Shown here: positions 1 to 64,000 of the stretch, piece after piece
Layout of the letters: the number at the start of each line of letters is the position of its first letter
Numbering within the stretch: the first letter of the stretch is position 1
DNA from: a virus
Reading direction: 5' to 3' (one strand)
Length of the DNA stretch: 64,000 nucleotides
IMG/VR virus record: IMGVR_UViG_3300012971_000018
Span: 32,001 to 96,000 of that record
Program-made: the position numbers and the translations under genes
The notes under the pieces: generated by a model
The model's input: only the letters and a program-made list of their open reading frames with translations
Told to the model about the DNA's origin: nothing
Database searches by the model: none

Positions 1-127
1 TCATATTCTGCTCCTTTCCTAAAGTGCAACTCCACTGCACCCGGGGGGTTCGGGTGCAGCAGGCTTGCGCTCTATGCTACTTCATATTGTGGTTTCTCCT
101 TTCCACGGCTCCGGTTAGCGAGACCGG

Positions 128-400
128 TTAGCCGACGTTTTCGAGCAGGCCGACGACCTCCTCGACGCTCTCCTTAACAGGGACCGCGCCTCCGTTCGGG
201 AACTCGACGCGGGTGCCGTTGCCCTCGGTCCGCGGCCGGACCGAGCGGATCGCGCCCGGGACGACGTAGAACGGCCGGGTAACCTCGGGCACCTCGGCCT
301 CGACGATCGTGGTAACCATCCGATCGTCCTCGCCCTCCTCGGTGGTGGTAACCGCGGCGCGAGCGTCGGACACGATCTGGGTAAGCTTAACGAACTTCAT
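128..400 (-). CDS. hypothetical phage protein
   Basis: 90-aa ORF, AAGGAG RBS upstream. Confidence 0.75.
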   Translation of the reverse strand: MKFVKLTQIVSDARAAVTTTEEGEDDRMVTTIVEAEVPEVTRPFYVVPGAIRSVRPRTEGNGTRVEFPNGGAVPVKESVEEVVGLLENVG

Positions 401-500
401 AAGATGCTCCTTGCATCTTCGGCGTCGGACAGGCCCGATCGCCGGGTGGGAACGCCACCGCGAGCCGGACCGTGTAGGTCCGGCCTCCGGTAGGGTCCGC

Positions 501-695
501 CTAGTCCTCCTTTGCCCAGATAAGGCTCGGGTCGCGCATTATGTCGGCGGCCGTCGGAGCAGCCTTTCTAGTCCCTTTGGTGGCCTCTTCCTTACGCGCG
601 GCATTGTCGGCCGCTCGTTTTAGTGTGCGGCCGATGGCCTTATAGAGGCGGTGCTCTGACTTTTCCGAGCGTCGCCGTGGTTTCTTGTATTTCAT
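501..695 (-). CDS. hypothetical basic protein
   Basis: 64-aa ORF abutting the upstream gene. Confidence 0.6.
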   Translation of the reverse strand: MKYKKPRRRSEKSEHRLYKAIGRTLKRAADNAARKEEATKGTRKAAPTAADIMRDPSLIWAKED

Positions 696-696
696 G

Positions 697-903
697 TCAA
701 TACTCCATTCCTCGTTCGGCGCGCTCGGCGCAGGAATTGCAGATGCCGTAGTCGGGGCGCAGCTTTACGCGCCGTCCGCACGACCCGCACTTCTTCCACA
801 CGCTCTCGCGCTGGACCTGCTTGTAGAAGTCGATGTCGTCCTGGTCCTCGATCTCGTACCAGCCGTAGTTGTCGTCGTAGAAACCGGGCATCTTAGTCTC
901 CAT
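697..903 (-). CDS. small zinc-ribbon protein
   Basis: CGSC...CNSC motifs. Confidence 0.75.
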   Translation of the reverse strand: METKMPGFYDDNYGWYEIEDQDDIDFYKQVQRESVWKKCGSCGRRVKLRPDYGICNSCAERAERGMEY

Positions 904-1624
904 ATTCGATCATAGCTTTACGCCAAGCGGCATTGCCTGGCGTAACAAGCTTCTGCTTCTGCTCCTCCCACCACCGCTCCTGGGCCAGCTTGCGCCACTG
1001 CTCGCGCTGTTTCGCAAGCCCCTCCTCCCGGTCCTTGCTCTTGCCCTTCTTGGGTTTGGGCTTCTGGGGAAGCTCCGCCATGGCGTCCAGCTTCGCCATC
1101 GCGACCGACATCGGCATGGCCCCGCGGGCCAGTTCGTGCTGGCCACCGTTTTTCTGCCGTCCCCGCCGTTCGATCTCGCGGTGGCTGGGGTTCTTGTGCT
1201 CCCACGAATGTTCGATCGCCGCGTCGAGGAACCGCTCGTCCAGGCCGTGGTCGCGGTAGCCCTTGCGGATACGATCGGCGTAGACCTTGGACGGCGGCAT
1301 AATCCCCGGCGAGGTCATAAGGTAGATTAGCGCCGGCCGACGCGCACCCTTCCACAGCAGGAGGATGTCCTCGGACTTGAAATAGAAACCGCCTGCGATC
1401 CCTTCGAACCGGTCCAGTTCCTGCTCGTCGCGGGCCGAGATTTCGTACAGCGCGCACGGGACCTCGGAGCCTGGGCAGAATTCCAGGTCCGCCACGCCGC
1501 GGAATACGAGCTTGGCGTTGGTTAGCATAAACTTGCCAAGCGACTTCGCGTCCGGGCAACGGCGGCGCATCGACGCCTTGTCGAGGTTGCCGCCGTAGGC
1601 GATGTAGAGCTTAGTCGGCTTCAT
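893..1624 (-). CDS. gamma-glutamyl cyclotransferase family protein
   Basis: YIAYGGNL and LDRFEG motifs; start reset to MKPTK (GAGG RBS). Confidence 0.85.
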   Translation of the reverse strand: MKPTKLYIAYGGNLDKASMRRRCPDAKSLGKFMLTNAKLVFRGVADLEFCPGSEVPCALYEISARDEQELDRFEGIAGGFYFKSEDILLLWKGARRPALIYLMTSPGIMPPSKVYADRIRKGYRDHGLDERFLDAAIEHSWEHKNPSHREIERRGRQKNGGQHELARGAMPMSVAMAKLDAMAELPQKPKPKKGKSKDREEGLAKQREQWRKLAQERWWEEQKQKLVTPGNAAWRKAMIEYGD

Positions 1625-2012
1625 TTCGTTCCTCGTTGAAGTACTCGGACAGAGCCTTAAAGTCGTCCGGGCCGATGCGGCCGAGATCGAACAGCACCTC
1701 GGCGAGGCCATCGTAGTCGCAGTCGTACACCCGCTTCATTTCGATGTACGTCTTGGGCTCGACGATCGTGCTGTTGTTGACGATTAACTGCCCGAGATTG
1801 CCATCGCGCTGCAACACCGGCTCGGTAACGCTATAATGGTGGGCCTGTCCCGCTCGGGTGTTTGCGGAACGCAGCCAGTCGTAGTCGCGGCCCTCGTGCC
1901 ACGTAAACCGCTGGCCCTTGGTAAGCACCGGGACCTTGTTCCAGTCTTTGGACCGGCGATCGGCCTGCGGGTTGGCGACGTCGCAGGTTAGTTCGAGAAC
2001 TTTCGTAGTCAT
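1611..2012 (-). CDS. hypothetical protein
   Basis: start reset to MTTKV, ATGA overlap with the upstream gene. Confidence 0.7.
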   Translation of the reverse strand: MTTKVLELTCDVANPQADRRSKDWNKVPVLTKGQRFTWHEGRDYDWLRSANTRAGQAHHYSVTEPVLQRDGNLGQLIVNNSTIVEPKTYIEMKRVYDCDYDGLAEVLFDLGRIGPDDFKALSEYFNEERNEAD

Positions 2013-2506
2013 AGTTGCACCTTTCGTTGGTTGGATACTGGTTCTCCGGTTAGTTGGTCGAAGCGCCACTGGCGGGGCGCGACCAGCACCCCGTCCTTCG
2101 GTGCGACCCGATGGCCCCACGGCCGGTTGGAGAGATAGACCCAGGCCGTAACCGGAAGCTGGATGTCGGCCTCGGCGATGTCGACCCGGAACGAGCGGCG
2201 CATCCGTTTGTAGAACCGCGGATGGCCTTCGAGCCGGTCGAGCGCGGCGAACGTCTCGCCGTCGACCTGCCAGATTTCTCCGGCGACGCGCCCGGACCCC
2301 AGTGCCAGCACAAATGGTGTATTGATCTTTGCGTGGAGCGAAGTGGGGTTGTACAAGAACGGAATTCCGCCGTTATCCGCAGAGGTCGTCATGCCATAGT
2401 TGGCGCCGTTCGACAGCGCGGTGCCGACGTACTTCGCCCCCTTAAGCAGATGGGAATTCCCTTCGCCGCGGCGAAGGGTCCCATACACGAATACGAGGTG
2501 GTTCAT
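2009..2506 (-). CDS. gamma-glutamylamine cyclotransferase (GGACT/AIG2-like)
   Basis: VFVYGTLRRGEGNSHLL and LDRLEGHP motifs. Confidence 0.9.
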   Translation of the reverse strand: MNHLVFVYGTLRRGEGNSHLLKGAKYVGTALSNGANYGMTTSADNGGIPFLYNPTSLHAKINTPFVLALGSGRVAGEIWQVDGETFAALDRLEGHPRFYKRMRRSFRVDIAEADIQLPVTAWVYLSNRPWGHRVAPKDGVLVAPRQWRFDQLTGEPVSNQRKVQL

Positions 2507-2736
2507 TTTTTCTCCTTTAACAATCCGATCTCGACCAGCCGAGCGATAAACCCGGCTTGGCTGCCTGTCCGCACGCGCTTCCCGGTTAGCCGGTAGGCGC
2601 GCACGGCCAGCTCGTTTACGAACATGTCGAGTGTCCGCTCCGGAGAGCGGGACTTGGCGCGCCAGAACTTAAGGACCGAGCGCGCCGTGGTCCCACTAAT
2701 CCGGGTGCCGTCTGGCGTAAGATACGTGCGCTTCAT
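2503..2736 (-). CDS. hypothetical protein
   Basis: ATGA-coupled on both sides. Confidence 0.7.
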   Translation of the reverse strand: MKRTYLTPDGTRISGTTARSVLKFWRAKSRSPERTLDMFVNELAVRAYRLTGKRVRTGSQAGFIARLVEIGLLKEKK

Positions 2737-3899
2737 CGGGGGTTCCTCCTTATGGGGGGATTGGGGCGGACAATGTCGGTCCCCGGGTAGTACCGGTTAC
2801 GCGCCGGATCGGTCCGCTCCAACGGGACCCGCTCCGCGGCTTCCGCCGCGGCGCGAGCCCGTCCGGCCTCGTCCTGGTGCGACGCGACCCGCGCCTTCCA
2901 GTACGCGCGATCCGCCTCGACCATTTCCAGCTTGGTCGCCAGACCATCGAGCGTAATTTCGAGCGGCAGCGCCTCGCCGGCATTAACCGTCGCCCGCCAG
3001 ACCATTCGGCCGCCACGCCGCAGGCCGGGAACCGGCGCCGCCGCGACCCCCATCTGCCGGAGCAGAGCAGGGAACGACGACCGGGTACCGCGGCCCAACT
3101 CGATCCGCAGTTCCTCGCCGGTTACGCCTTCCGGACGGGTAAACATCCGGTAGGCGGTGCGGTAGGTCTGGCGCGCGAATTGGGGCTCGACCACCGGGGT
3201 TAACCCGGCCTCGACGTCCTTTTTCGCCGTCGCCATTAACGCATGGCAGAAGTGGACCCAGGCGACGATCTTCTTGGCGTCGGTCGTACCGCTATGGTGG
3301 CGAAACTCGATCGTGCCGTGGTCGAGGTACGCCTTCCAGTTAAGCTTTACGAACCGGTCGACCCCGCCGCCGCCGCCTCGTTGCGGCATGGCCGCAATGA
3401 TGTCGTTAACGGTCGTGGCCCGACGCAGCCGGGCGATGTCCACACCCTGGACGGTCTTGCAGTAGCCATTGCCGGCCATCGGTCCACGCCTGCTCGGGGG
3501 CATGAACGTGTCCATAACCGGCTCGTACGCGATAAACAGTTCGGTTAGACGCCGCAGCGTCGCCACGCTCTGGTTCCGCGCATAGACATGGCAGTGCAGC
3601 CCGCACGTCCGGTTCGCGGTCGCACCCAGGCTGTTAAGCACCTCGCAGACGCGGTAGATGTCGTCGACCGCATGGAGCGGCGGGGACACGACCTCGTGGC
3701 TGGTGCGGCCCGCACCCGACACCGAGACGTCGGAGACCACCTTCCACTGGTTGCTGCGCTGGTGCGAGTAGCCGGCGTAAAAGCACGGGATGCCGGCGCC
3801 GTTAATAACGCTCGCGAGCCGGTCCCCGGTCATTATCCGACCGGCATTCGACGGCAGCAGACACTCGATCTCCACGCCAAAGTCGAGCGGGATCGTCAT
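2733..3899 (-). CDS. amidoligase (COOH-NH2 ligase type 2 family)
   Basis: FGVEIE, WKVVSDVS, EVVSPPL, TCGLHCHV, TIEFRHHSGT. Confidence 0.88.
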   Translation of the reverse strand: MTIPLDFGVEIECLLPSNAGRIMTGDRLASVINGAGIPCFYAGYSHQRSNQWKVVSDVSVSGAGRTSHEVVSPPLHAVDDIYRVCEVLNSLGATANRTCGLHCHVYARNQSVATLRRLTELFIAYEPVMDTFMPPSRRGPMAGNGYCKTVQGVDIARLRRATTVNDIIAAMPQRGGGGGVDRFVKLNWKAYLDHGTIEFRHHSGTTDAKKIVAWVHFCHALMATAKKDVEAGLTPVVEPQFARQTYRTAYRMFTRPEGVTGEELRIELGRGTRSSFPALLRQMGVAAAPVPGLRRGGRMVWRATVNAGEALPLEITLDGLATKLEMVEADRAYWKARVASHQDEAGRARAAAEAAERVPLERTDPARNRYYPGTDIVRPNPPIRRNPR

Positions 3900-3934
3900 G
3901 TGTAAACTCCCCTTTCCCTAAACCATACGAGCAG

Positions 3935-4000
3935 ACAAAAGGCCCGCGCCACCAGACCGGACAGCGCCTATGCGCCGCGTGCAGGTTTCGCGCGCGGGCC
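3935..4000 (-). terminator. GC-rich stem followed by TTTT upstream of the amidoligase
   Basis: ggcccgcgc 3941-3949 pairs with gcgcgggcc 3992-4000; minus strand continues TTTTGT. Confidence 0.35.
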
Positions 4001-4003
4001 AAG

Positions 4004-4323
4004 TAGGATTGCAGTGGTATGCTAGGTCTTTCGCCGTAGGCGGTCGCAGCGGGGGCGTTAACAGTTATCGCTGCGACCGGGGGCACTGTACCTCGCCCAC
4101 CCCCTCGGGATTGGTAGATCGGTCGATCGCTCGACCCTGTACCCTCTCCCACGCCTACGGCGGAAGACCTTGCAAATAGACAAACGGCTGTGCGCAACAG
4201 TGGTCGTTGGCTTTCGCTGCCACACTACGTGCCATCCGCCCTTCCCCCGTCGAGACGCTGCTCGATATTCGCTTTACCAGCGGGACTAAACGGATGCTCT
4301 CTTACGCCGCACAGCCAATCCTA
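4004..4323. ncRNA. candidate ~320-nt multibranched structured RNA
   Basis: nested stems 4004-11/4316-23, 4024-42/4152-70, 4041-51/4069-79, 4121-26/4131-36, 4186-94/4308-16, 4233-38/4291-96. Confidence 0.6.
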
Positions 4324-4453
4324 TGTCAGTTAATAGCAGTTCCGGGGACCAGCCACACCGAGCCAGTCGCGCCCGTATAGGTAACCCATATTCCGTTAAC
4401 GGAGTAGGCCAAGAATATCCACCCCGCAACCCGCGTCGCAGCCTTCCAGCACG

Positions 4454-4630
4454 TCATGCCAACACCACCTTTCGTTCGTTGTGTTTAAGAACAAAGGCGA
4501 CCGCGCCGATCGCGGCGGCCAAGCCGGCCACCATGACATCCGACGCGAAGACGCTTTCGTGCAGGTTGGGAACGCATCCCATGCAATCGCCAAGCTTTAC
4601 GCTGGCGTAGCTGGCCAACAGATATTTCAT
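4454..4630 (-). CDS. small membrane protein
   Basis: start MKYLL; hydrophobic VMVAGLAAAIGAVAFVL. Confidence 0.5.
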   Translation of the reverse strand: MKYLLASYASVKLGDCMGCVPNLHESVFASDVMVAGLAAAIGAVAFVLKHNERKVVLA

Positions 4631-4641
4631 GACGAACCCCC

Positions 4642-4854
4642 CTAAGCGGCCTTTCGTTCGGTATCGTACAGCGCGTCGAAGCGGGCCTTGCGGACCGCGT
4701 CGGCGGCGAGCGCCAGATGGTGGGCGGTGTCGCCGACCAGTGTCCAATCCCGGTACGCCAGCGTCTTGTCGGCGTAGGGGTCGCGGACCTTCCACGTAAT
4801 GCCGAGCCCCTCCAGCTCTTTCAGTTCGATTACGAGATTAGGTAACGTCGTCAT
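4642..4854 (-). CDS. hypothetical protein
   Basis: 70-aa ORF within the operon. Confidence 0.65.
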   Translation of the reverse strand: MTTLPNLVIELKELEGLGITWKVRDPYADKTLAYRDWTLVGDTAHHLALAADAVRKARFDALYDTERKAA

Positions 4855-4866
4855 AACATCCCCCGT

Positions 4867-5037
4867 TTAGGCGCCGTAGTAGTGGTCGGCGTAGTCCGGC
4901 TCCTCCTCCGCGAGGCGCGGCGCGCGCCGTGGATGGACCGGTTCGCCCAGCAGCTTGTGGAAATCCTCGAACCCGAAGTCCTCGGGCATTACGCCCAGGA
5001 ACTGTGGGCCACCTTCGTCGAACAGAAAGACGTTCAT
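4867..5037 (-). CDS. hypothetical protein
   Basis: start MNVFL after AGGAGG RBS. Confidence 0.65.
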   Translation of the reverse strand: MNVFLFDEGGPQFLGVMPEDFGFEDFHKLLGEPVHPRRAPRLAEEEPDYADHYYGA

Positions 5038-5060
5038 TTTACCCTCCTGCAATAAACAAA

Positions 5061-5125
5061 CGAGCCCGGGGGATCGAACCCCGGCCACATTCCAGCTAGC
5101 CTTCGCAGGGGGCCAACCCCGCTCG
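5061..5125 (-). ncRNA. tRNA-like small RNA candidate
   Basis: minus strand CGAGC...CCGGGG-TTCGAT-CCCCCGG-GCTCG: T-arm plus closing stem. Confidence 0.35.
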
Positions 5126-5176
5126 TGCTGCTGTGGCCGAATGGAGGACACCAGTCGCTCTGTAGGCTAAGTTGCG

Positions 5177-5200
5177 AGGACCCGGGCGAACCCGGGTCCT
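5177..5200 (-). other. perfect hairpin with UUCG loop
   Basis: AGGACCCGGG-TTCG-CCCGGGTCCT just after the 5207 stop codon. Confidence 0.6.
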
Positions 5201-5206
5201 AACGAT

Positions 5207-5431
5207 TTAGCCGGCGGTCTTTAACCACTTGCCGTCGCCGCGCTTGCGGTAGCGCTGGCCGCGGCCGAGACCGAGACCCATCCCGTAGCGGTAGTAGGAC
5301 GGCGGTGCCATGAACCCCCAGGGTCCCATCTTGGTCTTGCCGTCCACGAACTCGTTATCGATCGGGGCGCCGAAATCGTCGGTTGCCGGGACCGTTCCGA
5401 GCCAGAACTTTTCGACCTTTGCCTTTGCCAT
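5207..5431 (-). CDS. hypothetical phage protein
   Basis: start MAKAK with GGAG RBS; DGKTKMGPW...GLGLGRGQRY. Confidence 0.75.
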   Translation of the reverse strand: MAKAKVEKFWLGTVPATDDFGAPIDNEFVDGKTKMGPWGFMAPPSYYRYGMGLGLGRGQRYRKRGDGKWLKTAG

Positions 5432-5448
5432 TTGAAGCTCCCTTTCTG

Positions 5449-5538
5449 TTAGTACTCGTCGGTCGTGGCCCCGACGAACATGGCCGTAACAGCGAACACC
5501 GCAGCCAGGACCACAGCGACGCCAAGCATCGTGAACAT
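5449..5538 (-). CDS. 29-aa transmembrane peptide
   Basis: MFTMLGVAVVLAAVFAVTAMFVGATTDEY, read by hand. Confidence 0.5.
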   Translation of the reverse strand: MFTMLGVAVVLAAVFAVTAMFVGATTDEY

Positions 5539-5648
5539 TTGCTTCCCCAAGATCGGGGCGTTTCGCTTGGCCCCGTCGCGCGCTTGGCAAGCTCCGCTGC
5601 CAAGTCCGGCCGGCGGTTATCTCCGCCGGGTCCGCAGCACATCGTCTA

Positions 5649-5956
5649 GTGGGACTACCTTCGCGGCGATCCCACCAAGCTTTGTGTTGTTAGTCTGTGG
5701 AGTGTTGTCCCCGCCCAGCGGGTGGCCCAGGCTAACCCAAGCCACCGCCCCCTCCGGCCATTAACCGGTGTAGGGTCGCGGGGTTATTCGAGCGATCGGG
5801 GCACCGCTGCCCCCGGCCGCGTCCCCTCGACGCACTAGCCGACCTGCCGGTCGACCCCAGCCCTGCTAGTCGTACGCAAGGGATGGCTGGCGGATGTGGA
5901 GAGTACGCGGTCGGTTCGACCGCTTATCCATTTCCGGGGGACGATCGACAGAGCTT
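5649..5956. ncRNA. candidate structured leader or ncRNA
   Basis: stems 5649-54/5670-75, 5677-85/5948-56, 5798-803/5808-13, 5834-39/5865-70, 5907-13/5917-23; no credible ORF. Confidence 0.4.
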
Positions 5957-6210
5957 GCTAGGCTCGCAGGACCGTCCGTCGGTGCGCTTCCGGGCTTGCT
6001 TCGGGGTATCCTCTCCACCTGTCCCCGCTCCCGGGCGCTTCTTGCCTTTTTCCCCGTCGTACCTCGGGGGAGGGAGCTTTCCTGCCGGAGACCGCCGTAC
6101 TGGCGACCCCTCGGGGGGAGGCGCTGGAGAGGGTTCCGGCCCTCTGGCGCGTCGGGCGCTTCCGGGTTTCCGAAGTCTTCTTCTTGTTTCTCCGACTTCC
6201 CGACACCCGT

Positions 6211-6238
6211 AATATAGGCCCTCCTGACTAATATTCAA
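6211..6238 (-). promoter_or_regulatory. sigma70-like promoter for the leftward operon
   Basis: minus strand TTGAAT-N16-TATATT with AT-rich DNA upstream. Confidence 0.5.
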
Positions 6239-6273
6239 GAGGTCCAGGGGTGTTATTGATAATTATTTTAGTC

Positions 6274-6809
6274 AATGTTTCCAATGGGTTACGATGGCCG
6301 CACAGGTGTCGATTAATTCCCCAGCCTAGCATATTTTAGGATTAGATTCAAGAGCTTGCGCGAACCGGCCCGGGCGCCGGGAGGCCGTAGGAAGCCCGCT
6401 GGCGCGCCGGCTTTGCGACATTGGTATGTCGGATTGGCGACGTCCATAAAATCTACCGGTGGGCTTCCCTAGGGCCGGGGAGCCCTATATAAGGCGTTGC
6501 CATTCCCGGAGGGGAGCTTGCCTTCTGGCCTCGCAACCTTTGGCAGCCCCCATTTAACGACCCTGGTCCCGACGGACCGGGGTCGTTTTGTTTTCGGTCC
6601 CCGGTCCGGGGTGGTCCGGGTGGTCCCCCGTTTCCGGCGCATCTGGCTGGCTTCCGGCGCTATCTGGAAAGGGGGCCTTATCTACGCTTCTAAGTACTTG
6701 TAATCGTTTCCGAATTCGTAGAATCCCGGCGGGAAACCTCATTTTGCAGTTTCCGTACGGGAAATGCAGATGTGTAATCCCGGACGCCTGCTAAGCCATT
6801 GGAAACATT
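6274..6809. repeat. 18-bp inverted repeat (IHF-site-like) flanking ~500 bp
   Basis: aatgtttccaatgggtta 6274-6291 vs taagccattggaaacatt 6792-6809, 17/18 complementary. Confidence 0.6.
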
Positions 6810-6923
6810 AGGATGTGGCGGTGTGGCGGTTTGTGGAGGGTATGTGGAGAATGATGCGTTTCGGCCCAATTGCCCGCCTGGCGTCGCTTCGCTACGGGGA
6901 TTGCGGGGATAACCCGAGGGGGC

Positions 6924-6953
6924 TTTACAAAAACAGAATTGTGGGAGTAACCT
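6924..6953 (+). promoter_or_regulatory. possible rightward promoter
   Basis: TTTACA-N18-TAACCT followed by several hairpins (6963-7073). Confidence 0.3.
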
Positions 6954-7585
6954 AAAAAAGTTGGTCCCGACGACGCGCTAACGTCTCGGGACCCGGTTCG
7001 ATCGAAATTCGTTGAGGACGCCCGACGATCGAACAGCGCAGAATATAACGACTTCCCCTGCGCAAGGCAATGGGCGCGGCCCGGACTTAAGGTCCGACAG
7101 AGCCGAGAGTTACGTGCCTTAGCAGCCTGGGGGAGGTCGGTGCCCTCCTAAACAACAGCACCCGGAAGGCCGGTTCCGACACAAGGACACCGGCAGTACC
7201 TGCGGGTTCTTTACCGTCGCGGGCTGGATTAGTGGGTGCAGCATTCCCCGCCAGCTCCTGGGTTGGAACAGGGTTAAATCCCCACCAGCCCAACGGGTTT
7301 CCGACCTCGTTGTCCAATAGGGAGTAGGGCATCGATAATCCCACTAACATCGTCCCCCAAGAGAGTACGGGTATGGTTCCTGTACGGAGGGCACCGGAGT
7401 ACGGTCTTCGATACCAAAACGTGGGATAAAGCAGGTTTGCACTCTCTTGCCTTGGTTTTTCCGGTTTCTTTCAAGTTGGTCTAGCTTTGCCTTGGCTTTC
7501 CTTGCCTTGGCCTAGCCCAGCGGGAGGGGAGGGCAACGGAAAGGATAGGCTATGCAAGGATAGGTACCGCGCGAGGGAAACACCT

Positions 7586-7852
7586 ATGAACCAAGATGAA
7601 ACAATACGAAAGCACTACGAGCTACAGCAGACAGCGCTAAACGAGATATCGGAGCTAATAGCGCTACAGGACGAGAAAGGCTTAAGCAGTGGAGAGCTTG
7701 TCGAAGCAATCGATTTAATTACCGGATACGCTGCACAAGTGGACCTATTCAATCCCCACACCAAGCCCGAGGACCTCCAATTCCTCTCGACGTATAACCC
7801 CAACGTCGACGTGCTAATCCAGGCCAGGGAGAAGTTCCGTGACCGAAGATGA
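7586..7852 (+). CDS. hypothetical protein
   Basis: start MNQDE after GAGG RBS. Confidence 0.65.
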   Translation: MNQDETIRKHYELQQTALNEISELIALQDEKGLSSGELVEAIDLITGYAAQVDLFNPHTKPEDLQFLSTYNPNVDVLIQAREKFRDRR

Positions 7853-8099
7853 CATCGTGAAGGCCGTGTGCGCGAAGTTCCCGCATTTTGGCGGGGGCAA
7901 CGACACTGCAAGGACCCCTATCGCCGAAGCCTTTAAGGACGGGCCGCCCGTATTTGCCTTTGGGGTTAATGTTAAGGAGGTGGTCCACTTCGTTGTTGGA
8001 CAAATGTTCGAAGTTGTCCGGGAGTATGCAAATGAGCGGGATACGCACAGTCCTAAACCTGCTGCCGACGCTCGACCGGCCGGCGCTGGAGAAGGTTAA
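7839..8099 (+). CDS. hypothetical protein
   Basis: GTG start, overlaps neighbouring genes. Confidence 0.5.
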   Translation: MTEDDIVKAVCAKFPHFGGGNDTARTPIAEAFKDGPPVFAFGVNVKEVVHFVVGQMFEVVREYANERDTHSPKPAADARPAGAGEG

Positions 8100-8577
8100 G
8101 CAGCGCCTCGACCTCCTGCTCGGAGAGGCCGCCCCCGCCCCGCCGGTCGATGCCGTCGATAGCTGGCTTCTCGACGCGATCGAGAACCTGCTCGTGGCCC
8201 GCGGTATGCTTAAGGCGGGTACGCTGCGGCTCGTCGTGGCCGGCCCCAAGTTCGACCGGGCACGCCGAATGGCACAGCTCCAGCAGGACTTCCTAACCGA
8301 GAAGTTCCCCGTGCGGCTAACCCGGGCGCAAAAGGACGTTCTGGGATACTGGGCCGCGGTTGCCATGGCGGCTCTTATTACGGAATTTAACGCACCGGTG
8401 GCGGTGCGCACGATGCTAGTCAATCTGGATAAGGTGCCGGAGGCGATGGAGTGCTCGTTCCCTGGCTACTTGGCCTCCCAGTCGCGGTACCTGCTAATTC
8501 GGGAAAGGGAGGTAAGGAATGGACGAGCAGCTTCCGAGTTCGTTGCAGGAGAGCATCCTCGCGGTACTGGCCTTTGA
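8032..8577 (+). CDS. hypothetical protein upstream of helicase
   Basis: GGAG RBS; codon usage typical of this window. Confidence 0.7.
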   Translation: MSGIRTVLNLLPTLDRPALEKVKQRLDLLLGEAAPAPPVDAVDSWLLDAIENLLVARGMLKAGTLRLVVAGPKFDRARRMAQLQQDFLTEKFPVRLTRAQKDVLGYWAAVAMAALITEFNAPVAVRTMLVNLDKVPEAMECSFPGYLASQSRYLLIREREVRNGRAASEFVAGEHPRGTGL

Positions 8578-10069
8578 CGCGGGACCTTTCGCTGCCAAGG
8601 TGGTGAACTCGGTCGACGGCCGCGAGTACTTCGACGAGCCGTACCAGAAATTTGCCACGGCATTTCTGGACTACCGGCGCCAATATGGGAAGCCGGTAGG
8701 CCCGGCGCACCTCGACGACGTCTTCGGCTTCGAACTCCAGAGTGGCGATAGTTCCGCTCGGGTCCGCCGCCTGCTTACCGATCTTAGCACGCTGTGGGAG
8801 AGCGGCGTTAACTCGCAGTACGTCGCCGGCCGCGCGGGCGACCACACCCGGGCGCAAATCCTTAAGCAGGCCATTATGCAGGCCGGCGAAATCTATCGGA
8901 TGGGCGGCGGTGCCGACAACATCGCCGAGATCGAGGCGGTGCTCCACACCGCACTGCGCCATCGTGTCGAGACGCTCGACTCCGGCAAATTTCTTAGCGA
9001 CACGAGCTTCCAATTCCTAAAGCGTGCCTCCGCGCAATTCCGTACCGGGATCGATGTGCTGGACGACCGCGACATCGGTCCAATGGTTGGGGACATCCTG
9101 CTATACATCGCACCAAAAAACACCGGCAAGAGCTGGTTCTGTGTTCATATGGGGAAACAGGGCCTAATGCAGCACGAGAAGGTCGTGCACATCTCGTTGG
9201 AGATGTCCGAGGACGCGGTCCTGGGTCGCTATATGCAATCGCTCTTTTCGGTGGCCTGGAAGAAAGAACCCTACGATGTATCCGAGCTACTGCTCGACGC
9301 CAAAAAGAAGGCTATTGGCTGGAAGAAGGAGGACCCGAAGCCGCATCCGCAGCTTAGCTTCGACCAGCCCGACATTAAGCAGGTCTTGCGGAAGAAAATC
9401 GGCGATTGGGGCATCCGGTTTAACAACGTCGTCATAAAGCAGTTTCCCGGTGGGTGGCTAACGGTCCCCCGGCTGGAGACCTATCTCGACCACCTGGAGG
9501 CCGCCGAGAAGTTTATCCCGACGGTGCTAATTGTCGACTATCCGTACCTTATGAAACTAGATGCCAATAACCAACGGATCGATCTCGGGCGGACGATCGT
9601 GGACCTGCGGGGATTATGCACCAAGCGCGGGATGTCGGGCATCTTTCCGGCGCAGGGGCAGCGCGAGGCGATGAAAGCCAAGCGGGTGCGTTCGACGCAC
9701 GCCGCCGAAGACATTACGCAGGTCTGGACATCCGATACGGTCCTTACCTACAGCCAGACAATCGAGGGCGAGTACCCGCTCGGACTGGCCCGGCTGTATG
9801 TCGACCATGCCCGCGAGCGGCAGAAAGGATTTGAAATGGTGATTACCCAGGCGTATGCCATAGGGCAGTACTGTACATCGTCGGCGTTGCATACCGCCGA
9901 GTACAAGGAAAAGATGGACGCACAAGAGGCCACGAGTGCTACCAACAGCAGCAATCCAGCAGTTCCTAACAGCGCCGCGGGACGACCACAGGTGGATGAA
10001 GAAGCTAACCGTCGAGCAGCTAGACGCCGCGTTGGATCGAATGGTTCCACGCCCGCGTCCAGAAATTAA
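8519..10069 (+). CDS. DnaB-like replicative helicase
   Basis: APKNTGKS Walker A, HISLEM, LIVDY. Confidence 0.85.
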   Translation: MDEQLPSSLQESILAVLAFDAGPFAAKVVNSVDGREYFDEPYQKFATAFLDYRRQYGKPVGPAHLDDVFGFELQSGDSSARVRRLLTDLSTLWESGVNSQYVAGRAGDHTRAQILKQAIMQAGEIYRMGGGADNIAEIEAVLHTALRHRVETLDSGKFLSDTSFQFLKRASAQFRTGIDVLDDRDIGPMVGDILLYIAPKNTGKSWFCVHMGKQGLMQHEKVVHISLEMSEDAVLGRYMQSLFSVAWKKEPYDVSELLLDAKKKAIGWKKEDPKPHPQLSFDQPDIKQVLRKKIGDWGIRFNNVVIKQFPGGWLTVPRLETYLDHLEAAEKFIPTVLIVDYPYLMKLDANNQRIDLGRTIVDLRGLCTKRGMSGIFPAQGQREAMKAKRVRSTHAAEDITQVWTSDTVLTYSQTIEGEYPLGLARLYVDHARERQKGFEMVITQAYAIGQYCTSSALHTAEYKEKMDAQEATSATNSSNPAVPNSAAGRPQVDEEANRRAARRRVGSNGSTPASRN

Positions 10070-11522
10070 GACGCTCCGCAAGCACCAGAAGGTCTCGTTT
10101 CTGTTAGGCGTCGCCTATCCGCAGTTTGCCTTCTGGCTCGATCTCGGCACCGGCAAGACCCGGGTCGCGCTGGAGCTACTGCGCTATTGGTGGGATACGA
10201 AGCATATTACCCGGGCGCTGGTGCTAGTCAAAACGGACAAGGCATTCCGGACGTGGACGACCCAGATCGAGCGGTGGGGGATCGACCTGCCCTGCATGGA
10301 GCTGCCAAAGGGCACTTCGCAGGACAAGTGGTCCCGGTTCGACGGGTTCGGCGACGGGATTATATTGGCGGCCTATCCCGGCTTCGTCCGGATGCTAACC
10401 CGCATGGGGCAGGTTAAGCGGCGCAGGAAGTCTGTCCAAGTTCTAAAGATCGTTCCCAGTTGGGTCGAGCAGTTCTGCGAGGGCATCGGCGCCGTCGTGC
10501 TCGACGAGTCGACCGTGTGCGGGTACCAAGACAGTCGGACGACGCAGCTATGCGCGCGGCTGCGCCAGCGTGCGCAGTTCTTTTATCTGCTCGCCGGCCG
10601 GCCATTCGGCCGCGATCCGAAGCTGTTGTGGTCGCAGAACTACATCCTCGACGGCGGCCAGTCGCTCGGCGAAACGCTCGAACTGTTCTATGGCACGTTC
10701 TACACCAAGAAGCCCCATCGTTGGAGCAACAACCCGTACCACCACGAGTACGTGTTTAAGCAGCGCATGAAGCCGCAGCTTATGCAGATGGCGCAACACC
10801 GCTCGATCTCCTACGCCGAGGAGGAGTGCGGCGACGTCCCGCAGTTCAACTCGATTATCGAGGAGGTCGCGCTCCCGGTCGAGGCCCGCGGTTACTACGA
10901 GCGCACGGTCCAGCAGATTATTGCCGCGCGCGGAAACCTTAGCGCCATGGAGAACGCCTTCGTTCGGATGCGCCAGCTATCGAGTGGCTTCCTGGCCATG
11001 CGCAAGGACGGTGGCGGGCGGGTCGAGATCGCATTCGACGAGAACCCCAAGCTGGAGCTGCAACTGGAGCTGCTCGACAGCATTAGCCCGGGGCACAAGG
11101 CGATCGTGTTTTACGATTTTACATGGAGCGGCCGTGCGCTGTTCTCGAAGCTAAGGGAGATCGACCGCGAGGGCATCTGGCTGTGGGCTGGGACCAAGGA
11201 CCCGGCGGGCGACCAGGAGCGGTTTGCTAGCGACCCGAGGTGCACCGTTGCGATATTGAACAGTAAAGTTGGGGCGTACTCGATCGACGGTTTGCAGGAC
11301 GTGGCGAACTACTGCTTTTTCTACGAGAGCCCGGTGCCGGTAATCGACCGCGAGCAGGCCGAGAAGCGGCTGCGGCGCACGGGCCAGAAGCTGCGCGTAT
11401 TTCAATATGACTTGGTGGTCCGCGGCACGATGGACCGGCGTATTCTGGAGTTCCACAAGGAGGGGGACGACCTCCTGGCAGCGCTTCGCGCCAACCCAAA
11501 AGAATTGTTGCAAGGGCTGTAA
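9936..11522 (+). CDS. SNF2-family helicase
   Basis: DLGTGKT, VLDES, QAEKRLRRTGQ. Confidence 0.85.
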   Translation: MLPTAAIQQFLTAPRDDHRWMKKLTVEQLDAALDRMVPRPRPEIKTLRKHQKVSFLLGVAYPQFAFWLDLGTGKTRVALELLRYWWDTKHITRALVLVKTDKAFRTWTTQIERWGIDLPCMELPKGTSQDKWSRFDGFGDGIILAAYPGFVRMLTRMGQVKRRRKSVQVLKIVPSWVEQFCEGIGAVVLDESTVCGYQDSRTTQLCARLRQRAQFFYLLAGRPFGRDPKLLWSQNYILDGGQSLGETLELFYGTFYTKKPHRWSNNPYHHEYVFKQRMKPQLMQMAQHRSISYAEEECGDVPQFNSIIEEVALPVEARGYYERTVQQIIAARGNLSAMENAFVRMRQLSSGFLAMRKDGGGRVEIAFDENPKLELQLELLDSISPGHKAIVFYDFTWSGRALFSKLREIDREGIWLWAGTKDPAGDQERFASDPRCTVAILNSKVGAYSIDGLQDVANYCFFYESPVPVIDREQAEKRLRRTGQKLRVFQYDLVVRGTMDRRILEFHKEGDDLLAALRANPKELLQGL

Positions 11523-11636
11523 AACCCGCTTGCCTTTTCCAGCGGGGGGTTTACCTTAGCCTGCACAGGTTGCGAGTTTTCTCTTCAACTAACACCACCC
11601 GGTGCGCGCCGCGAGGCGCGTAGCAGAGCTTCTACC

Positions 11637-12662
11637 GTGTTCGACTGGCCCCGCTTCCTAAGAGCGCGCGGGATTGCCTTTGTCACGCGGGGACCCAACG
11701 TCGGCGCAGGGCACGTCGGCGTTCGCTGTCCTTGGTGCGGCGCGGCGGACCCGTCCCAGCACCTCTCGATCTCCCTGCGCGGGAGTTCCTACCATTGTTG
11801 GCGGAACTCGCGGGCGCATTCGGGGTCCAGCCGGGCGTGGCTAATCCAGGCGCTGCTGCGCTGCTCCCCCGAGGAGGCCCGCCAGATCGCCGGGGAGGAT
11901 GCGGTTACCGCTACCCCGAGGGATGCGGACCTCTCGGCCCTTCTTGCAAGCCTCCTGGCCGGCCCTAGGGAGCCCGTACGCGCGATTTCCCTCGAATTAG
12001 GTCCCGAGCTACGGCCGCTCCGGCAAAACGTCGGGGTGGCCTCTATTTTCTGGGGCTACCTGCTCGACCGGGGCTTCGAGGAGCGGGACCTGCGGTGGGT
12101 TGCGGAGGCGTATGACCTCCGGTTTGCGATAAAGGGGGTCGACCGTTATCGGGTCGTTATCCCGGTTTATGGCGCCGACGGCCGGCTCGCGACGTGGACC
12201 GGGCGCTCGGTGCTCGTGGACGAGCGGCTACGCTATCGGACGCTGCCGATGCGTCCCCCGTTCCCCGGCTATTCCGGCCCGCTCGCGCGGCTTCCCACGA
12301 CGGACCTGCTCCTGGGGATGCAGGTTCTCCAGCGCGTTGCCAATCCCGAGACATTAGTCGTCGCCGAAGGACCGCTCGACGCGCTTAAGGTTTCCGCGCT
12401 CGGTCGGACCCGCGGCATCTACGGGACATGCCTGTTTGGACTTAACATGAGCGAGGCGCAAGCCTTGCAGATCGAACGGATAGCGACGAGGTTCCGGCGC
12501 GTCGTTGTCCTGCTGGACCCGGATGCACAGACGCTAAATTTGCGAGTGGCGTCGCGTACCATGTGCCCGATGTCCGTTGGCAAACTGCCGGATGGCGTCG
12601 AGGACCCGGGAGCACTAACGCGGAGGAGCTTCGACAAGTTTGTGGAGCTAAGTTATGGGTAA
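11637..12662 (+). CDS. DNA primase (Zn finger + TOPRIM)
   Basis: CPWC...HCW, VAEGPLDAL, LDPD, DPG. Confidence 0.85.
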   Translation: MFDWPRFLRARGIAFVTRGPNVGAGHVGVRCPWCGAADPSQHLSISLRGSSYHCWRNSRAHSGSSRAWLIQALLRCSPEEARQIAGEDAVTATPRDADLSALLASLLAGPREPVRAISLELGPELRPLRQNVGVASIFWGYLLDRGFEERDLRWVAEAYDLRFAIKGVDRYRVVIPVYGADGRLATWTGRSVLVDERLRYRTLPMRPPFPGYSGPLARLPTTDLLLGMQVLQRVANPETLVVAEGPLDALKVSALGRTRGIYGTCLFGLNMSEAQALQIERIATRFRRVVVLLDPDAQTLNLRVASRTMCPMSVGKLPDGVEDPGALTRRSFDKFVELSYG

Positions 12663-13254
12663 TGAGGCACAGGGAAAGTATCTGGACGATGCAGTGCGGG
12701 GCTACATCGTAAACTTCGCCCGCAAGCATTTCTGGCGGGTGTCGTCGTGGTACGAGTTCGACGATCTTGTTCAGGATGGCTACCTGGTCTACGCGAAGTG
12801 CCGCAAGGGGTTTACCCCGGGCGACGCGCCGGAGACCGAGCACCAACGGATGTTCATGGCCTACTTTAAGGGGGCGCTGCAAAACCACATAACCGACTTG
12901 CAGCAGGACCCCCGCTCGCAGCGCATCGAGGTCGCGGTCGCCGATCTTGCCGAGGGCACCAGCCTCGACGGCGAGCAGGACCTCGAAGAGGCGGTGGCCA
13001 CGATTATCGCCCGGGCACCGTCGGAGATCGTCGACCTGCTTAAGCGCATCTTCGTCGATGGGGCGACCGAGGTGCCTTTTCTGGTACGGACGAGGATGGT
13101 GAAACAGCACTTGCCGGGGGCCGCCGTAGCGCGTATAACGCGCTCGCGTTGTCCTATTCGGGAGACCAATATCCAGCGGATCGACCGCTGTCTCGGAGCA
13201 GGCTCTGCGGCTAAGTTGCGCCAGTTTCTTAATGAGAGTGCCGGTTTAGTATGA
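12655..13254 (+). CDS. sigma-factor-like protein
   Basis: region-2-like FDDLVQDGYLVY...FMAYFKGALQNHITD. Confidence 0.6.
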   Translation: MGNEAQGKYLDDAVRGYIVNFARKHFWRVSSWYEFDDLVQDGYLVYAKCRKGFTPGDAPETEHQRMFMAYFKGALQNHITDLQQDPRSQRIEVAVADLAEGTSLDGEQDLEEAVATIIARAPSEIVDLLKRIFVDGATEVPFLVRTRMVKQHLPGAAVARITRSRCPIRETNIQRIDRCLGAGSAAKLRQFLNESAGLV

Positions 13255-13287
13255 TTTAACGCAACCCCCCGCAGAAGGAACGATCCC

Positions 13288-14043
13288 ATGCCCGAGACAA
13301 TGGAATTTAAGGATGGCATCTTTACCGCGACCACCCTCGACCCGAACGGCGAGACCGTGGTTTCGACGGCGTCCGCGGAGGATGTCCAGAAGGTGCTTAT
13401 CGAAGCGGCCAAGGTTAAGCGCAAGCCCGGCGAGACAGCGGAAGAGTTTACGACCCGACTGGTCCTAAAGCTTAACAGGATGGTGGATGAGTCGAAGGAC
13501 CTCTGGGCCAGTCTCGGCACGGTGGCACAGTTCTGGATGAACGAGAATGTTGGTCCGCTGGACGATCCGCCGCAGCCGGTTCTGTATTTGTTGAGTGTCG
13601 GGGAGGCCGAGGCCGAGCCCGAGCCCGAAGTGCAGGAGGAGACAGTGGAAGCATCTACCCACACGAATGGCGTAAAGCGCGCGAAGCCGGGCAGACCCAA
13701 GGCCGCCGCCAAGAAGGTACAGCCGGTTGTCCAGGCCGCCAAGAAGGCCAAGAAGGCCGCGCCGCCCAAAGCCAAGGCCAAGTCGATTAAGGCCAAGCTG
13801 GGCAGGCCGGCCAAGGTCGCCACCAAGAAGGCGGTGGATAACCGTGGCCGCGCGGCGACTTACGGTCTCGACCAGAAGATAAAGATGCTGGTTAAGAAGA
13901 ACCCGCACCGGGAGGGCTCCGGCCGCTACAAGCGGTGGCCGAAGTACCGGGATGGGATGACGGTCGGGGAGGCGCTAAAGGCCGGCTTTATCCGCCAGAA
14001 CCTGTACTGGTCGATCCAAGACGGCCACATCCAGATCAAATAA
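13288..14043 (+). CDS. Lys/Ala-rich putative DNA-binding protein
   Basis: H1-like KKAKKAAP tract plus C-terminal NPHREGS...GMTVGEALKAG domain. Confidence 0.6.
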   Translation: MPETMEFKDGIFTATTLDPNGETVVSTASAEDVQKVLIEAAKVKRKPGETAEEFTTRLVLKLNRMVDESKDLWASLGTVAQFWMNENVGPLDDPPQPVLYLLSVGEAEAEPEPEVQEETVEASTHTNGVKRAKPGRPKAAAKKVQPVVQAAKKAKKAAPPKAKAKSIKAKLGRPAKVATKKAVDNRGRAATYGLDQKIKMLVKKNPHREGSGRYKRWPKYRDGMTVGEALKAGFIRQNLYWSIQDGHIQIK

Positions 14044-14044
14044 C

Positions 14045-14842
14045 GTGGTCGTCGAGGGAACCCCGCTAGAGGACTATCTCGTCGAGTACGGTTTGGTTGT
14101 GAAGCGGGAGGACCTGTGCTGCCCCGACGGGCCACGGTTCTCGAAGGCGCGCGGCGTCTACGCACACATTAAGAAGCAGCCGACAAAGTCGATCGCCGTG
14201 CTCGACACCCTCCATTCGCGTGGAGGGTGGGCGGTCGCGCAGGCTTGTGCGCTGCTCGGCAAGCGCTGCCAAGTCTTCTTTCCGGTTCGGAAGTATGCCG
14301 ACGCCGTCCCTGGCCTGTACCAGCGCGCCGCGGCGAAGTTCGGTGCGGAGCTATGCCCTGTTCCGGCCGTACGCTCGGCGATCCTCTATTCGCAGGTACG
14401 GAAGACGCTCGGGGCCGACGTTTACCTAATGCCCAATGCGCTTAAGCTCGACGAGAGCATTTCCGAGACGGCAAGCGAAGTGCTGCGGACGAAGCTCCCG
14501 CCGGGGATATCCACCATGCTGGTCTCGGTGTCGTCGGGGACGATCGCGGCGGGGGTTATCTGTGGGCTGCGATCGGCGGGCTGGCGTGGGAACATACTTA
14601 TTCATTTAGGCTACTCCCGTTCGAAGGCGGGGTTGCTAAACTATATTCGGTCTCGACAGCCGTGGGGCGGCTATCCGCCGACAACAGCGATCGACGAGGG
14701 GTATGCTTATTCGGACGTAGCCCGGTCCGGCCAGACGCCACCGTTCCCGTGCGACCAGTACTATGATTTGAAGGCGTTTCGGTGGTGGGATGCGGTGGGC
14801 CGGGAGCGCTACAAGAGGGCCATATTCTGGAATATTGGCTAA
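14045..14842 (+). CDS. PLP-dependent enzyme (fold type II), putative DNA-linked amino-acid decarboxylase
   Basis: VKREDL...SKARG, SVSSGTIAAG, YYDLKA, FWNIG; location in modification cluster. Confidence 0.8.
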   Translation: MVVEGTPLEDYLVEYGLVVKREDLCCPDGPRFSKARGVYAHIKKQPTKSIAVLDTLHSRGGWAVAQACALLGKRCQVFFPVRKYADAVPGLYQRAAAKFGAELCPVPAVRSAILYSQVRKTLGADVYLMPNALKLDESISETASEVLRTKLPPGISTMLVSVSSGTIAAGVICGLRSAGWRGNILIHLGYSRSKAGLLNYIRSRQPWGGYPPTTAIDEGYAYSDVARSGQTPPFPCDQYYDLKAFRWWDAVGRERYKRAIFWNIG

Positions 14843-14843
14843 T

Positions 14844-15758
14844 ATGGCAACCAAGCATAAATATTCTTGTACTGATACTCATTGGACCTACGGCGCCGAG
14901 TTCGAGCTGGACGACTGGCCGCGAAACGAGCCGTTGCCGGATGGGATGCACATCGATTACGACTGGTCGCTGGTAAATTCCAACGGCGTGGCGGTCGACG
15001 GACCGGGCGAGCTGTACCATCTGGGCGGCGAAATCCTGGCCCGTCCGTCCAATACGGTTAGCGGGGTCGCCGACCAGCTTGCGACGATTATGCACAAGTG
15101 GCCGCAGATTACGATTAACCACCGGACCGGGGTCCACATTCATATTAGGGTGCCCGGGCTGCGCGACGACCTGGAGAAGCTAAAAACGCTCCAGCGCAAT
15201 ATCCACGCCTGGATGCCGATACTGCTCCCGCTGGTCGAGCCGATCCCGCTTCCCCGGCCGGGGTGCGGCCCGGTGTGGAAGGGGGAGATTTGGTGCTACA
15301 AGAGGTGGAAGAAGCAGCACCAATATCTGCTGGAACCGTGGCGGGTAGCGCGCCAGATGGCGGCGCGAACCCCGCGGGAATTCTTCGAGGCCGAGGCGCT
15401 CCACGTTCCGTCCGGGCGGGTGCCCTGGGCGACCCGCCCGCGAGCTTGCGTAAACCTCCGCCAACTCCTGCAAACCGATACGATCGAGTTCCGGCACTTC
15501 CCGGGCAGTACGTCTCCTCACATTGTGAAGAACTGGGGGCTGTGGTGCCAGTTATTTTTGGAGCTTGCTTTGGAGCTTGTTCTGGGCGAGGACATTCCGT
15601 ATGATTTGACGGAATTCCTAAAAGGCTGGCAGACGCCGAAGTTCCCTCCGTACGACCATTGGTTGGAGACCGGTTATCGGTTTACCTCGCGGCGCTACCA
15701 TTCGAAGGACGAGGTCCGGGCGAACATAAAGACGTGGTTGGGAAGGAAGCGACCATGA
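14844..15758 (+). CDS. amidoligase-family protein in the modification cluster
   Basis: TYGAEFE, GGEILARP, TGVHIHI, TIEFRHFPGS. Confidence 0.75.
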   Translation: MATKHKYSCTDTHWTYGAEFELDDWPRNEPLPDGMHIDYDWSLVNSNGVAVDGPGELYHLGGEILARPSNTVSGVADQLATIMHKWPQITINHRTGVHIHIRVPGLRDDLEKLKTLQRNIHAWMPILLPLVEPIPLPRPGCGPVWKGEIWCYKRWKKQHQYLLEPWRVARQMAARTPREFFEAEALHVPSGRVPWATRPRACVNLRQLLQTDTIEFRHFPGSTSPHIVKNWGLWCQLFLELALELVLGEDIPYDLTEFLKGWQTPKFPPYDHWLETGYRFTSRRYHSKDEVRANIKTWLGRKRP

Positions 15759-16405
15759 AGCGGTTGGCGATCGTTACCGGGGCGGCTGGGGGCATTGGCA
15801 AGGCCGTTTGCGATAAGTTCCGGCAAGATGGTTGGGATGTCGTTGGCGTCGATATCGAGACCGACTGCGGGATTGGGAGATACGATGTGTCCGATCCGGG
15901 TGCAGTGCGCGAGCTTTTCCAAAAGATTAAAGGGGGCCGGAGCGAGAGGAAGGCGTTGGTAAACTGTGCGGGAGCGATCGAGTTCAATTCGATCCCCGAC
16001 ACTACTCTCCAAGACTGGAACCTTATGCTCCAGCATAATCTAACGACGGCGTTCGTTATGACCCGCGAGTTTGCCAAGTTCGGGTTGGGGACGATTGTAA
16101 ATGTTAGCTCGGTTAACGCGACCCTTTCGAGCGAGCACCGGGTAGGCTATGCGGCGGCGAAGGGCGGCATCGAGGCGTTTACCCGCATTTCGGCAACCCA
16201 GCTCGGCCCTAATATCCGGGTTAATTGCGTGGCGCTGGGGCCGATCCAGACCCGACAGGCAAACGGCCTGTCGCGACGGAATGTGCTGGGCCGGATCGGC
16301 TTGCCGGTCGAGGCGGCGGACCCGATCGTGTGGCTCTGTGGCGATGGAGCGTCGTACATTACCGGAGCAACGCTGGCAGTGGATGGGGGCTACGGGCTTA
16401 TTTAG
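15755..16405 (+). CDS. short-chain dehydrogenase/reductase
   Basis: TGAAGGIG, NCAG, VSS, YAAAK, VDGG. Confidence 0.92.
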   Translation: MKRLAIVTGAAGGIGKAVCDKFRQDGWDVVGVDIETDCGIGRYDVSDPGAVRELFQKIKGGRSERKALVNCAGAIEFNSIPDTTLQDWNLMLQHNLTTAFVMTREFAKFGLGTIVNVSSVNATLSSEHRVGYAAAKGGIEAFTRISATQLGPNIRVNCVALGPIQTRQANGLSRRNVLGRIGLPVEAADPIVWLCGDGASYITGATLAVDGGYGLI

Positions 16406-16414
16406 GAGGGCCGA

Positions 16415-16771
16415 ATGGTGGTGTCTGCTCGGTGGGCAAATCGAGAGGATGCTCAACTAGATGGATACGGTATATTCTGGTGCGATGGGAAATCGCATCG
16501 TGCCCATCGTTGGATTTTTGAGAGGTGTGTTCGTAAGCTTAAGCCTTATGAGCAGGTTCTACATAAATTCGATAACACATGCTGCGTTAATTTAGACTGT
16601 TTGTATGTGGGAACCCACGCGGATAACATGCGGGACCTTCGCGAGCGGGGTAATGCTAAGGGCATTCCAAAGAGTGAGGAATGGAAGCGAAAAGCTCGTG
16701 CTGTCCCACAAGAAGTCCGCCGTCGTGCGGCTTTATTGGCTTGGAGACGTCGCCATGCAAAGCGAACTTGA
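16415..16771 (+). CDS. free-standing HNH homing endonuclease
   Basis: AHRW...VLHKFDNTCCVN...GTHADNMRD; lower GC. Confidence 0.8.
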   Translation: MVVSARWANREDAQLDGYGIFWCDGKSHRAHRWIFERCVRKLKPYEQVLHKFDNTCCVNLDCLYVGTHADNMRDLRERGNAKGIPKSEEWKRKARAVPQEVRRRAALLAWRRRHAKRT

Positions 16772-18137
16772 TTGGATTAACCAGGACACCGCTAAGGAAA
16801 CGTACAATTACTACATGCGTACCGACCCGTCTATGCGCGAGATACTCGGCCCTATCGAGGAAGTATACGATGAGCACACAGGTCGGAAAATGCGTAGGCG
16901 GTTAGCAAAAGTGGCGATGATCCGAGGCTCAAAAGACGGTAAGGAAACTATAATCTATCTAGACCCGCTGCCACATGTTAGACTTGACAAGGCCAAGGAT
17001 TTGCAAGGTTGGTACAGTGGAAAAACAGACGGTGCTACTCGTGGGCAAAGAGACCGTCCTTGTATGACGGATGCTATCCTTACCCAACCCTATGGGGGCA
17101 CTTGCGAGGTCCAATGTGGGTTTTGCTACGTGAATTCTGGGTTTAGAGGATATCGCGGAGCTGGATTGACTACAGTTCCAATGGGATATGGAACGCATGT
17201 GCGCGCGCAGCTTAGTTCTATGAAGGTTGCTACGGCTGGATATTTTACGAGCTTTCACGATCCTTTCAACAGTTTGGAGGAGTACTACCACAACACCCAG
17301 CAGGGAGCCCAGGCATTTGTTGATTATGACCTTCCAATATTCTTCCTATCGCGGCTGTCCTATCCGGAGTGGGCGATAAACCTGCTACGTACTAACCCTT
17401 ACAGCTACGCGCAGAAATCGATCAATACGCCGGACCCCGAGGATTGGAAGAAGCTAAGCCCGGGTGCGCTGCCGCTCGCCGACCACTTCGCGGAGATTGC
17501 CAAGCTGCGCGCGGCCGGCATCTACGTGTCGATCCAGGTTAACCCCGTCGTCCCCGGCATTACGACCCACGAGGAGGTGGAGCAGCTATTCGAGAAGCTC
17601 GCCGCGGCCGGTGCCAACCACGTAATCGTTAAGTTCGTCGAGGCGAGCCACGCCTGGGTCGGCGCGATGGTGGAGCGGATGGCTACCCGGTTCGGCGCCA
17701 ACCGGGCGGCGCATTTCCGCGAGCTGTTCGTCGAGAATTCCTGCGGCGGGCAGAAGACCATAGCCGAGGAGTACCGGCGCGAGGGCCATACGCGGTACCG
17801 TAAGCGGGCTACTGAATTGGGGATGACCTATGCGTTGTGCTACGAGTACACGCGCACGCCCGACGGCTGGAAGTCGATGGGACCGGAGTTTCTAACGTCG
17901 GAGCAGTGCCACGGCCACCGGGTGCCGATGCATGTGCGACGAATGGGCAGATTTAGTCCGCTCTCGGTATGTCCTCCATCGGGGTGCCTGTCGTGCGCCG
18001 ACGAGAGCGGGAAAGGAAAATGCGGTTCGACCCTGCTCGGAGCGGCGAAGGCACTACGGATATCCGATTTGCGCAAGGATTGGGATGGAGACCCGGAGCA
18101 TGTTAGGACCCGCCGAGTTCGGGCGCCAGCTAATTAA
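16755..18137 (+). CDS. radical SAM enzyme (putative DNA-base isomerase)
   Basis: CEVQCGFC (CxxxCxxC); start MQSEL after GGAG; extra C-terminal Cys cluster. Confidence 0.85.
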   Translation: MQSELDWINQDTAKETYNYYMRTDPSMREILGPIEEVYDEHTGRKMRRRLAKVAMIRGSKDGKETIIYLDPLPHVRLDKAKDLQGWYSGKTDGATRGQRDRPCMTDAILTQPYGGTCEVQCGFCYVNSGFRGYRGAGLTTVPMGYGTHVRAQLSSMKVATAGYFTSFHDPFNSLEEYYHNTQQGAQAFVDYDLPIFFLSRLSYPEWAINLLRTNPYSYAQKSINTPDPEDWKKLSPGALPLADHFAEIAKLRAAGIYVSIQVNPVVPGITTHEEVEQLFEKLAAAGANHVIVKFVEASHAWVGAMVERMATRFGANRAAHFRELFVENSCGGQKTIAEEYRREGHTRYRKRATELGMTYALCYEYTRTPDGWKSMGPEFLTSEQCHGHRVPMHVRRMGRFSPLSVCPPSGCLSCADESGKGKCGSTLLGAAKALRISDLRKDWDGDPEHVRTRRVRAPAN

Positions 18138-18876
18138 GACCGGAGACCTCGATCCGGTCTACATCGCCATTAACGGTGCAAAGCTCCCCCACAAGCAACT
18201 GGCCAAGCTCCTGTTCGCCTATTGGTGTTTCTACCATCTGGGCCTCGCGGCGTGGCTATCCGAGCAGAAACACTATTGGCGATCGATGCGGACCGCGGCG
18301 GAGAACGTAACCGAGACCCCGTACGGCGGTCCCTGGCCGCGCGGTACGGAGCGTCGCCACTTCCGCGGTTACCTGGCGGTGCGTGCGGTGGACATCCTGT
18401 CGAGGAAGTCCCCCGAGGCGTATGTCGAGGCTCTGTTGAAGATGCGGACCGTGGCGGAGATTATGGGCGCTACCAGCCAATGGCCGCTGTTTGGACCGTG
18501 GATCGGCTACAAGATTGCGGATATGGTCGATCGGTGTCTTGGCTCTCCGGTCGAGTTTACCCCGGACGTCTGCCTGCTCTACAAGGAGCCCCGGGCCGCA
18601 CTCGATCTTATCCCCGGGGCGGTTTCGGCCGAGCAGAAGCTGGTCGATTTGCTGGGCGAGCTGGACGACCAGAAAGCCCCGCCAACGGGCGACCGGGCGC
18701 TGGGCTTCGCCGAGGTCGAGACCGTGCTGTGTAAGTGGAAGTCCTACCGTAGCAAGCATTATTTCATTGGGAAGGACATCTACGAGGTGCGCCACCACTT
18801 GGCCCATTGGGGTGCGGGCACGATGCTAAAGGCCATGCCGGCGGTGCCGTTCATATTCCGGGGGCGGATGCCATGA
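18100..18876 (+). CDS. amino acid:DNA transferase (aGPT-Pplase2 family)
   Basis: GDLDPVY, RGTERRHFRG, FGPWIGYKIADM, EVETVLCKWKS. Confidence 0.8.
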   Translation: MLGPAEFGRQLIKTGDLDPVYIAINGAKLPHKQLAKLLFAYWCFYHLGLAAWLSEQKHYWRSMRTAAENVTETPYGGPWPRGTERRHFRGYLAVRAVDILSRKSPEAYVEALLKMRTVAEIMGATSQWPLFGPWIGYKIADMVDRCLGSPVEFTPDVCLLYKEPRAALDLIPGAVSAEQKLVDLLGELDDQKAPPTGDRALGFAEVETVLCKWKSYRSKHYFIGKDIYEVRHHLAHWGAGTMLKAMPAVPFIFRGRMP

Positions 18877-19436
18877 TCGTTAATGTGCGCGGCGGGAGCG
18901 GAAGTGGCAAGACCCATGTGGTGCGCGAGCTAATGAATGGCGGCAGGCCGGTCTCGCTCTATGGGGTGCTAGGGATAAAGTATCCCGAAGCCTATCGGGT
19001 CTCGCTCCCAGGCGTAACGCAGCCCCTGCACATTATCGGACCCTACACGACGAACGTCGGGGGATGCGACAGGCTGTCCTACGATAAGATCATTCCTCTG
19101 CTGGAGAAGTACGAGAAGCGGGGCCACGTCCTGTTCGAAGGTCTGCTCGTATCGGACAACTACGGCATTATCGGAGAGTGGCTTACCAAGCGCGGCCACA
19201 ACGCGCTTATCGTGTTCCTGGATACTTCGCTGGCAGTATGTCTGGAACGGCTGCGCATCCGTTCGGGCTACGATGCAGACTTGCGGAAGCCGCTAACGAC
19301 GGTGGCCATGCGGTACGAGACCATAAAGCGCGCGAAGGCAAAGTTCGAGAAGGAAGCCAAGGTTAGCCTGCTCGAAGTTTCCTCGACAAGCGCGGCGGAC
19401 CAGATACACCAATGGATAATTGACAATGATAGATGA
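18873..19436 (+). CDS. P-loop kinase, putative 5-hmdU DNA kinase
   Basis: NVRGGSGSGKT, GGCD, LFEGL; adjacent to the transferase. Confidence 0.8.
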   Translation: MIVNVRGGSGSGKTHVVRELMNGGRPVSLYGVLGIKYPEAYRVSLPGVTQPLHIIGPYTTNVGGCDRLSYDKIIPLLEKYEKRGHVLFEGLLVSDNYGIIGEWLTKRGHNALIVFLDTSLAVCLERLRIRSGYDADLRKPLTTVAMRYETIKRAKAKFEKEAKVSLLEVSSTSAADQIHQWIIDNDR

Positions 19437-20301
19437 ACAACTGCATTGGTTTACGCACTGGGTATCCGAGCGCGAGAAGGTTCGGATCGCCAAGCTGGGC
19501 GGCGCCCGGCCGCCGTGGACGAACGACCCGATTATCGCCAAGTACCGGTTCTGTAACGTCCGGCGGAAGGACGATCGCGTCTCGCGCTGGTTAATCAAGA
19601 ATGTCCTTACCGCGGAAATCTTCCACCGTGTCGGCCCCAAGGCGTTTATGGAGTTTACCGCGTTCTGCCGGTGGAACAATTGGCCGCCGTCGATCGGTGC
19701 GGTCTTAGAGCGCGATCTTTTGCGGCCTAGCATCGATTGGGGTGCCGTCGTGCGGGTCCTGCAAGATCGCAAGCGGCGCGGGGAGAAGGTGTGGACGGGT
19801 GCCTACGTGGTCTATGCCGATGCCAAGACCGACAAGGCGGAATACGTGGCCAGTGTCGCGCGGGCCGTCGGCGAGATGTGGGACCGGCTACAGACCGATA
19901 CCCGGATTGGATATCGCCAGCGGGTGTGGGAGACGCTAACCGATATCCGTGGCATGGGCTCGTTCATGGCTGGGCAGATCGTCGACGATTGGACGTGGAC
20001 ACCGTTGCTGTGGCTATCGCGCGATCTCTACGAATGGGCGCCGCAAGGCCCGGGGTCGCTGCGGGGGCTAAACCGGATTATCGGCCACCCGCTTACCCAG
20101 AGCATAATTATGAACGACTGGATGGCCCATCTTAACGCTTGCCGCAGGCACATAATCGAGACGCTTGGCAAGGACTATCGCAACCTTACGGCGCACGATG
20201 TGCAGAATTGCCTGTGCGAGTTCGACAAGTACATGCGGGTTAAGAACGGGGAAGGCAAGCCGCGGTCGACGTACCAGCCGGAGACGGGGTATGTGGTATG
20301 A
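19420..20301 (+). CDS. aGPT-Pplase1 family protein (thymine hypermodification)
   Basis: ERE...PWTNDPIIAKYRFCNVRRKDDRVS, GPGSLRGL, QNCLCEFDKY. Confidence 0.88.
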   Translation: MTMIDEQLHWFTHWVSEREKVRIAKLGGARPPWTNDPIIAKYRFCNVRRKDDRVSRWLIKNVLTAEIFHRVGPKAFMEFTAFCRWNNWPPSIGAVLERDLLRPSIDWGAVVRVLQDRKRRGEKVWTGAYVVYADAKTDKAEYVASVARAVGEMWDRLQTDTRIGYRQRVWETLTDIRGMGSFMAGQIVDDWTWTPLLWLSRDLYEWAPQGPGSLRGLNRIIGHPLTQSIIMNDWMAHLNACRRHIIETLGKDYRNLTAHDVQNCLCEFDKYMRVKNGEGKPRSTYQPETGYVV

Positions 20302-20501
20302 GTAAGAAACCTGTCGGCTACTTCGTCTGGACCCGCCGTAATGGCAGGCTGTCCCCCCGGAAGTATGGCGAGGACTTCCACCGTGCCGGTCGCAAGGATG
20401 GCACAGAATACGACCACGATGCCCCACCGGCTTATCCACTAACCGAAGCCGAGTGGGGTATGTCTTTGGACGAGCTGGCAAGGAGATATCCGCATGGGTA
20501 G
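20298..20501 (+). CDS. hypothetical protein
   Basis: ATGA-coupled ORF. Confidence 0.55.
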   Translation: MSKKPVGYFVWTRRNGRLSPRKYGEDFHRAGRKDGTEYDHDAPPAYPLTEAEWGMSLDELARRYPHG

Positions 20502-20892
20502 CCAAGCAGGACGCAAAGTACAGAGCTGGGTTAGCACCCCGCAGGGCTGTTTTCTTAAGGGGCTCCTGCATGCTCTTGGGAACCGGGGATGGATGGACAT
20601 GGGGCTGCGTGGAAGTGCCTATAACGAATACGTCTACAGGCATTACGCTCGCCTCGTGCCTTACCACCAGGATTATTGGGAACGTCCGCGGACCAAAAAG
20701 AGCATTGTGGGTCGCGCTATGACCACGACAAGATCGCACCATGCTTCGAGGGAGAATGCATTCGAAAATGACTATACTGCGCCATACATGGGATTGGTCT
20801 TTAATCTGTTGGAGCGCGACAAGCCCTGGGAACGTGCGGAGCTGGACGCGCGTATCGCGCGTATCGCTGCGATAGCAGCGAGGGCGGCATGA
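20494..20892 (+). CDS. hypothetical protein
   Basis: fills the gap, overlaps neighbouring genes. Confidence 0.45.
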   Translation: MGSQAGRKVQSWVSTPQGCFLKGLLHALGNRGWMDMGLRGSAYNEYVYRHYARLVPYHQDYWERPRTKKSIVGRAMTTTRSHHASRENAFENDYTAPYMGLVFNLLERDKPWERAELDARIARIAAIAARAA

Positions 20893-21446
20893 CCCCGTTG
20901 GAGCGCGTAATTGCGATCCGGACCGGCGGCGGCACCGAGCGCGCCCACGGCATTCGCCACCATGGCTCCTATTCGGTCGCCAGCCATACATGGGGCGTTC
21001 TAACGCTGGTCTACGTGCTGTGGGGACCCGAGTTCTTTGCCCGGGTCGCCGCCGCGGTAACGTTCCACGACGTTCCCGAGGCTTGGGTCGGCGACATCCC
21101 GGCGCCGACGAAGCGTTACAATATGTCGGTTAAGCTCGCGGTCGACCAGATGGACCAAGCCGTGCTTAAGCGGCTCGATCTGCTTACGCCGTACGTGGGT
21201 CTTAGCTTAGAGGACAAGGCCAGGATTAAGGCCGCGGACATGCTGGAGCTGTATCTGTGGGCGGCGGAGGAAGTCGCGGGGGGCAACAGGCACGCCGCCT
21301 GTCTTATGCGGGAGCTAATACGCTATTTCGGCGAGCAGAGGATGCCGGACGAGTTCTACCCGATATGGACGGAGCTTGCCACCGGCGGCAGCGTAGAGCA
21401 CGCGAGCGACGGCCTTATCTACGAGATAAACAAGAAAGCGGAATAG
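20889..21446 (+). CDS. HD-domain nucleotidase (YfbR-like)
   Basis: SVASH, FHDVPEAWVGDIPAP, KAADMLE. Confidence 0.85.
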   Translation: MTPLERVIAIRTGGGTERAHGIRHHGSYSVASHTWGVLTLVYVLWGPEFFARVAAAVTFHDVPEAWVGDIPAPTKRYNMSVKLAVDQMDQAVLKRLDLLTPYVGLSLEDKARIKAADMLELYLWAAEEVAGGNRHAACLMRELIRYFGEQRMPDEFYPIWTELATGGSVEHASDGLIYEINKKAE

Positions 21447-23336
21447 ATGATTACACTTATGGTGGGTTCGGTGGACGAGGCGCTCTGTCGGGGCGTCGCG
21501 CTCCTGCGCAAGGTCGGCGTAAAGCAGACGTCCCGGGCCGGCGATGTGTGGGTCGCACCCAGCCCGGTTACGACGATCTTCCACGATCCGGTAAAGCGGG
21601 TGCTGTTTAATGCGCATCGCGATGCCAATCCGTTCTTCCATCTGTTCGAAAGCCTGTGGCTGCTGGCCGGTCGCGACGATGCTACGTGGCTGGACCAGTT
21701 TGTCGGCGACTTCTCTTCGCGCTTCGCCGAGAGCGACGGAGTGCTCCATGGTTCCTACGGCCACCGGTGGCGGGAGGCGCTCGGCCTCGACCAGCTATTT
21801 GAGGTCGTGGAGAAGCTAAAGGCCAACCCCGACGATCGGCAATGCGTCCTCCAGATGTGGGACGCGCGGGACGACTGGCACGCGGATGGAGAGTATTCCG
21901 CGCACTCCGGATGCAACGATTTGCTAGGCAATTGGAAGGATCGGCCGTGTTTGGCGGGGGATACCGTTGTGTGGTCGCCCGAGGGGGACCTTCCTATTGC
22001 TGCGTTGGCGGAAAAGTTTGCGGCTGGTGTAAAACGTTGGCCCGTTTATTCCGTGAACGAGATGTCCAAGAAGTTGGAGATAAGGTGGGCTACAAATTGC
22101 TGGAGAAGCGGACGAAGGCGTACTGTAGTTCTAACTTTTGATGATGGTACGTCAATTCGAGCAACAGCGGACCACGTATTTTACGTATATCCTAAGAGGA
22201 TTGGTAGAAATGGGAAGGTAAGCGCCTTGGCGGCAAAACCGTGTCGGGTAGATAAGCTGCGGCCGGGGGATCGGGTATTAGCAACACAGCGGTTTTCCGG
22301 CAAGAAGGGCCACGAGGTAATTAAAAAGTGTTTGGCCGGGAATACGGCCTTTCGCAATATGCAGCAGACGCACAATGCGTATTATCGTCTTGTGTATGGC
22401 TCAATTCCAGAAGATTGTGAGCTTCATCATGTAGACGAAGTTAAGCGTAACAATAAGATCGCCAATTTGGAGCCACTCGATCCAGGAGAACATAGCCGAT
22501 TGCACAAAGTTGGGGATCGAAATCCGATGAGAAACATGACGGCTGCGCAGCACCGAGCGCGTGGTCGTAAGCAGTCGGTGTCGCTAAAGGCTGCTTGGGC
22601 TAAGCTTACTCCGATGCAGCGTGTTGCGAGATCGAAGGGTCTCCCCATAACCAACCACAGGATTGTTAGTATCGGTCCGGGACCGATCGAGGATGTATAC
22701 GATTTTACGGTTCCCGGTTTCCACACTGCAATAGTTGGTACTGGTGTGGTAACTCATAATTGCAACACCCATGCCTACCTTCGGGTTCGGGATGGGCTCT
22801 TGGACCTTACGGTGTGCTGCCGGTCGAACGATATTATCTGGGGCGCATACGGTGCCAATGCTGTGCAATTTTCCATGCTGCAAGAGTACCTCGCGGCGCG
22901 GATCGGCGTCGGCGTCGGCATCTATTACCAGATTAGCAACAACTACCACGCTTACGACAATGTTATCGACTGGAGCTTGGGCGAGAAGAACGCGCTAACG
23001 GATTGGGGGTGGTCGTACCGGGACTTCTGTGTCGAGCCGCTTGCGTTGGTTACCAATCCGGAGACGTTCGACCGGGAGCTGTCGTGCTTCTTTAAGCGGC
23101 CGGAGAGTTTTCTTCCGCTCGATCCCGTCCTTGCCCTGCGCACAGGTGGGCGGAACGAGTACGAGAACTTGTTCTTCCCTCGGGTAGCTGTCCCGCTTTA
23201 CCGCGCCATTCGGACGTGGAAGGACAAAGCGGTAGAGGACCGGAAGAAATTGGCAATACAGGAGTTGGATAGCGCACCAGCCGAGAACGACTGGAAGCTG
23301 GCCGCCCAGCAGTGGATGCAGAAGAGGATTAAATGA
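21447..23336 (+). CDS. thymidylate synthase-family enzyme, likely dUMP hydroxymethylase, intein-containing
   Basis: RDANPFFH, GSYGHRW, RSNDIIWGAYGAN, NYHAY; catalytic PC restored after splicing. Confidence 0.85.
   Translation: MITLMVGSVDEALCRGVALLRKVGVKQTSRAGDVWVAPSPVTTIFHDPVKRVLFNAHRDANPFFHLFESLWLLAGRDDATWLDQFVGDFSSRFAESDGVLHGSYGHRWREALGLDQLFEVVEKLKANPDDRQCVLQMWDARDDWHADGEYSAHSGCNDLLGNWKDRPCLAGDTVVWSPEGDLPIAALAEKFAAGVKRWPVYSVNEMSKKLEIRWATNCWRSGRRRTVVLTFDDGTSIRATADHVFYVYPKRIGRNGKVSALAAKPCRVDKLRPGDRVLATQRFSGKKGHEVIKKCLAGNTAFRNMQQTHNAYYRLVYGSIPEDCELHHVDEVKRNNKIANLEPLDPGEHSRLHKVGDRNPMRNMTAAQHRARGRKQSVSLKAAWAKLTPMQRVARSKGLPITNHRIVSIGPGPIEDVYDFTVPGFHTAIVGTGVVTHNCNTHAYLRVRDGLLDLTVCCRSNDIIWGAYGANAVQFSMLQEYLAARIGVGVGIYYQISNNYHAYDNVIDWSLGEKNALTDWGWSYRDFCVEPLALVTNPETFDRELSCFFKRPESFLPLDPVLALRTGGRNEYENLFFPRVAVPLYRAIRTWKDKAVEDRKKLAIQELDSAPAENDWKLAAQQWMQKRIK
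21948..22760 (+). mobile_element. intein with in-frame HNH domain
   Basis: CLAGDT...ATADH...LHHVDEVKRNN...VYDFTV...THN/C; 271 aa. Confidence 0.92.
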
Positions 23337-23767
23337 CAAACTATGTCGCGCAGGTCGGTGGCGACCACTACAAGTCGGCGTACGCGCATTGGGACCTCGC
23401 GATCGATATTCGTTGGGGCTATCTCGACGGTTCCGCGGCGAAGTACATATCGCGGTGGCGCAAGAAGGGTGGGGTCCAAGACCTGCGCAAGGCGCTAAGC
23501 TACATCGACAAGCTAATTGGGACGTTGGCGACCGAGAAACAGCAGCTTCCGCCGGCTGTTGCAAACACTCTCCAATTGGAACGGTTTTGCGATGCGCATG
23601 GCTTCGTTAAGGGTTCGCTGGAGCGGACTGCAATAATTTATCTGGGGTCGTGGGCGTTTCGCAGCGACCTCGAAGTCGCGCGGGTAGCAGTGGTGGAGCT
23701 TATCGCCGAAAACGAGGTCCCGACGACCGACAGTAACAAGCACGCCAAGCAGGAGGAGCAATGCTAG
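23333..23767 (+). CDS. DUF3310-family protein
   Basis: QVGGDHY, KYISRWRKKGGVQDLRKA. Confidence 0.8.
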   Translation: MTNYVAQVGGDHYKSAYAHWDLAIDIRWGYLDGSAAKYISRWRKKGGVQDLRKALSYIDKLIGTLATEKQQLPPAVANTLQLERFCDAHGFVKGSLERTAIIYLGSWAFRSDLEVARVAVVELIAENEVPTTDSNKHAKQEEQC

Positions 23768-24834
23768 TAAAGCGGGAAGCGTTAAAGGCGTCGCTGGACC
23801 GGGTTAGGCCGGCAATCGCCACCGGGGACAAGGCACACGAGCCGCTAAAGCATGTGTGGTGGGATGCCGGTTATCTCTACGGGTTCAATGGTGGTCTCGG
23901 CATCCGGACGATATGGGAGATGGGACTGCCGCCGGCCGGGGTCCTGGCTACAGTGCGAAACGGTGTGGTCGGGAGCACGGCCGCGGAGGAGCTGGATATC
24001 GCGGTCGAGGGCGACCAGATGACCGTAAAGGTCGGACGGTCGAAGACCAAGCTGGCGACGCTGCCGCCTAGCAGTTTCCCGTGGCCGCCCGAGTACAGCG
24101 CCGACATTGGCGGTGCGCAGTGCTCGATCGATCTTAACAAGGACGTGGCCATGGCGATCCGGCACGCGGGCGCGATCCGGGCCAAGAACCCGCATCGCGT
24201 CGAGCACCATGGAGTATCGCTATTCCCGTTCGCAGACTTTATCTCGCTGTACTCGACCGATGCGCAGACCCTCGCCGAGGTTCGGCTAAAGGGAAGGTAC
24301 TCCAAGGACCTAACGAAGATGGTGCTGCCCCACGACTTCGTGCGGCAGATTATGACGCTCGACCTGCCGTCCAAGGTCCACTTTATGCCGAGTGCGATTA
24401 TTGCCGAGGCGACCGGCGTGCGGGTGTGTGCCAACCTGCTCGACAACAGCGAAGTGTGGGACCTGCCCAAGCTAATGGACGAGTCGATCCCGAGCGAAGA
24501 CCCAACGATAATTCCGAAGGGCTGGGACGAGGCTATCCGGCGGGCGCGGGTGCTTACGAAGGGCGATGACGATCCGTTCCTTACGCTTAGCGTAAGTCCG
24601 AAGGCCAAAGAGCTTATTATCGAAGGCAAGCTCCGGTATGGCTTGTTGGAGGAACGTTTCGCGCTTACCGGCCCCCTAACGGAAGCCAAGGTCGCCGTGG
24701 GGCTGGGCTACCTGGAGACGATCGGGCGCGAGGCCCGGGAGTTCAACATTGTAACCGACACGTCGCTGGTGCTCGTCGGCAAGAATGCCGAGACGTTTGT
24801 TATCGGTTCGCACGAGGCAAAGACCGAGGAGTAG
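23761..24834 (+). CDS. DNA polymerase III beta-like sliding clamp
   Basis: 357 aa, LYSTDAQTLA motif, replication context. Confidence 0.7.
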   Translation: MLVKREALKASLDRVRPAIATGDKAHEPLKHVWWDAGYLYGFNGGLGIRTIWEMGLPPAGVLATVRNGVVGSTAAEELDIAVEGDQMTVKVGRSKTKLATLPPSSFPWPPEYSADIGGAQCSIDLNKDVAMAIRHAGAIRAKNPHRVEHHGVSLFPFADFISLYSTDAQTLAEVRLKGRYSKDLTKMVLPHDFVRQIMTLDLPSKVHFMPSAIIAEATGVRVCANLLDNSEVWDLPKLMDESIPSEDPTIIPKGWDEAIRRARVLTKGDDDPFLTLSVSPKAKELIIEGKLRYGLLEERFALTGPLTEAKVAVGLGYLETIGREAREFNIVTDTSLVLVGKNAETFVIGSHEAKTEE

Positions 24835-24847
24835 GGAAGTGTGGACC

Positions 24848-24931
24848 ATGTGGGTTGCATTAGCCACCGGAATGTTGCTCGGAGTGGTAATCGTTGTCGT
24901 CGTCGTCGCGAGCCTACCAAGGCAGAGTTGA
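24848..24931 (+). CDS. 27-aa transmembrane peptide
   Basis: MWVALATGMLLGVVIVVVVVASLPRQS, read by hand. Confidence 0.4.
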   Translation: MWVALATGMLLGVVIVVVVVASLPRQS

Positions 24932-25028
24932 GTAGCTTGGGCGTCGGCGCATAGCGCTGGCGAAATCTGCTCTGGACCGTAGCACCCCAAACACGGTCGT
25001 TTGCGGAACGGAGGACGGATGGAAAGTC

Positions 25029-25135
25029 AGGGGCTCGTAGCAGCCGTTTTCGGCGGAGAGACGCCAAGGCCGTCAAGTTCTCCAAAGCTCCAAACCGAAA
25101 GCTGGGTGTGCCGGTTCGATCCCAGCAGCGCCCCT
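25029..25135 (+). ncRNA. tRNA-like structured RNA candidate
   Basis: AGGGGC.../...GCCCCT closing stem, GGTTCGATCC loop, internal hairpins. Confidence 0.35.
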
Positions 25136-25175
25136 CTTGCTCCGTTCTGCAATTAAACACCGAGGAGGTCTTTAG

Positions 25176-25370
25176 ATGTTGGTATGGGTCCTGTGGGTTA
25201 CGCTCGTTACCGGCGAGCGGGTCGAGGCCGGTATGTACCAGACCGAGGGCTGGTGTTATGCGGGCGCGGCGAGACAGCGCGGCTACTTCCTTAAGCACCA
25301 GCCACGGCCGGTGCGGATGTCCTGCGAGCAGGAAACGGTAACGTGGACGCCTAACAAGGGAAACGGCTAG
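25176..25370 (+). CDS. hypothetical small protein
   Basis: GAGGAGG RBS; hydrophobic N-terminus. Confidence 0.6.
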   Translation: MLVWVLWVTLVTGERVEAGMYQTEGWCYAGAARQRGYFLKHQPRPVRMSCEQETVTWTPNKGNG

Positions 25371-28300
25371 ATGGGGTTGTTGTATGCGGCCCAGGCTACA
25401 GTCGATGTTAGGGCGCGCCAGGAAGCCGTGCTCTACCAACGGATGGGCTGCAATATGTGCCCGCTTAACGATGTGCAGCCGGGGCGCGCCAATGCGACGG
25501 GTTCGGAGCATCCGCTAATATTATTCATAGGCGAAGCCCCCGGCAAGGAGGAGCAACGGACCGGCGAGCAGTTCGTCGGCGAGTCCGGGCAACTTCTGCG
25601 CCCGCGCATCCCGGAGGAATGGCTGCCGGATATTCGATGGACCAATACTGTTCATTGTCGTCCCTCGTATGGCAACGGCCACAATCGGACCCCCGAGCAC
25701 GACGAGATCGAGTGCTGCCGGCCGCGGTGGGTTGCCGACATCGAACGGACCAAGCCGAAGGCGATCTTTGCTTTCGGTAACGTCCCACTCCTGGCGATTA
25801 CCAACTTTACCGGCATAACGCTGTGGCGCGGGAGGCGGCTGCCGGTAAGGATCGGGTCGCACGTCTGCTGGCTCTATCCCATGCTCCATCCGGCCCACAT
25901 CCTGCGCCAGCGGCGGGACGAGGATCGTGGCAAGGATGCCAGGTTTGTTGGCTCCGAAGAGGAGCGGATGTTCGAGTTCGATCTCTACAAGGCATTGGAC
26001 GAGGTCGACGCCGGACTGCCACGGCCGATCGTCCACGACGAGAAGGAAGCCCGCCGCGGCGTCGAGATTGTAACCGAGGGCGGGCGGGAAGGGCTGCACC
26101 GGATCGAGGCCGCGCTTAGGTGGGCGTCCGCGCAGGACGATATCGGGTTCGACTACGAGACGCTGGGGCTACGGCCGTATGGTGCCAATGCCAAGATACT
26201 TACGGTCGCGGTCGCGACTGCGGACCGTGCGATTGCGTTTCCGATCCACCATCGCGAAGCCCGGTTCTCCGACAAGGAGCGCAAGACAATCGAGGATTTG
26301 GTCTGCAATTTCCTGTGCCAGTCCGGGCGTGTGTGGGTGCATAATCTGTCCTTCGAGATGGAATGGACGGCGGTTAAGTTCGGCCGCGACCTGCTGTACG
26401 CTACGCAGTGGCAGGACACGGCGACGCAGGCTTCCATTATTGACGAGCGGAAAGGCAATACCAAGCCGGGATGCTTTTCCCTCGAATGGCTCGTAATGCA
26501 GTACTTCGGCTTTAACCTTAAGAAGCTGTCCCCGCTAAACAAAGCTAATCTCGACCGCGAGCCGCTGCCAAAGGTGCTCGCCTATAATGCGATGGACGCC
26601 AAGTACCATCTGCGGCTTGGGCTGGAGCAGCAGGTAGTCATAAAGCAGCAGGGTCTGCAATCGGTCTACGAGCTGTCGTTGCGGCGGGTGCCGGCGGTCG
26701 TTACGTCGCAGGTCCTGGGCGTGCCGGTCGACCAGGACGAGAACGAGCGTCTGCACGCCAAGTACGCCAAGCGGGTCGCCAGCCTGGAGGCCGAAATCCA
26801 GCAGGTGCCGTTAATCCAGGGGTACAACAGCGACAACGCCGAGCCGTTTAACCCCGGCTCGAACCCGCAGTGCGTCGACGTTTTCTATCGGCGGCTAAAG
26901 CGCAAGGAGTGTCTGGTCGTCGACAAGTTCTCCAAGCGGGAGCGGCTGTCCTGCAATGAAGACGTACTAACCAAGATCGAGCACCCGCTGTCGAAGCTAA
27001 TCGTCCGCTGGCGCAAGGCGAAGCGGCAGGACTCGACCTACATCCAAGCATTGGCCCCGGGGACCGAGAATTCGGCGCTGTGGCCCGACGGTCTTCTGCA
27101 TAGTACGTTCAACACTTACTGGGTCGAGACCGGCCGGCTAAGCTGCTCGGCCCCTTGGACCGAGGTTAAGACCAGTCGTGGTGTGGTCCAGATCAAGGAC
27201 GTTATTGCAGGCGATTTGGTGTGGACCCACAGACAACGCTGGCGTTTAGTTACGCGGGCTTGGAGCAAAGGCTTCGAACAGATGTTCGACGTTGTATTGT
27301 CTAATGGGAAAGTTTTGACTTGCACCAAAAACCACCGTCTGCTATCCAAGGCCAGTGGCTGGATAACGGTTGGAGAGTTGTATGACGTATTCCAAGAGAT
27401 GGGTCGAGACGCCGGGGAATATAAAGCGCGTACTGGCGCTTTATCGCAGCAAGGAGTTGGTTCCAACAGAGCAGATAGCCAAGACGTTGGGCACATCGGT
27501 ACCAAACGTCTACGAGGCTATCAAACGGAACATGCCATTGGTCGAGAAGCAGGCTCTATCATCTGTTCGCTATTCGGCATCGAAGCTGGGCACAAAAAAT
27601 CCGATGCTGGGGCGAACTGGAGATCGGCATCCGAATTGGAAGGGGGAATGTTTGGATGGTCATGGTGGTTATTTGACCATAAAGGTTGGAAAGCGTCGTA
27701 TTTTTCTCCACCACCACTTGCTTATGCAGGCATTGGGTCTACCAGAAGTCCCACGCGGTTGGATGGTACACCATATCGATGGCGACCCGTTGAACAACGA
27801 CGTGGACAATTTGGCTTTGGTGACGGCTCGCGGACACAAAGCTATCCACTACAGACAGTTGGAGACCAAGACGTTGCGATTAAAGAAATCAAAGCTGGCG
27901 GAAGCTTTGAAGTATTTGATCTAACAGTAGAGGAGGACGCCAGCTATGAGACCTGTGGAGTATTTTCGCACAATAGCGAATTTCCAAACCTTCAGAATTT
28001 CCCGAAGCGCGACGGCGAGGCCGTCGAGGTCCGCCGGCAGGTCCAGGCCGCCCCTGGATATAGTATCATATCTCTGGACCTGGGCCAGATCGAAGCCCGT
28101 GTCGTCGCGATGTTTACCAAGGACCCGGTCTATGTAAAGCAATTGTGGGACAAGTTCGACATCCACAAGGATTGGGCCGAGCGGATCGCTTTCGCCTATC
28201 CGGATCGGATCGGCGGGTCGAAGAACCTAAAAGACCCGAAGGTAATGAAGACCTTTCGCAGTGACATAAAGAACCAGTGGACCTTCCCTCTGCTCTACGG

Positions 28301-28838
28301 TGCATCGTGCAAGTCGGTGGCTGGTTCTCTAAGCATTCCCGAGGACAAGCTAACGCCGCTGTACGACCAGTTCTGGAGCGAGTTCTCGACGGTAAAGAAA
28401 TGGCAGGAGGACCAGCTAAGGTTCTACCGTCGGCACGGCTATGTGGAATGCCTAACCGGCCGTCGGCGCCACGGTCCGCTGTCCCTTAACAAGGTCTACA
28501 ACACCCCGGTCCAGGGCACCGCAGCCGAGATAATCATGGACCGTATGTGTTACATGGTCGAGAGCGGCGATCCCGAGCTGCTGCCCGAGCTGCAAATCCA
28601 CGACGATCTAACCTTCCTGCGGGTGCGGGAGGAACGGGCCGAGGAAGTCGCGGGGAAGATATTGGACATTATGCTGGACCTGCGGCACTTCCCATGGGTG
28701 AACGTGCCGATATCCGTCGAGGTGGCAACCGGCTTTAACTGGATGCCTTGGGACAAGGACAACAACCCGGAAGGGCTAAGGGCGATGCCGGAAAGCTATT
28801 TCTCGAACGAGTGGCTAAAGGCGAGAGGAATAACATGA
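25371..28838 (+). CDS. DNA polymerase A with N-terminal family-4 UDG domain and 3'-5' exonuclease, intein-containing
   Basis: GEAPG/HCRP/HPA (UDG); DYET, HN, YNAMD (exo); TGRLS..PNLQN, DLGQIEAR, QIHDDL (PolA). Confidence 0.93.
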   Translation: MGLLYAAQATVDVRARQEAVLYQRMGCNMCPLNDVQPGRANATGSEHPLILFIGEAPGKEEQRTGEQFVGESGQLLRPRIPEEWLPDIRWTNTVHCRPSYGNGHNRTPEHDEIECCRPRWVADIERTKPKAIFAFGNVPLLAITNFTGITLWRGRRLPVRIGSHVCWLYPMLHPAHILRQRRDEDRGKDARFVGSEEERMFEFDLYKALDEVDAGLPRPIVHDEKEARRGVEIVTEGGREGLHRIEAALRWASAQDDIGFDYETLGLRPYGANAKILTVAVATADRAIAFPIHHREARFSDKERKTIEDLVCNFLCQSGRVWVHNLSFEMEWTAVKFGRDLLYATQWQDTATQASIIDERKGNTKPGCFSLEWLVMQYFGFNLKKLSPLNKANLDREPLPKVLAYNAMDAKYHLRLGLEQQVVIKQQGLQSVYELSLRRVPAVVTSQVLGVPVDQDENERLHAKYAKRVASLEAEIQQVPLIQGYNSDNAEPFNPGSNPQCVDVFYRRLKRKECLVVDKFSKRERLSCNEDVLTKIEHPLSKLIVRWRKAKRQDSTYIQALAPGTENSALWPDGLLHSTFNTYWVETGRLSCSAPWTEVKTSRGVVQIKDVIAGDLVWTHRQRWRLVTRAWSKGFEQMFDVVLSNGKVLTCTKNHRLLSKASGWITVGELYDVFQEMGRDAGEYKARTGALSQQGVGSNRADSQDVGHIGTKRLRGYQTEHAIGREAGSIICSLFGIEAGHKKSDAGANWRSASELEGGMFGWSWWLFDHKGWKASYFSPPPLAYAGIGSTRSPTRLDGTPYRWRPVEQRRGQFGFGDGSRTQSYPLQTVGDQDVAIKEIKAGGSFEVFDLTVEEDASYETCGVFSHNSEFPNLQNFPKRDGEAVEVRRQVQAAPGYSIISLDLGQIEARVVAMFTKDPVYVKQLWDKFDIHKDWAERIAFAYPDRIGGSKNLKDPKVMKTFRSDIKNQWTFPLLYGASCKSVAGSLSIPEDKLTPLYDQFWSEFSTVKKWQEDQLRFYRRHGYVECLTGRRRHGPLSLNKVYNTPVQGTAAEIIMDRMCYMVESGDPELLPELQIHDDLTFLRVREERAEEVAGKILDIMLDLRHFPWVNVPISVEVATGFNWMPWDKDNNPEGLRAMPESYFSNEWLKARGIT
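27144..27974 (+). mobile_element. intein in PolA
   Basis: CSAPWT...CTKNHRL...VFDLTVEE...SHN/S; 277 aa. Confidence 0.9.
27382..27924 (+). CDS. HNH endonuclease overprinted in the +1 frame inside the intein
   Basis: GGAG RBS at 27372; HPNWKG, VHHIDGDPLNNDVDNL...HKAIH. Confidence 0.85.
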   Translation: MTYSKRWVETPGNIKRVLALYRSKELVPTEQIAKTLGTSVPNVYEAIKRNMPLVEKQALSSVRYSASKLGTKNPMLGRTGDRHPNWKGECLDGHGGYLTIKVGKRRIFLHHHLLMQALGLPEVPRGWMVHHIDGDPLNNDVDNLALVTARGHKAIHYRQLETKTLRLKKSKLAEALKYLI

Positions 28839-29179
28839 AAGCGAAAAAGAAACTTGTGCATCTCCTTATAACTGTCGATCTAACACCAGAGGTGCGGATG
28901 CATTCCTATGTCATCTGCCCCAAAGAACGCGAGCGGGCAGTAATGGAGGGAGTTATAGACACGATGTTTAAGAAGGCCGAAAAAATGGGTGTTACACCTT
29001 GGCCAGCAATTGTTCTGTGTACCAAGCTAGGTACTGGTGTTGCCATCGTTCGTGGAGTTTTGTCCGAGAAATATCCAGAATCAATTCCGAAATACGACGA
29101 GGTAAAAGACTTTCATTGCACGGTATGGGCCATGGCAGCAAGCCATCCGGCCGACAAAAAACTTATGGAGCTGCACTAG
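28835..29179 (+). CDS. hypothetical protein (lower GC)
   Basis: ATGA-coupled to the polymerase. Confidence 0.6.
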   Translation: MKAKKKLVHLLITVDLTPEVRMHSYVICPKERERAVMEGVIDTMFKKAEKMGVTPWPAIVLCTKLGTGVAIVRGVLSEKYPESIPKYDEVKDFHCTVWAMAASHPADKKLMELH

Positions 29180-29181
29180 GT

Positions 29182-29372
29182 ATGGAGCGCTATCGAGACG
29201 AGGGAGACAGATGCGCCGTATGCAAGTTCTTTGCCTCTACCGGCGGTGCCATGGGCGAGTGCCACAGGCGCTCGCCACGGAGCACGGCAAGTCGCCTGCG
29301 GCGGTATGGCCTAATGTGTCGGGGGACCATTGGTGCGGAGAGTTCGAGAAGGGGAGCGAGGAGGAGGAATGA
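29182..29372 (+). pseudogene. frameshifted small Cys-rich protein
   Basis: CAVCKF..GECHRRSP in one frame; WPNVSGDHWCGEF in another frame ending at an ATGA overlap. Confidence 0.55.
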
Positions 29373-30304
29373 GCCTGCTTATAAAGTATCGCCCTAGCTC
29401 CTGGGACGAAGTTCTCGGCCAGGACCGTGTGCTCGACTCGCTGGAGACGGTCGTTAGCAAGCGGCAGACCCATTCTTTCCTGCTGGTCGGTCCGTCGGGC
29501 TGTGGGAAGACGACGCTGGCCCGGCTTATCGCCAAGAACCTGGGATGTAGTGAGCTAAACCTTATCGAGACCGATCCGGCGACCCACCCGGGGGTCGAGG
29601 ATATCCGCGAGGTTATCTCGACGCTTAATACCCGGCCGCCCGGCGGCGGGACGCGGGTCGTTATCGTCGACGAGTGCCAGTTGTATTCGAAGAACGTCTG
29701 GACGGCGTTGCTAAAGATATCCGAGGACCCGCCGTCCTGGGTCTACTGGGTGTTCTGCACGACCGATGCGGGTAAGGTTCCGAGCGCAATGAAGACCCGG
29801 GCGGCGAGCTACGAGCTTCGCCCGGTAGCGCGCGCGGACCTCGAAGACATCGTTGTGTTTATCGCCCGATCCGAGAAGATGGACGTTCGCGCCGACGTTA
29901 TGGCGCTGTGCGCAGACGAAGCCGGCGGTTCGCCGCGACAGGCGATCTCCAATCTTGTGGTGTGCGCCGGTGCGAAATCGAGGGCGGAAGCGATCGAGTT
30001 GCTAAAGAACGGTTACGCGGAGGACGAGGCCGGCGCATTCGAGCTGGCGCAGGTGCTCTACAAGACCGGCGGAGCATCGTGGGAGGAGATGCGAAGCGTG
30101 CTGGCGAAGTTGCACGAGGCCGGCGCCAATCCCGAGGGCGTGCGGCAAGTCGTCCGGGCCTACGGCACCAAGATGCTGCTGGGCAATCCCAAAAGTCCGC
30201 AGTCGGTGTGTGCAGTCCTAAATGCCTTTTCTACTCCGTTCAATTCTGCCGACAAGGTAACGCCGGTCTTGCTGGCGTGTGCCAATTTGTGCTTTGGAGA
30301 TTAG
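29369..30304 (+). CDS. clamp loader (DnaX-like AAA+ ATPase)
   Basis: KYRPSSWDEVLGQ, GPSGCGKTT, IVDECQ, GSPRQA. Confidence 0.92.
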   Translation: MSLLIKYRPSSWDEVLGQDRVLDSLETVVSKRQTHSFLLVGPSGCGKTTLARLIAKNLGCSELNLIETDPATHPGVEDIREVISTLNTRPPGGGTRVVIVDECQLYSKNVWTALLKISEDPPSWVYWVFCTTDAGKVPSAMKTRAASYELRPVARADLEDIVVFIARSEKMDVRADVMALCADEAGGSPRQAISNLVVCAGAKSRAEAIELLKNGYAEDEAGAFELAQVLYKTGGASWEEMRSVLAKLHEAGANPEGVRQVVRAYGTKMLLGNPKSPQSVCAVLNAFSTPFNSADKVTPVLLACANLCFGD

Positions 30305-30305
30305 G

Positions 30306-30513
30306 GTAGGTTAGGTGGTGTAGGGCAAGGTGAGGTAGGGTTTGGTTCGGTAGGATGCGGTCTGGTACGGTTAGGTCGGGTCCGGTGCGGTCAGGTAAGG
30401 TAAGGCGCGGTGGGGTTAGGTCCGGTGGGGTAGGGTCGTGTCGGGTTGGGTTCGGTGAGGTCTGGCGAGGTCAGGTTGGGTTGGTTGGGGTATGGTTTGG
30501 TAAGGTAAGGGTA
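30306..30513 (+). repeat. (GGTNN)n pentamer tract, about 40 units
   Basis: ggtga ggtag ggttt ggttc ggtag ... Confidence 0.9.
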
Positions 30514-30518
30514 ATAGC

Positions 30519-31055
30519 ATGGTCGAGCGCAGACGATCCCAACCGGCGGAAACGCCAATCGATCCCCAGCCGCGGATGTCGATCGAGCAGCTACGCGAGA
30601 GCATGGAAATCCGCCAGGAGGGCCAGGCGCTCGACGCCTGCCTGGGCGAGCAGCCCGATCTGTTCTTCCATGCCGCGGACGGTTACCGGCTGGCGGTCGC
30701 GGCCCGCGATGCGCTCGATCTCGATCTCGATTTTCTAAAGGCCGATCTGGCCGAAAGCTTCCGCGACGAAGCCTTGCAGAACGAAGAGAAGATTACCGAG
30801 GCGGCGATAACCCGCAAGCTGGCGCTTAACGATGTGGTGCAGGACATGGAGCGCGACCTGCTCCGCCTGCGTGGCGAGGTCGACCACTGGGCGGCGATTA
30901 AGGACGGCTATACCCAGCGATCGTTCATGTTGCGCGAGCTGGTTCGGCTAATCACTGCCCGTATGGCTAACCTGCATCTGGAGCGTTCCGTCGCCGGCTC
31001 GCAGGAGGACCTCGTGGAGGCGCGACGGCGGGCGGCGAGAGCGGCAGGCCAATAA
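30519..31055 (+). CDS. UvsY-like recombination mediator
   Basis: helical, KITEAAI...QRSFML; next to SSB and RecA. Confidence 0.55.
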   Translation: MVERRRSQPAETPIDPQPRMSIEQLRESMEIRQEGQALDACLGEQPDLFFHAADGYRLAVAARDALDLDLDFLKADLAESFRDEALQNEEKITEAAITRKLALNDVVQDMERDLLRLRGEVDHWAAIKDGYTQRSFMLRELVRLITARMANLHLERSVAGSQEDLVEARRRAARAAGQ

Positions 31056-31204
31056 TGGAGCTGGTCCTCTACGGCGTTGCCCTGCTGCTGTTTATCGCCG
31101 TCGCCTGCTACGTGGGCGCCCGGGCGATCGGTATAGCTTGGTATCGCACCAAGCTGGAGTACATGCGATCTGTGTTCCGAGAAGGAGACCAAAATGGCAA
31201 ATAA
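31055..31204 (+). CDS. small membrane protein
   Basis: MELVLYGVALLLFIAVACYVGARAIG...; TAATG coupling. Confidence 0.55.
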   Translation: MELVLYGVALLLFIAVACYVGARAIGIAWYRTKLEYMRSVFREGDQNGK

Positions 31205-32312
31205 GCCGAAGCTAAGATACTATGGTGCCAACCGTACGGTCGAGGACGTAATGCGGACGCAATACGTCCCGTCCGGGAATTACGACGCCATTATCCAGGA
31301 GGGCTTCCCGGTATTCAAGCCGAAGGACGGCGAGAACGTTATCCGGCTTATGCAGGCGAGCTGGCCGGAGGAGGAAATTCCGAAATGGGGCACGGACTGG
31401 GCGATCCTCATTTCGGTCCACAACAATGTCGGCGACCGCGGCACCTTCCTGTGTCTCGATGCCATGTATGGCGAGCCTTGCCCGGTCTGCGAGGCGGCCA
31501 TGGAGGAGCCCGACAAGGACATTCGCTTCGAGCTGGAGGCCAACAAGCGCGCGCTGGCGTGGCTTATTAACCGGAAAGACCCGAGCGTCGGACCGCAGGC
31601 ATGGTCGATGCCGTTAAAGAAAGTCTGGAAGGTTATTAATGCCCGCTCGCGCGACCGCAAGACCGGTGCGTTGCTGCACATTGACGATCCGGAGGCAGGG
31701 TACGACGTGGTCTTTACCGGCGAGAATACCGGCAAGAAGACCGCCGACTACCAGGGGATCGAGATCGAGCGCGAGGCCACCATGCTAGGCCCCGACGACG
31801 CGACGCAGCAGAAGTGGATCGACTACATTGTGGAGAACCCGCTGCCGTCGATCCTAAACATCCCGGACCCCGAGTACATTCGTAAGCGCCTGTTCGGGAG
31901 GGTAAGCCGCGCCCGCCCGGCCGACGCTGTGGAGGAGGCGACCGGTGCGATGCCCGCGCGGCGGCGACCGGTAGCCCGGTCCGACGACGGTGTGCCGACC
32001 GAGCGGGACCCTACAGAGCCCGCCGACGCCGCGGCCGATACCCCGGCCACGGATGGCCGCGTACCGCGTCGTACGGCCCGCGCTGTGGCACCGGAGGAGC
32101 CTCCATTCGAACCCGACCCCTCCGCTGCTGCCGATCCGGGCGAGAGCGACCACGACCCCGAGACCGGAGAGGTAATGGACGGCACCGCGCCGCCGGTCCG
32201 TCCGGGGCGCCGTCCACCCCGGGACCCCGCGCCCGCGCCCGCGGAGACGCCGGCCCCGTCCCGCGCCACGCGGCAAGCCCTCGATCGCGTGCGGCCAAGT
32301 GCCCGCAGGTAG
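31194..32312 (+). CDS. gp32-like ssDNA-binding protein
   Basis: FKPKDGENVIR, H...C...CPVC, DPEAGYD, acidic/Pro tail. Confidence 0.75.
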   Translation: MANKPKLRYYGANRTVEDVMRTQYVPSGNYDAIIQEGFPVFKPKDGENVIRLMQASWPEEEIPKWGTDWAILISVHNNVGDRGTFLCLDAMYGEPCPVCEAAMEEPDKDIRFELEANKRALAWLINRKDPSVGPQAWSMPLKKVWKVINARSRDRKTGALLHIDDPEAGYDVVFTGENTGKKTADYQGIEIEREATMLGPDDATQQKWIDYIVENPLPSILNIPDPEYIRKRLFGRVSRARPADAVEEATGAMPARRRPVARSDDGVPTERDPTEPADAAADTPATDGRVPRRTARAVAPEEPPFEPDPSAAADPGESDHDPETGEVMDGTAPPVRPGRRPPRDPAPAPAETPAPSRATRQALDRVRPSARR

Positions 32313-33408
32313 GCGAGTGTTGGTAAGGCGGGTGCTGCCATCGCAGGTTGGAGCCCGCGCGGTAACCCCCGCGCGGGTAGCAACCGACTACTTCCCGGAC
32401 GAGGAACTGGCGCTCGTACCGTCGGGCTGCACGGTGCTCGACTGCGGGGCGACCGGAGGCGGCCAGCGTTCGCTCGAAGGGGCTTGGCCGCTGGGCAGGA
32501 TAGTCAATATTGTCGGCGACAAGAGCGTCGGCAAGACCTTAATTGCGATCGAGGCGTGTGCGAATTTCGCCAGGAAGTACCCGCGCGGCCGTATCCGCTA
32601 TCGCGAGGCCGAGGCGGCCTTTGACGTTAACTATGCGGCATCCCTGGGACTGCCGGTAGACCGGGTTAACTTCGGTCCCAAGGGCATTAAGACCTACTGG
32701 AGCACGGTCGAGGACATCTTCGAGGACCTGCGCGCGGCGGTCATTGCGGACCAGAGGAGCAAGGTCCCATCGCTCTATATCGTTGACTCGCTCGACGCGC
32801 TGGGCTCGCGCGACCTTATCGGCCGCGACCTCGACAAAGGCACGTATTTTACCGCCAAAGCCAAGCTTATGTCCGAGATGCTGCAAGAGCTGGCGAGCGA
32901 GTTTAACGCCGCCAACATGCTGCTTATATTCATATCCCAGATACGCGACAAGATCGGCGTAACGTTCGGTTCGAAGGTGGCCCGCGCGGGCGGCCACGCG
33001 CTCGACTTCTATGCCTCCCACATCGTGTTCCTGCGGCATGTCGCGTGGCTGGTCGAGACCGTAAAGGGGGTCGAGCGCACGACCGGCGTGCGCATCGGGT
33101 TTAATTTCCAGAAGAACAAGATCGCAGTGCCGGCGCGCAAGGGCGAATTCGTGCTCCGGTTCGGCTACGGGATCGACGATCTGGCGGCGTGCGTTAACTG
33201 GATGCAGTCCGAGGCCAAGGACTGGCTGCCCGAGATCGGCCTAAAGGCGACAGCGACCATGGCCGAAGTGGCTAAGTTCCTTGTTCGACAGGAGATGCTG
33301 GAAGATGCCGCGTACAAGACGCTTGCCAAGGACGTCCGCAGGATTACCACGGAGGCGTGGGTCGACGTCGAGAACGGCTTTAGGCCGAAGCGGCAGAAGT
33401 ACGGCTAG
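32299..33408 (+). CDS. recA: RecA/UvsX recombinase
   Basis: GDKSVGKT, IVDSLDAL, SQIRDKIG, GGHALDFYAS, KNK. Confidence 0.9.
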   Translation: MPAGRRVLVRRVLPSQVGARAVTPARVATDYFPDEELALVPSGCTVLDCGATGGGQRSLEGAWPLGRIVNIVGDKSVGKTLIAIEACANFARKYPRGRIRYREAEAAFDVNYAASLGLPVDRVNFGPKGIKTYWSTVEDIFEDLRAAVIADQRSKVPSLYIVDSLDALGSRDLIGRDLDKGTYFTAKAKLMSEMLQELASEFNAANMLLIFISQIRDKIGVTFGSKVARAGGHALDFYASHIVFLRHVAWLVETVKGVERTTGVRIGFNFQKNKIAVPARKGEFVLRFGYGIDDLAACVNWMQSEAKDWLPEIGLKATATMAEVAKFLVRQEMLEDAAYKTLAKDVRRITTEAWVDVENGFRPKRQKYG

Positions 33409-33526
33409 CTAGGTCTGGTGTCGCCTTTCCGACCTACCCCCTTGCCTTTGGGGCCAAAATCGCAGTAAGGTCGCCCAAATCGGTCCATGCGAGGCAAAAT
33501 AGGACCATTTTCCGGGACATGCAGCC

Positions 33527-34036
33527 GTGGCATCGGGTTGGGTCGTAGCACGCGCGAAGACGAACCAGGAGCAGAAAGCGGCCGAGCACGTCACAAACCA
33601 ACTTCCCCTCTACGGCGGTGGCGAGTTCTACTACCCGAAGGTGCTGGTTAAGGTCCGCCACATGTTCTGCACCAAGCCGCTGTTCGGCGGCTATTTCTTT
33701 GTCCGCACGGTTTCGGGAGCGTGGCACTTCCTTGGCAATACCTTTGGCGTCCAGGGCGTCGTCCGGTTCGGCGAGAACGTCGCGACGATAGCCGACGAGC
33801 AGATACGGAATATCCGCGCCCGCGAGGTCGACAGCATTGTCGTCCTGCCACCCCCGCCGGTCCCCGAGCTGCGCTGGAAGCGGGGCACCATGCTGCGGGT
33901 AAAGGGCGGCGTGTTTTCTGGGAATACCGGTATCTACCAGGGCATGGGCACGCGGCAACGCGAACAGTTGCTCATGGACTTTCTAGGTCGCAAGACCGTC
34001 ATTTTGCTACAATCGGAGCTGCTGGAAGCTGCGTAG
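33527..34036 (+). CDS. NusG/RfaH-family transcription factor
   Basis: WVVAR, PLFGGYFFV, GVQGVVRFG, KOW motif VKGGVFSG. Confidence 0.88.
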   Translation: MASGWVVARAKTNQEQKAAEHVTNQLPLYGGGEFYYPKVLVKVRHMFCTKPLFGGYFFVRTVSGAWHFLGNTFGVQGVVRFGENVATIADEQIRNIRAREVDSIVVLPPPPVPELRWKRGTMLRVKGGVFSGNTGIYQGMGTRQREQLLMDFLGRKTVILLQSELLEAA

Positions 34037-34186
34037 AACGTGTCGTTGGTGTGCCACGTTGGAGGTCGTATCGTGCAACCCAGAAGAGCCGTACATCGGT
34101 CGACACAAACGGGGCTCGCCACGAGCGACCGTAACGGCGGTAGCGTATCTGTGGTCGATATTATTCCCTGGTAGGAGGCCACGAAA

Positions 34187-34609
34187 ATGCCCAGACCGCC
34201 GCACCCGCCGCGCCCGCCCCGCAGAGCACCCCCACACCCGGCCTGGATTAGGCGGGTCGATCTGCACACCCTGCTGCAATGGAGCTACAACATGAGCACC
34301 GCAACGCTTACCTGGACCCTGCCCACGACCCGCGTCGACAACACCCCGCTCGCCCCTGGCGACATCGCCCAGGTCGATATCTACGACACCTCGTCGCCTA
34401 CCCCCGATGTCCCGATCTTTTCCTTGGCTGGAGGTGGCACATCGTACACCACGGATGTCCTGGCTGTCGGCGTGCATAATTTCTGGGTCGCCGTCCAGGA
34501 CACGACCGGCCATCGCTCTGCGCCATCCAACATGGCGACCGTTACCGTCCCGGCTGTCCTTGCCAATCCGTCTGCCGTAACCGATCTCGCCGCTACGCTA
34601 AACTCGTAG
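34187..34609 (+). CDS. fibronectin type III-like protein (alternative start 34292)
   Basis: ATLTWTLP...FWVAVQDTTGHRSAPSN. Confidence 0.7.
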   Translation: MPRPPHPPRPPRRAPPHPAWIRRVDLHTLLQWSYNMSTATLTWTLPTTRVDNTPLAPGDIAQVDIYDTSSPTPDVPIFSLAGGGTSYTTDVLAVGVHNFWVAVQDTTGHRSAPSNMATVTVPAVLANPSAVTDLAATLNS

Positions 34610-34856
34610 GTTTTACCGTAGCCATGCTTCGGTAGTCCAACAGACGTGGGTCTGTTGGCTCACAAACGGAGTCGAGAAGCCAACCGGTGTCGGGACCCGT
34701 TCCGTTACCCGAGCACGAAAAACGACGATCCTGGAAGCCAACTCTGGGCGTGGCGTCGAAAGGGTCTTCGGGGGCTGGCCTCGCCTGGACGTACAGGCTT
34801 TGCCCTACCATTATAGTCAATTCAAGTGAAGGTCTAAGTAGCGTTTGGGAAATGCG

Positions 34857-35321
34857 ATGCCTGGCGAACATCTGTTTAAGAAGGGCAACAAGCTCGGTGT
34901 CGTTGGTCGTCCCAAGGGCGTACCAAATAGACAAACGCGGCTTATCCGACAGGATATTCTCGACTCCGGCGACGAGCTGGGCTTTCCAAGATGGGACGAG
35001 GAAAACGAATGCTGGGTCGCCACTGGCGAAGCTGGTGGAGGCCGCAAGGGCTATCTGGTCTGGCTGGGGCTGTACGAGCCTAAAGCCTATGCCACGCTAA
35101 TGGGCCGCGTGCTCCCGCTCCAGATTACCGGTGCCGATGGTGGACCGGTGCGCATCTTCGATGCGACGATGCCGTCGGCGGTGGTGGCGAATATGTATGC
35201 TGAATCCCTTAAGGCCGCGCCGCCGCCAATGCTCGACATTACACCCCAGAAGGAAACCAAGAAGCTGCCGATAAAGGCAGCATTGCCGCCAATAGCGCGG
35301 AGACAGCCAACAAGGGGTTAA
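34857..35321 (+). CDS. terminase small subunit
   Basis: FKKGN..GRPKGVPN; upstream of TerL. Confidence 0.7.
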   Translation: MPGEHLFKKGNKLGVVGRPKGVPNRQTRLIRQDILDSGDELGFPRWDEENECWVATGEAGGGRKGYLVWLGLYEPKAYATLMGRVLPLQITGADGGPVRIFDATMPSAVVANMYAESLKAAPPPMLDITPQKETKKLPIKAALPPIARRQPTRG

Positions 35322-35328
35322 ATGAACT

Positions 35329-35538
35329 ATGTCGATCGAACGTGTGCAAGGCCGGGTAAAGTGGTACGATCCCCGCAAGGGCTTCGGGTTCGCTACGCCG
35401 CAGGTGGATGGGATGGACGTCTTTATCGCTGCCGCCAGCCTGCCGCCGGGCGTTAACAAGCTTAACGAGGACCAGACCATAAGCTACATCGTCGAGACAT
35501 CGCGTAAAGGTCCGAGGGCTGCTTGCGTACAGGTCTAG
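35329..35538 (+). CDS. cold-shock domain protein
   Basis: GRVKWYDPRKGFGF, DVF, KGPRA. Confidence 0.9.
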   Translation: MSIERVQGRVKWYDPRKGFGFATPQVDGMDVFIAAASLPPGVNKLNEDQTISYIVETSRKGPRAACVQV

Positions 35539-37340
35539 CCGAAGAACGTGCACATTGGCCGCCGGATTACAACGCGCATTTCGCGTGGCGTACCCGCCAG
35601 CGGGCTTGGCTGTGCGAAGACCCCCGCCGGATTGAAAGCGCGTTGGAGTACTACCGCACTAGGCCGGTGGCTTTTATCGAGCATTGGGGCATAACCTTCG
35701 ATCCGCGCAATCTGGGTCGCGAGGATCGCGCGGCCTATATGCCGTTCATTATGTTCGAACGCCAGCGGCAGCTAATCGAGTTCCTAACCGAATGTGTCCG
35801 GGACCAGCAATCCGGTCTGGTCGAGAAGGCCCGCGACATGGGTGCGACGTGGACCTGCTGCGCCTTTAGCGTCCACCAGTGGCTGTTCGTTCCCGGGGCG
35901 GCGATCGGCTGGGGCTCGCGGTTGCTCGATCTGGTGGACCGGGTTGGCATTAAGGATAGCATCTTCGAGAAGATTAGGGACTTCATTCGCTGGATGCCCC
36001 CCGAGTTCTGGCCCAAAGGCTTCTGGCCCGAGGAGCACATGCCGTTCCTGCGGATTATTAATCCCGAGAACGGCGCCACGATTGCCGGCGAAGGCGGCGA
36101 CAACATGGGCCGCGGTGGCCGCAAGACGATGTACTTCAAGGATGAAAGTGCACACTACGCCAGGCCCGACCTGGTCGAGGCCGCACTGACGTCCAATACC
36201 GCGGTGCAAATCGACATCTCCTCGGTGCATGGTCTGGGCGGGGCGTTCCAGCGCCGTCGCGAGGCCGGCCAGGAGTGGGAGCCCGGCCGTACCATAGCGC
36301 CCGGCATTACCCGGGTCTTCGTTATGGACTGGCGCCACAATCCGGCCAAGACGCAGGACTGGTACGACCGCGAAAAGCGCCGATACATTAATGAAGGCAA
36401 CGCCCACATCTGGGCGCAGGAGGTCGACCGCAACTACGCCGCCAGCGTTATCGGCACGATTATCCCGCGGGAGTGGGTGGTTGCTGCGGTCGATGCCCAC
36501 AAGAAGCTGGGCTTTGGCGACGATGGCGCGTGGGGCGGGGCGCTCGACGTCGCCGATGGTGGGGCCGATACCAACGCAATCGCCATTCGCAAGGGCAACG
36601 TGCTTAAGCACGTCGAGGAATGGGTCGCCCCCGATGCGGCCGTTACCGCGCGCCGGGCTATTGGATTGTGCCGTCCCCATATGCCCGATCCACCGTTTGT
36701 TACGGCGTTCGAGCTGCAATACGACTGCATCGGCGTGGGCTCGACCGTTAAGGCGGAAGGCAATCGGCTGCATGAAGAAAGGTTGCTGCCGCGGGGCTTC
36801 GTGCTCGCACCGTGGAATGCCGGCGATAGTCCGCTAAATGCCGACAAGCCGATAATCCCCGGCGATCGGCAGTCCCCATTGAACGGCGATTTCTACGCCA
36901 ATCTAAAGGCCCAGGGGTGGTGGCAGCTACGCGGGCGTTTCGAGCGGACATGGCGCGCGGTTACCCACAAGGAGCTAACCGAGCTGGCGACGCTTACCGA
37001 TCGTACGCTCGACCAGCAACGCAGGTTCCAGGCGCTCAAGGAGGCATTGTCCGGTGCGCTTGAAGACCCGCTGGGCGATTACACCTACGACGACGAGGAC
37101 CTAATCGCGATCGATGCGGAGGCGATCCCGCTGGCCACCCGGCTAAAGCTCGAAAAGGAGTTAAGCCAGCCGACCATCGGCTATAGCTCGAAGCTTAAGC
37201 TGTTAGTCAATAAGCAACCCGACGGCACCAAATCCCCGAATCTGGCGGATAGCGTTATGATGGCCTTCTGGCCGGTACCCACGCGGCGTATGGGTTACAT
37301 TAGCCCGCAGGTTCTGGCGCGGGCGGGAACCAGAGGATAA
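35523..37340 (+). CDS. terminase large subunit
   Basis: EKARDMGATW, FKDESAH, LDVADGGADTN, SPNLADS. Confidence 0.9.
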   Translation: MRTGLAEERAHWPPDYNAHFAWRTRQRAWLCEDPRRIESALEYYRTRPVAFIEHWGITFDPRNLGREDRAAYMPFIMFERQRQLIEFLTECVRDQQSGLVEKARDMGATWTCCAFSVHQWLFVPGAAIGWGSRLLDLVDRVGIKDSIFEKIRDFIRWMPPEFWPKGFWPEEHMPFLRIINPENGATIAGEGGDNMGRGGRKTMYFKDESAHYARPDLVEAALTSNTAVQIDISSVHGLGGAFQRRREAGQEWEPGRTIAPGITRVFVMDWRHNPAKTQDWYDREKRRYINEGNAHIWAQEVDRNYAASVIGTIIPREWVVAAVDAHKKLGFGDDGAWGGALDVADGGADTNAIAIRKGNVLKHVEEWVAPDAAVTARRAIGLCRPHMPDPPFVTAFELQYDCIGVGSTVKAEGNRLHEERLLPRGFVLAPWNAGDSPLNADKPIIPGDRQSPLNGDFYANLKAQGWWQLRGRFERTWRAVTHKELTELATLTDRTLDQQRRFQALKEALSGALEDPLGDYTYDDEDLIAIDAEAIPLATRLKLEKELSQPTIGYSSKLKLLVNKQPDGTKSPNLADSVMMAFWPVPTRRMGYISPQVLARAGTRG

Positions 37341-37341
37341 C

Positions 37342-37560
37342 GGTTCGGTGTGGCGAGGTGGGGTGAGGCAGGTCTGGTGAGGTTAGGTGGGATAGGGCGA
37401 GGTAAGGTCTGGTGGGGTGAGGTATGGTCCGGTACGGTGAGGCTGGGTAGGGTACGGTGAGGTTAGGTGGGATAGGGCGAGGTAGGGTTGGGTGCGGTAT
37501 GGTGAGGCGAGGTTAGGTCCGGTCAGGTTCGGTGTGGTCCGGTAGGGTAAGGTTTGGTAT
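37342..37560 (+). repeat. (GGTNN)n pentamer tract, about 43 units
   Basis: ggttc ggtgt ggcga ggtgg ...; 29-bp direct repeat at 37376 and 37456. Confidence 0.9.
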
Positions 37561-37744
37561 GCCGAATTTAGAGCCAAAGAACCTCCCGGCCGATTGGGTA
37601 TATGAGCCAGAGACCAATTGCGTAATTTGCGGGGGATGTGCCTTTCGCTACGGGGCGGAACATCCGGACGGGGACGGGAACTGGACTTGCCCAAACTGTG
37701 GTGCCGGCAATGGTAGCGACCAGAAACGCCTAGAAGGATCGTAA
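37559..37744 (+). CDS. small zinc-ribbon protein
   Basis: CGGC...CPNC. Confidence 0.55.
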   Translation: MPNLEPKNLPADWVYEPETNCVICGGCAFRYGAEHPDGDGNWTCPNCGAGNGSDQKRLEGS

Positions 37745-38025
37745 TGACGCTGGCCGAATTGCAAGAGCTAATGCCGAAGGGCTCGCTGGTTATTTGCGAG
37801 TGCCACTATCCGGCCAAGGACGAGTACGGGAACGATTGCCCGCAGCATGGTATGGTCTACACGATCCGGGATTACGTCGAGGAGCCGAGCCTGCCCGACA
37901 TCCTGGGTATCTTCCTAAACGAAATCCACAACAAGCCGTTGCCAACTCGACCCGATGGCCGGTTGCTGGAGCGCGCCTTCCTCGCGAGCTTCTTCCGTCC
38001 GGTATCGCGCAAGGACCTAAACTAA
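37744..38025 (+). CDS. hypothetical protein
   Basis: TAATG-coupled. Confidence 0.65.
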   Translation: MTLAELQELMPKGSLVICECHYPAKDEYGNDCPQHGMVYTIRDYVEEPSLPDILGIFLNEIHNKPLPTRPDGRLLERAFLASFFRPVSRKDLN

Positions 38026-38318
38026 TGGCTGTTTACGTCGACGACATGCGGGCACCGTACAAGCCAAGCCACGCTCCCGGACGGCGTTACGTTATGTGCC
38101 ACATGGTTGCCGATAGCGAAAACGAACTGCACGCGATGGCCGATCGGATCGGCGTAGCCCGTAAGTGGTACCAAGGCGACCACTACGACATCGCGCTGTC
38201 GAAACGTGCCTTGGCCGTCGCTGCCGGTGCCAAGGAGATAACAAGACGCGAACTCGCGCGGATTGTTATGGATCGTCGTCGTGCGGCAGCGGAAGCAATA
38301 CGGGCCAAGGGGCAATGA
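38025..38318 (+). CDS. DUF4031-family protein
   Basis: MAVYVDD...CHMVADSENELH...WYQGDHYD. Confidence 0.85.
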   Translation: MAVYVDDMRAPYKPSHAPGRRYVMCHMVADSENELHAMADRIGVARKWYQGDHYDIALSKRALAVAAGAKEITRRELARIVMDRRRAAAEAIRAKGQ

Positions 38319-38345
38319 CCGATCCGGAGAAAGCGGCCATCGGCG

Positions 38346-38573
38346 ATGGGTGCTGTTAATCCTAATCGGACTTGCCCTGTTCGCCATCTGGATGGGGTAT
38401 TATGGACCATGACCCAAACGCAGTTTAACTACGCTGCCAACTTTGTCTTCGTGTCGATCTTGGCGGCGGCATTGCTGGCTTCGCTCCATTTGGTTGGGAC
38501 CAACCCGTGGGTGGGCGGATTTATTGCCGGAGCGTGGTGGATGCATACGTTTAGGTATATGAACAATGAGTAG
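38346..38573 (+). CDS. small membrane protein
   Basis: two hydrophobic segments. Confidence 0.45.
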   Translation: MGAVNPNRTCPVRHLDGVLWTMTQTQFNYAANFVFVSILAAALLASLHLVGTNPWVGGFIAGAWWMHTFRYMNNE

Positions 38574-38790
38574 GCCAGACGAAGAAATCGAGAAAATCGC
38601 TCGTGCTGTGGTCCGCGAGCAGGAGATGGAAGCGCTGCGTACAGCGCGCCGGGAGTGCATTAGCGAAGACCAAGTCGCCGAGCGCATGCGCATCTGGCGC
38701 GAGAAAAAATGAGAACCCGCACGGTTACGCTCTGGCGGGGATTGCAGATGGCGATTATCCATCGCCGCGAAGCTGCCCGGAGGAACCCCC

Positions 38791-38991
38791 ATGCCATTAC
38801 CCGAGAGCCCCGTGCCGCGGCGCCGGCAGTGGTTCCACCTAATAACCCCGGAACTGTTAGAGCGCGCTGGCCCGAGCCGCCGCGCCTTACGGGGAAGTGA
38901 TGTCTACGCAGGGCAGCCCGCCGAGCAGCCGCAGACCGGCGTAACGGTCGACAAGTACGACCTGGCCGAGCACCAGGTTGGCCGCAAATGA
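38791..38991 (+). CDS. hypothetical protein
   Basis: GGAGGA RBS. Confidence 0.45.
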   Translation: MPLPESPVPRRRQWFHLITPELLERAGPSRRALRGSDVYAGQPAEQPQTGVTVDKYDLAEHQVGRK

Positions 38992-39025
38992 TTGCGACGG
39001 TAATCGGATCACGCACGGGGCGAAA

Positions 39026-40840
39026 ATGATAGAACGGATACGCCCCGGCAAGAAAACGACCCCGCCTAAGAAGGCGGTTAACTGGTCGAATGCCCTGCTT
39101 ACGTCGGCCGCGGTGCGCCGCCGGATGCCAAATACCGAGCCGTTTACCGTCCGGCCCGATCTGCATCCGCCCAATGCGCGGCCGAATGGCCATATGGCCA
39201 TGGACACGGCGCCGACGACCGTGGTCTCCACGGCCTGGGCCAATGCGGTTATCTCGACTTCGTTTTCCGAGGGTCTGCAATTCCTGGGCTATCCCTTCCT
39301 CGCAGAGCTGGCGCAACGGCCCGAGTACCGGGTTATCTCGCAGACGATTGCAGAGGAGATGACGCGGAAGTGGGGCAAGTTCGAAGCCAAGGGCGAGGCC
39401 GAGCGGCAGAAGGAAACCCACCTTACGCCCGAGGCCGAGCAGGCCCAGCATCCCGAGGACCCCGAGGCGGCGGTCGAGGCCGAGCAGGAGGAGCGCGAGG
39501 AAGAGGAGGCGTCCGCGGTCTCCGAGGAGAAGCAGGACCGCATCGACGAACTCGAAGAGATGTTCAAAGAACTGCACATTCGCGAGTGCTGCAAGGACCT
39601 CGTCGAGCAGGACGGCTATTTCGGCCGCGCCCATCTCTATCTCGACACTGGCGATACCGACAATCGCGACGAGCTGCGGCAGTCGATCGGATCGGGCAAG
39701 GACAGTTTGTCGAAGGTTAAGGTCTCGCCGCAGAAGCCATTGCAGCGGGTAAAGACCGTCGAGGCGGTGTGGTGCTATCCGACGACGTATGAATCCGTCG
39801 ATCCGCTTAAGTCCGACTGGTACGCGCCGACGCAATGGTACGTTATGGGCAAGGAGATACATGCCTCGCGTCTCTTAAAGATTGTCGGCAATCCGGTCCC
39901 CGATCTGCTTAAGCCGGCGTACAGCTTCGGCGGACTGTCGATGTCGCAGATGGCACAGCCCTATGTCGACAACTGGCTGCGGACCCGACAATCTGTGAAC
40001 GACCTAATCCAGGCATTCGTGGTATGGGGGTTAAAGACCAATCTCCAGGAGACGCTTAGTCTCCAGGGCGACCAGTTGTTTGCCCGCCTGGAATTGTTTA
40101 ATCGCCTGCGCAACAACCGCGGCGTTATGGCGATCGACAAGGACGCGGAGGAGTTCTTTAACGTTACGGCGCCTCTTAGCGGTCTGGAGAGCCTGCAAGC
40201 CCAGAGCCAGGAGCACATGGCCGCGGTATCCCGCATCCCACTTGTCAAGTTGCTCGGCATACAACCCACGGGTCTTAATGCGTCTTCCGAAGGGGAAATC
40301 CGTGTTTTCTACGACACGATACGTGGCCGGCAAGAGTGGATACTTACGCCTATAGTGACTAGGCTTATGCACTTCTGTATGCTTAGCAAGTGGGGCGAGA
40401 TCGACCCCGACATCCAGTTTAATTGGGAGCCGTTGTGGGCGCTCGACGAGAAGCAGCAGGCCGAGGTCGACGAGGTTAATGCGCGCACAGCCCAGATACG
40501 GATCGATACCGGTGTTATCGACAAGATGGAAGAGCGGCGCCGCGTGGCGAACGACCACCAGACCCCGTACCCGGGCATCGATCCGGATTACGAGCCCGAG
40601 CTGGCGGCCGAGGAGGAGGAGGGGCTTATCCCGAAGGGTGCCGGCGCTGGGCTTCGGGCCATTATGGGGACCGGAGGCGGAGCCGCAGCGCCGGGCCTAC
40701 AGGAGCCGGACAACCCGACCCCTAGCGAGGGTAGCGGGGAGCCCGGGGAAGACGCTGTGGAGGCTTCCCTGGCCGATCTGCCGCCTATGCCGGCGGACAC
40801 CGGAGGGCGCAAGGTCTTCGTAGCGGCGAGGAGACGGTAA
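39026..40840 (+). CDS. portal protein (DUF1073-type)
   Basis: FLGYPFLAELAQRPEY, IHASRL, IPLVKLLGIQPTGLNASSEGE. Confidence 0.88.
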   Translation: MIERIRPGKKTTPPKKAVNWSNALLTSAAVRRRMPNTEPFTVRPDLHPPNARPNGHMAMDTAPTTVVSTAWANAVISTSFSEGLQFLGYPFLAELAQRPEYRVISQTIAEEMTRKWGKFEAKGEAERQKETHLTPEAEQAQHPEDPEAAVEAEQEEREEEEASAVSEEKQDRIDELEEMFKELHIRECCKDLVEQDGYFGRAHLYLDTGDTDNRDELRQSIGSGKDSLSKVKVSPQKPLQRVKTVEAVWCYPTTYESVDPLKSDWYAPTQWYVMGKEIHASRLLKIVGNPVPDLLKPAYSFGGLSMSQMAQPYVDNWLRTRQSVNDLIQAFVVWGLKTNLQETLSLQGDQLFARLELFNRLRNNRGVMAIDKDAEEFFNVTAPLSGLESLQAQSQEHMAAVSRIPLVKLLGIQPTGLNASSEGEIRVFYDTIRGRQEWILTPIVTRLMHFCMLSKWGEIDPDIQFNWEPLWALDEKQQAEVDEVNARTAQIRIDTGVIDKMEERRRVANDHQTPYPGIDPDYEPELAAEEEEGLIPKGAGAGLRAIMGTGGGAAAPGLQEPDNPTPSEGSGEPGEDAVEASLADLPPMPADTGGRKVFVAARRR

Positions 40841-40854
40841 AGGGATACGTAATC

Positions 40855-42228
40855 GTGCTAATCCCGGTTAACGACCTGCTCGACCTCCATTGTGGCGACT
40901 GCCTCGACGTGTTGCCAACATTACAGCCGGACAGCGTGGACGCCTGCATTACCGACCCGCCCTATGGGCTGGAGTTTATGGGCAAGGAATGGGACGCATT
41001 TGGCAAGGAAGCAAACCATCGAAGTTTCGAACGTAGTGGTTTTGGGCTTTCAAGATTTGGGGCATGGACACCAACTGCGTCTATGGACGGTGTAGCCAAG
41101 GTTCGGCGTGGAAATCTTGGTTTTCAAGAATTCTCCAAGAGATGGGCGACAGAAGTTTATCGTGTGCTCCGGCCCGGCGCGCACCTCGCGGCATTCGGCG
41201 GAACCCGAACCTACCATCGCATGGCGTGCGCGATCGAGGATGCCGGCTTCGAGATACGCGATTGCTTAATGTGGTTGTACGGGACGGGATTTCCGAAAAG
41301 CCACGATATTAGCAAGGCGATCGATGCGGCGGCCGGGGCGCAAAGGGAGATCGTAGGTCAACGCAAGAAGCTCGAAAGCTATGGACCAAACGAGGTTTAT
41401 GGCGACGGCCCGGACCACGGTGGTATTCAATTAATAACCGCTCCCGCAACCGATGCCGTTCGCCAATGGGAAGGCTGGGGCACCGCTCTTAAGCCCGCAG
41501 TGGAGCCGATCGTGCTCGCCCGGAAGCCATTGAGCGAGCCAACCGTAGCAGCAAACGTCCTGCGGTGGGGAACGGGGGCGCTGAATATTGATGAATGCCG
41601 CATTGCAACTAATTGGGCCACCGATCCGACAAGACGTGGATGGCAAGGATGCGATGAGGCGGGAACAAATCAGGTTAATGGATTGGGATTCAAAAATCCG
41701 AATAATTTAGGCCGCTGGCCCGCCAACGTTGTCCACGACGGCAGCGAGGAAGTGGTAGGGATGTTTCCGAGTACGAAAGGGGGTGTAGCTGTTAGACGTA
41801 ATGGCGGGGGCGGCAAGATAGGCGGAAGAGGAATATATGGCGGCGCTGCCGGCGATCCTGATGATGATATCGGTTATGGCGACTCCGGCTCCGCCGCCCG
41901 CTTCTTCTATTCCGCCAAGGCCGATGCAGACGACCGGCTCGACTCGAAGCACCCGACCGTAAAGCCGATCGACCTGTTGCGATGGCTCGTGCGCTTGGTT
42001 ACCCCGCCGGGAGGATTGGTAATCGATCCGTTTGCCGGCACCGGCACGACGGCGTCGGCGTGCTTGCGGGAAGGCTGTTGCTGCATCTTAATCGAACGCG
42101 AGCAGGAATACGTGGCGGACATTAAGTACAGGTTTACCGGGTTGGGCAAGCTGCGCCGCGGCACGCCCAACGAGACGGCCATGGACAACCTGCGCGACGT
42201 GCGACTGTCTCGGTATTCACAGACTTAA
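40855..42228 (+). CDS. N6/N4 DNA methyltransferase, beta class
   Basis: TDPPY, HPTVKP, DPFAGTGTT. Confidence 0.92.
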   Translation: MLIPVNDLLDLHCGDCLDVLPTLQPDSVDACITDPPYGLEFMGKEWDAFGKEANHRSFERSGFGLSRFGAWTPTASMDGVAKVRRGNLGFQEFSKRWATEVYRVLRPGAHLAAFGGTRTYHRMACAIEDAGFEIRDCLMWLYGTGFPKSHDISKAIDAAAGAQREIVGQRKKLESYGPNEVYGDGPDHGGIQLITAPATDAVRQWEGWGTALKPAVEPIVLARKPLSEPTVAANVLRWGTGALNIDECRIATNWATDPTRRGWQGCDEAGTNQVNGLGFKNPNNLGRWPANVVHDGSEEVVGMFPSTKGGVAVRRNGGGGKIGGRGIYGGAAGDPDDDIGYGDSGSAARFFYSAKADADDRLDSKHPTVKPIDLLRWLVRLVTPPGGLVIDPFAGTGTTASACLREGCCCILIEREQEYVADIKYRFTGLGKLRRGTPNETAMDNLRDVRLSRYSQT

Positions 42229-42322
42229 TTGGGGTGCCGGCGCCCACCACCGGCGATGTCGGAGACTGTCCCCCGCCGTTTAGCACGGCATATGGCACAC
42301 ACAACCCACATAGCGGAGAAGA

Positions 42323-42348
42323 GGGGGACCGTAGTACGACGGTCCCCC
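42323..42348 (+). other. hairpin upstream of a head-region gene
   Basis: ggggaccgt...acggtcccc. Confidence 0.5.
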
Positions 42349-42377
42349 AACTATTTTATAGAACCGGAGGATTTCCC

Positions 42378-43415
42378 ATGGCACAAGGTTTCCCGTTCCG
42401 CAGCGAAGGCTTCGACCGTGTTGGCCAGCTTGTCGGTCATATCGGTGGGCGCCTTGTCGCGCAGGGCCTCGCGCTCGACAGCGGTCTCGGCTTTGTCCAG
42501 CTTGGAAATGAATGGCGCCGGTTCGATACGATCGCCGAAGCGAAGGATTACGCCGCCGAGTTGGCGCAGGACGATCTCCCTGGTTACACCTCGCAGGACG
42601 AGGACATGCCGGGCTATGCCATGGACCCGCTTACGGCCAAGGGCGAGAAGATAAAGTCTGCCATGGAAGACCAGTACGGCAGCAAGAAGGGCGAGCAGGT
42701 CTTCTATGCGTCGCGCAATGCCGGCAAGATTAAAGGGGTCGACCACGAAGGTCCGCCGTCGGTGGCCGAGCTTAGCGGCGAAGCTCCCATTCCGTCAAGA
42801 GACGCCGAACGCAACACCGCGACGGGTGCACCTTGGGACTACGGCCCGACGAAGGGTTTTGGCACCCGAGCGGTGCCATCCAATCCGCATCCTGACTCTC
42901 CGATGGGTCGGCGCATGACTTCCAAGGGCGAAGGTCCACAGCTACAGCTTTTTGGCGACCCTAAGCATCCCGTGGAAGGCATGGAGGAGGACGCGGGGTT
43001 TAACTCTTTCGAGATGTGGCGACGGGCCGCCGAAGCCAAGGGCTACGAGGTCTTTGCCATGCCCGAGTTCGGCCGCTCCGGAAGCCCCGAGCCCGGCGAA
43101 GGTGCCTGGCAGGCGTACTCCAACGGCCAGCGCAAGGGCGAATGGGATGGCGGCATGGCCCACGGCAATGTTAGCTTCCCGGGCCGCGGTACGGTCGATG
43201 CGGAGGCGATGTCGGAATTGAAGGAGCCGCCCGAGGAGATGGTGCCCGAGGCCGAGGACATCCCGCTCCCAGAGTATGCCTCGCCCGATCTGGAGAAGGC
43301 CGCGGAAGAGGCCAAGACCATGGCGCAGAACCGCATGCTCGACCGTACGGTCCTTAACAAGATCGCGCAGAAGTACCGGATCGATCCGGGAGTTCTGGAG
43401 CGCTATCTAACTTGA
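42378..43415 (+). CDS. modular head-region protein
   Basis: GGAGG RBS; module PLTAKGEKI...GEQVFYASRNAG; recurring x-x-D junctions. Confidence 0.7.
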   Translation: MAQGFPFRSEGFDRVGQLVGHIGGRLVAQGLALDSGLGFVQLGNEWRRFDTIAEAKDYAAELAQDDLPGYTSQDEDMPGYAMDPLTAKGEKIKSAMEDQYGSKKGEQVFYASRNAGKIKGVDHEGPPSVAELSGEAPIPSRDAERNTATGAPWDYGPTKGFGTRAVPSNPHPDSPMGRRMTSKGEGPQLQLFGDPKHPVEGMEEDAGFNSFEMWRRAAEAKGYEVFAMPEFGRSGSPEPGEGAWQAYSNGQRKGEWDGGMAHGNVSFPGRGTVDAEAMSELKEPPEEMVPEAEDIPLPEYASPDLEKAAEEAKTMAQNRMLDRTVLNKIAQKYRIDPGVLERYLT

Positions 43416-43422
43416 GGCGGCC

Positions 43423-43647
43423 ATGGCTACCTCCACCGACGCCTTTATGCAGACCTATATCGACTTGACGCAGTCGGAGAATTACAACGCTGGCGTCCAG
43501 TCGTGCATCGAGGCGTATATTCGTAACGGGCGCGTTGTCGTCGCGTACGCCGATGCGGCCAATCGTTTTAGCGCGTTCCCCTCTTCCACCGGGTTTACCG
43601 ATTGGAAGAATGGCTATAATCACGTAGCAGGACTTATAAGCGGATGA
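43423..43647 (+). CDS. hypothetical protein
   Basis: GAGG RBS. Confidence 0.6.
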   Translation: MATSTDAFMQTYIDLTQSENYNAGVQSCIEAYIRNGRVVVAYADAANRFSAFPSSTGFTDWKNGYNHVAGLISG

Positions 43648-43826
43648 CGATGACGATCCAGGGTTGGGTGGTGCTGGCTGTTCTTAGTGGCATACCGCTC
43701 GGCAGCGAGCGGTTCGACAGTCGGGAAGCCTGCGTGGCGGCGCTCGCCAAGCTGCCACCCGATGCATATTATTGCAGTCCGAAGTTTGGATTGCGGGGCG
43801 ATTTCGATCCGGAAAAGATTAAGTAA
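43644..43826 (+). CDS. hypothetical small protein
   Basis: coupled on both sides. Confidence 0.55.
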   Translation: MTMTIQGWVVLAVLSGIPLGSERFDSREACVAALAKLPPDAYYCSPKFGLRGDFDPEKIK

Positions 43827-44797
43827 TGCAGACGGAATTGAATGCACTGTTCGACAGCAACTACGCGCTTAACCGCAAGCTAAAGACGGCCAGAGCGGCC
43901 GTGCTCGCCAAGGATGCCCAGCTAAATGCGCTCGCCAGCGAGAACGCACGGCTAAAGACGCGGCTTGCGCTCGATGCCCGCAAGAAGCCGAAGCTGTTGC
44001 GTCCCGTCCATGCGTCCGCGGGACTGGAGGCCGAGTACCGCCGCCGGCTCGACGCGCTAATCTGCAAGATGTGCGAGTCGGTTAATTACTGGATACGCTC
44101 CAACTACCGGGCCAACGAGCCGCGGCTTAGCGAGCTAAAGGACACGGACGTCGAGCTTGCGCTCGATGTGGTCCCGGCTAATGAACTAAGGCGCGTGGTG
44201 CGCCGGCTGGCACGGCGCTGGCAGAAGAATTTCGCCATTGCCGCCAATCGCCTTGCACGCTGGTTCGCACAATCCAATCGCAATCGTTCGGTCGAGCAGC
44301 TCCACCGCATCCTGCGCGAGGGCGGATGGAGCGTTAACGTCCCGCTAACGCAGGCGCAGCGCGATATCCTGGCGGCCACTGTCCACGAGAATGTCTCGCT
44401 TATCCGCTCGATCCCGAGCCGTTACTTTACCGAGATCGAAGGCATGGTTATGCGATCGGTCCAGACCGGCCGCGATCTCGGCCAGCTAACGAAGGACCTG
44501 CAACGGCAATACGGTGTTACGCGCAAGCGGGCGACGCTTATCGCGCGCGACCAGAACAACAAGGCGACGGGTGCCTTCCATCGCACCCACCAGTTGGAGC
44601 TGGGCATAACCGAGGCCATTTGGGTCCACTCCCATGCCGGCAAGACTTGGCGCCGGACCCACATTGCGAACGACGGCAAGAAGTACGATGTCCGCCGCGG
44701 GTGGTTCGATCCGGACCCCAAGGTGCGCAAATACATCCAGCCCGGCGAGCTTATAAACTGCCGCTGCTTTAGCCGTTCAATTATCCCGGGGTTCTAG
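43826..44797 (+). CDS. head morphogenesis protein (SPP1 gp7/MuF)
   Basis: RATLIARDQNNK, RRTH, PGELINCRC. Confidence 0.9.
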   Translation: MQTELNALFDSNYALNRKLKTARAAVLAKDAQLNALASENARLKTRLALDARKKPKLLRPVHASAGLEAEYRRRLDALICKMCESVNYWIRSNYRANEPRLSELKDTDVELALDVVPANELRRVVRRLARRWQKNFAIAANRLARWFAQSNRNRSVEQLHRILREGGWSVNVPLTQAQRDILAATVHENVSLIRSIPSRYFTEIEGMVMRSVQTGRDLGQLTKDLQRQYGVTRKRATLIARDQNNKATGAFHRTHQLELGITEAIWVHSHAGKTWRRTHIANDGKKYDVRRGWFDPDPKVRKYIQPGELINCRCFSRSIIPGF

Positions 44798-44928
44798 GTG
44801 CACGCGGTCCCCTACCTCGCAGTCGCCATAGCCGAATACGCCCCTTGGGGGCAGATAGTCGTTTTCTACATTCTTAGCGGCTTCGCCGTCGGCGCTGTTA
44901 TCGGAATAATCCAGATACTAAGCGGGCG

Positions 44929-45093
44929 TTAGTGCAGGACGCCGATCCGGCTAAGGCCACCAAATATCTCGGCGGCGATCCACAGCGCGACGCCCAATGG
45001 CAGCATCTGCCACGAGCCGACCGTCGGTATGCGCACTGCGATGCAGGTTATAACGAAGGCGAACGCCAGCAGAACCAGTCCCAGGTTGGCCAT
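44929..45093 (-). CDS. small two-TM membrane protein, antisense to the late operon
   Basis: MANLGLVLLAFAFVITCIA...; GGAG RBS. Confidence 0.65.
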   Translation of the reverse strand: MANLGLVLLAFAFVITCIAVRIPTVGSWQMLPLGVALWIAAEIFGGLSRIGVLH

Positions 45094-45253
45094 GGTGTCT
45101 CTCCTCCAAAGCCGCGGCCATAAAACGCCCGGCCCCAAATAAAGTTCCCCCTGCGATAACGTCGAGAACCGCCCTCCAACCCCGTTCTCGATGTTTGGCC
45201 GTCCGGGCAACGCTTCCCTCCCCGGACGGCCTTCCTAATGGGGAGTTTTTCCA

Positions 45254-45511
45254 ATGCAGAAACTCTGGACGTCCGAAGAGGACAAAATCCTCTTAGAGCA
45301 GCGCCGCGTCCACGGCCCTGCCTGGCGGGTGTACTACGACCCGATGATGACCGGGCAGCGGCGTTCGATCGACGCCTGCGAGCGGCGCCTTAACTTTCTG
45401 CGCCGCCGGCACCGCCCGGTGCGCCCTACGCCCGACGGCGAACCCTTGCGGGTGGGCGACGACCGCCTGCTCCAGCTCCTGCGCCAGCACCACGTCCTTG
45501 TAGAAAGGTAA
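45254..45511 (+). CDS. Myb/GcrA-like HTH protein
   Basis: WTSEEDKIL...RRSIDACERR. Confidence 0.5.
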   Translation: MQKLWTSEEDKILLEQRRVHGPAWRVYYDPMMTGQRRSIDACERRLNFLRRRHRPVRPTPDGEPLRVGDDRLLQLLRQHHVLVER

Positions 45512-45517
45512 GAGACT

Positions 45518-45895
45518 ATGATCTTTTCGAAACGGTCCCACGAAGGCTGTCTTATGATCGACCATCGGGCCTCGCCGGGCATTCCCCGCGCGAAGGCGAT
45601 CGAGATGGGGATGGACCCCGCTCTGGTCGGCGAGGGCAAGCTGTTCGAAACGGTTACGCTAGGGTGTAACCATTGTGGTGGTTGCTGGGTTAAGAACCCC
45701 GATCGCCAACGCGATCGGCACCACTGCGTAAAATGCGATCGGTATCTGTGTGACTGGTGTCACGCGGAAACCACGAAACCAGACTACGTACATCGGTCGT
45801 TCCAGGAACTTGTCGATATAGTGCGCAGCGGCAAGTTCATTATTGCTGGTGGTTACGCGCACGCTCCACTCCTCATCCCTTCTAATGGAGGATAG
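45518..45895 (+). CDS. zinc-finger protein
   Basis: CNHC, CVKC, CDWC. Confidence 0.7.
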   Translation: MIFSKRSHEGCLMIDHRASPGIPRAKAIEMGMDPALVGEGKLFETVTLGCNHCGGCWVKNPDRQRDRHHCVKCDRYLCDWCHAETTKPDYVHRSFQELVDIVRSGKFIIAGGYAHAPLLIPSNGG

Positions 45896-45898
45896 CAA

Positions 45899-46414
45899 AT
45901 GTCCAAGCGTGTATACGCCACTGGCGGGCAGACGTTCACTGCTGCGGCGACCGGTGGTGCGATTGCGAACAACACCTACATGGCGTTGTTCGGTGCGGCT
46001 TCGACCCAGCTAATCGACGTGCTCGAAGTCCTCGTATCCGGAATGGCGACCGCCTCGACGGTGGCGGCGATGCGGCTTGGTCGAGCTTCGACCATCCACT
46101 CGTCCGCGACTGCGCTGGCCTCGCCTTCTTCGGACGGCTTCGAATTCCCCAATGCGTCGGCGCTGTCGTCGTCGGTGGTGTCGTTCAACTCCGCCGTTAC
46201 CGGCCCGACCCCGTCGGCGACCGTTACCGATGCGGGATTGAATCTGGGACTGAATCTTTTCGGTGGCATCCTGCGCTGGAACGCTGCGCCAACCCAGCAA
46301 TGGCAAGTCATCGGCAACACCGCCCCTGGCGGCGAGAGCGTTCTGTGGAACTCCTCGACCCATGGCGGTTCGTCGGGCCTCGCCAACGCCCACCTGCTCT
46401 ACGAGCCGTATTAG
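45899..46414 (+). CDS. putative virion structural protein
   Basis: Ala/Ser/Thr/Gly-rich; GGAGGA RBS. Confidence 0.6.
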   Translation: MSKRVYATGGQTFTAAATGGAIANNTYMALFGAASTQLIDVLEVLVSGMATASTVAAMRLGRASTIHSSATALASPSSDGFEFPNASALSSSVVSFNSAVTGPTPSATVTDAGLNLGLNLFGGILRWNAAPTQQWQVIGNTAPGGESVLWNSSTHGGSSGLANAHLLYEPY

Positions 46415-46476
46415 GACCGGTGGACTAACTGTCGGGGGAGCAGTCCTCCGACAGTTAACGTTTAGGGAAGCGTACC

Positions 46477-47361
46477 ATGCGACTAACCATGGTTATTGCG
46501 ACGCGGGGGCGCCCTGCGCTGCTCGCCGAGACCGTGCGCCATACCGTACTCAACATGTCCAGGTCCTCGTCGGCGATGCTAATCTGTATCGACGACGACG
46601 ACGGACCGACGCTCGACAGTATTAGGTTATTGCCAAAGGACGATCGCATAGTCGTATCGGTTAAGCCGCGCGAGGACAGCCGCGGCGAGAAATACGACCG
46701 GGCGCTAACGGAAGCGCCGGCCGATGTCTACCTGCCGGCGGTCGATTGTGCGCCGATCCTAACACCGGCCTTCGACCAGATTATTATCAATGCCGCTCGC
46801 ATCTTCCCGGATGGGATCGGGTGCGTCTATACCCCGATGGCGAACCAGTTCTTCCCCGGGCTCCAGGCGATAACGGCGCGCATGGTGCAGCACCTGGGGC
46901 ATATCTACAGCCACGACTATCCGTTCTGGTTCGTCGACCACGAGCTGGACGATATCGCGCGCATGGTCGGGCGCTACTGCGTCTGCCCTAATATTCATGT
47001 TGCCAGTGCTGGGCTGCGCCCGGCCAAGACGATCCGGATGCGCGACCTTGCATTCTGGGCGAGCTACTTCGATACTGCGACGCTCGCGCGCCGCACCGCG
47101 GCCAGCCAAATCCTTAATGCCCCCGACTTCGAGGAGACGGAGTGGCGCAAGGTAGTTATGGCGAATTGGTTCCATGTTGTCGAAGCCCGCACCCATGGCA
47201 TAATCGCGAACCTGCACCAGAACGCCAAAGCGATCGAAGCCGAGCGCGGCGAGAGCGGCCCTCCGGACGAAGGCTATCTCCGCATTAAGGCGCTGGCCGA
47301 GACGAAGATGGAGGGGATGCTGGCCGTCCAGAAGGTCGTCCGGGGTATGGATGGTGCATGA
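46477..47361 (+). CDS. glycosyltransferase, GT2-like
   Basis: VIATRGRP, IDDDD, FWFVDHE. Confidence 0.75.
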   Translation: MRLTMVIATRGRPALLAETVRHTVLNMSRSSSAMLICIDDDDGPTLDSIRLLPKDDRIVVSVKPREDSRGEKYDRALTEAPADVYLPAVDCAPILTPAFDQIIINAARIFPDGIGCVYTPMANQFFPGLQAITARMVQHLGHIYSHDYPFWFVDHELDDIARMVGRYCVCPNIHVASAGLRPAKTIRMRDLAFWASYFDTATLARRTAASQILNAPDFEETEWRKVVMANWFHVVEARTHGIIANLHQNAKAIEAERGESGPPDEGYLRIKALAETKMEGMLAVQKVVRGMDGA

Positions 47362-48032
47362 AGGTAATGTTCGCTACGCCGTGCTATGGGTCGCAGGTAG
47401 GAATGAACTACCTGGCATCGATGTTTAGCCTGGCGCTCGACGCCCAACTCGAAGGTCTCGACTGCGTGCTCTATACGCATAGCGAGAGCCTAATAACGCG
47501 TGCCCGCAACCGGATGCTGGCGACGTTCCTGGAGCGCAAGGATTGCACCCATCTGTTCTGGATCGACGCCGACGTCTCGTTCCGCCCGCGCAATGTGTTT
47601 AAGCTGTTGGCATACAATCTCGACGTCGTTGCCGCCGTTCCGCCGCTAAAGGCGCCGGGCGATACCCAGTACCCGGTAAAGCTGGTCGGCCCGCGGGTCG
47701 GCGATCTGGTCGAGGCTATCGAAGCCCCGACGGGCTTTATGGCGATAAAGCGCGACGTGTTCGATAAGATGGCCGAAGCGTATCCCGGGCTTGGTAGTTG
47801 GGTCGAGGAGCCGGACGGCAGCAAGCGTGGGATTTGGCGCTTCTTCGATACGATGGTCGAGCCGGACCCAAAGTCCCCGCACTTTTCCCGCTACCTTTCC
47901 GAGGACTATGCATTCTGTCGGCGCTGGCGCGATGCTGGGGGCAAGATATATGTTGACGTCGAATGTCGGTTGGGGCATCTAGGCCAGCGTATGTACGAAG
48001 GCGAGTTGGGGGATAGCCTGCGTGGCGACTAA
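47358..48032 (+). CDS. glycosyltransferase, GT-A fold
   Basis: ATPCY, ITRARN, FWIDAD, TGFMAI, SEDYAFC. Confidence 0.85.
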   Translation: MKVMFATPCYGSQVGMNYLASMFSLALDAQLEGLDCVLYTHSESLITRARNRMLATFLERKDCTHLFWIDADVSFRPRNVFKLLAYNLDVVAAVPPLKAPGDTQYPVKLVGPRVGDLVEAIEAPTGFMAIKRDVFDKMAEAYPGLGSWVEEPDGSKRGIWRFFDTMVEPDPKSPHFSRYLSEDYAFCRRWRDAGGKIYVDVECRLGHLGQRMYEGELGDSLRGD

Positions 48033-48705
48033 CATCCCATCCGTTGCCGAGCGCGCCAAGCTGTTCCGGATTTGGGAAGCCTACGACCAGTCGCTCCCGC
48101 CGTTTGCTCCGACCAAGAAGATGGTCGTCGGTTATCTGCGCCTTCCGTCGGATGCCGCCGCTATCGTCGAGCGCGCGCCGGAAGTCCGGTTTGTGTCGGG
48201 CCTAACCCTGCCTGGATGGGTAACGGTGGAATTTAATGCGGACGAGGAAAGGGTATTCAACGATACCAGCACCTTCCGCATAATTAACGGACCGCTCGAA
48301 GACCTGCTAACCGAATGCGTGCGGCAACTGCGCGATCCGGTTACGGCCTATCTGGAGAGCTGCTGGCGTATATTGAACGTCCGGGTGTGGACGACCCCGC
48401 CGCATTCGACGATTTCGCAGATGTACAGTTGGCACATGGACGGAATGCCGGACCAGATATTTAAGATTATGGTCTACTTTACGCCGATGGACGCGGCCCA
48501 CGGTGGCCTGGAGACGCTTAAGGGTCCGCTGCTCGGCCCGGCCGGGACGTGGGTGCTGTTCTGGAATTCCAAGATCGACCACCGAGGCAAGGCCGGCGCC
48601 AGCCGTATCCGGGCTTCGGCCGAGATTACCCTGTGCCGATCTGTGCGGTACGATCTCGTGCTGCACCAGCCCGGAATTAATGCCCACTGGCCCGAGAGAC
48701 CATGA
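48022..48705 (+). CDS. 2OG-Fe(II) dioxygenase-like protein
   Basis: WHMDG...KIMVYF...HRG (HxD...H triad). Confidence 0.65.
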   Translation: MATNIPSVAERAKLFRIWEAYDQSLPPFAPTKKMVVGYLRLPSDAAAIVERAPEVRFVSGLTLPGWVTVEFNADEERVFNDTSTFRIINGPLEDLLTECVRQLRDPVTAYLESCWRILNVRVWTTPPHSTISQMYSWHMDGMPDQIFKIMVYFTPMDAAHGGLETLKGPLLGPAGTWVLFWNSKIDHRGKAGASRIRASAEITLCRSVRYDLVLHQPGINAHWPERP

Positions 48706-49466
48706 TCCATTCGCTAAACATAGGCGGCGGCCCGGGATTTAGAGCCGACGGCTGGCTTAACCTCGACGAGATGCAGAATGTCGCAGGCGAGGGTTTTATA
48801 TTCGACGCTACTTGCATCGTACCGCTCGCCGACAAATCGGTGCGGTTGGTCTACAGCTCCCATACGCTGGAGCATCTAGACGATCCCACGGTTGCACGCT
48901 TGCTGGAGGAGAGCCACCGTGTCCTTGCACCGGATGGCACATTGGTCATAAAGATACCCGACTTCGACGCACTGCTGGCGGCGTATCGCAATGATGACTT
49001 CGCCTATTTGGACCTGCCGCTGTGGAACATGCCCGCGGTGGTTAACACGCTGGCCAATCGTGGCATGGTCGACTCGATCGCGACGCGGACGGCGTGGCTG
49101 TTCTGTGGCTGGTGGAACCGGGAATTCGGCCATCTGTTCGGCAATTACAGTCCGTACCGGCCCGGGGCCTACAATGGGCCACCCGTGCTAACCCAGGACA
49201 GGCTAAAGGGCATTCTCGCAATGTATTCGCCACACGACATCGCCGCGCGATTGCGGGAGCATGTCGTGGCCAAAGAGAAGCACTATACGTTTAACCACCA
49301 GAATGCCTGGAGCCGCAAGGAGTTTATAACGTTGTTGCAGGACCACGACTTTATCTGGACCTGCGACGACAAGGACTGGGTAATCGCGAGCCAGAGCGCC
49401 ATCCCCGGGATCGAGGAAATGCGTAACATAAGCTACTACGTACAAGCGAGGAAAGGTCATGGGTGA
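48702..49466 (+). CDS. class I SAM-dependent methyltransferase
   Basis: LNIGGG, WLNLD, SHTLEHL, RVLAPDG. Confidence 0.8.
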   Translation: MIHSLNIGGGPGFRADGWLNLDEMQNVAGEGFIFDATCIVPLADKSVRLVYSSHTLEHLDDPTVARLLEESHRVLAPDGTLVIKIPDFDALLAAYRNDDFAYLDLPLWNMPAVVNTLANRGMVDSIATRTAWLFCGWWNREFGHLFGNYSPYRPGAYNGPPVLTQDRLKGILAMYSPHDIAARLREHVVAKEKHYTFNHQNAWSRKEFITLLQDHDFIWTCDDKDWVIASQSAIPGIEEMRNISYYVQARKGHG

Positions 49467-50598
49467 GTTAATAGGACTGGTTGGTAAGCCGCCGTCGCTG
49501 CGGAACGTCTACGGCAATGCCGAGGTAATTGAGTTCCTGGAGAAATGGCTAAAGGCCGCGAAGCTCGGCAACATTAACTACGTTGCGCTAACTGCGACCT
49601 TGCCCCCCGATATTGCAATTAACGACTTTGCCGGCTCGATCGAGGGCGAGGAGAACGTCCTCGAAGCCATTATCGAGGGTCTGGTCCCGTTAATCCGGGA
49701 GTCACTTGCCAAGAAGGAACCGCCCCCGCAGGACGACGAGCTAAATGCCAGCTATCTAAGCTATCCGGTAACCAAGCTCTCGGTCGGCTTCGACTTTATC
49801 TTTAGCCTCGTTGCGCAGAAGATGGTCTGCAAGCGGGAAGGCATTGCCGGTCCGGTACGGATCGGCTTCTGGGCCGGCAAGTCCGGCACGATGGGGGTCG
49901 AGGGCGGTTACCGCAAGGGAATGTTCGACAACGTGGTTAAGCCGCTGCTGCCGATGTTCGGTGTGCTGGAGGACGAGCGCGCGATCTACGGCCACCGCTT
50001 CCACAAGTACGACTTCCGGCTGCGGGAGATCGTCGAGGCGTCGCTGGCCGGCGAGAAGGTGCCGACCTATATCCCGTCCGCGGCAGCTATGAACGCCGTT
50101 AACGAGACCGTCGGGCCGGAAGACCCGATCGTCATAACGCTGCGCGAGAGCGATGCTTGGTCCCACCGCAATACGAACAACGATGCCTGGATTGCGTTTG
50201 CCAAAGACCGCGAGCGCGAGGGCTACCCGGTCGTCTTCGTGCGCGATACCGCGAAGTACTCCGAGCCATTGGCCAACATGGCGACCTACCCCGCGGCTTC
50301 GCTGTCGCTGCCGATCCGCGCTGCACTCTACGAGCGCGCCCGGGTTAACTTCTTCGTCGGCAACGGTCCTTGCGATCTCGCCCTGTTTGGCTCGCGTCCC
50401 TGGATACGCATCCAGCGCTACGACAAGGGGAGCCAGCACGAGGTCGAGAACGAGCGGTGGTGGAAGGCGATCGGGCTGGAGCCGGGGACCCAGATGCCCT
50501 GGTGCTCGGACGAGCAGAGGATTATCCTTGGCACCGACGACTACCGGACGATCTCGCAGGCTTGGGAAGAGCTAACCCGGCCGCGCATTCTCTCTTAG
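49459..50598 (+). CDS. putative glycosyltransferase-like protein
   Basis: ITLRE...RNTN...RAALYERA..NFFVGNGP; island context. Confidence 0.45.
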   Translation: MGELIGLVGKPPSLRNVYGNAEVIEFLEKWLKAAKLGNINYVALTATLPPDIAINDFAGSIEGEENVLEAIIEGLVPLIRESLAKKEPPPQDDELNASYLSYPVTKLSVGFDFIFSLVAQKMVCKREGIAGPVRIGFWAGKSGTMGVEGGYRKGMFDNVVKPLLPMFGVLEDERAIYGHRFHKYDFRLREIVEASLAGEKVPTYIPSAAAMNAVNETVGPEDPIVITLRESDAWSHRNTNNDAWIAFAKDREREGYPVVFVRDTAKYSEPLANMATYPAASLSLPIRAALYERARVNFFVGNGPCDLALFGSRPWIRIQRYDKGSQHEVENERWWKAIGLEPGTQMPWCSDEQRIILGTDDYRTISQAWEELTRPRILS

Positions 50599-50624
50599 AG
50601 AGGCTGGAGCAGGGAGGCAATGCC

Positions 50625-50939
50625 ATGGCGGCCACATTTTCCCAACTGGGCGAGATCGCCGGCCATCCAGATTTTATACGGCGTGTTAACGTCGCTATGA
50701 ACAATGCTGCGCTCAATGTCTACAACGAGTCGAGTACCACACCTGGGCACCAGGCACGCGCGTCGTTTGCGACTAAGGTCGTCAATGGCCAGTATAATCT
50801 GGAAGCCGCAGTTTATGGCATTTTAACCGGAACCGCGATTATTAACGAGGCCAATCCAGCCATTCCTGGGGACGGCATCGCGGACGCCGACATATCGACC
50901 GAAGTCGCGGCAGCCTGGAACGTGTTCGCGGGAGCATAA
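50625..50939 (+). CDS. hypothetical (virion-associated) protein
   Basis: GGAGG RBS. Confidence 0.65.
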   Translation: MAATFSQLGEIAGHPDFIRRVNVAMNNAALNVYNESSTTPGHQARASFATKVVNGQYNLEAAVYGILTGTAIINEANPAIPGDGIADADISTEVAAAWNVFAGA

Positions 50940-50942
50940 GCC

Positions 50943-51392
50943 GTGGCAAATATCGGCAAATGGAATGCACCTAGTGCTACCCTTACGGTGCTCTCGACCG
51001 GGCTTAATTCGCTCGCCAACAATACCATGTCGGCGGCTTCCTCGAACATTGCAAACCAGACCAATCTCGACATCTATGTGGACATCGAAATTGCTCTTGC
51101 CTCGTTGTCGCCGACCTCCGGTGCATATGTGGCGCTTTACATTCTAGAGGCGGTAGATGGTTCCAACTTTCCGGCACAGTCCGACGCCGATCTCCGACTA
51201 ACCGGCACGCAGTTGTTGTGTGTTGTGCCAATAGGCACAACTGCCAGCACGGCGCAGCGGGTTGCCGTGCGCAACGTCGTAATCCCGCCCGGCCTGTTCC
51301 AGATTAAGCTCGATAACCAGACTGGCGTGTCGCTTAACGCCAGCACCAATACAGTTAAGTTTAACGCCTACAACGTAAACCTCAATGGCTAG
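50943..51392 (+). CDS. putative virion structural protein
   Basis: beta-strand-like composition; precedes LamG gene. Confidence 0.6.
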   Translation: MANIGKWNAPSATLTVLSTGLNSLANNTMSAASSNIANQTNLDIYVDIEIALASLSPTSGAYVALYILEAVDGSNFPAQSDADLRLTGTQLLCVVPIGTTASTAQRVAVRNVVIPPGLFQIKLDNQTGVSLNASTNTVKFNAYNVNLNG

Positions 51393-52152
51393 AAATTTCA
51401 ACGGCACGAGCGACGTTATCGATATCGGCACGCCAGCTCCGCTGAACATCTCTGCCAACTCCCAGATCGCTGTTTCGGTGTGGATGAATCCGACAGCCCA
51501 GCCTTCGTCGGGCTCCGATGCTGACATTTCTGGCAAGGGGTTTGATGGGACCACCACATCCTATGAAATGAAAATTTCGGGTTCTGGGGCAGGAAACCTT
51601 ATTTTCTTCGGTTCATTTTCTGGTGGCGGTCACGGCGCAGGCAGTGGTGGTCTCGCTACAACAAATGGGGTTTGGACCCATCTCTACGGTGATTACGATG
51701 GCGCCACTTGGCATCTGTATGTCAATGGCATCTTGCAAGGCAGTTCGACCGACGCCATCGGCCCGCAGAACAATACGATGCGCAGCAGTATCGGCGCGCT
51801 GTGGCTGAACGGCTCGTTTGGCAACTGGTTCAATGGTCGTGTTGCACATCGCTGCGAGTGGAACCAGGCGCTGACCGCACCGGAAGTCAAGCAACTCGCG
51901 CTCGGGCGTTCGCCGTTGACGATCCGCCCAGGTCGTATACTCGGCTACTGGCCGCTGTCCATGGGATATGGACAGCCGGCGATCGACCGCGGTCCGTTCA
52001 ATCTTGGTAGTGGTACCATTACTGGAACCAAGCTCGCGCCTGATCCGCCGCTCACTACAATTAGTCAGATTAACTTGCTCGATTTGGAAGCACCATTTCC
52101 ATTTGTTATGGTAGCGCCACCGGCGCTTTTGATGGCCCAAATCGTGCTCTAA
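51385..52152 (+). CDS. LamG/ConA-like lectin domain protein
   Basis: FNGTSD, SVWM, WTHL..YDG...LYVNG, WNQALTAPEV. Confidence 0.85.
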   Translation: MARNFNGTSDVIDIGTPAPLNISANSQIAVSVWMNPTAQPSSGSDADISGKGFDGTTTSYEMKISGSGAGNLIFFGSFSGGGHGAGSGGLATTNGVWTHLYGDYDGATWHLYVNGILQGSSTDAIGPQNNTMRSSIGALWLNGSFGNWFNGRVAHRCEWNQALTAPEVKQLALGRSPLTIRPGRILGYWPLSMGYGQPAIDRGPFNLGSGTITGTKLAPDPPLTTISQINLLDLEAPFPFVMVAPPALLMAQIVL

Positions 52153-52153
52153 C

Positions 52154-55100
52154 GTGGCCAACATATTTAGAGGTCCACTTTATGTAAAAACCTGGTGGCC
52201 GGAGCTACAACCACCAGACAATAGCCTGCGCACATGGACGGCTAATTATACATTGGCGCTGTTCGCGCCTCCTCCCCCGGTCGTCAGTCCGCAAACTGTC
52301 CGCGCCCCGCTGTACATAAAGGTTCGCTGGCCGGAGTACGAAGATAATCTGCGGTCTTGGACGTGGAAGTACATTCCGGAACTTATTGGCAGGGATAGGC
52401 TGCCGACCGGCAAGCAAGTCTACGATCTCCCGCCGGTCGCCAAGTACACGCGACAAGTTGATCTAAATACCTGGACTTGGAAATACAACAATCTTCTAAT
52501 TGGCAGGGATAGGCTGCCGACCGGAAAGCAGTCTTATGAGCTGCCGCCGGTCGCCAAGTACACGCGACAAGTTGATCTAAATACCTGGACTTGGACATAC
52601 AACAATCTTCTAATTGGCAGGGATAGGCTCCCGACCGGAAAGCAGTACACCGACCGTCCGCCGCCGGTTTATTGGTACCAGACCTGGACCCTAAACCTGC
52701 TGCAAGGCACGTTGTCGATTACGCCGGTCTTCCCGTTTGTACAAACCGATTGGCCACTACCCCGTGCTCCACAACAAGCTGCGCCGTCCTGGACTTGGTC
52801 CTACAACTTAAATCTGGTTGGTAAAGACCAGCTTCCGGTTGGCGACCAGTTCTTCGACACTGCGAAAGGTCCAATACAGCCCGATCGCGGCTTTACGTTT
52901 ACATTCCCGCGCGAGCTTATCGGGCAAGACCAGCTTCCACCCGGCGAGAACGTCTTCGATCCGCCGCCACCGCCACCGCCGATACCCACACTAAGGACGT
53001 GGGTCTATTCGGCGCTTCTGCTCCTTACGGCGGTCGGCCTGCCCCCGGGACAGCAAAGCACCGATCGGCCGCAGATTGCGCCGCCATGGCGTCCGGAAAC
53101 GGTCCAGCAGAACGTTCTCCAGAGCGTTCTCGCTCCGCTGCCCCCCGGCAAGCAGAGTGTCGATCTCCCGCCACGCGACCCACGCGAGGTGCGGACCTGG
53201 ACGTGGTCCTATCCGCTGGAGCTAATCGGGCAAGACCAGCTTCCGGTTGGGGAAAATGTATTCGATCTAACGCCGACAGGGCCTCCAAAGGAGTGGCCGA
53301 GATATTGGAGTTGGAGCTATAACTTAAATCTAGTCGGCCAGGACCGGTTCCCGGCCGGTAAGGCGGTCTACGACCGCCCGCCGATCGGTCCAGTCCCGAT
53401 CCCGCAGAGCTGGACGTGGTCCTATTCGCTGGAGCTAATAGGGCAGGACAAATTCCCGCCCGGCGAAAATCTATTTGACCTTACAGCGTCGCCGCTACGT
53501 CCGGGGTTAACGTGGACCGCTAGCCTTAACGTAGCTGCGCAGCCTGCGATCCCGCCCGGCGAGAACGTCTTCGACCAAACCCCGGTCGGCCCCGTCCCGA
53601 TCCCGCAATCGTGGGCGCAGTCCTATCTTTTAACCCTTATTGGGCAGGACCGGCTACCGGTTGGCGAGAATGTCTTCGAGCTTCCCCCGCGGGACCCGCG
53701 CGAAGTCCGCTCGTGGACTTGGTCGTTTAATCTAAATCTTATCGGTAGGGACAGGCTTACCGCGGGCGCCCAGGTCTACGATCGGCCGCCGGTCGGACCC
53801 GTCCCGATCCCGCAAAGCTGGACGTGGTCATATAACCTAAACTTAGTCGGCAAAGACCAGCTACCACCCGGCGAGAATGCTTTCGACCTATGGCCGGCCG
53901 GACCGCGACAGCCGGCGATTACGTGGACCTCCTTCGTTGCCGAAGGCGTCGAGGTCCAGCCGATCGGCAAGGCATCTTATGACCTTGCTCCGCGCGGCTA
54001 TCCGCCCCAGGTCCCATCGTGGGCTTGGTGGTATTCGCTAGAGCTAACCGGGCAAGACAAGCTTCCGGTCGGCAAGGCGATCTACGACCTAACGCCGAAG
54101 GGTCCACAGCCGCTACTCCAGGTCTGGACCGTAAGCGTTAATCTGGCCGAGACGATCGGCGCCCAAATCCCGCCCGGCGGGATAATCTACGACCTCGCTC
54201 GCGGACCGCCTCCACTCGTTCCGTCCTGGGCGTGGTGGTACGCGCTGGAGCTAATCGGCCAGGACCAGCTTCCGGCCGGCAAGGCGGTCTACGATCTCCC
54301 GCCGCGCGCCGAAGACCCCTTCCCACGCTCGCTGCGATCGTGGACGTGGTCGTACCTGTTAGAGCTAATTGGACAAGACGTCCTGCCCCCGGGTGAGAAC
54401 GTCTTCGATCTAACGCCGAAAGGCCCGGCGCCGCTTCTACAGGTCTGGACGCAGAGCCTTTACGTCGTAGCGGTAACGCCGCCGCCACTCCCGCCCGGCG
54501 CAAATGTCTACGACCTCGCCCGTGGCCCGGCCCCGCTAGTCCCATCGTGGACTTGGTCTTATTCATTAGAGCTAATCGGAAAGGACCAGCTACCCGCCGG
54601 CAAGGCGATCTACGACCTAGCGCGCGGCTATCCGCCCCAGGTCCCATCGTGGACTTGGTCCTATTCGTTGGTTCTCGTTGGCAAAGACCAGCTACCCACA
54701 GGTAAGCAGGTCTACGATCTCGCGCCGCGAGGCTACCCGCCACAAGTTCCGTCGTGGACGTGGTGGTACCCGCTAGAGCTAATCGGCAAGGACCGGCTAC
54801 CCGCGGGTATGCAGGTCTACGACCTCGCTCCGGTCGGACCGTTCCAGCCTGCTCGTGGCTATGCCGCGTTCTTCCCGCGCGTCCTTATCGGACAGGACCA
54901 GCTTCCACCCGGCGAAGACGTCTTCGATCTCGCCCGTGGACCACCTCCACTCGTTCCGTCGTGGACGTGGTTTAGTACCCAGGCCGCGGCTGTCGTCGCT
55001 CCGGTCGGCGTTGCGGTAACAGACCTCCCGCGGGCACCGCAGCAGCCGGCGCTCGGGCAGACCTCGTCGTTCCCGCTCGAATTGGTCGGGCAAGACCAGC

Positions 55101-56641
55101 TACCGGTTGGCAAGAACGTCTTTGATCTTACTCCGGCAGGTCCACGACAGCCGGCACCGTCTTGGACCCAGAGCTTCCCGCTGGAGACGTTCCAGCAGCT
55201 TCCCCCCGGCGTCCAATCGACCGATCTCGCCCGCGGCCCGATCCAACCAGACCGGGGCTTTACCGCTTTCTTCCCACGGGTCCTTAGTGGCCAGGACCAG
55301 CGCGCGACGGGTACCCAGGTCTACGACCGCGCCCCGGTCGGACCGTTCCAGCCCGATCGCAGCTTTACATTCACATTCCCGCGCGTCCTTATCGGGCAAG
55401 ACAAGCTACCGCCCGGTGCGCAATCGACCGATCTCGCCCGCGGCCCGATCCAACCGGACCGAGGATTTACCGCTTCCTTCCCGCGCGTCCTTATCGGGCA
55501 GGACCAGCTTCCGCCCGGCCAGGACGTCTTCGATCTCGCGCCTGCGGGACCCCGCCAGCCGACGACGATCTTTGCGGCGGCGCCAAGCCTCGCGCTAACG
55601 TCGGCGGTTCTCGCCCCGCCCGGTGCGGCGATCTACGATCTGGCGAAAGGCCCACCCCCGCAAGTTCCGTCGTGGACGTGGTGGTACCCGCTAGAGCTAA
55701 TCGGCAAGGACCAGTTCCCGCCCGGCAAGGTCCTGTACGACCGCACGCCGATCGGTCCGCAGCCGCTTCTGCAAGTCTGGACGTACTACACTCCGCTTAC
55801 GATCGCTCCGGTTATCCGTCCGTTCGTCCAGACGGACTGGCCGCCACCGCCCAGCGGCCCGATCCAGCCCAATCGTGGCTTTGCGTTCACATTCCCTCGC
55901 GAGCTTATCGGTCAGGATAGGTTCCCGCCCGGCAAGCAGGTTTGGGACCCGGGCGTTGGCATTCCGTTAACCTCGTGGCCGCGGTTCTACAGCTTCTCGT
56001 TCCCGCTGGAGCTTATCGGCCGGGACAGGCTGCCGCCCGGCCGGCAGACGACAGAGCTAACCGGCCGGTATCCGTTCCCGACGGCGACGTTCTGGACCTG
56101 GAGCTTTAACCTTAATCTCCGCGGTCGCGACCAGCTCCTCGTCGGCGTCCAGCTTTACGATCTAACGCCACGCGACCCGCGCGGATTTGGGCTTACCTGG
56201 ACGCAGCGTTTCGGGCTAAAGACCCTCCAAGGCCCGACGCCGTTTGCGCAATACGATTGGCCGTTAACACCCGCCGCGTTCCAGTTCAATCGTGGGTCTG
56301 CCTTTACATTCCCACGCGAGCTAATTGGCAAGGACAAATTCCCGCCCGGCGTCCAGACCACCGACAGAACGCCGCGCGGCCCGCAGCCGCTGCTCCAGAC
56401 TTGGTACTACACCGAGCCGATCCCGAACTACCCGATAATCGGCCGGATAAAGCATATCTGCATGACGATAGCGGCGCAGACGACGACGACCGTCGTTGTT
56501 AAGGCGCTGCCGCCGAGTGTTACAGTAGCGGCACAGACGACGGCGACCGTCGTTATTAAGTCGCTGCCGCCGAGCGTTAGCGTGGCTCCGACGATTAATG
56601 TGGGAGTAACCATCGATGCCCCGGACGACAAATGCTCCTAA
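52154..56641 (+). CDS. 1495-aa Pro/Trp-rich tandem repeat protein
   Basis: about 27 full and 8 variant ~38-aa units, consensus WTWSYxLELIGxDxLPxGxxVYDLxPxGP. Confidence 0.85.
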   Translation: MANIFRGPLYVKTWWPELQPPDNSLRTWTANYTLALFAPPPPVVSPQTVRAPLYIKVRWPEYEDNLRSWTWKYIPELIGRDRLPTGKQVYDLPPVAKYTRQVDLNTWTWKYNNLLIGRDRLPTGKQSYELPPVAKYTRQVDLNTWTWTYNNLLIGRDRLPTGKQYTDRPPPVYWYQTWTLNLLQGTLSITPVFPFVQTDWPLPRAPQQAAPSWTWSYNLNLVGKDQLPVGDQFFDTAKGPIQPDRGFTFTFPRELIGQDQLPPGENVFDPPPPPPPIPTLRTWVYSALLLLTAVGLPPGQQSTDRPQIAPPWRPETVQQNVLQSVLAPLPPGKQSVDLPPRDPREVRTWTWSYPLELIGQDQLPVGENVFDLTPTGPPKEWPRYWSWSYNLNLVGQDRFPAGKAVYDRPPIGPVPIPQSWTWSYSLELIGQDKFPPGENLFDLTASPLRPGLTWTASLNVAAQPAIPPGENVFDQTPVGPVPIPQSWAQSYLLTLIGQDRLPVGENVFELPPRDPREVRSWTWSFNLNLIGRDRLTAGAQVYDRPPVGPVPIPQSWTWSYNLNLVGKDQLPPGENAFDLWPAGPRQPAITWTSFVAEGVEVQPIGKASYDLAPRGYPPQVPSWAWWYSLELTGQDKLPVGKAIYDLTPKGPQPLLQVWTVSVNLAETIGAQIPPGGIIYDLARGPPPLVPSWAWWYALELIGQDQLPAGKAVYDLPPRAEDPFPRSLRSWTWSYLLELIGQDVLPPGENVFDLTPKGPAPLLQVWTQSLYVVAVTPPPLPPGANVYDLARGPAPLVPSWTWSYSLELIGKDQLPAGKAIYDLARGYPPQVPSWTWSYSLVLVGKDQLPTGKQVYDLAPRGYPPQVPSWTWWYPLELIGKDRLPAGMQVYDLAPVGPFQPARGYAAFFPRVLIGQDQLPPGEDVFDLARGPPPLVPSWTWFSTQAAAVVAPVGVAVTDLPRAPQQPALGQTSSFPLELVGQDQLPVGKNVFDLTPAGPRQPAPSWTQSFPLETFQQLPPGVQSTDLARGPIQPDRGFTAFFPRVLSGQDQRATGTQVYDRAPVGPFQPDRSFTFTFPRVLIGQDKLPPGAQSTDLARGPIQPDRGFTASFPRVLIGQDQLPPGQDVFDLAPAGPRQPTTIFAAAPSLALTSAVLAPPGAAIYDLAKGPPPQVPSWTWWYPLELIGKDQFPPGKVLYDRTPIGPQPLLQVWTYYTPLTIAPVIRPFVQTDWPPPPSGPIQPNRGFAFTFPRELIGQDRFPPGKQVWDPGVGIPLTSWPRFYSFSFPLELIGRDRLPPGRQTTELTGRYPFPTATFWTWSFNLNLRGRDQLLVGVQLYDLTPRDPRGFGLTWTQRFGLKTLQGPTPFAQYDWPLTPAAFQFNRGSAFTFPRELIGKDKFPPGVQTTDRTPRGPQPLLQTWYYTEPIPNYPIIGRIKHICMTIAAQTTTTVVVKALPPSVTVAAQTTATVVIKSLPPSVSVAPTINVGVTIDAPDDKCS
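52385..52645 (+). repeat. near-identical 114-bp tandem duplication
   Basis: attggcagggataggct at 52385, 52499 and 52613. Confidence 0.9.
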
Positions 56642-56982
56642 GCGGCGTTAACTCCCAAATCCGCGGCAATTCGATTGGCTTTACCGTGACGTTCACGGAT
56701 GCCAACAACTTGCCGGTTTCGCCAGTAAGCGTAAACCTAACGCTGGCGTATATGAACTACGCGGCGCCAAACCCTCCTCCGGCGACGTGTGGAACCACCA
56801 TTCCGGAGATCGTGCGGCAGACCCTGCCAATGACGCTTACGGGTCCGGGGACGTTTTTCGTCGCGTGGGACAGTTCCGTTGCCGGTCCAGGCAAGGTATC
56901 GTGGGTCGTGCAGTCGCAAGGCCCCGAGGCGGCGTGGGAAGGGTTCTTCCTGCTCGAAGCAAATCTGGCGAATGTAGCATGA
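56632..56982 (+). CDS. hypothetical beta-sandwich-like protein
   Basis: FTVTFTD...GTFFVAWD. Confidence 0.6.
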   Translation: MLLSGVNSQIRGNSIGFTVTFTDANNLPVSPVSVNLTLAYMNYAAPNPPPATCGTTIPEIVRQTLPMTLTGPGTFFVAWDSSVAGPGKVSWVVQSQGPEAAWEGFFLLEANLANVA

Positions 56983-58067
56983 ACGGCATTTTCGTATGCG
57001 TCCCGGTCTGGGGCGAGAACCACGTAAACCGGCTGCTCGACGTCGCGATCCCATGCTTGTTGGCGGAAGGTAATCTGCCGACGCTCGCCCGCATCTACCG
57101 GGTCGCGATGGTTATCTACACCAACGAGTACGACGCCGAGGTGCTGCGGGCTTCGAGCAGAATGAAGGCGCTCGAAGCGGTTATCGACGTGGTCTACGAG
57201 ACCTACGGGCACAATCCCGCCGAGATGGTCCAGATACTCCACCCGGGTTTCGGACACGGTGGGACCGTAATGAAGATATGCCATAACTACGGCATCGTCC
57301 GGGCCTGGAAGGCCGGCTTCGGGCTATGCCCGATCGTGGCGGACGAGTTCTTCTCGAATGCCTGGGGCGAGACGATCCTGTACTGCCTTAAGACCGGCCG
57401 GCGCGCCGTTATGGAGGTCGGCTACGCGCTTCCCAACACATTCCTGGAAGTCCTCGACCGGCACCGCAAGGGCGATGTTATCTCGATCTCGCCACGGGAT
57501 GCCTCTCGCGAGATGATTAAGCTTATTAATCCGCCTTCGATCGCCGAGCACGACGATCGCCAATGGCGGTTGCTCTGGGGGGCGCTCTCGGGCCACGGCT
57601 TCCTAATGCGCCCGCACCACATCCCGGTCGACTTTATCTGGCCGACGAAGGGACCGGTGTGGTGCAATCGGAGCCAGGACAATGACTTTGCACACCAGGC
57701 GCTCGATACGCCCAACGATGTTCTGCTAATTACCTCCTCGCTCCAGTCCGTTAACGGTGGCATCGAGGGCATGGGCAACTCCGCACCCCCAAAGCCGACA
57801 TCGTGGGACGCTGCGCGGGCCGCTTGCGTTAACGCCGAGCTACAGGCGGTTTGGCTTAAGCACGCCTGCAACGATTGGCACAAGCAATGGATGTCGACGA
57901 ATTTCTGGTGCGAGGATGGCGAGCTGGGCACGGACGAGCGCAAGTATATTGAAGACCATGCCGCCGCGGTTGTCGCCGAATGTTTCGTGCAATACGATAA
58001 TCTAATGGCTGGCCGTGGACGTGCCGAGATGCATGCGGCCGATCGCGAGATTAGCACTTGGTGGTGA
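56979..58067 (+). CDS. glycosyltransferase-like protein
   Basis: CVPVWG...IPCLLAEGNLP, IVADEFFS. Confidence 0.5.
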   Translation: MNGIFVCVPVWGENHVNRLLDVAIPCLLAEGNLPTLARIYRVAMVIYTNEYDAEVLRASSRMKALEAVIDVVYETYGHNPAEMVQILHPGFGHGGTVMKICHNYGIVRAWKAGFGLCPIVADEFFSNAWGETILYCLKTGRRAVMEVGYALPNTFLEVLDRHRKGDVISISPRDASREMIKLINPPSIAEHDDRQWRLLWGALSGHGFLMRPHHIPVDFIWPTKGPVWCNRSQDNDFAHQALDTPNDVLLITSSLQSVNGGIEGMGNSAPPKPTSWDAARAACVNAELQAVWLKHACNDWHKQWMSTNFWCEDGELGTDERKYIEDHAAAVVAECFVQYDNLMAGRGRAEMHAADREISTWW

Positions 58068-58073
58068 ACACAC

Positions 58074-61000
58074 ATGGCGCTGCCTAGCTTTTCCAGCAAC
58101 AAGGGCTGCTATGTAAATGGTAGGTGGCAGAGCGAGTGCGACCGGCAGGCTCGTGAATGGCTGCAAAAGCAAGGAGCTAAACAGCGCGAGGCATCGGTTA
58201 CCAAGAACGTAACTCTTGCTAATGGCAAGGTGCTGCCTAACAGAACGCTAAAGGACACGGTGTGGGACCTCCCGAGTGGCCAGACGGTTAAGCTTGAGTC
58301 CCATCCCGGAAGTTTTGGTAACCTAGCGGCTCCGAGAAGTGCCAGCACCCGCATTGTGGAAGCACCGCGCCATTTTTGGCGTGGAGGGGGCGACGAGATG
58401 GCTCCTAAAGAGGAAGCAGAGGACCTTGGCATCGGGGAGCTTTCCTCCACCGATATGGCGAAGTTTTCTGCGCTTCCGCGTGCGAAGAAGGCGCAGGTCG
58501 CCGAGCTTATGACCCAAGCGCGCAAGTGGAAGGACCGCGGCCAGGAGGCTCGCGCCAACACCTACATTCGCCAAGCCGAGGCGATCCTGGGACAGGACGG
58601 CTGGGCGCAGGATATCCCGTACCAGGTAACCCAGGGCAAAGAGGCCAAGGCCGCCGGCAAGTCCGAGGCCGACAATCCCTATCCGAAAGGCTCCAACCCT
58701 GCGCGCTTCTGGCGCGACGGCTTCCGCGATACCTGGGAAGCCCCCTATTCGCCCGGTGCCATGCCGGGCGGACGGGACGAAGAGCGCCCCGACGAGCTAA
58801 GGCACGCCGCGGGCGTAATGTTCATAGACCCCGAAGGCCAAGTCCTTCTTATGCGCCGGGCGGGCAATAGCGACCATAGCGGCGAATGGTCCTGGCCCGC
58901 GGGCGGGATGGAGGAGGGCGAAGGCCCCGAGGAGACTGCGTACCGCGAGGCCGGCGAAGAGACTGGATACCTCCCCGAGAATTTGAGCTTTATCCACCAG
59001 GAGACCTCGCCCGATAACGTCGACTTCGTTACGTTTGGCTCGCAGGTCGATGCCCCGTTTAGGCCCGAGCTAAACGACGAGCACGACGAGCACGGCTGGT
59101 TTCCGCTCGACCAGCTTCCCGAGAATGTGCACCCGGGCGTGCGTTCGCTGTTCGATGGGGATGCCGATCCCATGGCCGAATGGCAGAAGAAGAACCAGCC
59201 ATGGAAGCTGCGCGAGCAGGAGCACGAGCTTCCGCCCGGGGGCGATCCCGAGGCGGAGGAGCGCGTTAACGAATACGCGCGCGCCGGCACGCCGAGGAAG
59301 GCGAACGACGCGCCTACTATGAGCAAGGAAGAGGCCGGCTACATCGACGCGGCTCCCGGTCCGAGGTTCTGCCAGGATTGCACGATGTTCCGGGAGGGCG
59401 GCGCTTGCACGCTGGTCGAGGGCGATATCGCACCGAAGGGTTGTTGCGACCACTTCGAGGCCAAAGGGGCGAACGACGAAGAGCCGGAGATTATCGTCGA
59501 CGACGACTATGCGGATATTGAGGTCGACTCGGACCACGATGGCCCTTGGATGTCTTGCATGTCCAAGGACGGGACGAAGATGTACGTTAATTCCAATCTC
59601 CCCGACGAGGTCGATATCCTTGGCACCAAGGTCGACCCGGTTAACGTTCTGCTCCGGCACGAAGCCCCCGAGTGGCAGGACCTGCGGGAGCGGATCGAGG
59701 AGTTTAAGCTGGAGCACGGCCGCGAGCCGAAGACGTCCGAGCGCGAGCAGATTTATCTAAAGGCACACAACGCCGCCGGAACGCCGAACGAGCGCGCCTA
59801 CTGCAAAGAGCAGGGCATTGATTGGGATGCCTGGTCGGCTTGGTGCCGCGGCCAGGAGTCGAAAATCGAGAATATGGAGCCGAAGAACATGCCGGCCGAC
59901 GCCGATGTCTGGCCGGTCCGGCACTACCATGGCGACCTCGAAGTAACGATGGACAGCTACGTTACGGTCGATATGGAGGAGGAGGACTTGGAGGAGGCCG
60001 AGGACTTGCCGCTCGGCCAGCACCAACAGGAGACCGACTTCCTTAGAAAGTACCGCGCTGGAAAGCGCGGGGTCGAGGGACTTAGCATTCTTGGCCGCAG
60101 GCCCCCGCCGCCACCCGAAAGATTGCACCATACGCAGAAGCACATAGAACATAGTGGCCATCTTGAGCGAAAGGGGGCGTACCGGTTCGATCCGCTGTTT
60201 GCCGGCGATGCTGGCGAGGACACATTTATTACGGTTATGGGCGGCGACTTGTCGATGGTCGATGCCACGACCGGGCGTGCGCTGGGTACGCTCTCGCGCG
60301 TTGGCGTATGGAAGTACGATCCGTCCAGTGGACAACATCGGGTGGTCGAGGTCTCCAACGATCTCGGCGCAATGCAGCACAAGTATGGAGTACCGGACCA
60401 GAACGTACACCACCAGGGATCGGACGAGGCGATCGATGAATTCCGCGAGGAAGAGCACAAGCGCGACCAGGGTGGGAAGTTTAGCTCTACAGGTGGCGGT
60501 GGCGGTGGCGCAGTGGCTGGCGGCCCACCCAAGCAAAACAAGGCGGGATTTAAGCGTGCTGCCGGGTATGGAGCGCCAACCCAAAAGCCCGCGGCCCCAT
60601 CGCCCGCGAAGGCCGAACAAAAGGCACCCGAGGTAGCGGCGCCCAAGAAGATTTCCGAGAAGGTTAAGGCGGCCCCCAAGCAGGTTGCGCAGAAAGCCGC
60701 CACCGCGATTAAGCAGAAGAAGGAGAAGGTTAAAACCTTATTGAATAGCAAAGAGGCGCGCAAGGAATTGCGCAGCCATTTAACACATGAATCGCTGCAC
60801 CATGTGGGCAAGATCGCCGAGGGCATGGCCTACAAGGCGGCGGTTGTCCCCGCTGTCCATCTGGCCATGGAGCACATCCTTCCGCACCTGGGGCTGCATG
60901 GCTCGGGGGCGATGTTTACGGCGGTTGGGGTGGGTGCCTACGCCGTCCACCATCTTATGGACAAGCTGCACATCGACAGCCACGGCGCCACGAAGCTTCT

Positions 61001-62891
61001 AGTCGCTGGCGCGAAAGGACTGGTTAAGGCGATCCAAGGTCTCCGCGAAGTTTCCGGCGAAGCCCATTCCCAGGCGCGGGCCAAGGTGCCGTACTCGCAC
61101 GACGCGGCGGACGATTACGCCGACATTCTCCAGTCCTTGCAGGAGCTAATTAAGCTGCTCGAAGACGATCCCGACGAGGTTATTAACGCCGAGCCGGCCG
61201 ATCTCGACGAGGAGGAGGAACCCGGGGAGGATAGCCTGGGGCATGACTCGGCGCTCGCAATGGACCGCATCCCGGACCGCCACAAGTCGCTCTTCCTTGC
61301 GCGACGGGTCGGTATCCAATTTGCTTTCGACGATAACGAGAGCCAGCGTTCGCTCGACAAGGACGGCCGGCTCCACGTCGCGATATCGCCGATTAGCAAG
61401 GCCAACATCTGCCCCTATATCGGCCACGAGATACCGGGCTACCAAGAGCTGGGGCTGGAGGCCGACAAGGTCTACAAGCTGCTGCGCGATCCGCGCGAGC
61501 TGGCCAAGGCGGTTCCGACCTTTAACGGAATTCAAATCCTGCAAAAGCACATCCCGGTAAACTCCGAGGACCACCAGCCCTACGACGTTATCGGCGCGAC
61601 CGGGACCGACGCCAACTTCGCGCACCCGTACCTAACGAACTCGCTGCACATCTGGCCGCAGTTTGCCATTAACGATATCGACAAGAAGGTAAAGCACCAG
61701 CTTAGTTCCGCCTATCGGTATACGCCGGACATGACCCCTGGGACGTACGAGGGCGAGCCGTACGATGGCGTTATGCGGGACATCGTCGGCAACCACGTCG
61801 CACTGGTCGAGGAAGGCCGGGCCGGCGACGACGTTGCGGTTAGCGATGCGCTGCCCGACGAGCTGCGCATGCTGGAGTTCGATGTTAACGCCTACGAATA
61901 CGGTCGTGGGCTGCGGATGGCGCTCGACGAGGCGACGTTCCGCGAGGAAGACCATAAGCGGGACCAGGGTGGCAAGTTCTCCTCGACCGGTGCCGGCGGT
62001 GGGGCGGCGGCGAAGACCGAGGCCAAGACCGAAACCAAGACCGCGGAGAAGCCGGCCGAGAAGGCCGGGGGCGAGGCGCCCACAGCCCAGAAGTCGAATG
62101 GCGCCGCCAAGGAAGCAAGTACCGAGCCCGAGACCAGGGGCGAGCAGCTTCGTAAGAAATACAAGACCGAGGCGAACACGCCTAAATCCGCTGGCAAGGC
62201 GGGAACGCACCCCGGCAAGGGCTATTCGAAGAACGCCAAGATCGACGACTACGGCACCATCCAGACCGACAATGTCGACGATGCGGCGCGTGCCTTGTGG
62301 GAGAACAAGAAAGTCGAGCTTACCCAGGTAAAGCAGGTTAGCACGCTAATCGACAAGCTCGGCAAGATCGCAGCCCAATGGGAGAAGCACACCGGTTCGA
62401 AGAAGAAGTTCAATTTGTGCAACGTTAGCGTTAAGGGCACCAACCTGTTCTGCGCCGAGAGCCAGGGCATCCCGCGCGTTCGCATGCCGCAGTTTAAGGA
62501 CAATGCCCACGCGCTGGCGTTCGTCGACTATCTAAAAGCCAAGGGCATAAAGACTGACGCCGGCACCGAGGTCGCCGCCAATCTTAAGGCAACGCAGGAC
62601 GAGCTGGGCGCCACCAACGTTGCCGGGATTATGAAGGTCCTGCGCTCCGGCAACGATCCCACCGATCTGGCGGGACGGCCGCTTGTTATCTCGCGCGACG
62701 GCTATGTCGTAGACGGCCACCACACCTGGGCCGCGAAGCTCGGGATCGATGTGGCAGATGGCAAAACGGTCGATGGCAAGAAGATGAACGTAGAGCGTAT
62801 TAATCTGCCGATTATTGAAATCCTGTACGAGGCCAACAAGTTTACCGGCAAGTCCGGCCGCAAGGCGATGGACAGGAGGCGGTACCTATGA
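58074..62891 (+). CDS. multidomain head polyprotein: RMF-like, NUDIX, HiPIP-like, DUF2213, ParB-like
   Basis: NPYP..WRDGF; [22 protein letters not shown]; CQDC..C..CC; [26 protein letters not shown]; DGHHTWA. Confidence 0.85.
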
Positions 62892-63946
62892 GGGTCGATC
62901 CGATTGCATATGGGCTTGGCCTCGCGCTTGCGATGGACCGGAAGGTTTGCAACATCTTCGGGGAATGTGTCGAGCAGAGCGAGGAGGCGGGCCGCAAAGA
63001 GGTCCAGCAGGCCAGGAAGGGGGAAAAGCAGCGGGAGAAGGAAGCCACGAAATATTTGAAGGGCAGGGACGCTCTCGCCCCCGAGCAGCAAAAGCCATTG
63101 GTAACGTGGAAGGTCGGCGACCCCGAGGATACCGAGCGCGTCGCGCGCGAAGTCGGAGTGCCCCCCGAGAAGCTCCACGAGATGGCGCGCAACTTCCACA
63201 ACTACAAGGCCCACGATGCCGAGGAGACCGTCGTGCCCGCAGGCGGTGCCAATGCCGAGACCCATGGCGCCGCCCATGCGACCGAGCGTGCCGAGATCGC
63301 CGGCAAGACCGGCATTACCGGCGGTCCGCCGACGCGCCATCCGACCGACGGCGGCGGTGCGGGTCTTACGGCGACGGGGCACATGAAAGTCCCGGACAAC
63401 ATCGATTGGCCGAGCAAGGATGCGGAGCCGGACCCACACGAAGAAGAGAAAGCCGGGATCGCCGCCGAGTGGCGGCGAAACAAGCGGGCCGCGGCGGATC
63501 GCGAGAGCGAGCTGTTGCGCGAGCCGGGTGAGGACCAGCGTCGGGAGCTAACGCACAACGAGTTGGCCGAGCTGTACAATCTTTACCATCTCGCTCGCAC
63601 GGCGTTGGCGGGGGAAAGCCCATCCCAGTACGATCGTAAGCTCTGGGCCACCAAGGAGTTTGCAAAACTCCACCCGGATATCCCTTCCAAATGGATATAT
63701 CTCGGGTTCGAACAATCCGGGCCGGGCAGGGACAGCATTGCTGGGGACGCCAAAGCGTTTCCTTCCTGGAAGGAGGCGCATACGGCTGCGGTCCAGTTAG
63801 CACGGCAATTGGGACGCGAAGTTGGTATCGAGCGGACCAAGGAATATGGCAAAGAGGTTTATTTGGTGCACCATCTGCCAAATCCTGGTAATCGCTACGG
63901 GTTCGAATTAAGGGTCGAGGTGGTAAAGCCAACCGACCCCCTTTGA
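62888..63946 (+). CDS. modular head-region hypothetical protein
   Basis: ATGA-coupled; begins [10 protein letters not shown], resembling [10 protein letters not shown] in the upstream polyprotein. Confidence 0.7.
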
Positions 63947-64000
63947 GAATTAGCAAATAGCTACTGCCACAAGGCAGAGCAATCTATCCGTTCCAGTTGG

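Follow-up and report, generated by a model that had tools for sequence, protein, structure and literature searches.

Genome-wide scarcity of the trinucleotide TSA in an uncultured soil phage predicted to hypermodify thymidine

What could purge a word of only three base pairs from the entire DNA of a phage? This question was raised by the viral record IMGVR_UViG_3300012971_000018, from which a stretch of 64,000 nucleotides (genome positions 32001-96000, numbered here 1..64000 and referred to as the window) was analysed. The record is the complete 111,906-bp genome, with direct terminal repeats, of an uncultured phage from soil. Contigs from one soil metagenome run of 2017, its probable source, were identical to the window at a word depth of about 9x, and no usable polymorphism was found in them. 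The scarce word is TCA together with its complement TGA, and here we refer to both as TSA (S = C/G). It is probable, in our view, that natural selection at the DNA level removed TSA from this phage lineage, the word being the core target of a DNA-acting enzyme met in the host range, although an equilibrium composition does not allow such selection to be told apart fully from a mutational hot spot that is specific to the word and affects each of its three positions.

Extent of the depletion

The original prediction of a window-wide loss of TCA and TGA, with an excess of TTA and TAA, was borne out by the counts. Within the window (1..64000, both strands) TCA and TGA were down 4-5 fold, with raw counts of 150 and 232, which amount to 0.21 and 0.29 of the base-composition expectation and to 0.25 and 0.30 of the first-order Markov expectation; they were the lowest two among all 64 trinucleotides. 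The same range (0.21-0.30) was obtained for the window and for the whole phage alike, and every 4-kb bin of the former and every 8-kb bin of the latter was depleted, with no positional gradient along the genome. On the other hand, TTA reached 1.47 and TAA 1.33 of the base-composition expectation (1.25 and 1.21 of the Markov expectation), while in GC-rich relatives both stay at only 0.2-0.5. An earlier hand count for positions 8101-8400, of no TCA/TGA against eight TTA/TAA, proved exact.

The loss was far beyond what codon usage could account for, as shown by permuting the synonymous codons within each gene 200 times. Codons of the form NTC before A were observed 146 times against 636 expected (ratio 0.23, z -32), NNT before CA 41 times against 248 (0.17), NTG before A 151 times against 429 (0.35) and NNT before GA 113 times against 481 (0.24). 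The z values across these classes ranged from -16 to -32, the shuffled ratio was 0.19-0.35 in each 8-kb bin, and a ratio near 1, at which the predicted loss would have dissolved into codon and amino-acid usage, was not seen. Outside the called genes TCA/TGA stood at 0.29. Overall, about three quarters of all TCA/TGA words are lost, on both strands, through every available silent change, and 687 TSA sites remain.

Traces of the same avoidance were evident in individual codons. TCA makes up 1.3% of the serine codons, compared to 11-12.5% in two relatives, and of the stop codons 37 are TGA, 38 TAA and 38 TAG, while TGA accounts for 46-53% of the stops in relatives. It had been noted that many stops are TAA or TAG and that many surviving TGAs sit in ATG-A, and both remarks agree with our counts, as 130 TGAs on the coding strand consist of a Met or start ATG followed by A, in addition to the 37 that are stop codons. 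A weak effect on protein sequence was also observed, with Met followed by I/M/T/N/K at 0.76 of expectation, compared to 0.93 and 0.86 in relatives.

Only one gene was found unpurged, a lectin-like gene (Laminin_G_3/ConA-like; 51385..52152, + strand) with 21 TCA/TGA words against 21 expected (ratio 1.0) and a low GC3 of 0.59. It was probably acquired recently; a search of IMG/VR for its relatives found none. An N6/N4 DNA methyltransferase gene (40855..42228, + strand), missing in both related whole genomes described below, was half purged (0.43), and a tail-fibre-like gene stood at 0.39. Across genes, GC3 and the TSA ratio were negatively correlated (rho -0.30, p = 0.01), and the less purged modules are likely recent imports. 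The methyltransferase was also considered as one half of a phage restriction-modification pair, which was dropped as its neighbour had no nuclease signature; that adjacent gene carries a segment of about 40 residues common to head proteins (DUF2213, NUDIX).

Lineage restriction and the thymidine hypermodification genes

To place the purge among related phages, we examined about 160 related phage or prophage stretches, comprising 23 portal/polymerase relatives, 80 major-capsid relatives, two whole related genomes (G001 and G002), 52 mostly alphaproteobacterial prophage loci and seven cultured T-hypermodifying phages. Their TSA ratios were 0.88-1.71, and the purge is therefore specific to this lineage. 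As hosts of the phage, soil Hyphomicrobiales are the first candidates. Portal, polymerase and capsid searches of IMG/VR for closer relatives gave at most 80% capsid identity, with most proteins at 40-60%; capsid homologues of 82-84% identity are present in Logan and ENA assemblies. As none of the related stretches is purged, a factor that reads just three base pairs appears to act on the DNA of this phage.

By gene content, the phage is of the thymidine-hypermodifying type. A cluster at 14045..23767 (+ strand), itself purged of TCA/TGA, encodes an intein-bearing thymidylate-synthase homologue assigned to the dUMP hydroxymethylases (PF00303, 3.4e-15; phrog_5131, 1.8e-94), a predicted 5-hmdU DNA kinase (18807-20301; PF18723, 1.7e-44; PF18748, 8.4e-5, the latter under the family cut-off), a predicted amino acid:DNA transferase (17932-18876; PF18724, 8e-11), a PLP enzyme, an amidoligase, an SDR, an SPL-like radical SAM enzyme, an HD hydrolase and a DUF3310 protein. 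A match to phrog_9252 (1.2e-183) is also among the evidence for this type. It is followed by a fusion of a family A DNA polymerase with a UDG domain, with an intein (25371..28838, + strand), a fusion type described from phages with T-modified genomes. A second amidoligase and two gamma-glutamyl-cyclotransferase-like (GGCT) genes, located at 893..3899 (- strand) and missing in G001 and G002, may extend the base modification. Searches of the phage for TGT/DpdA and QueC found neither.

Hypermodified thymidines are known from phages M6, ViI and phiW-14, in which they occur preferentially in TG and TC (Flodman et al. 2019, PMC6449724; see also Lee et al. 2018, PMC5889632). The defining genes (hydroxymethylase, 5-hmdU kinase, transferase, radical SAM, PLP and PolA-UDG) are shared with our phage, and TSA would correspond to two overlapping TS contexts. 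The differences are that none of the seven sampled cultured phages is TSA-poor and that the extra amidoligase, SDR and GGCT genes belong to this phage.

These genes raise the possibility that the word is shunned because of the phage's own chemistry, whatever the host. Both thymines of a TSA site could be hypermodified or activated and would then face each other over the major groove at a distance of about two base pairs, where an extended side chain (built by the extra amidoligases, SDR and GGCT) could clash, keep the modification from being completed, or occasionally cross-link or break the DNA. In keeping with this, TSA is the only trinucleotide with the reported TS context on both strands (PMC6449724), TWA, a word of the same geometry that lacks TS, is not depleted but enriched, and some modification genes of this phage are missing from G001, G002 and the M6-like phages. 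The depletion is also uniform along the genome and strand-symmetric. However, the seven other T-hypermodifying phages are undepleted, as is G002, which carries a 5-hmdU kinase, so modification alone is not the cause of the purge, and the lectin-like gene holds its 21 sites with no evident harm. Taken together, we regard an origin in the phage's own chemistry as unlikely.

Sequence context and routes of loss

The neighbours of the word on both sides matter. The purge was strongest in V-TCA-S, while T-TCA-W was tolerated; some contexts were depleted 10-100 fold, with CTSAG (CTCAG on one strand) seen once against 77 expected and GTSAC at 0.14 of expectation. The flank profile of TCA was the same whether the word lay on the coding or the template strand, and avoidable sites stood at 0.21 of expectation on one strand and 0.20 on the other; thus, the effect is neither at the RNA level nor tied to transcription. 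Together with the depletion in non-coding DNA, this upholds the earlier view of an effect on both strands that acts on the DNA. RNA-level causes such as toxin RNases, out-of-frame stops or a missing tRNA were rejected, as the sense strand is equally poor in TCA and in TGA, and the depletion extends to every frame and to non-coding sequence. No tRNA genes were found in the phage.

Such flanking effects bear on an explanation by CRISPR, in which repeated escape from a host system with the PAM TCA would erode the motif through any silent change on both strands. A motif of three nucleotides lost by all routes, a weak effect per site with many sites left and a trait specific to a lineage or host would all be expected of it. 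Nevertheless, PAM depletion in published cases is reportedly far below the 10-100 fold reached here in some contexts, and the influence of bases on both sides of the word also speaks against it, which makes PAM erosion improbable.

The word could also be avoided as self-protection, if the phage made a TCA-preferring nuclease against host or rival DNA and itself offered few targets. The model for this is T4 endonuclease IV (DenB), which cuts single-stranded DNA with a preference for 5'-TCA-3' (PMC1635256, PMC2095790); it shows that a trinucleotide core preference is possible, with only a limited share of sites being cut, and many genes of our phage have no known function in which such an enzyme could reside. 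T4, however, protects itself by modified C and not by word avoidance, and the dC1-dC6 tract rule of DenB is not mirrored here. No C-specific downstream effect was detected, G and C flanks behaving alike. Moreover, the GC-rich flanks were the most purged, contrary to what would be expected if the strands had to open easily, and a six-frame search of the phage with T4 DenB, which has no Pfam family, gave no match at E <= 10. We therefore consider a phage-made nuclease of this kind very improbable.

The silent changes by which TSA was lost were then compared by position. Among leucine codons, the share of CTG drops from 39% to 2% when A follows and that of CTC from 27% to 2%, and in this position CTA reaches 42% and CTT 40%; likewise, valine GTC drops from 50% to 8%. 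The share of ATA also rises before A, which requires a C-to-A change. The share of T-ending codons is 2.4% before CA and 3.4% before GA, compared to about 18% elsewhere; neither G001 nor G002 showed such conditioning on the next base (0.26-0.32 in every context). In these two classes, NNT before CA and NNT before GA, the word can be lost silently only by changing the T, and they were down 4-20 fold. The fold depletion was similar across all three escape positions and followed the 5' neighbour; A-TCA, for instance, was depleted 19.5 fold via one route and 19.9 fold via the other (T versus the middle base).

The same was seen outside of coding sequence, in the GGY-NN guide-RNA arrays of the VIPR type at 30324..30483 and 37342..37560 (both + strand), which are followed by further GGY-NN arrays past the end of the window. 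These non-coding arrays dodge TGA by a T-to-C change, with GGC in place of GGT before GA (Fisher p = 2e-7); GGT-GA is avoided, but GGT-CA is retained in 15 of 15 units, a point against the explanation that we prefer. The VIPR guide system itself was rejected as the cause of the purge, since the published system needs no flanking motif and no self-targeting is reported for it.

The original prediction had put first, of two options, a neutral mutational scar, left by a TC-specific cytosine deaminase or by deamination of a methylated C, which would turn TCA into TTA on either strand. The excess of TTA/TAA would fit, and the shares of CTA and CTT before A are near what the transitions CTG to CTA and CTC to CTT alone would yield. 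That excess is, however, what transition-biased escapes before A are expected to give. A C-to-T footprint is contradicted by the loss of NNT before CA and GA, where C-to-T would be non-synonymous, by the rise of ATA and by the T-to-C escapes in the guide arrays. There is also no general TC effect, as neither TCG (1.46) nor TCC (1.07) is depleted, and the proposed check for deaminase and C5-methyltransferase genes found neither the CDA-fold deaminase family PF00383 nor the C5-methyltransferase family PF00145 in the complete phage. We give little credence to a scar, and what held of the prediction is its alternative in general form, namely selection against the word by any escape route.

A resemblance to the APOBEC3 footprint in papilloma- and polyomaviruses should nevertheless be mentioned. 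There, TC is depleted, and both mutation and avoidance are usually invoked for it; as in our phage, a word containing T-C is rare and the product of its C-to-T change is overrepresented. The differences are that here only TCA and not TCN is affected, that all three positions serve as escapes and that the PF00383 deaminase was not found. We know of no bacterial counterpart of APOBEC3 that acts on phage DNA with a preference for TCA.

Restriction has left its own marks in this phage, which plainly was shaped by nucleases. Ten 6-bp palindromes are wholly missing (CTCGAG, for example, with 60 expected) and GANTC stands at 0.14-0.39; thus, the classical form of palindrome avoidance known from phages, in which a short word is likewise lost silently on both strands and different hosts entail different sets of words, is also present here. 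Seven of the ten missing palindromes contain TS, which indicates that TS marks, if present, protect poorly in this phage. The TSA purge shares with classical Type II avoidance its occurrence on both strands, its action on duplex DNA and its specificity to a lineage or host. It differs in that a defined site of 4-8 bp is nearly eliminated in the classical case, whereas here a 3-bp core with graded neighbours is reduced 4-5 fold. That the purge is a sum of several ordinary restriction sites containing TCA/TGA, as the avoidance of CTSAG, GTSAC and many restriction sites might suggest, or an artefact of assembly or sequencing, is scarcely credible, since all 16 NTCAN contexts were below 0.8 (12 of them at 0.26 or less), truly avoided 6-mers reach zero while hundreds of TSA sites are left, and what is seen is a choice among synonymous codons within intact genes, which no artefact could produce, with matching contigs from the source run.

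A cost of each TSA site and its implications

Under the explanation that we prefer, selection on the DNA by an enzyme of the host range, each copy of TSA would carry a small cost, and selection would be weak per site (odds 4-32) and present everywhere. Silent changes at any of the three positions would gradually remove the word wherever the protein permits, and it would persist where the protein fixes it (Met followed by a codon that starts with A, and some stops) and in recent imports. The cost, we infer, would come from an enzyme that acts on DNA with TSA as its core target, which could be a nuclease or nickase that cuts frequently, a glycosylase, or a deaminase causing damage that selection disfavours. 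Any one site would be struck by it with low probability, and the number of TSA sites left indeed indicates that the agent is not an efficient cutter of every site.

To our knowledge, no bacterial restriction or modification-dependent enzyme has a target of 3 bp, and in the literature we found no relevant report of a phage purged of a trinucleotide, or of a DNA deaminase that acts against phages in the TCA context. We favour a variant in which the action of the enzyme is tied to the hypermodified thymines of the phage, as a TSA site would present its two TS contexts on opposite strands, two base pairs apart in the major groove. Perhaps the mark covers TSA sites incompletely, or perhaps the two marks together are recognised by a modification-dependent nuclease; enzymes directed against T-hypermodified phages do exist (END nucleases, PMC12191111). 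More specifically, and only tentatively, we suggest that an enzyme or chemical process reading only T-S-A acts on the phage DNA, perhaps through two facing hypermodified thymines across the major groove.

Word avoidance in phages is normally attributed to restriction enzymes, whose sites span 4-8 bp. The loss of a 3-bp word over a whole genome, which overturns codon preference 4-32 fold and does so in one lineage only, implies a factor far less specific than any known bacterial restriction system. The comparison of escape routes used here can also tell selection from deamination scars within a single genome, for which relatives are unnecessary. If the version with paired thymines is true, either a new kind of defence depends on the modification or hypermodified DNA is hazardous in itself, and the phage rewrote its whole genome to evade one word. 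As an extended hypermodification pathway coincides here with a word that is its two-strand context, the pattern offers a testable handle both on which thymines such pathways mark and on what hosts, or chemistry, do to densely marked DNA.

Loss of TCA and TGA across the genome

No trinucleotide of the window is rarer than TCA and TGA, here referred to as TSA (S = C or G): they reach 0.21 and 0.29, respectively, of what base composition predicts, and a Markov model gives 0.25 and 0.30. Their window-wide loss, as originally predicted, was confirmed with very high significance and spans the whole genome; no 4-kb bin of the window and no 8-kb bin of the genome is free of it. When synonymous codons were shuffled within each gene, the four classes of TSA words spanning a codon boundary (NTC-A, NNT-CA, NTG-A and NNT-GA) stood at 0.17–0.35 of expectation (z −16 to −32), clearly not near 1 after this control for codon and amino-acid usage. 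The shuffled-codon ratio was 0.19–0.35 in all 8-kb bins, with no positional gradient along the genome, and outside called genes the ratio was 0.29. TCA makes up 1.3% of the serine codons, compared with 11–12.5% in two relatives. The TTA/TAA excess is real in the window, and the hand count at 8101–8400 (0 TCA/TGA against 8 TTA/TAA) was exact on recount. Genome-wide, 687 TSA sites remain, 45% of them within ATGA/TCAT; the surviving TGAs often sit in ATG-A, as had been noticed, with 130 remaining sites formed by a Met or start codon followed by A and 37 being stop codons.

The neighbour profile of TCA, computed without in-frame Met codons, was identical in pattern on the coding and template strands. 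By 5′ neighbour the ratios were 0.11–0.12 (C), 0.15–0.20 (A), 0.19–0.23 (G) and 0.33–0.39 (T), and by 3′ neighbour 0.06–0.10 (G), 0.10–0.15 (C), 0.26–0.38 (A) and 0.34–0.35 (T), the worst context being V-TCA-S and the most tolerated T-TCA-W; CTCAG occurs once where 77 were expected. Avoidable sites reached 0.21 of expectation on one strand and 0.20 on the other, which, with the matching flanks, bears out the claim of a both-strand effect at the DNA level. Depletion is thus equal whichever strand is transcribed, and this excludes causes acting on RNA as well as a preference for attacking the exposed non-template strand.

An independent, non-coding view of TGA avoidance is given by the GGY-NN guide arrays of the VIPR guide-RNA system (34 arrays with 425 units, + strand; window 30324–30483 and 37342–37560, and more at genome positions 99893–110206). 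Y is T in 93% of the units, while Y = C was found in 45% of the units with NN = GA but in only about 4% of the others (p = 2e-7). CA, with 15 units, belongs to the least frequent NN values; in contrast to GGT-GA, GGT-CA is retained in 15/15.

The genome also carries a heavy imprint of classical restriction avoidance despite T hypermodification. Ten 6-bp palindromes are wholly absent, namely CTCGAG (0 against 60 expected), CAGCTG, GAGCTC, CTGCAG, GGATCC, GGGCCC, AGGCCT, AGATCT, CACGTG and ACTAGT; ACGCGT occurs 2 times against 15 expected, CTAG is at 0.55, and GANTC is at 0.14–0.39 (GAATC 0.14, GACTC 0.39), which fits an alphaproteobacterial host. Unlike these palindromes, which have gone completely, TSA still has 687 copies and is about four-fold down across all 16 five-base contexts; thus, each TSA would carry a small, cumulative cost rather than meet one lethal cut per site.

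Selection against the word or a C-to-T scar

The headline of the original prediction was a C-to-T footprint in the TCA context. Deamination predicts that TCA survives where C-to-T alters the protein, and this was examined inside the single genome by an escape-route test, at which the informative sites are those where T ends a codon and CA or GA starts the next. Codons ending in T account for only 2.4% in front of CA and 3.4% in front of GA, compared with about 18% in other places, while in two related phage genomes or fragments (G001 and G002) the fraction is 0.26–0.32 whatever the context; the scar was therefore not borne out. When sites were sorted by silent position, A-TCA was depleted 19.5-fold where T silently changes and 19.9-fold where C does; the corresponding values were 12.8 and 19 for C-TCA, 6.6 and 11 for G-TCA, and 8.8 and 12 for G-TGA. 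The TCA codon, which escapes via A, is 4–6 fold under other NCA codons, and TCG and TCC showed no depletion in the window. Since depletion is similar by every route, it is the presence of the word that matters and not the path of its loss, which supports the alternative raised originally, selection against the word. The TTA/TAA excess is explained by transition-biased escapes, CTG to CTA and CTC to CTT before A. A deaminase or C5-methyltransferase, which a scar had suggested looking for, was not found in the phage (CDA-fold and C5 enzymes were searched), nor were a DenB homologue, DpdA or QueC.

Odds ratios of 4–32 translate into a scaled selection of about 1.5–3.5 per site. Selection of this size can override codon preference, but it does not overcome protein sequence. 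Met before a residue whose codon starts with A stands at 0.76, only a slight deficit next to the 0.93 and 0.86 of relatives. Composition alone would also accommodate a word-specific mutational hot spot striking all three positions, but the same kind of agent would then be required.

The phage, its relatives and probably imported genes

The window covers positions 32001–96000 of a single virus record (111,906 bp), which has direct terminal repeats and is rated complete; the GC content is 60%. The gene set is that of a contractile-tailed phage, its structural and lysis genes including sheath, baseplate, portal, Mu-F-like head protein, major head protein, terminase and endolysin. The phage has its own DnaB-like helicase, primase, clamp, clamp loader and single-strand-binding-protein-like gene, in addition to a UvsX-like recombinase, an SbcCD-like nuclease, RusA, and a family A polymerase fused to a uracil-DNA-glycosylase domain (25371–28838). 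A thymidine-hypermodification cluster (14045–23767) encodes a PLP enzyme, an amidoligase, a short-chain dehydrogenase (SDR), an SPL-like radical SAM enzyme, an amino acid:DNA transferase, a 5-hmdU DNA kinase in two parts, an HD hydrolase and a thymidylate-synthase homologue (21447–23336). Both this homologue and the polymerase are interrupted by inteins, the former with an HNH endonuclease domain. Another amidoligase and two gamma-glutamyl-cyclotransferase-like genes (893–3899, − strand) have no counterpart in G001 and G002. Combined with the main cluster's second amidoligase and SDR, these genes suggest a thymine side chain longer than that of phage M6.

A nuclease partner beside the N6/N4 DNA methyltransferase (40855–42228, + strand) was rejected, as the neighbour gene resembles a head protein instead. 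This gene's 393-aa product (42234–43415, + strand) has hardly any relatives over its full length; some 40 residues of it, at 60–80% identity, recur in otherwise unrelated DUF2213 or NUDIX proteins, and this segment may be a capsid-targeting sequence.

A soil metagenome was the sole sequencing run found to contain the window stretch. Most of the closest bacterial capsid-gene copies lie in Alphaproteobacteria prophages (such as those of Bosea, Mesorhizobium, Rhizobium, Caulobacteraceae and Acetobacteraceae), and the capsid family is common as prophages in soil Alphaproteobacteria, including Methylobacterium, and also in some Burkholderiales (bacterial loci L124–L178). These prophage carriers indicate the likely host range of the phage group.

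No other TSA-depleted stretch was found among the relatives and hypermodifying phages checked. The TSA ratio was 0.88–1.40 in 23 portal or polymerase relatives, 0.89–1.69 in 80 major-capsid relatives (56–80% identity), 1.16 and 1.28 in two whole related genomes, 0.97–1.71 in 52 bacterial loci, and 0.99–1.53 in seven cultured phages with the 5-hmdU kinase (M6-like LKO4, Ab18, Bordetella CN2, Rhizobium TM26, ViI-like SKML-39, phiRSL1 and Bacillus SBSphiC). Four complete 110-kb relatives are without the kinase, and fragment G002 has it with TSA undepleted. As these kinase carriers are undepleted, thymine hypermodification as such is not the cause of the purge. A different short-word purge was observed in three IMG/VR polymerase or capsid relatives (L019, L021 and L073), at which CCAC/GTGG is absent or nearly so (0/192 in 18 kb, 0/102 in 9 kb and 7/75 observed/expected, respectively); CTAG, CTAA and ACTA are also scarce in them.

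Only one gene has normal TCA/TGA content, a lectin-like gene (Laminin_G_3; 51385–52152, + strand) with GC3 of 0.59 and 21 TCA/TGA against 21 expected. No IMG/VR relative of it was found, and the gene was probably acquired horizontally in recent times. Purging is halfway in the methyltransferase and in a tail-fibre-like gene, and across the phage genes the TSA ratio drops with rising GC3 (rho −0.30, p = 0.01). This graded purging is what slow amelioration of imported DNA would look like.

Candidate causes of the avoidance

TSA is the only trinucleotide with TS on both strands. Its two thymines would lie 1,3 to each other across the major groove, by analogy to 5′-GNC cross-link sites. TWA (W = A or T), which has this geometry without TS, is enriched. 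Since TS on both strands is confined to TSA and TWA is enriched, we favour a DNA-acting enzyme in the hosts of the lineage, with its action at TSA tied to the modification. Either modification coverage would be incomplete at TSA sites, or the paired marks themselves would be read by the enzyme. This proposal also builds on three published findings: in M6, ViI and phiW-14, hypermodified thymines are preferentially in TG/TC (PMC6449724); nucleases attacking T-hypermodified phages exist and are poorly escaped by such phages (PMC12191111), and T4 endonuclease IV is an enzyme with TCA as its core preference (PMC1635256, PMC2095790).

A purely self-inflicted chemical hazard ranks second to such a host enzyme. 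PAM erosion, a nuclease made by the phage and a neutral scar left by deamination rank lower. A link to the VIPR guide system was rejected, as its published form requires no flanking motif and is not reported to target itself. Selection against the word is supported, with its agent only a candidate, and the pattern would represent a new form of motif avoidance that covers three base pairs, is genome-wide yet partial, and is confined to one lineage.

Follow-up and report, generated by a model that had tools for sequence, protein, structure and literature searches.

A predicted thymidine-hypermodification gene cluster of the phage M6 type that also encodes an amidoligase and an SDR

Gene content and organization of the cluster

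The window analyzed here is a 64,000-nt stretch of the 112-kb genome of an uncultured phage, and contains a run of modification genes at positions 14045–23767. Every gene that the initial annotation had named in this run was recovered through family or profile matches, tightly packed on the + strand and at the coordinates given there. The run opens with the gene for a PLP-dependent enzyme (14045..14842; PHROG 7093, E 3e-63), which is followed by those for a 304-aa amidoligase (14844..15758; PF12224), a classical SDR of 216 aa (15755..16405; adh_short_C2, E 4e-39), a free-standing HNH homing-type endonuclease (16415..16771; HNH_3, E 2e-4) and a radical SAM enzyme (16755..18137; PHROG 9252, E 1e-183). 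Downstream of these lie the genes for an ADDT (aGPT-Pplase2) that is a predicted glycine:DNA transferase (~18100..18876; PF18724, E 8e-11), a P-loop 5-hmdU DNA kinase that matches PF18748 weakly and is assigned through its homology to M6 gp54 (18873..19436), and an HMUDK_hel helical-domain protein (19426..20301; PF18723, E 2e-44). HMUDK_hel is the present name of the family once called aGPT-Pplase1. Two small ORFs of 67 and 132 aa (20298..20501 and 20494..20892), both without family matches, are also part of the run, which is completed by an HD-domain 5'-deoxynucleotidase-like hydrolase (20889..21446; YfbR-like, E 3e-10), a thymidylate-synthase-fold enzyme predicted to be a dUMP hydroxymethylase (21447..23336; matches to Thymidylat_synt, HNH_3 and Intein_splicing) and a DUF3310 protein (23333..23767; PF11753).

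Directly upstream of the PLP gene, across a 1-nt gap, is a + strand gene (13288..14043) for a 251-aa protein that has no match in Pfam, PHROG or NCBIfam. In the nearest relatives (L004, L005 and L136) the gene travels with the cluster, its homologues again lying on the upstream side. Junctions between cluster genes are 1-nt gaps or ATGA overlaps, and a consensus scan found no internal promoter-like or terminator-like sites above the level of shuffled sequence. For several cluster genes the assigned start lies downstream of the longest-ORF start: the radical SAM gene is taken to begin at the ATG at 16755 and the ADDT gene at 18100, with an alternative at 18085, and at 18873 the kinase start and the ADDT stop share an ATGA. 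The HNH gene is unlike its neighbors in composition (GC 0.50, GC3 0.43) and has its own strong ribosome-binding site, TAGGAGG, upstream of its ATG.

Comparison with the phage M6 pathway

The tested route to 5-(2-aminoethyl)-dU in phage M6 comprises a glycine:DNA transferase (gp51), a PLP-dependent C-alpha-glycinylthymidine decarboxylase (gp52), a radical SAM isomerase that converts N-alpha- to C-alpha-glycinylthymidine (gp53) and a 5-hmdU DNA kinase (gp54) (Lee et al., 2021; PMC8989533). The initial annotation had matched the core of the window cluster to this route, and BLASTP comparison with the M6 proteins bears that match out gene for gene. Each M6 gene has a homologue in the window, at 31–59% identity and with catalytic residues kept. 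The PLP enzyme aligns with gp52 over its full length (46% identity, E 4e-71) and retains the SK(A/I)RG lysine equivalent to K36 of gp52, and the radical SAM enzyme, at 59% identity to gp53, retains the CxxxCxxC motif together with seven more invariant cysteines. The ADDT is 38% identical to gp51 and keeps 12 of the 12 active-site residues of its counterpart in phage PaMx11, gp46, including Cys247, Trp146 and Lys150. Homology also connects the kinase with gp54 (33% identity, E 3e-15), the HMUDK_hel protein with gp55 (31%), the HD hydrolase with gp59 (36%) and the DUF3310 protein with gp61 (34%). The thymidylate-synthase homologue is 629 aa long because it contains a 271-aa HNH intein (21948–22760), an insert that ends in ...THN and is followed by Cys; on either side of it, the protein is 44% and 40% identical to gp58.

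Judged by sequence, then, orthology links the core to the tested M6 pathway for 5-(2-aminoethyl)-dU. Its catalytic residues are intact, and it would follow the same logic, hmdU to 5-PmdU, N-alpha-GlyT, C-alpha-GlyT and finally 5-NedU. At 33–59% identity, the core enzymes could nevertheless differ from their M6 counterparts in substrate or product. There are also differences of organization. The gene order in the window is rearranged, opening with PLP-amidoligase-SDR-HNH-rSAM-ADDT-kinase; the thymidylate-synthase homologue contains an intein; and the 112-kb genome contrasts with that of the 60-kb Yuavirus M6. The window cluster also adds two enzymes, the amidoligase and the SDR, neither of which has a homologue among M6 gp49–gp62 by BLASTP.

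Fold and family of the amidoligase

The amidoligase scores 22.4 bits against PF12224, at the threshold of that family (cut-off 22), and has no sequence-level match among solved structures. For its AF2 model (mean pLDDT 90), the 19 best structural matches, with Z scores of 5.6–10.1, consist entirely of GS, GCL, YbdK or PafA-Dop ligases, and the next match falls to 4.7. Among them are the YbdK-like protein 1tt4 (Z 10.1), E. coli GCL (9.0), GmaS (7.9) and PafA (7.3). By its predicted structure, the protein is thus an ATP-dependent carboxylate-amine ligase of the glutamine-synthetase/GCL fold, and it displays the family-invariant ExE, GGE, NxR, HxHxRxPG and TDTxEFRH motifs. To our knowledge, the subfamily has no characterized member. 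Enzymes with this fold that make gamma-glutamyl amides (YbdK/GCS2, GCL, GmaS and PafA) form an acyl-phosphate intermediate that is then attacked by a primary amine, and by analogy the same would be expected of the window protein, which differs from them in its minimal size, 304 aa, and in that its acceptor would be the amine of a DNA base.

The family is small, with 416 representative clusters among 1.84 billion, and nearly all viral. Only five matches were found in 185,579 species genomes, all of them on MAG contigs, and three of the five lie beside further kinase/ADDT cluster genes. Fusions also occur in the family, with either a 5-hmdU DNA kinase domain or a TET-associated glycosyltransferase (TAGT) domain as the partner. 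A class-II glutamine amidotransferase adjoins the amidoligase in one clade, and its domain is fused to the ligase in one family member; this pairing suits carboxylate amidation and amine acylation equally.

Gene context of the amidoligase in other phages

The initial annotation had counted a lack of conserved linkage between the added genes and transferase clusters in related phages as one ground for giving up its proposal. The amidoligase family occurs in thymidine-hypermodification clusters at about 50 independent loci, so for this enzyme such linkage does exist. Among the 46 clustered loci (44 viral contigs, phage Simon and the window), 33 contain the kinase and 29 the ADDT, with a divergent ADDT in 9 more. 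The ligase occurs downstream of two routes to a primary amine, one through the tested PaMx11-type FAD enzyme and the other, of the M6 type, assigned by homology. The FAD route is present at 25 of 51 amidoligase loci, and combination of the ligase with the PLP and radical SAM route has arisen on at least three separate occasions.

In clusters of this kind the amidoligase takes the place of the PaMx11-type acetyltransferase. None of the 51 amidoligase loci contains a gp48-type acetyltransferase; among 77 further ADDT-anchored loci, the acetyltransferase occurs at 11 and the amidoligase at 7, with zero overlap; and phage Simon has its amidoligase at the position held by gp48 in PaMx11. The slot that follows the amidoligase is variable, being filled in relatives by an LMW phosphatase, a radical SAM-SPASM protein, or an ATP-grasp protein with a carbamoyltransferase and a JmjC protein. 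Most relatives pair the ligase with the LMW phosphatase, whereas the window phage genome has none.

Proposed pathway

Functions throughout the cluster are assigned from homology and gene context, and on this footing we favor, with moderate confidence, the reading that the locus is an operon for hypermodifying thymidine after replication, built like that of phage M6 and extended by a tailoring arm. By orthology to tested enzymes, the thymidylate-synthase homologue would supply 5-hmdUMP, such that hmdU is built into DNA, where it would be phosphorylated by the P-loop kinase. The ADDT would then exchange the phosphate for glycine to give N-alpha-GlyT, the radical SAM enzyme would isomerize this to C-alpha-GlyT, and the PLP enzyme would decarboxylate the latter to 5-(2-aminoethyl)-dU. 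The gene context suggests that the amidoligase, using ATP, would next activate a small-molecule carboxylate and join it to the free primary amine of the base, yielding an N-acyl-aminoethyl-uracil; no such base has been described. The SDR may oxidize or reduce the appended group.

The closest parallel is found in PaMx11, in which 5-acetylaminomethyl-dU is made by the gp46 transferase, gp47 FAD lyase, gp48 GNAT acetyltransferase and gp49 kinase (PMC8989533; PMC11472151). In both systems a primary amine would be unmasked on the base and then capped as an amide, the amidoligase being the counterpart of gp48. They would differ in the amine, since the radical SAM/PLP route leads to an aminoethyl group and the FAD route to an aminomethyl group, and in the capping chemistry, which is acetyl-CoA-dependent in PaMx11 and would be ATP-dependent, through a glutamine-synthetase-fold ligase, in the window phage. 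Acylation of the free amine, which the initial annotation had put forward, is the best-fitting and most likely role of the amidoligase. Its example of gamma-glutamylation stands as a guess from precedent: because every structural neighbor of the amidoligase activates the gamma-carboxylate of L-glutamate, this is the leading, if quite tentative, candidate for the acyl donor.

Alternative roles for the amidoligase and the SDR

Conceivably, the amidoligase could instead activate the DNA-borne carboxylate of N-alpha- or C-alpha-glycinylthymidine and add ammonia or a free amine, producing an amide, for example a base of the glycinamide type, without any acylation of the base's amine. The clade with an adjoining class-II glutamine amidotransferase domain, fused in one member, shows the usual amidotransferase layout, and the loci concerned contain neither the FAD enzyme nor PLP and radical SAM enzymes to unmask an amine. 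This role is nonetheless unlikely for the window protein, as the ligase is kept together with carboxylate-removing enzymes, both at the 25 of 51 loci with the FAD lyase and in the window with its gp52-like decarboxylase (46%), it never accompanies the amine-capping acetyltransferase and holds its position in phage Simon, and no GATase was found in the window genome. Less probable still is that the amidoligase acts off DNA, on a small metabolite or a protein, leaving plain 5-(2-aminoethyl)-dU in the phage DNA as in M6. PF12224 members are generally uncharacterized, and 27 of 28 M6-type radical SAM and PLP loci in the ADDT-anchored set do without an amidoligase; against this stand the fusions to kinase and glycosyltransferase domains, the almost exclusive occurrence of the family inside kinase/ADDT clusters and its near absence from cellular genomes.

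The place of the SDR is much more evenly balanced. The protein looks catalytically intact, judging from its TGAAGGIG and NCAG motifs and N-S-Y-K residues, and probably prefers NAD, with an Asp at the end of beta-2. However, the linkage to transferase clusters that the initial annotation had envisaged did not extend to this gene: 50 other amidoligase loci, a further 77 ADDT-anchored loci (127 cluster loci overall) and 27 whole records of related phages, the two nearest complete genomes among them, yielded no homologue. The best homologues are metagenomic proteins at 44–50% identity, and the only models matched are generic FabG-like ones, with scores far short of the cut-offs. Together with the adjoining low-GC mobile HNH gene, these features give about an even chance that it is a passenger, a lineage-specific auxiliary metabolic gene, possibly brought in beside the endonuclease, whose product acts on a host metabolite, in which case the pathway would end with the amidoligase product. 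On the other side, the SDR is translationally coupled to the amidoligase, the start of the one and the stop of the other sharing an ATGA. The SDR gene is placed within the operon, at a slot used by other tailoring enzymes in relatives, and the encoded protein is basic (pI 8.3), like every cluster protein computed. Its composition is also native, since it shares the genome-wide depletion of TCA and TGA (3 observed versus 13.5 expected) and has a GC3 of 0.71, like the surrounding genes and unlike the HNH gene. There is an analogy in YmfI, a FabG-like classical SDR that tailors a macromolecule-attached side chain by reducing 5-aminopentanone on elongation factor P; it is an analogy only, given that the window protein scores 102 bits against the YmfI NCBIfam model, for which the cut-off is 238 bits. 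Because, among the loci and genomes examined, the SDR is seen in the window genome only, we consider its participation in the pathway possible, at somewhat less than an even chance.

Relation to reported clusters and significance

The linkage of amidoligases to such clusters is already published. Lee et al. (2021; PMC8989533) reported them beside 5-HMUDK and aGPT-Pplase2 genes and left their function open, and the metavirome clusters of their Figure 2 and Discussion, in which proteins match Pfam families for amidoligase and glutamine amidotransferase, are of the same kind as that in the window. In the main text of that paper the term short-chain is absent, and dehydrogenase is used only of PaMx11 gp47. 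Among the loci examined here, an SDR alongside an M6-type arm and an amidoligase is a combination seen in the window genome only. The cluster brings together the known gene set for aminoethyl-uracil with an extra amidoligase and a dehydrogenase, and the DNA of this phage therefore probably holds a base that is as yet undescribed.

Gene organization of the cluster

The window covers bases 32001–96000 of a 111,906-bp IMG/VR virus record, which carries direct terminal repeats and has a completeness rating of 100%. The cluster occupies positions 14045–23767 of the window on the plus strand. Each of the gene identifications made in the initial annotation is upheld by family matches. The run begins with the PLP enzyme (PHROG 7093, E 3e-63), and the amidoligase (PF12224) starts at 14844, one base past the PLP stop codon. 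The TGA that ends the amidoligase forms an ATGA overlap with the ATG of the SDR at 15755 (adh_short_C2, E 4e-39). Between the SDR and radical SAM (rSAM) genes lies an HNH endonuclease gene (16415–16771), which overlaps the start of the rSAM gene, most likely at 16755 (PHROG 9252, E 1e-183). Downstream are the aGPT-Pplase2 amino acid:DNA transferase (ADDT; PF18724, 42.5 bits), the P-loop kinase, which starts at 18873 with another ATGA overlap, and HMUDK_hel (formerly aGPT-Pplase1; PF18723, E 2e-44). The remaining members of the run, an HD hydrolase, a thymidylate-synthase homolog (21447–23336) and a DUF3310 protein, are homologs of gp59, gp58 and gp61, respectively, of Pseudomonas phage M6. Because promoter- and terminator-like sites are no more numerous in a consensus scan of the cluster than in shuffled sequence, the layout looks like that of one operon.

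Across the whole window, TCA+TGA occur 382 times against about 1370–1520 expected, a roughly four-fold depletion, and TTA+TAA occur 1399 times against about 1000 expected. The TCA/TGA depletion, which serves here solely as a signature of native composition, is seen in the individual genes of the cluster, less strongly in that for the HNH endonuclease. With a GC content of 0.50 and a GC3 of 0.43, this free-standing gene looks like a recent arrival; it is preceded by a strong ribosome-binding site of its own. Its tblastn matches (E ≤1e-4) include one beside the PLP gene of locus L019, and matches also lie within 5 of 77 ADDT-anchored loci. A 271-residue intein with an HNH domain (21948–22760) resides inside the gene for the thymidylate-synthase homolog, its insertion point being immediately ahead of the Cys in the P-C motif of the thymidylate-synthase fold. 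The insert begins at Cys168 and ends in THN, followed by Cys439.

Just upstream of the cluster are a sigma-70-like protein (12655–13254), with weak matches to Sigma70_r2 and TIGR02937, and a 251-residue protein without a known family (13288–14043), for which a search of a protein atlas was uninformative. Homologs of both precede the cluster in the related loci L004 and L005 and in the MAG contig L136. The window also encodes, at 25371–28838, a family-A DNA polymerase that contains an intein and has a UDG domain at its N-terminus; PolA enzymes fused to UDG were described in 2026 in phages with T-modified genomes (PMC13697223).

An M6-type core

Comparison of the cluster with M6 by BLASTP reveals a protein-by-protein correspondence. 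The PLP enzyme is 46% identical to gp52 over its full length (E 4e-71), the rSAM enzyme 59% identical to gp53, and the ADDT 38% identical to gp51. The kinase matches gp54 at 33% (E 3e-15), scoring 22.6 bits against PF18748, under the cut-off of 27, and HMUDK_hel matches gp55 at 31%. Identities are 36% for the HD hydrolase and gp59, 44% and 40% for the thymidylate-synthase homolog and gp58 on either side of the insert, and 34% for the DUF3310 protein and gp61. Among cultured phages, the proteins closest to the rSAM enzyme come from M6-like Pseudomonas phages (59% identity) and from Bordetella phage MW2 (55%). At the nucleotide level, megablast with the region as query matched none of 50,697 phage records.

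In M6, it has been shown experimentally that gp54 phosphorylates 5-hmdU in DNA, that gp51 transfers glycine to yield N-alpha-GlyT, that gp53 isomerizes this product to C-alpha-GlyT, and that gp52 decarboxylates the latter to 5-(2-aminoethyl)-dU (5-NedU) (Lee et al., 2021; PMC8989533). Catalytic residues are retained in the window proteins. All 12 active-site residues of gp46, the ADDT of Pseudomonas phage PaMx11, are kept in the window ADDT, among them the nucleophile Cys247 and two residues that bind glycine, Trp146 and Lys150. The rSAM enzyme has the CxxxCxxC motif (C125, C129, C132) and seven more invariant cysteines, which would provide for a second cluster, and the PLP enzyme keeps the Schiff-base lysine that aligns with K36 of gp52. 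On the strength of this orthology and of the conserved active sites, synthesis of 5-NedU is a well-supported base for the pathway of this virus, which is known from a metagenomic contig alone. The M6-like route first proposed for the core is supported, with identities of 31–59% to the M6 proteins.

By its gene content, the cluster falls into the kinase/ADDT class of thymidine-hypermodification systems and can be assigned to the M6 type of that class, as it encodes a kinase with its helical partner, a clade-2 ADDT, an SPL-like rSAM isomerase and a PLP decarboxylase. PaMx11, in contrast, uses an FAD lyase (gp47) and a GNAT acetyltransferase (gp48). With tblastn, neither of these proteins finds a counterpart in the window, and the whole genome has no Acetyltransf_1 match; lacking both the FAD lyase and the GNAT, the cluster is not of the PaMx11 type.

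Fold and distribution of the amidoligase

The amidoligase is predicted to have the catalytic fold of glutamine synthetase and GCL. An AlphaFold2 model built on 20 homologs (mean pLDDT 90, pTM 0.89) was placed in an all-against-all structural search of about 48,000 chains, and its top 19 matches (Z 10.1 to 5.6) are all YbdK-like, GCL, glutamine synthetase, GmaS, PafA or Dop ligases, with the next match dropping to Z 4.7. A Foldseek search with the model agrees, with probabilities of up to 0.97 and low TM-scores. The amidoligase profile gave no match to PDB sequences at E up to 1. The window protein is a borderline match to PF12224 (Amidoligase_2; 22.4 bits against a cut-off of 22), a model that 12 of 20 members of the family match, the best of them at E 2.7e-8. 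The motifs that are invariant in the family alignment (ExE, GGE, NxR, HxHxRxPG, RxxxNLRQ and TDTxEFRH) are all found in the window protein, and their acidic, Arg and His residues are candidates for binding metal and ATP.

The family is small: among 1.84 billion representatives, it comprises 416, 324 and 186 representative clusters at E 1e-3, 1e-10 and 1e-30, respectively. A search of 185,579 cellular species genomes gave five matches, all on MAG contigs, three of which show more genes of the phage cluster. A single-sequence pattern scan of viral contigs returned nothing for the amidoligase; the homologs came from alignment-based scans. The amidoligase also occurs in natural fusions, whose partners are a 5-hmdU DNA kinase domain, a TET-associated glycosyltransferase domain, a class-II GATase and, repeatedly, an LMW phosphatase (proteins P0243, P0273, P0315, P0343 and P0247, together with other LMWPc fusions), and these tie the family to DNA-level chemistry.

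Genomic context and the likely acceptor

Gene context was compared by tblastn and all-against-all ORF clustering across 44 viral contigs encoding a homolog, set against the window, phage Simon and the MAG contigs. The linkage of the amidoligase to transferase clusters, which the initial annotation had set as a test, is conserved: of 46 clustered loci, 33 have the P-loop kinase and 29 have the ADDT, and the HMUDK helical protein and the thymidylate-synthase homolog each occur in 26. Nine further loci that had at first seemed to be without an ADDT carry a divergent one directly beside the ligase, plus a class-II GATase, and most of these also have a TET/JBP oxygenase and a P-loop kinase. That IMG/VR contigs with these genes also have Pfam matches to amidoligase and glutamine amidotransferase has been noted before, with the function left open (PMC8989533). 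Neither the paper on phage Carin-5 nor that on alpha-dapT gives a ligase or an SDR a part in a pathway of this kind.

Two routes to an amine are represented beside the ligase. The PaMx11-type FAD lyase is present in 25 of 51 amidoligase loci, and the M6-type PLP and rSAM pair accounts for the remainder of those with an amine-producing route. In the family tree, the PLP+rSAM context arose at least three times, and the window ligase groups with ligases of FAD-type clusters (100/99 support). The acetyltransferase of the gp48 type, which in PaMx11 caps the amine, occurs in none of the 51 loci. In the 77 further ADDT-anchored loci, a ligase is found in 11 and gp48 in 7, with no locus containing both; within this set, just 1 of 28 rSAM+PLP loci has the ligase. 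Simon (L001; PQ683277.1, 6039–24926), an unannotated sewage phage with a PaMx11-like cluster, stands alone among 50,697 phage records in matching the window amidoligase over its full length. Its ligase lies between the FAD enzyme and the kinase, which is the slot of gp48 in PaMx11, and the cluster has the amidoligase and an LMW phosphatase instead of the acetyltransferase. The association with two amine routes, the lack of co-occurrence with gp48 and the gp48 position in Simon together point to an amine on the base as the probable acceptor of the amidoligase.

The GATases that are adjacent or fused to some members of the family keep alive another reading, namely that a carboxylate borne by the DNA is what the ligase amidates. 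No GATase is encoded in the window, a search of the whole 112-kb genome for LMW phosphatase, class-II GATase and GNAT having found none of the three, and the window encodes a decarboxylase that would remove such a carboxylate. For these reasons, carboxylate amidation appears quite improbable here. If the acceptor is instead the base amine, the donor could be the gamma-carboxylate of glutamate, since this is the group that every structural neighbor of the amidoligase activates; gamma-glutamylation is the leading guess and nothing more, its likelihood being well short of even.

Exchange of tailoring genes among relatives

The three nearest relatives (L004, 10779–12065; L005, 10047–11243; L006, 10888–12054), of 110–137 kb, have an FAD lyase, the amidoligase and a radical SAM/SPASM protein where the window has the PLP enzyme, amidoligase, SDR, HNH and rSAM genes. 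L004 and L005 share the surrounding gene framework of the window. Because the same framework holds different tailoring genes, these sibling phages have evidently swapped tailoring cassettes. Another M6-type cluster, L043 (630–7191), has the amidoligase followed by a glutathione-synthetase-like ATP-grasp protein, an aspartate/ornithine carbamoyltransferase-like protein and a JmjC/cupin hydroxylase, a set that suggests the building of a peptide-like chain on the base.

The SDR

The SDR is a compact protein of the classical type (216 residues) that contains the segments TGAAGGIG, NCAG, HNLT, VSS and YAAAK and the N-S-Y-K residues. Its strand beta-2 ends in an invariant Asp, which in SDRs usually denotes a preference for NAD. 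It matches generic FabG-like models only, far under their cut-offs, and against the NCBIfam FabG equivalogs its best score is 121 bits, compared with cut-offs of 222–332; by this measure it does not qualify as a FabG equivalog.

Several features speak in favor of a role in the pathway: the ATGA overlap with the amidoligase, the position within the putative operon, a native composition (GC3 0.71; TCA+TGA 3 observed against 13.5 expected, in line with the window-wide depletion), and the occupation of the same slot by tailoring enzymes in relatives. Most relatives have an LMW phosphatase in that slot, which follows the amidoligase; in the three nearest it is taken by rSAM-SPASM, and in L043 by the ATP-grasp ligase, carbamoyltransferase-like protein and JmjC hydroxylase. 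Recent acquisition of the SDR together with the HNH gene was considered and is unlikely, since the former is native in composition and the latter is not.

The test of conserved linkage, which the amidoligase passes, fails for the SDR, as no homolog was detected in 50 other amidoligase loci, in the 77 further ADDT-anchored loci (1.1 Mb), or in 27 whole amidoligase-bearing phage records that include the two nearest complete genomes and were searched with a positive control. The closest relatives (P0123–P0126) are metagenomic proteins with 44–50% identity. A single-sequence pattern scan of viral contigs found nothing for the SDR, and an alignment gave matches of ≤32% identity only. Two alignment scans, the metagenome one dominated by generic SDRs and without the closest homologs among the matches listed, led to 85 fetched loci, none of which, among those matches, has a hypermodification gene. 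A predicted complex of the amidoligase with the SDR scored 0.00, which is no answer and counts neither for nor against an interaction. Taken together, it is possible that the SDR takes part in the pathway, with a likelihood somewhat below even.

Discussion

The initial interpretation, an M6-like core extended by an amidoligase and an SDR toward a new base, is supported in part: the M6-type core and the linkage of the amidoligase to such clusters stand, and the linkage of the SDR does not. Particular to the window is the combination of the M6-type arm, the amidoligase and the SDR, the last of these being found in no other examined locus. The final base is probably an N-acylated aminoethyl-uracil that has not been described before. 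The more elaborate product, in which the amidoligase would attach an acyl group, perhaps gamma-glutamyl, to the amine of 5-NedU and the SDR would then oxidize or reduce that group on the DNA, would likewise be new, and this complete scheme is rather unlikely to hold in full. If true, it would constitute the first SDR redox tailoring step in DNA hypermodification of the kinase/ADDT type, and an SDR that participates would add redox chemistry to the known DNA tailoring reactions.

Hypermodified thymidines shield phage DNA from host nucleases and are a source of enzymes for DNA labeling and sequencing chemistry. The amidoligase, which replaces the acetyltransferase in Simon, never co-occurs with it, follows both amine routes and in some members is fused to DNA-modifying domains, acquires a testable role, and its almost wholly viral family would represent a recurrent last step of such pathways. 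In its compact form, the M6-type cluster of the window is one in which this role could be addressed, with natural M6 DNA, which carries 5-NedU, usable directly as the substrate. Overall, the exchange of cassettes, FAD lyase and rSAM-SPASM in one phage for PLP enzyme, rSAM and SDR in another, suggests a fast, modular diversification of DNA bases.

Follow-up and report, generated by a model that had tools for sequence, protein, structure and literature searches.

A phage PolA intein with a putative HNH homing endonuclease gene nested in its +1 reading frame

Related systems and the place of the PolA locus among them

Inteins with the endonuclease in a separate reading frame have been described in actinophages (Gosselin, Arsenault & Gogarten, bioRxiv 10.1101/2025.01.02.630785). 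Out-of-frame intein endonucleases were first described in 2025 and antisense cases have been known since 1998, hence this kind of layout is already known and the novelty implied by an earlier note on the present DNA was too high. A family combining PolA with an out-of-frame HNH_3 endonuclease was not found in the literature searched. The window analysed here is a stretch of 64,000 nucleotides (positions 32,001 to 96,000 of IMG/VR virus record IMGVR_UViG_3300012971_000018), in which a PolA gene is interrupted by an intein that contains an HNH gene in another frame of the same strand.

The locus resembles the 'frame 3' endonuclease VII-like type of Gosselin et al. in that the splicing domain is intact while the in-frame middle is structureless, the endonuclease ORF is nested on the same strand at the usual position in a different frame, the endonuclease has free-standing relatives and an origin by invasion of the intein has been proposed. 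It differs in the endonuclease, which here is an HNH_3 protein with an N-terminal HTH domain similar to I-PfoP3I rather than EndoVII-like, and in the extein, a family A polymerase interrupted at TGRLS/S as opposed to the Pol III alpha, minor capsid, terminase and thymidylate synthase exteins listed by those authors. The hosts are uncultured phages with a GC content of 0.38-0.65 instead of actinophages, and a clear, conserved Shine-Dalgarno (SD) sequence and ATG are a further difference of the PolA/HNH_3 family.

The HNH proteins I-PfoP3I (Pf-WMP3), phiL7 gp45, and those of PhAPEC7 and Providencia PS3 are homologous to the nested protein (32-41% identity, equal length, C-terminal HNH) and are located in, or directed at, the same PolA motif; I-PfoP3I has been proven to nick intron-less DNA polymerase genes in a Mg-dependent manner. 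The vehicle of these cultured relatives is a group I intron at SxxP/N or PNL/Q, 12-21 nt downstream of the intein site, which is removed at the RNA level. The other frames of the intron HNH genes are therefore full of stops, with 17 in the equivalent frame of I-PfoP3I and 7 in that of phiL7 gp45, and with the frame open for just 7-9 codons around mid-gene in PhAPEC7 and PS3.

Phage DNA methylases can carry out-of-frame HNH insertions of the ShiLan type (Arsenault et al. 2025, PMC11855218), in which, as at the PolA locus, the HNH gene is concealed in an alternative frame and the host frame runs through the insertion without a stop. ShiLan lacks a splicing domain, so its insert presumably remains part of the protein, and an RBS was not identified; the PolA insert has a complete intein around it and an SD. 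Two further systems likewise have the splicing element and the endonuclease as separate genes at one locus, namely inteins with antisense LAGLIDADG genes (Gorbalenya 1998, as reported in a paper citing it) and fractured genes in which split inteins surround a free-standing endonuclease gene (Dassa et al. 2009, PMC2677866). At the PolA locus, by contrast, the nested gene shares the strand of its host, in the +1 frame, and PolA is a single unsplit ORF. A fractured gene or split intein was rejected since PolA is a single 1155-codon ORF.

Inteins with in-frame HNH domains occur nearby. The thymidylate synthase (ThyA) ORF at 21447..23336 of the window includes an intein with an in-frame HNH_3, as the earlier note had read it, and two PolA relatives (P0057 and P0105) have inteins with an in-frame HNH one codon upstream, at GRL/SS. 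These belong to the same phage or polymerase clade, carry the same Pfam endonuclease family and, in the polymerases, occupy an adjacent insertion site, but their HNH domains share only a core of ~45 residues with the nested HNH (E 2e-08, 6e-04 and 0.017). A frame-shifted copy of one of these inteins was rejected as they are not close relatives.

Architecture of the intein and the nested gene

The features of the locus are as follows, in coordinates of the window.

25371..28838, + strand: PolA gene, intein-interrupted, 1155 aa (ORF list; Pfam domains)
27144..27974, + strand: class-1 intein of 277 codons at TGRLS/SEFPNLQ (splicing blocks; insert-free relatives)
27144..27407, + strand: N-terminal splicing domain, intein aa 1-88 (AF2 pLDDT 91-97, beta-rich; Foldseek mini-intein matches)
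27372-27375, + strand: Shine-Dalgarno GGAG of the nested gene, 6 nt 5' of the ATG
27382..27924 (stop included), + strand: nested +1-frame gene for a 180-aa putative HNH homing-type endonuclease (HNH_3, PHROG, dN/dS, AF2)
27382..27582, + strand: N-terminal HTH DNA-binding domain, aa 1-67 (helices 5-67 at pLDDT 93-98; VIA; weak HTH_23)
27408..27845, + strand: intein-frame linker, aa 89-234, ~146 codons (stop-free; pLDDT <50, without secondary structure)
27766..27849, + strand: HNH catalytic core, aa 129-156, VHHIDG..NN..N..H..H (invariant residues; I-HmuI match)
27846..27974, + strand: C-terminal splicing domain, aa 235-277, blocks F and G (pLDDT 84-95; VYDLTVEED...SHN conserved in 20 loci)
27984..27997, + strand: candidate recognition sequence in C-extein DNA, CCNAACCTNCAGAA, codons P-N-L-Q-N (flank conservation; I-PfoP3I site alignment)

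The Pfam domains of PolA were DNA_pol_A (2.9e-52), UDG (3.5e-22, UDG-family-4-like) and a 3'-5' exonuclease (3.8e-08). The earlier note had described an intein with intact splicing blocks at 27144-27974 and an overprinted ORF at 27382-27924, and every feature that it named was present there. The intein begins with Cys and ends in ..VFSHN, followed by SEFPN. Block B is T61-K-N-H64 (27324-27335), with C1, T61 and H64 invariant in 20 sequences, and blocks F and G comprise ..FDLTVEED.. and the terminal H276-N277 before a +1 Ser. Across loci N277 was invariant, at least 90% had H276, and all had Ser or Cys as the +1 residue. Foldseek matched the fold to the Ssp DnaB, Npu DnaE and Mtu RecA mini-inteins (E down to 4e-06), with a best TM of 0.78 for the intein ends (1mi8, a mini-intein), while Pfam Intein_splicing fell short of its gathering cut-off (26.6 against 35.8 bits), in a match split by the long linker. 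The element is classified as a class-1 intein with a HINT fold and intact splicing blocks, and because these blocks are intact in an essential replication gene the protein is presumably spliced. The GC content was ~0.50 in the intein and ~0.61 in the flanking PolA gene, and blastn of the intein against cultured phages gave no match.

The centre of the intein, for which no recognisable in-frame domain had been noted, was also blank in Pfam between the N- and C-terminal splicing pieces. This linker is rich in Gly, Ser, Ala and Arg (GRAVY -0.78), and the AF2 model supports the prediction that it is disordered, without a fold of its own, between ends that make up a complete mini-intein. Back-translated patterns of the intein-frame protein retrieved no relatives from IMG/VR, as expected if the linker sequence is unconstrained, while the same kind of search with the HNH frame did retrieve relatives.

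The nested ORF runs from an ATG at 27382 to a TAA at 27922-27924, in the +1 frame of PolA ((27382-25371) mod 3 = 1). Its product matched HNH_3 (E 2.4e-11, 43.5 bits against a cut-off of 24.8) and PHROG 7545 (6e-20) and has the motifs HPNWKG, VHHIDGDPLNNDVDNL and HKAIH, which bears out the earlier description of a clean HNH protein with its own GGAG. Residues H130, H131, N139, N143 and H152 were invariant in 18 sequences and H156 was present in at least 90%. The N-terminal domain matched HTH and wHTH domains in VIA (Z about 5). The AF2 model (pLDDT 87) had I-HmuI (1u3e) as its top PDB match by Foldseek (probability 0.99, E 0.13) and by VIA (Z 7.2, rmsd 3.1, 75 aa, over aa 79-161; 1.7 Z above the runner-up), while Foldseek gave no match for the model at E <=0.001 and a profile search of the protein against PDB sequences gave none. 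The similarity to the I-HmuI fold is of moderate strength. The protein is assigned on these similarities as an HTH plus HNH (beta-beta-alpha-Me) endonuclease of the I-PfoP3I / phiL7 gp45 type with putative nuclease activity. In prokaryote genomes the HNH core was only partially matched and a full-length relative was absent. A sigma-70 promoter scan found 0 sites in or 5' of the intein, and HNH expression would therefore need the polA mRNA, with internal initiation in the face of ribosomes moving in frame 0.

Recurrence of the layout and selection in the two frames

In all 25 loci with an HNH relative of at least 35% identity, a long PolA ORF contained the HNH in its +1 frame. These represent ~20 distinct metagenomic phage loci (GC 0.38-0.65), the intein site is identical throughout, and the nested PolA/HNH_3 family comprised 398 representative clusters at E <=1e-30. 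The layout was not found in a cultured phage among 50,697 phage records.

Both frames had been noted as stop-free for about 540 nt, and in this overlap the count is indeed 0 stops for the intein frame, against 10 for the third frame. Given the HNH protein, 8.8 stops would be expected in the intein frame of the window, and the frame was open in 0/5000 codon permutations. It is kept open through HNH codon choice, as an NNT codon never directly precedes an AAN, AGN or GAN codon. The same was seen across the ~20 loci, in each of which the intein frame contained 0 stops against 3-12 expected and the third frame 6-25, and per locus the intein frame was open in at most 2%, and typically <0.1%, of 5000 synonymous permutations of the HNH gene.

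The nested start is likewise conserved as an ATG or GTG with an SD at 6-9 nt, including in AT-rich genomes. An SD core of at least 4 nt was present in 16 of the 20 loci and AGGAG at 7 nt in nine of the 20, and AAG-GAG was retained in AT-rich loci, in which 27% of the Glu codons are GAG. The N-terminus of the HNH protein follows the conserved pattern M-S/T-V/Y-S-K-x-W, and in several loci a stop in the HNH frame lies 0-5 codons 5' of the nested start.

Within the overlap, dN/dS was 0.07-0.5 for the HNH frame, against 1.0-2.4 for the intein frame. These values are rough, given nearly saturated synonymous sites, overlapping frames and non-independent pairs. Amino acid identity in the intein frame was no higher than in the closed third frame. 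These results support purifying selection on the HNH frame and an intein frame that is constrained within the overlap solely to remain open. Every computational check that the earlier note had put forward, the per-frame dN/dS among them, favours its interpretation of a PolA intein with an overprinted HNH gene, as does the conservation of the +1 ORF with its start codon and SD in ~20 independent assemblies. The per-frame dN/dS rules out sequencing error and a dead ORF, and the recurrence of the layout and the stop statistics exclude the compensating frameshift errors that the note had raised.

Mobility, candidate target and alternative explanations

The reading that we consider highly probable is that of a mini-intein with a separate +1-frame homing endonuclease gene, which splices, initiates internally and homes. 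The intein lacks an in-frame endonuclease domain, and the +1 gene fills the space between the splicing domains. PolA ribosomes would pass through the HNH gene in frame 0 and make a disordered, hydrophilic linker of ~146 residues, kept stop-free by synonymous codon choice in the HNH gene. The intein halves would fold together, splice and throw out the linker to give active polymerase, while internal initiation at 27382 would make the endonuclease separately. The most likely action of the endonuclease is to nick or cut intein-less PolA alleles in the TGRLSS..PNLQN region at co-infection, upon which recombinational repair would copy the intein and its gene into the empty site. The proposal that a free-standing-type HNH gene invaded a mini-intein fits the intron-borne, free-standing-type homing endonuclease relatives described above.

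A target may be suggested from the flanking DNA. The most conserved flank across 20 loci was 27984..27997, which aligns with positions -3..+11 of the I-PfoP3I site, and we infer this segment to be the HNH target. The link of the HNH relatives to this PolA motif makes it possible to propose a target that lends itself to testing. If the C-extein site is shared with I-PfoP3I the intein leaves it intact, and self-protection is then unexplained.

A more tentative proposal, which we hold to be possible but rather unlikely, is that one lineage of HNH nickases, specialised on the TGRLSS..PNLQNIP region of phage family A polymerases, moves at this hot spot between unrelated rescue vehicles, the group I intron and the mini-intein, and nicks occupied and empty alleles alike, the present family being a living intermediate. 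The intein lies 9 nt 5' of the presumed recognition sequence, so both alleles would be nicked, as with I-HmuI-type nickases, which reportedly cut either allele. If so, the enzyme would be a weapon of phage competition as much as a homing engine, the mini-intein vehicle would force stop-free overprinting where a group I intron imposes no frame constraint, and the family would represent a living intermediate in a 'splicing first, endonuclease later' origin of full-length inteins.

The distribution of the intein is among the evidence for the homing mini-intein reading itself. This intein was absent from all 106 PolA relatives checked (of 107, of which 99 were too short to hold it and seven of the eight longer ones were read, P0094 being left out). 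The nearest PolA relative (63% identical) and two of six distinct IMG/VR relatives have an empty site, and the remaining four have no insert and a divergent motif; the empty sites, in P0002, L079 and L085, run unbroken through GRLS/(S or C)..PNLQ. HNH identity tracked the identity of the splicing domain (rho 0.52), not that of the extein (rho 0.12), and was 0.46 against an extein identity of 0.28. The sporadic distribution, empty sites and lower intein GC form a signature of mobility.

It is improbable, though the least so of the competing explanations, that the HNH protein is translated but does not, or does not only, serve homing, being retained instead for marker exclusion, where nicking the PolA of co-infecting relatives would give the phage an edge, or for replication or recombination, while the intein is inherited mainly vertically. 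Strong purifying selection without near-identical copies in divergent hosts would fit such a role; near-identical inteins in divergent polymerases were not found, the closest pair being 73% identical in nucleotides, and the window HNH had at most 51% identity to any other HNH, a point that counts against the homing reading as well. The candidate recognition sequence, uninterrupted by the intein, and the reported indifference of I-HmuI-type nickases to occupancy would fit as well. Mainly vertical inheritance is opposed by the absence from the 106 relatives, by an intein and HNH similarity decoupled from extein similarity and by a GC content below that of the host gene.

An unexpressed, decaying relic of a past invasion, with only the open PolA frame under selection, is very unlikely. 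The missing promoter-like site would agree with it, but the ORF is intact in all ~20 loci with a low dN/dS, invariant catalytic residues and a conserved start codon and SD, and an unprotected +1 frame would accumulate stops. Slightly less probable still is programmed frameshifting that fuses intein and HNH by a shift into +1 near 27382 and back near 27924. With both frames open a fusion product is formally possible, yet two efficient shifts would be required, the HNH frame opens with a conserved Met or Val codon after an SD and is preceded by an in-frame stop in several loci, and there would be no reason to select for a stop-free frame-0 linker if ribosomes did not stay in that frame. Least credible are an assembly or sequencing artefact of two compensating indels and an HNH gene in a group I intron inside the intein, which have prior plausibility only, HNH relatives occupying such introns, and which face the same frame relation in ~20 independent assemblies from different samples, a chance-open frame at P <=0.02 per locus, 0 Rfam matches at E <=1 and a host frame selected to be open that an RNA-spliced insert would not need; the intron-within-intein was rejected on the last two grounds.

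The PolA intein and its nested HNH gene constitute a natural, large and very clean case of overprinting, in which one frame must fold and work and the other must merely be stop-free. The nested gene will escape gene callers, such inteins will be labelled 'mini' or 'degenerate' by domain scans, and surveys of intein mobility consequently undercount active elements. The family links an intein-borne endonuclease to characterised intron-borne relatives acting at the same polymerase motif, and it backs the view that inteins acquire endonucleases through invasion by free-standing genes.

The PolA intein and its nested HNH gene

The source record is a complete IMG/VR virus of 111,906 bp with terminal repeats. 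Within its PolA gene, an intein overlaps a second gene in another reading frame, as listed below.

Features of the overprinted PolA intein
25371..28838, + strand: PolA ORF, a 1155-aa fusion of UDG-family-4-like, 3'-5' exonuclease and family A polymerase domains
27144..27974, + strand: intein of 277 codons between TGRLS and SEFPNLQNFP
27382 (ATG) to 27922-27924 (TAA), + strand: HNH ORF in the +1 frame, 180 aa

The class-1 hallmarks of the intein were complete, including Cys1, block B (T61-x-x-H64), block F (..FDLTVEED..), the terminal His-Asn and the +1 Ser, and Pfam matches within it were confined to the two splicing ends. GC content was 0.50 in the intein versus 0.61 in the gene. The HNH ORF has GGAG 6 nt upstream of its ATG and matched HNH_3 (43.5 bits, cut-off 24.8) and PHROG 7545 (6e-20). 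ORF, SD and Pfam checks bore out every detail listed for this arrangement in the earlier note, and the in-frame HNH intein that it reported in the thymidylate synthase gene (21447..23336) is also real. The latter gene (+ strand) matched Thymidylat_synt (3.4e-15), HNH_3 (2.2e-07) and Intein_splicing (4.8e-07) in Pfam, and its HNH is only a distant relative of the nested PolA HNH (E 0.017).

An AlphaFold2 model of the intein built with a 20-sequence alignment predicted ordered ends (aa 1-88 and 235-277, pLDDT >90) resembling the mini-inteins Ssp DnaB (1mi8, TM 0.78) and Npu DnaE, joined by a linker (aa 89-234) at pLDDT <50 and without secondary structure that is rich in Gly, Ser, Ala and Arg (GRAVY -0.78). 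In the HNH model (pLDDT 87) a helical HTH domain at the N-terminus was followed by a beta-beta-alpha core at the C-terminus, and both Foldseek and VIA-align ranked the nicking homing endonuclease I-HmuI first among solved structures, with a moderate score (Z 7.2, rmsd 3.1, 75 residues). Double coding is genuine at both ends of the overlap. HNH residues 1-9 share DNA with the final helix of the N-terminal splicing domain, and the HNH C-terminal helix shares DNA with block F, the HNH stop codon usually lying in the D-L-T-V codons.

Other features of the region included the UDG family 4-like domain at the PolA N-terminus (25371-25950, Pfam UDG 3.5e-22), a fusion common to about 100 metagenomic relatives. 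A perfect 8-bp inverted repeat (TCAAAGCT..AGCTTTGA, 27889-27910) just 5' of the HNH stop codon falls within C-terminal splicing domain codons and was flagged as terminator-like, the count of such flags being no higher than in shuffles. A degenerate G/T-rich tandem array (30358-30496; periods 5, 10, 15 and 30; 66-75% matches) lies between a clamp-loader-like gene (29330-30304) and the ORF that follows it.

Recurrence, stop avoidance and selection in each frame

Searching IMG/VR and the JGI metagenomes with the HNH protein returned 25 loci, about 20 of them distinct (GC 0.38-0.65), with full-length HNH relatives at 35-51% identity. In all 25 a long PolA ORF contained the HNH ORF in its +1 frame, the intein site was the same (GR[LFYM][SA]|C ... 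HN|[SC]xxPN) and the third frame was closed. Frameshift errors, which the earlier note had named as a possible source of the arrangement, fail as an explanation because the same frame relation recurs in independent assemblies, and a sequencing artefact was scored low on this ground.

Across the overlap every locus had no stops in the intein frame and 6-25 in the third frame. Permuting codons synonymously so that the HNH protein stayed unchanged (5000 trials per locus) predicted 3-12 intein-frame stops, and the frame stayed open in at most 2% of trials per locus, usually <0.1%. An intein-frame stop requires an HNH codon ending in T before AAN, AGN or GAN, and each potential stop is avoidable by synonymous HNH codon choice. 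In contrast, intron-borne HNH relatives are free of this constraint, with 17 and 7 stops in the corresponding frame or just 7-9 open codons mid-gene. Judged from these sequence comparisons, the overprinted layout is neither chance nor sequencing error. An intron within the intein was likewise scored low, as the frame is open and no Rfam match was found at the intein.

The catalytic residues H130, H131, N139, N143 and H152 were invariant among the HNH relatives. The HNH start was conserved across loci as M-S-V-S-K-x-W, and so was an SD at 6-9 nt (AGGAG at 7 nt in 9 of 20 loci), with AAG-GAG kept at this position in AT-rich genomes where GAG makes up only 27% of Glu codons. The per-frame dN/dS comparison proposed in the earlier note (pairwise Nei-Gojobori, central overlap, 45 pairs) indicated purifying selection in the HNH frame (0.07-0.5) versus 1.0-2.4 in the intein frame, values that are rough given near-saturated synonymous sites, overlapping frames and non-independent pairs. 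The contrast was uniform over the 45 pairs, and amino-acid identity of the intein frame in the overlap equalled that of the closed third frame. On sequence grounds, the working frame in the overlap appears to be the HNH frame. This selection contradicts the view of the HNH ORF as a relic, which was accordingly considered improbable. Double frameshifting that joins intein and HNH was also given little weight, as the start codon is conserved and frame 0 is selected to stay open. The dual-frame intein/endonuclease element is real and under selection.

Distribution and intron-borne relatives

Among 107 relatives of the PolA protein, 99 were 656-927 aa, too short for an intein, and in the nearest (63% identical) the site was uninterrupted (..ETGRLSSEEPNLQNFPKRDGEAVEV..). 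The overprinted intein was absent from all seven longer relatives read (of eight, P0094 being left out), which bear other elements, some of them inteins in the UDG domain. In P0057 and P0105 an intein whose HNH_3 lies in frame is inserted at GRL|SS, one codon upstream; P0107 has the mini derivative of that intein, and P0066 an insert at PN|CQ. These four, P0003, P0053 and P0100 belong to the same polymerase clade and carry other mobile inserts. None of six distinct IMG/VR relatives had an insert at the intein site, where the GRLS|S/C motif was unbroken in two (L079, L085) and diverged in the other four. One PolA carrying the overprinted intein (L001:1758-6536, IMG/VR 3300017963_000207) had three intein-like inserts: one of the overprinted design, one canonical (LAGLIDADG_3 in frame, aa 862-939) and one further large insert.

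Identity across loci was higher for HNH (0.46) than for the extein (0.28), and HNH identity correlated with that of the splicing domain (rho 0.52) but not with that of the extein (rho 0.12). No near-identical intein pair in divergent hosts was found among the loci compared.

The closest named HNH relatives (32-41% identity) were I-PfoP3I, phiL7 gp45 and the intron HNH genes of E. coli phage PhAPEC7 and Providencia phage PS3, the last two annotated within polymerase introns. I-PfoP3I, from cyanophage Pf-WMP3, is a characterised Mg-dependent nickase. The introns of these relatives lie 12-21 nt 3' of the intein site, where they break the same PolA motif at SxxP|N or PNL|Q, and the SPO1, SP82 and Bastille introns likewise lie at P|N (Kong et al. 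2012). Some ten PolA codons thus make up a hot spot for insertion, in which inteins use at least three sites and introns two. The hot-spot codons read TGRLSSxxPNLQNIP, with introns at P|N and L|Q. Recognition by I-PfoP3I covers positions -3 to +11 relative to the point of intron insertion; the equivalent DNA here (27984-27997) is uninterrupted by the intein, shows the highest conservation of all flank DNA in the intein-bearing loci and may be the target of the HNH enzyme. A single HNH lineage appears to ride both kinds of vehicle, intein and intron.

Proposed mechanism and place among known elements

Most likely, PolA would be translated in frame 0 to a precursor whose intein halves are bridged by the disordered read-through linker, and protein splicing would remove the linker and restore the polymerase. 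The endonuclease would be made by ribosomes starting internally, from the SD and ATG, and would nick or cut intein-less alleles, the element being copied by recombinational repair. That the nickase has been domesticated, or serves in competition, was given a low probability beside this homing scheme.

Actinophage inteins with an endonuclease in another frame or strand, including a same-strand 'frame 3' EndoVII-like type, have been described with a proposed origin by invasion of free-standing genes (Gosselin, Arsenault and Gogarten, bioRxiv 10.1101/2025.01.02.630785, October 2025 version). Antisense LAGLIDADG genes in inteins have been known since 1998, as cited by Gosselin et al., and out-of-frame HNH inserts without an intein were reported by Arsenault et al. 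2025 (PMC11855218). The PolA/HNH_3 element belongs to this recently described class of out-of-frame intein endonucleases, and a full-text literature search found no report of the PolA/HNH_3 overprinted family. An intein profile matched 398 representative clusters at E <=1e-30, and nearly all of the best 150 were end-to-end matches of about 278 residues inside polymerase-sized proteins, which suggests that the family is probably large. The main value added here is clean evidence of selection and the tie to intron-borne relatives at one polymerase hot spot.
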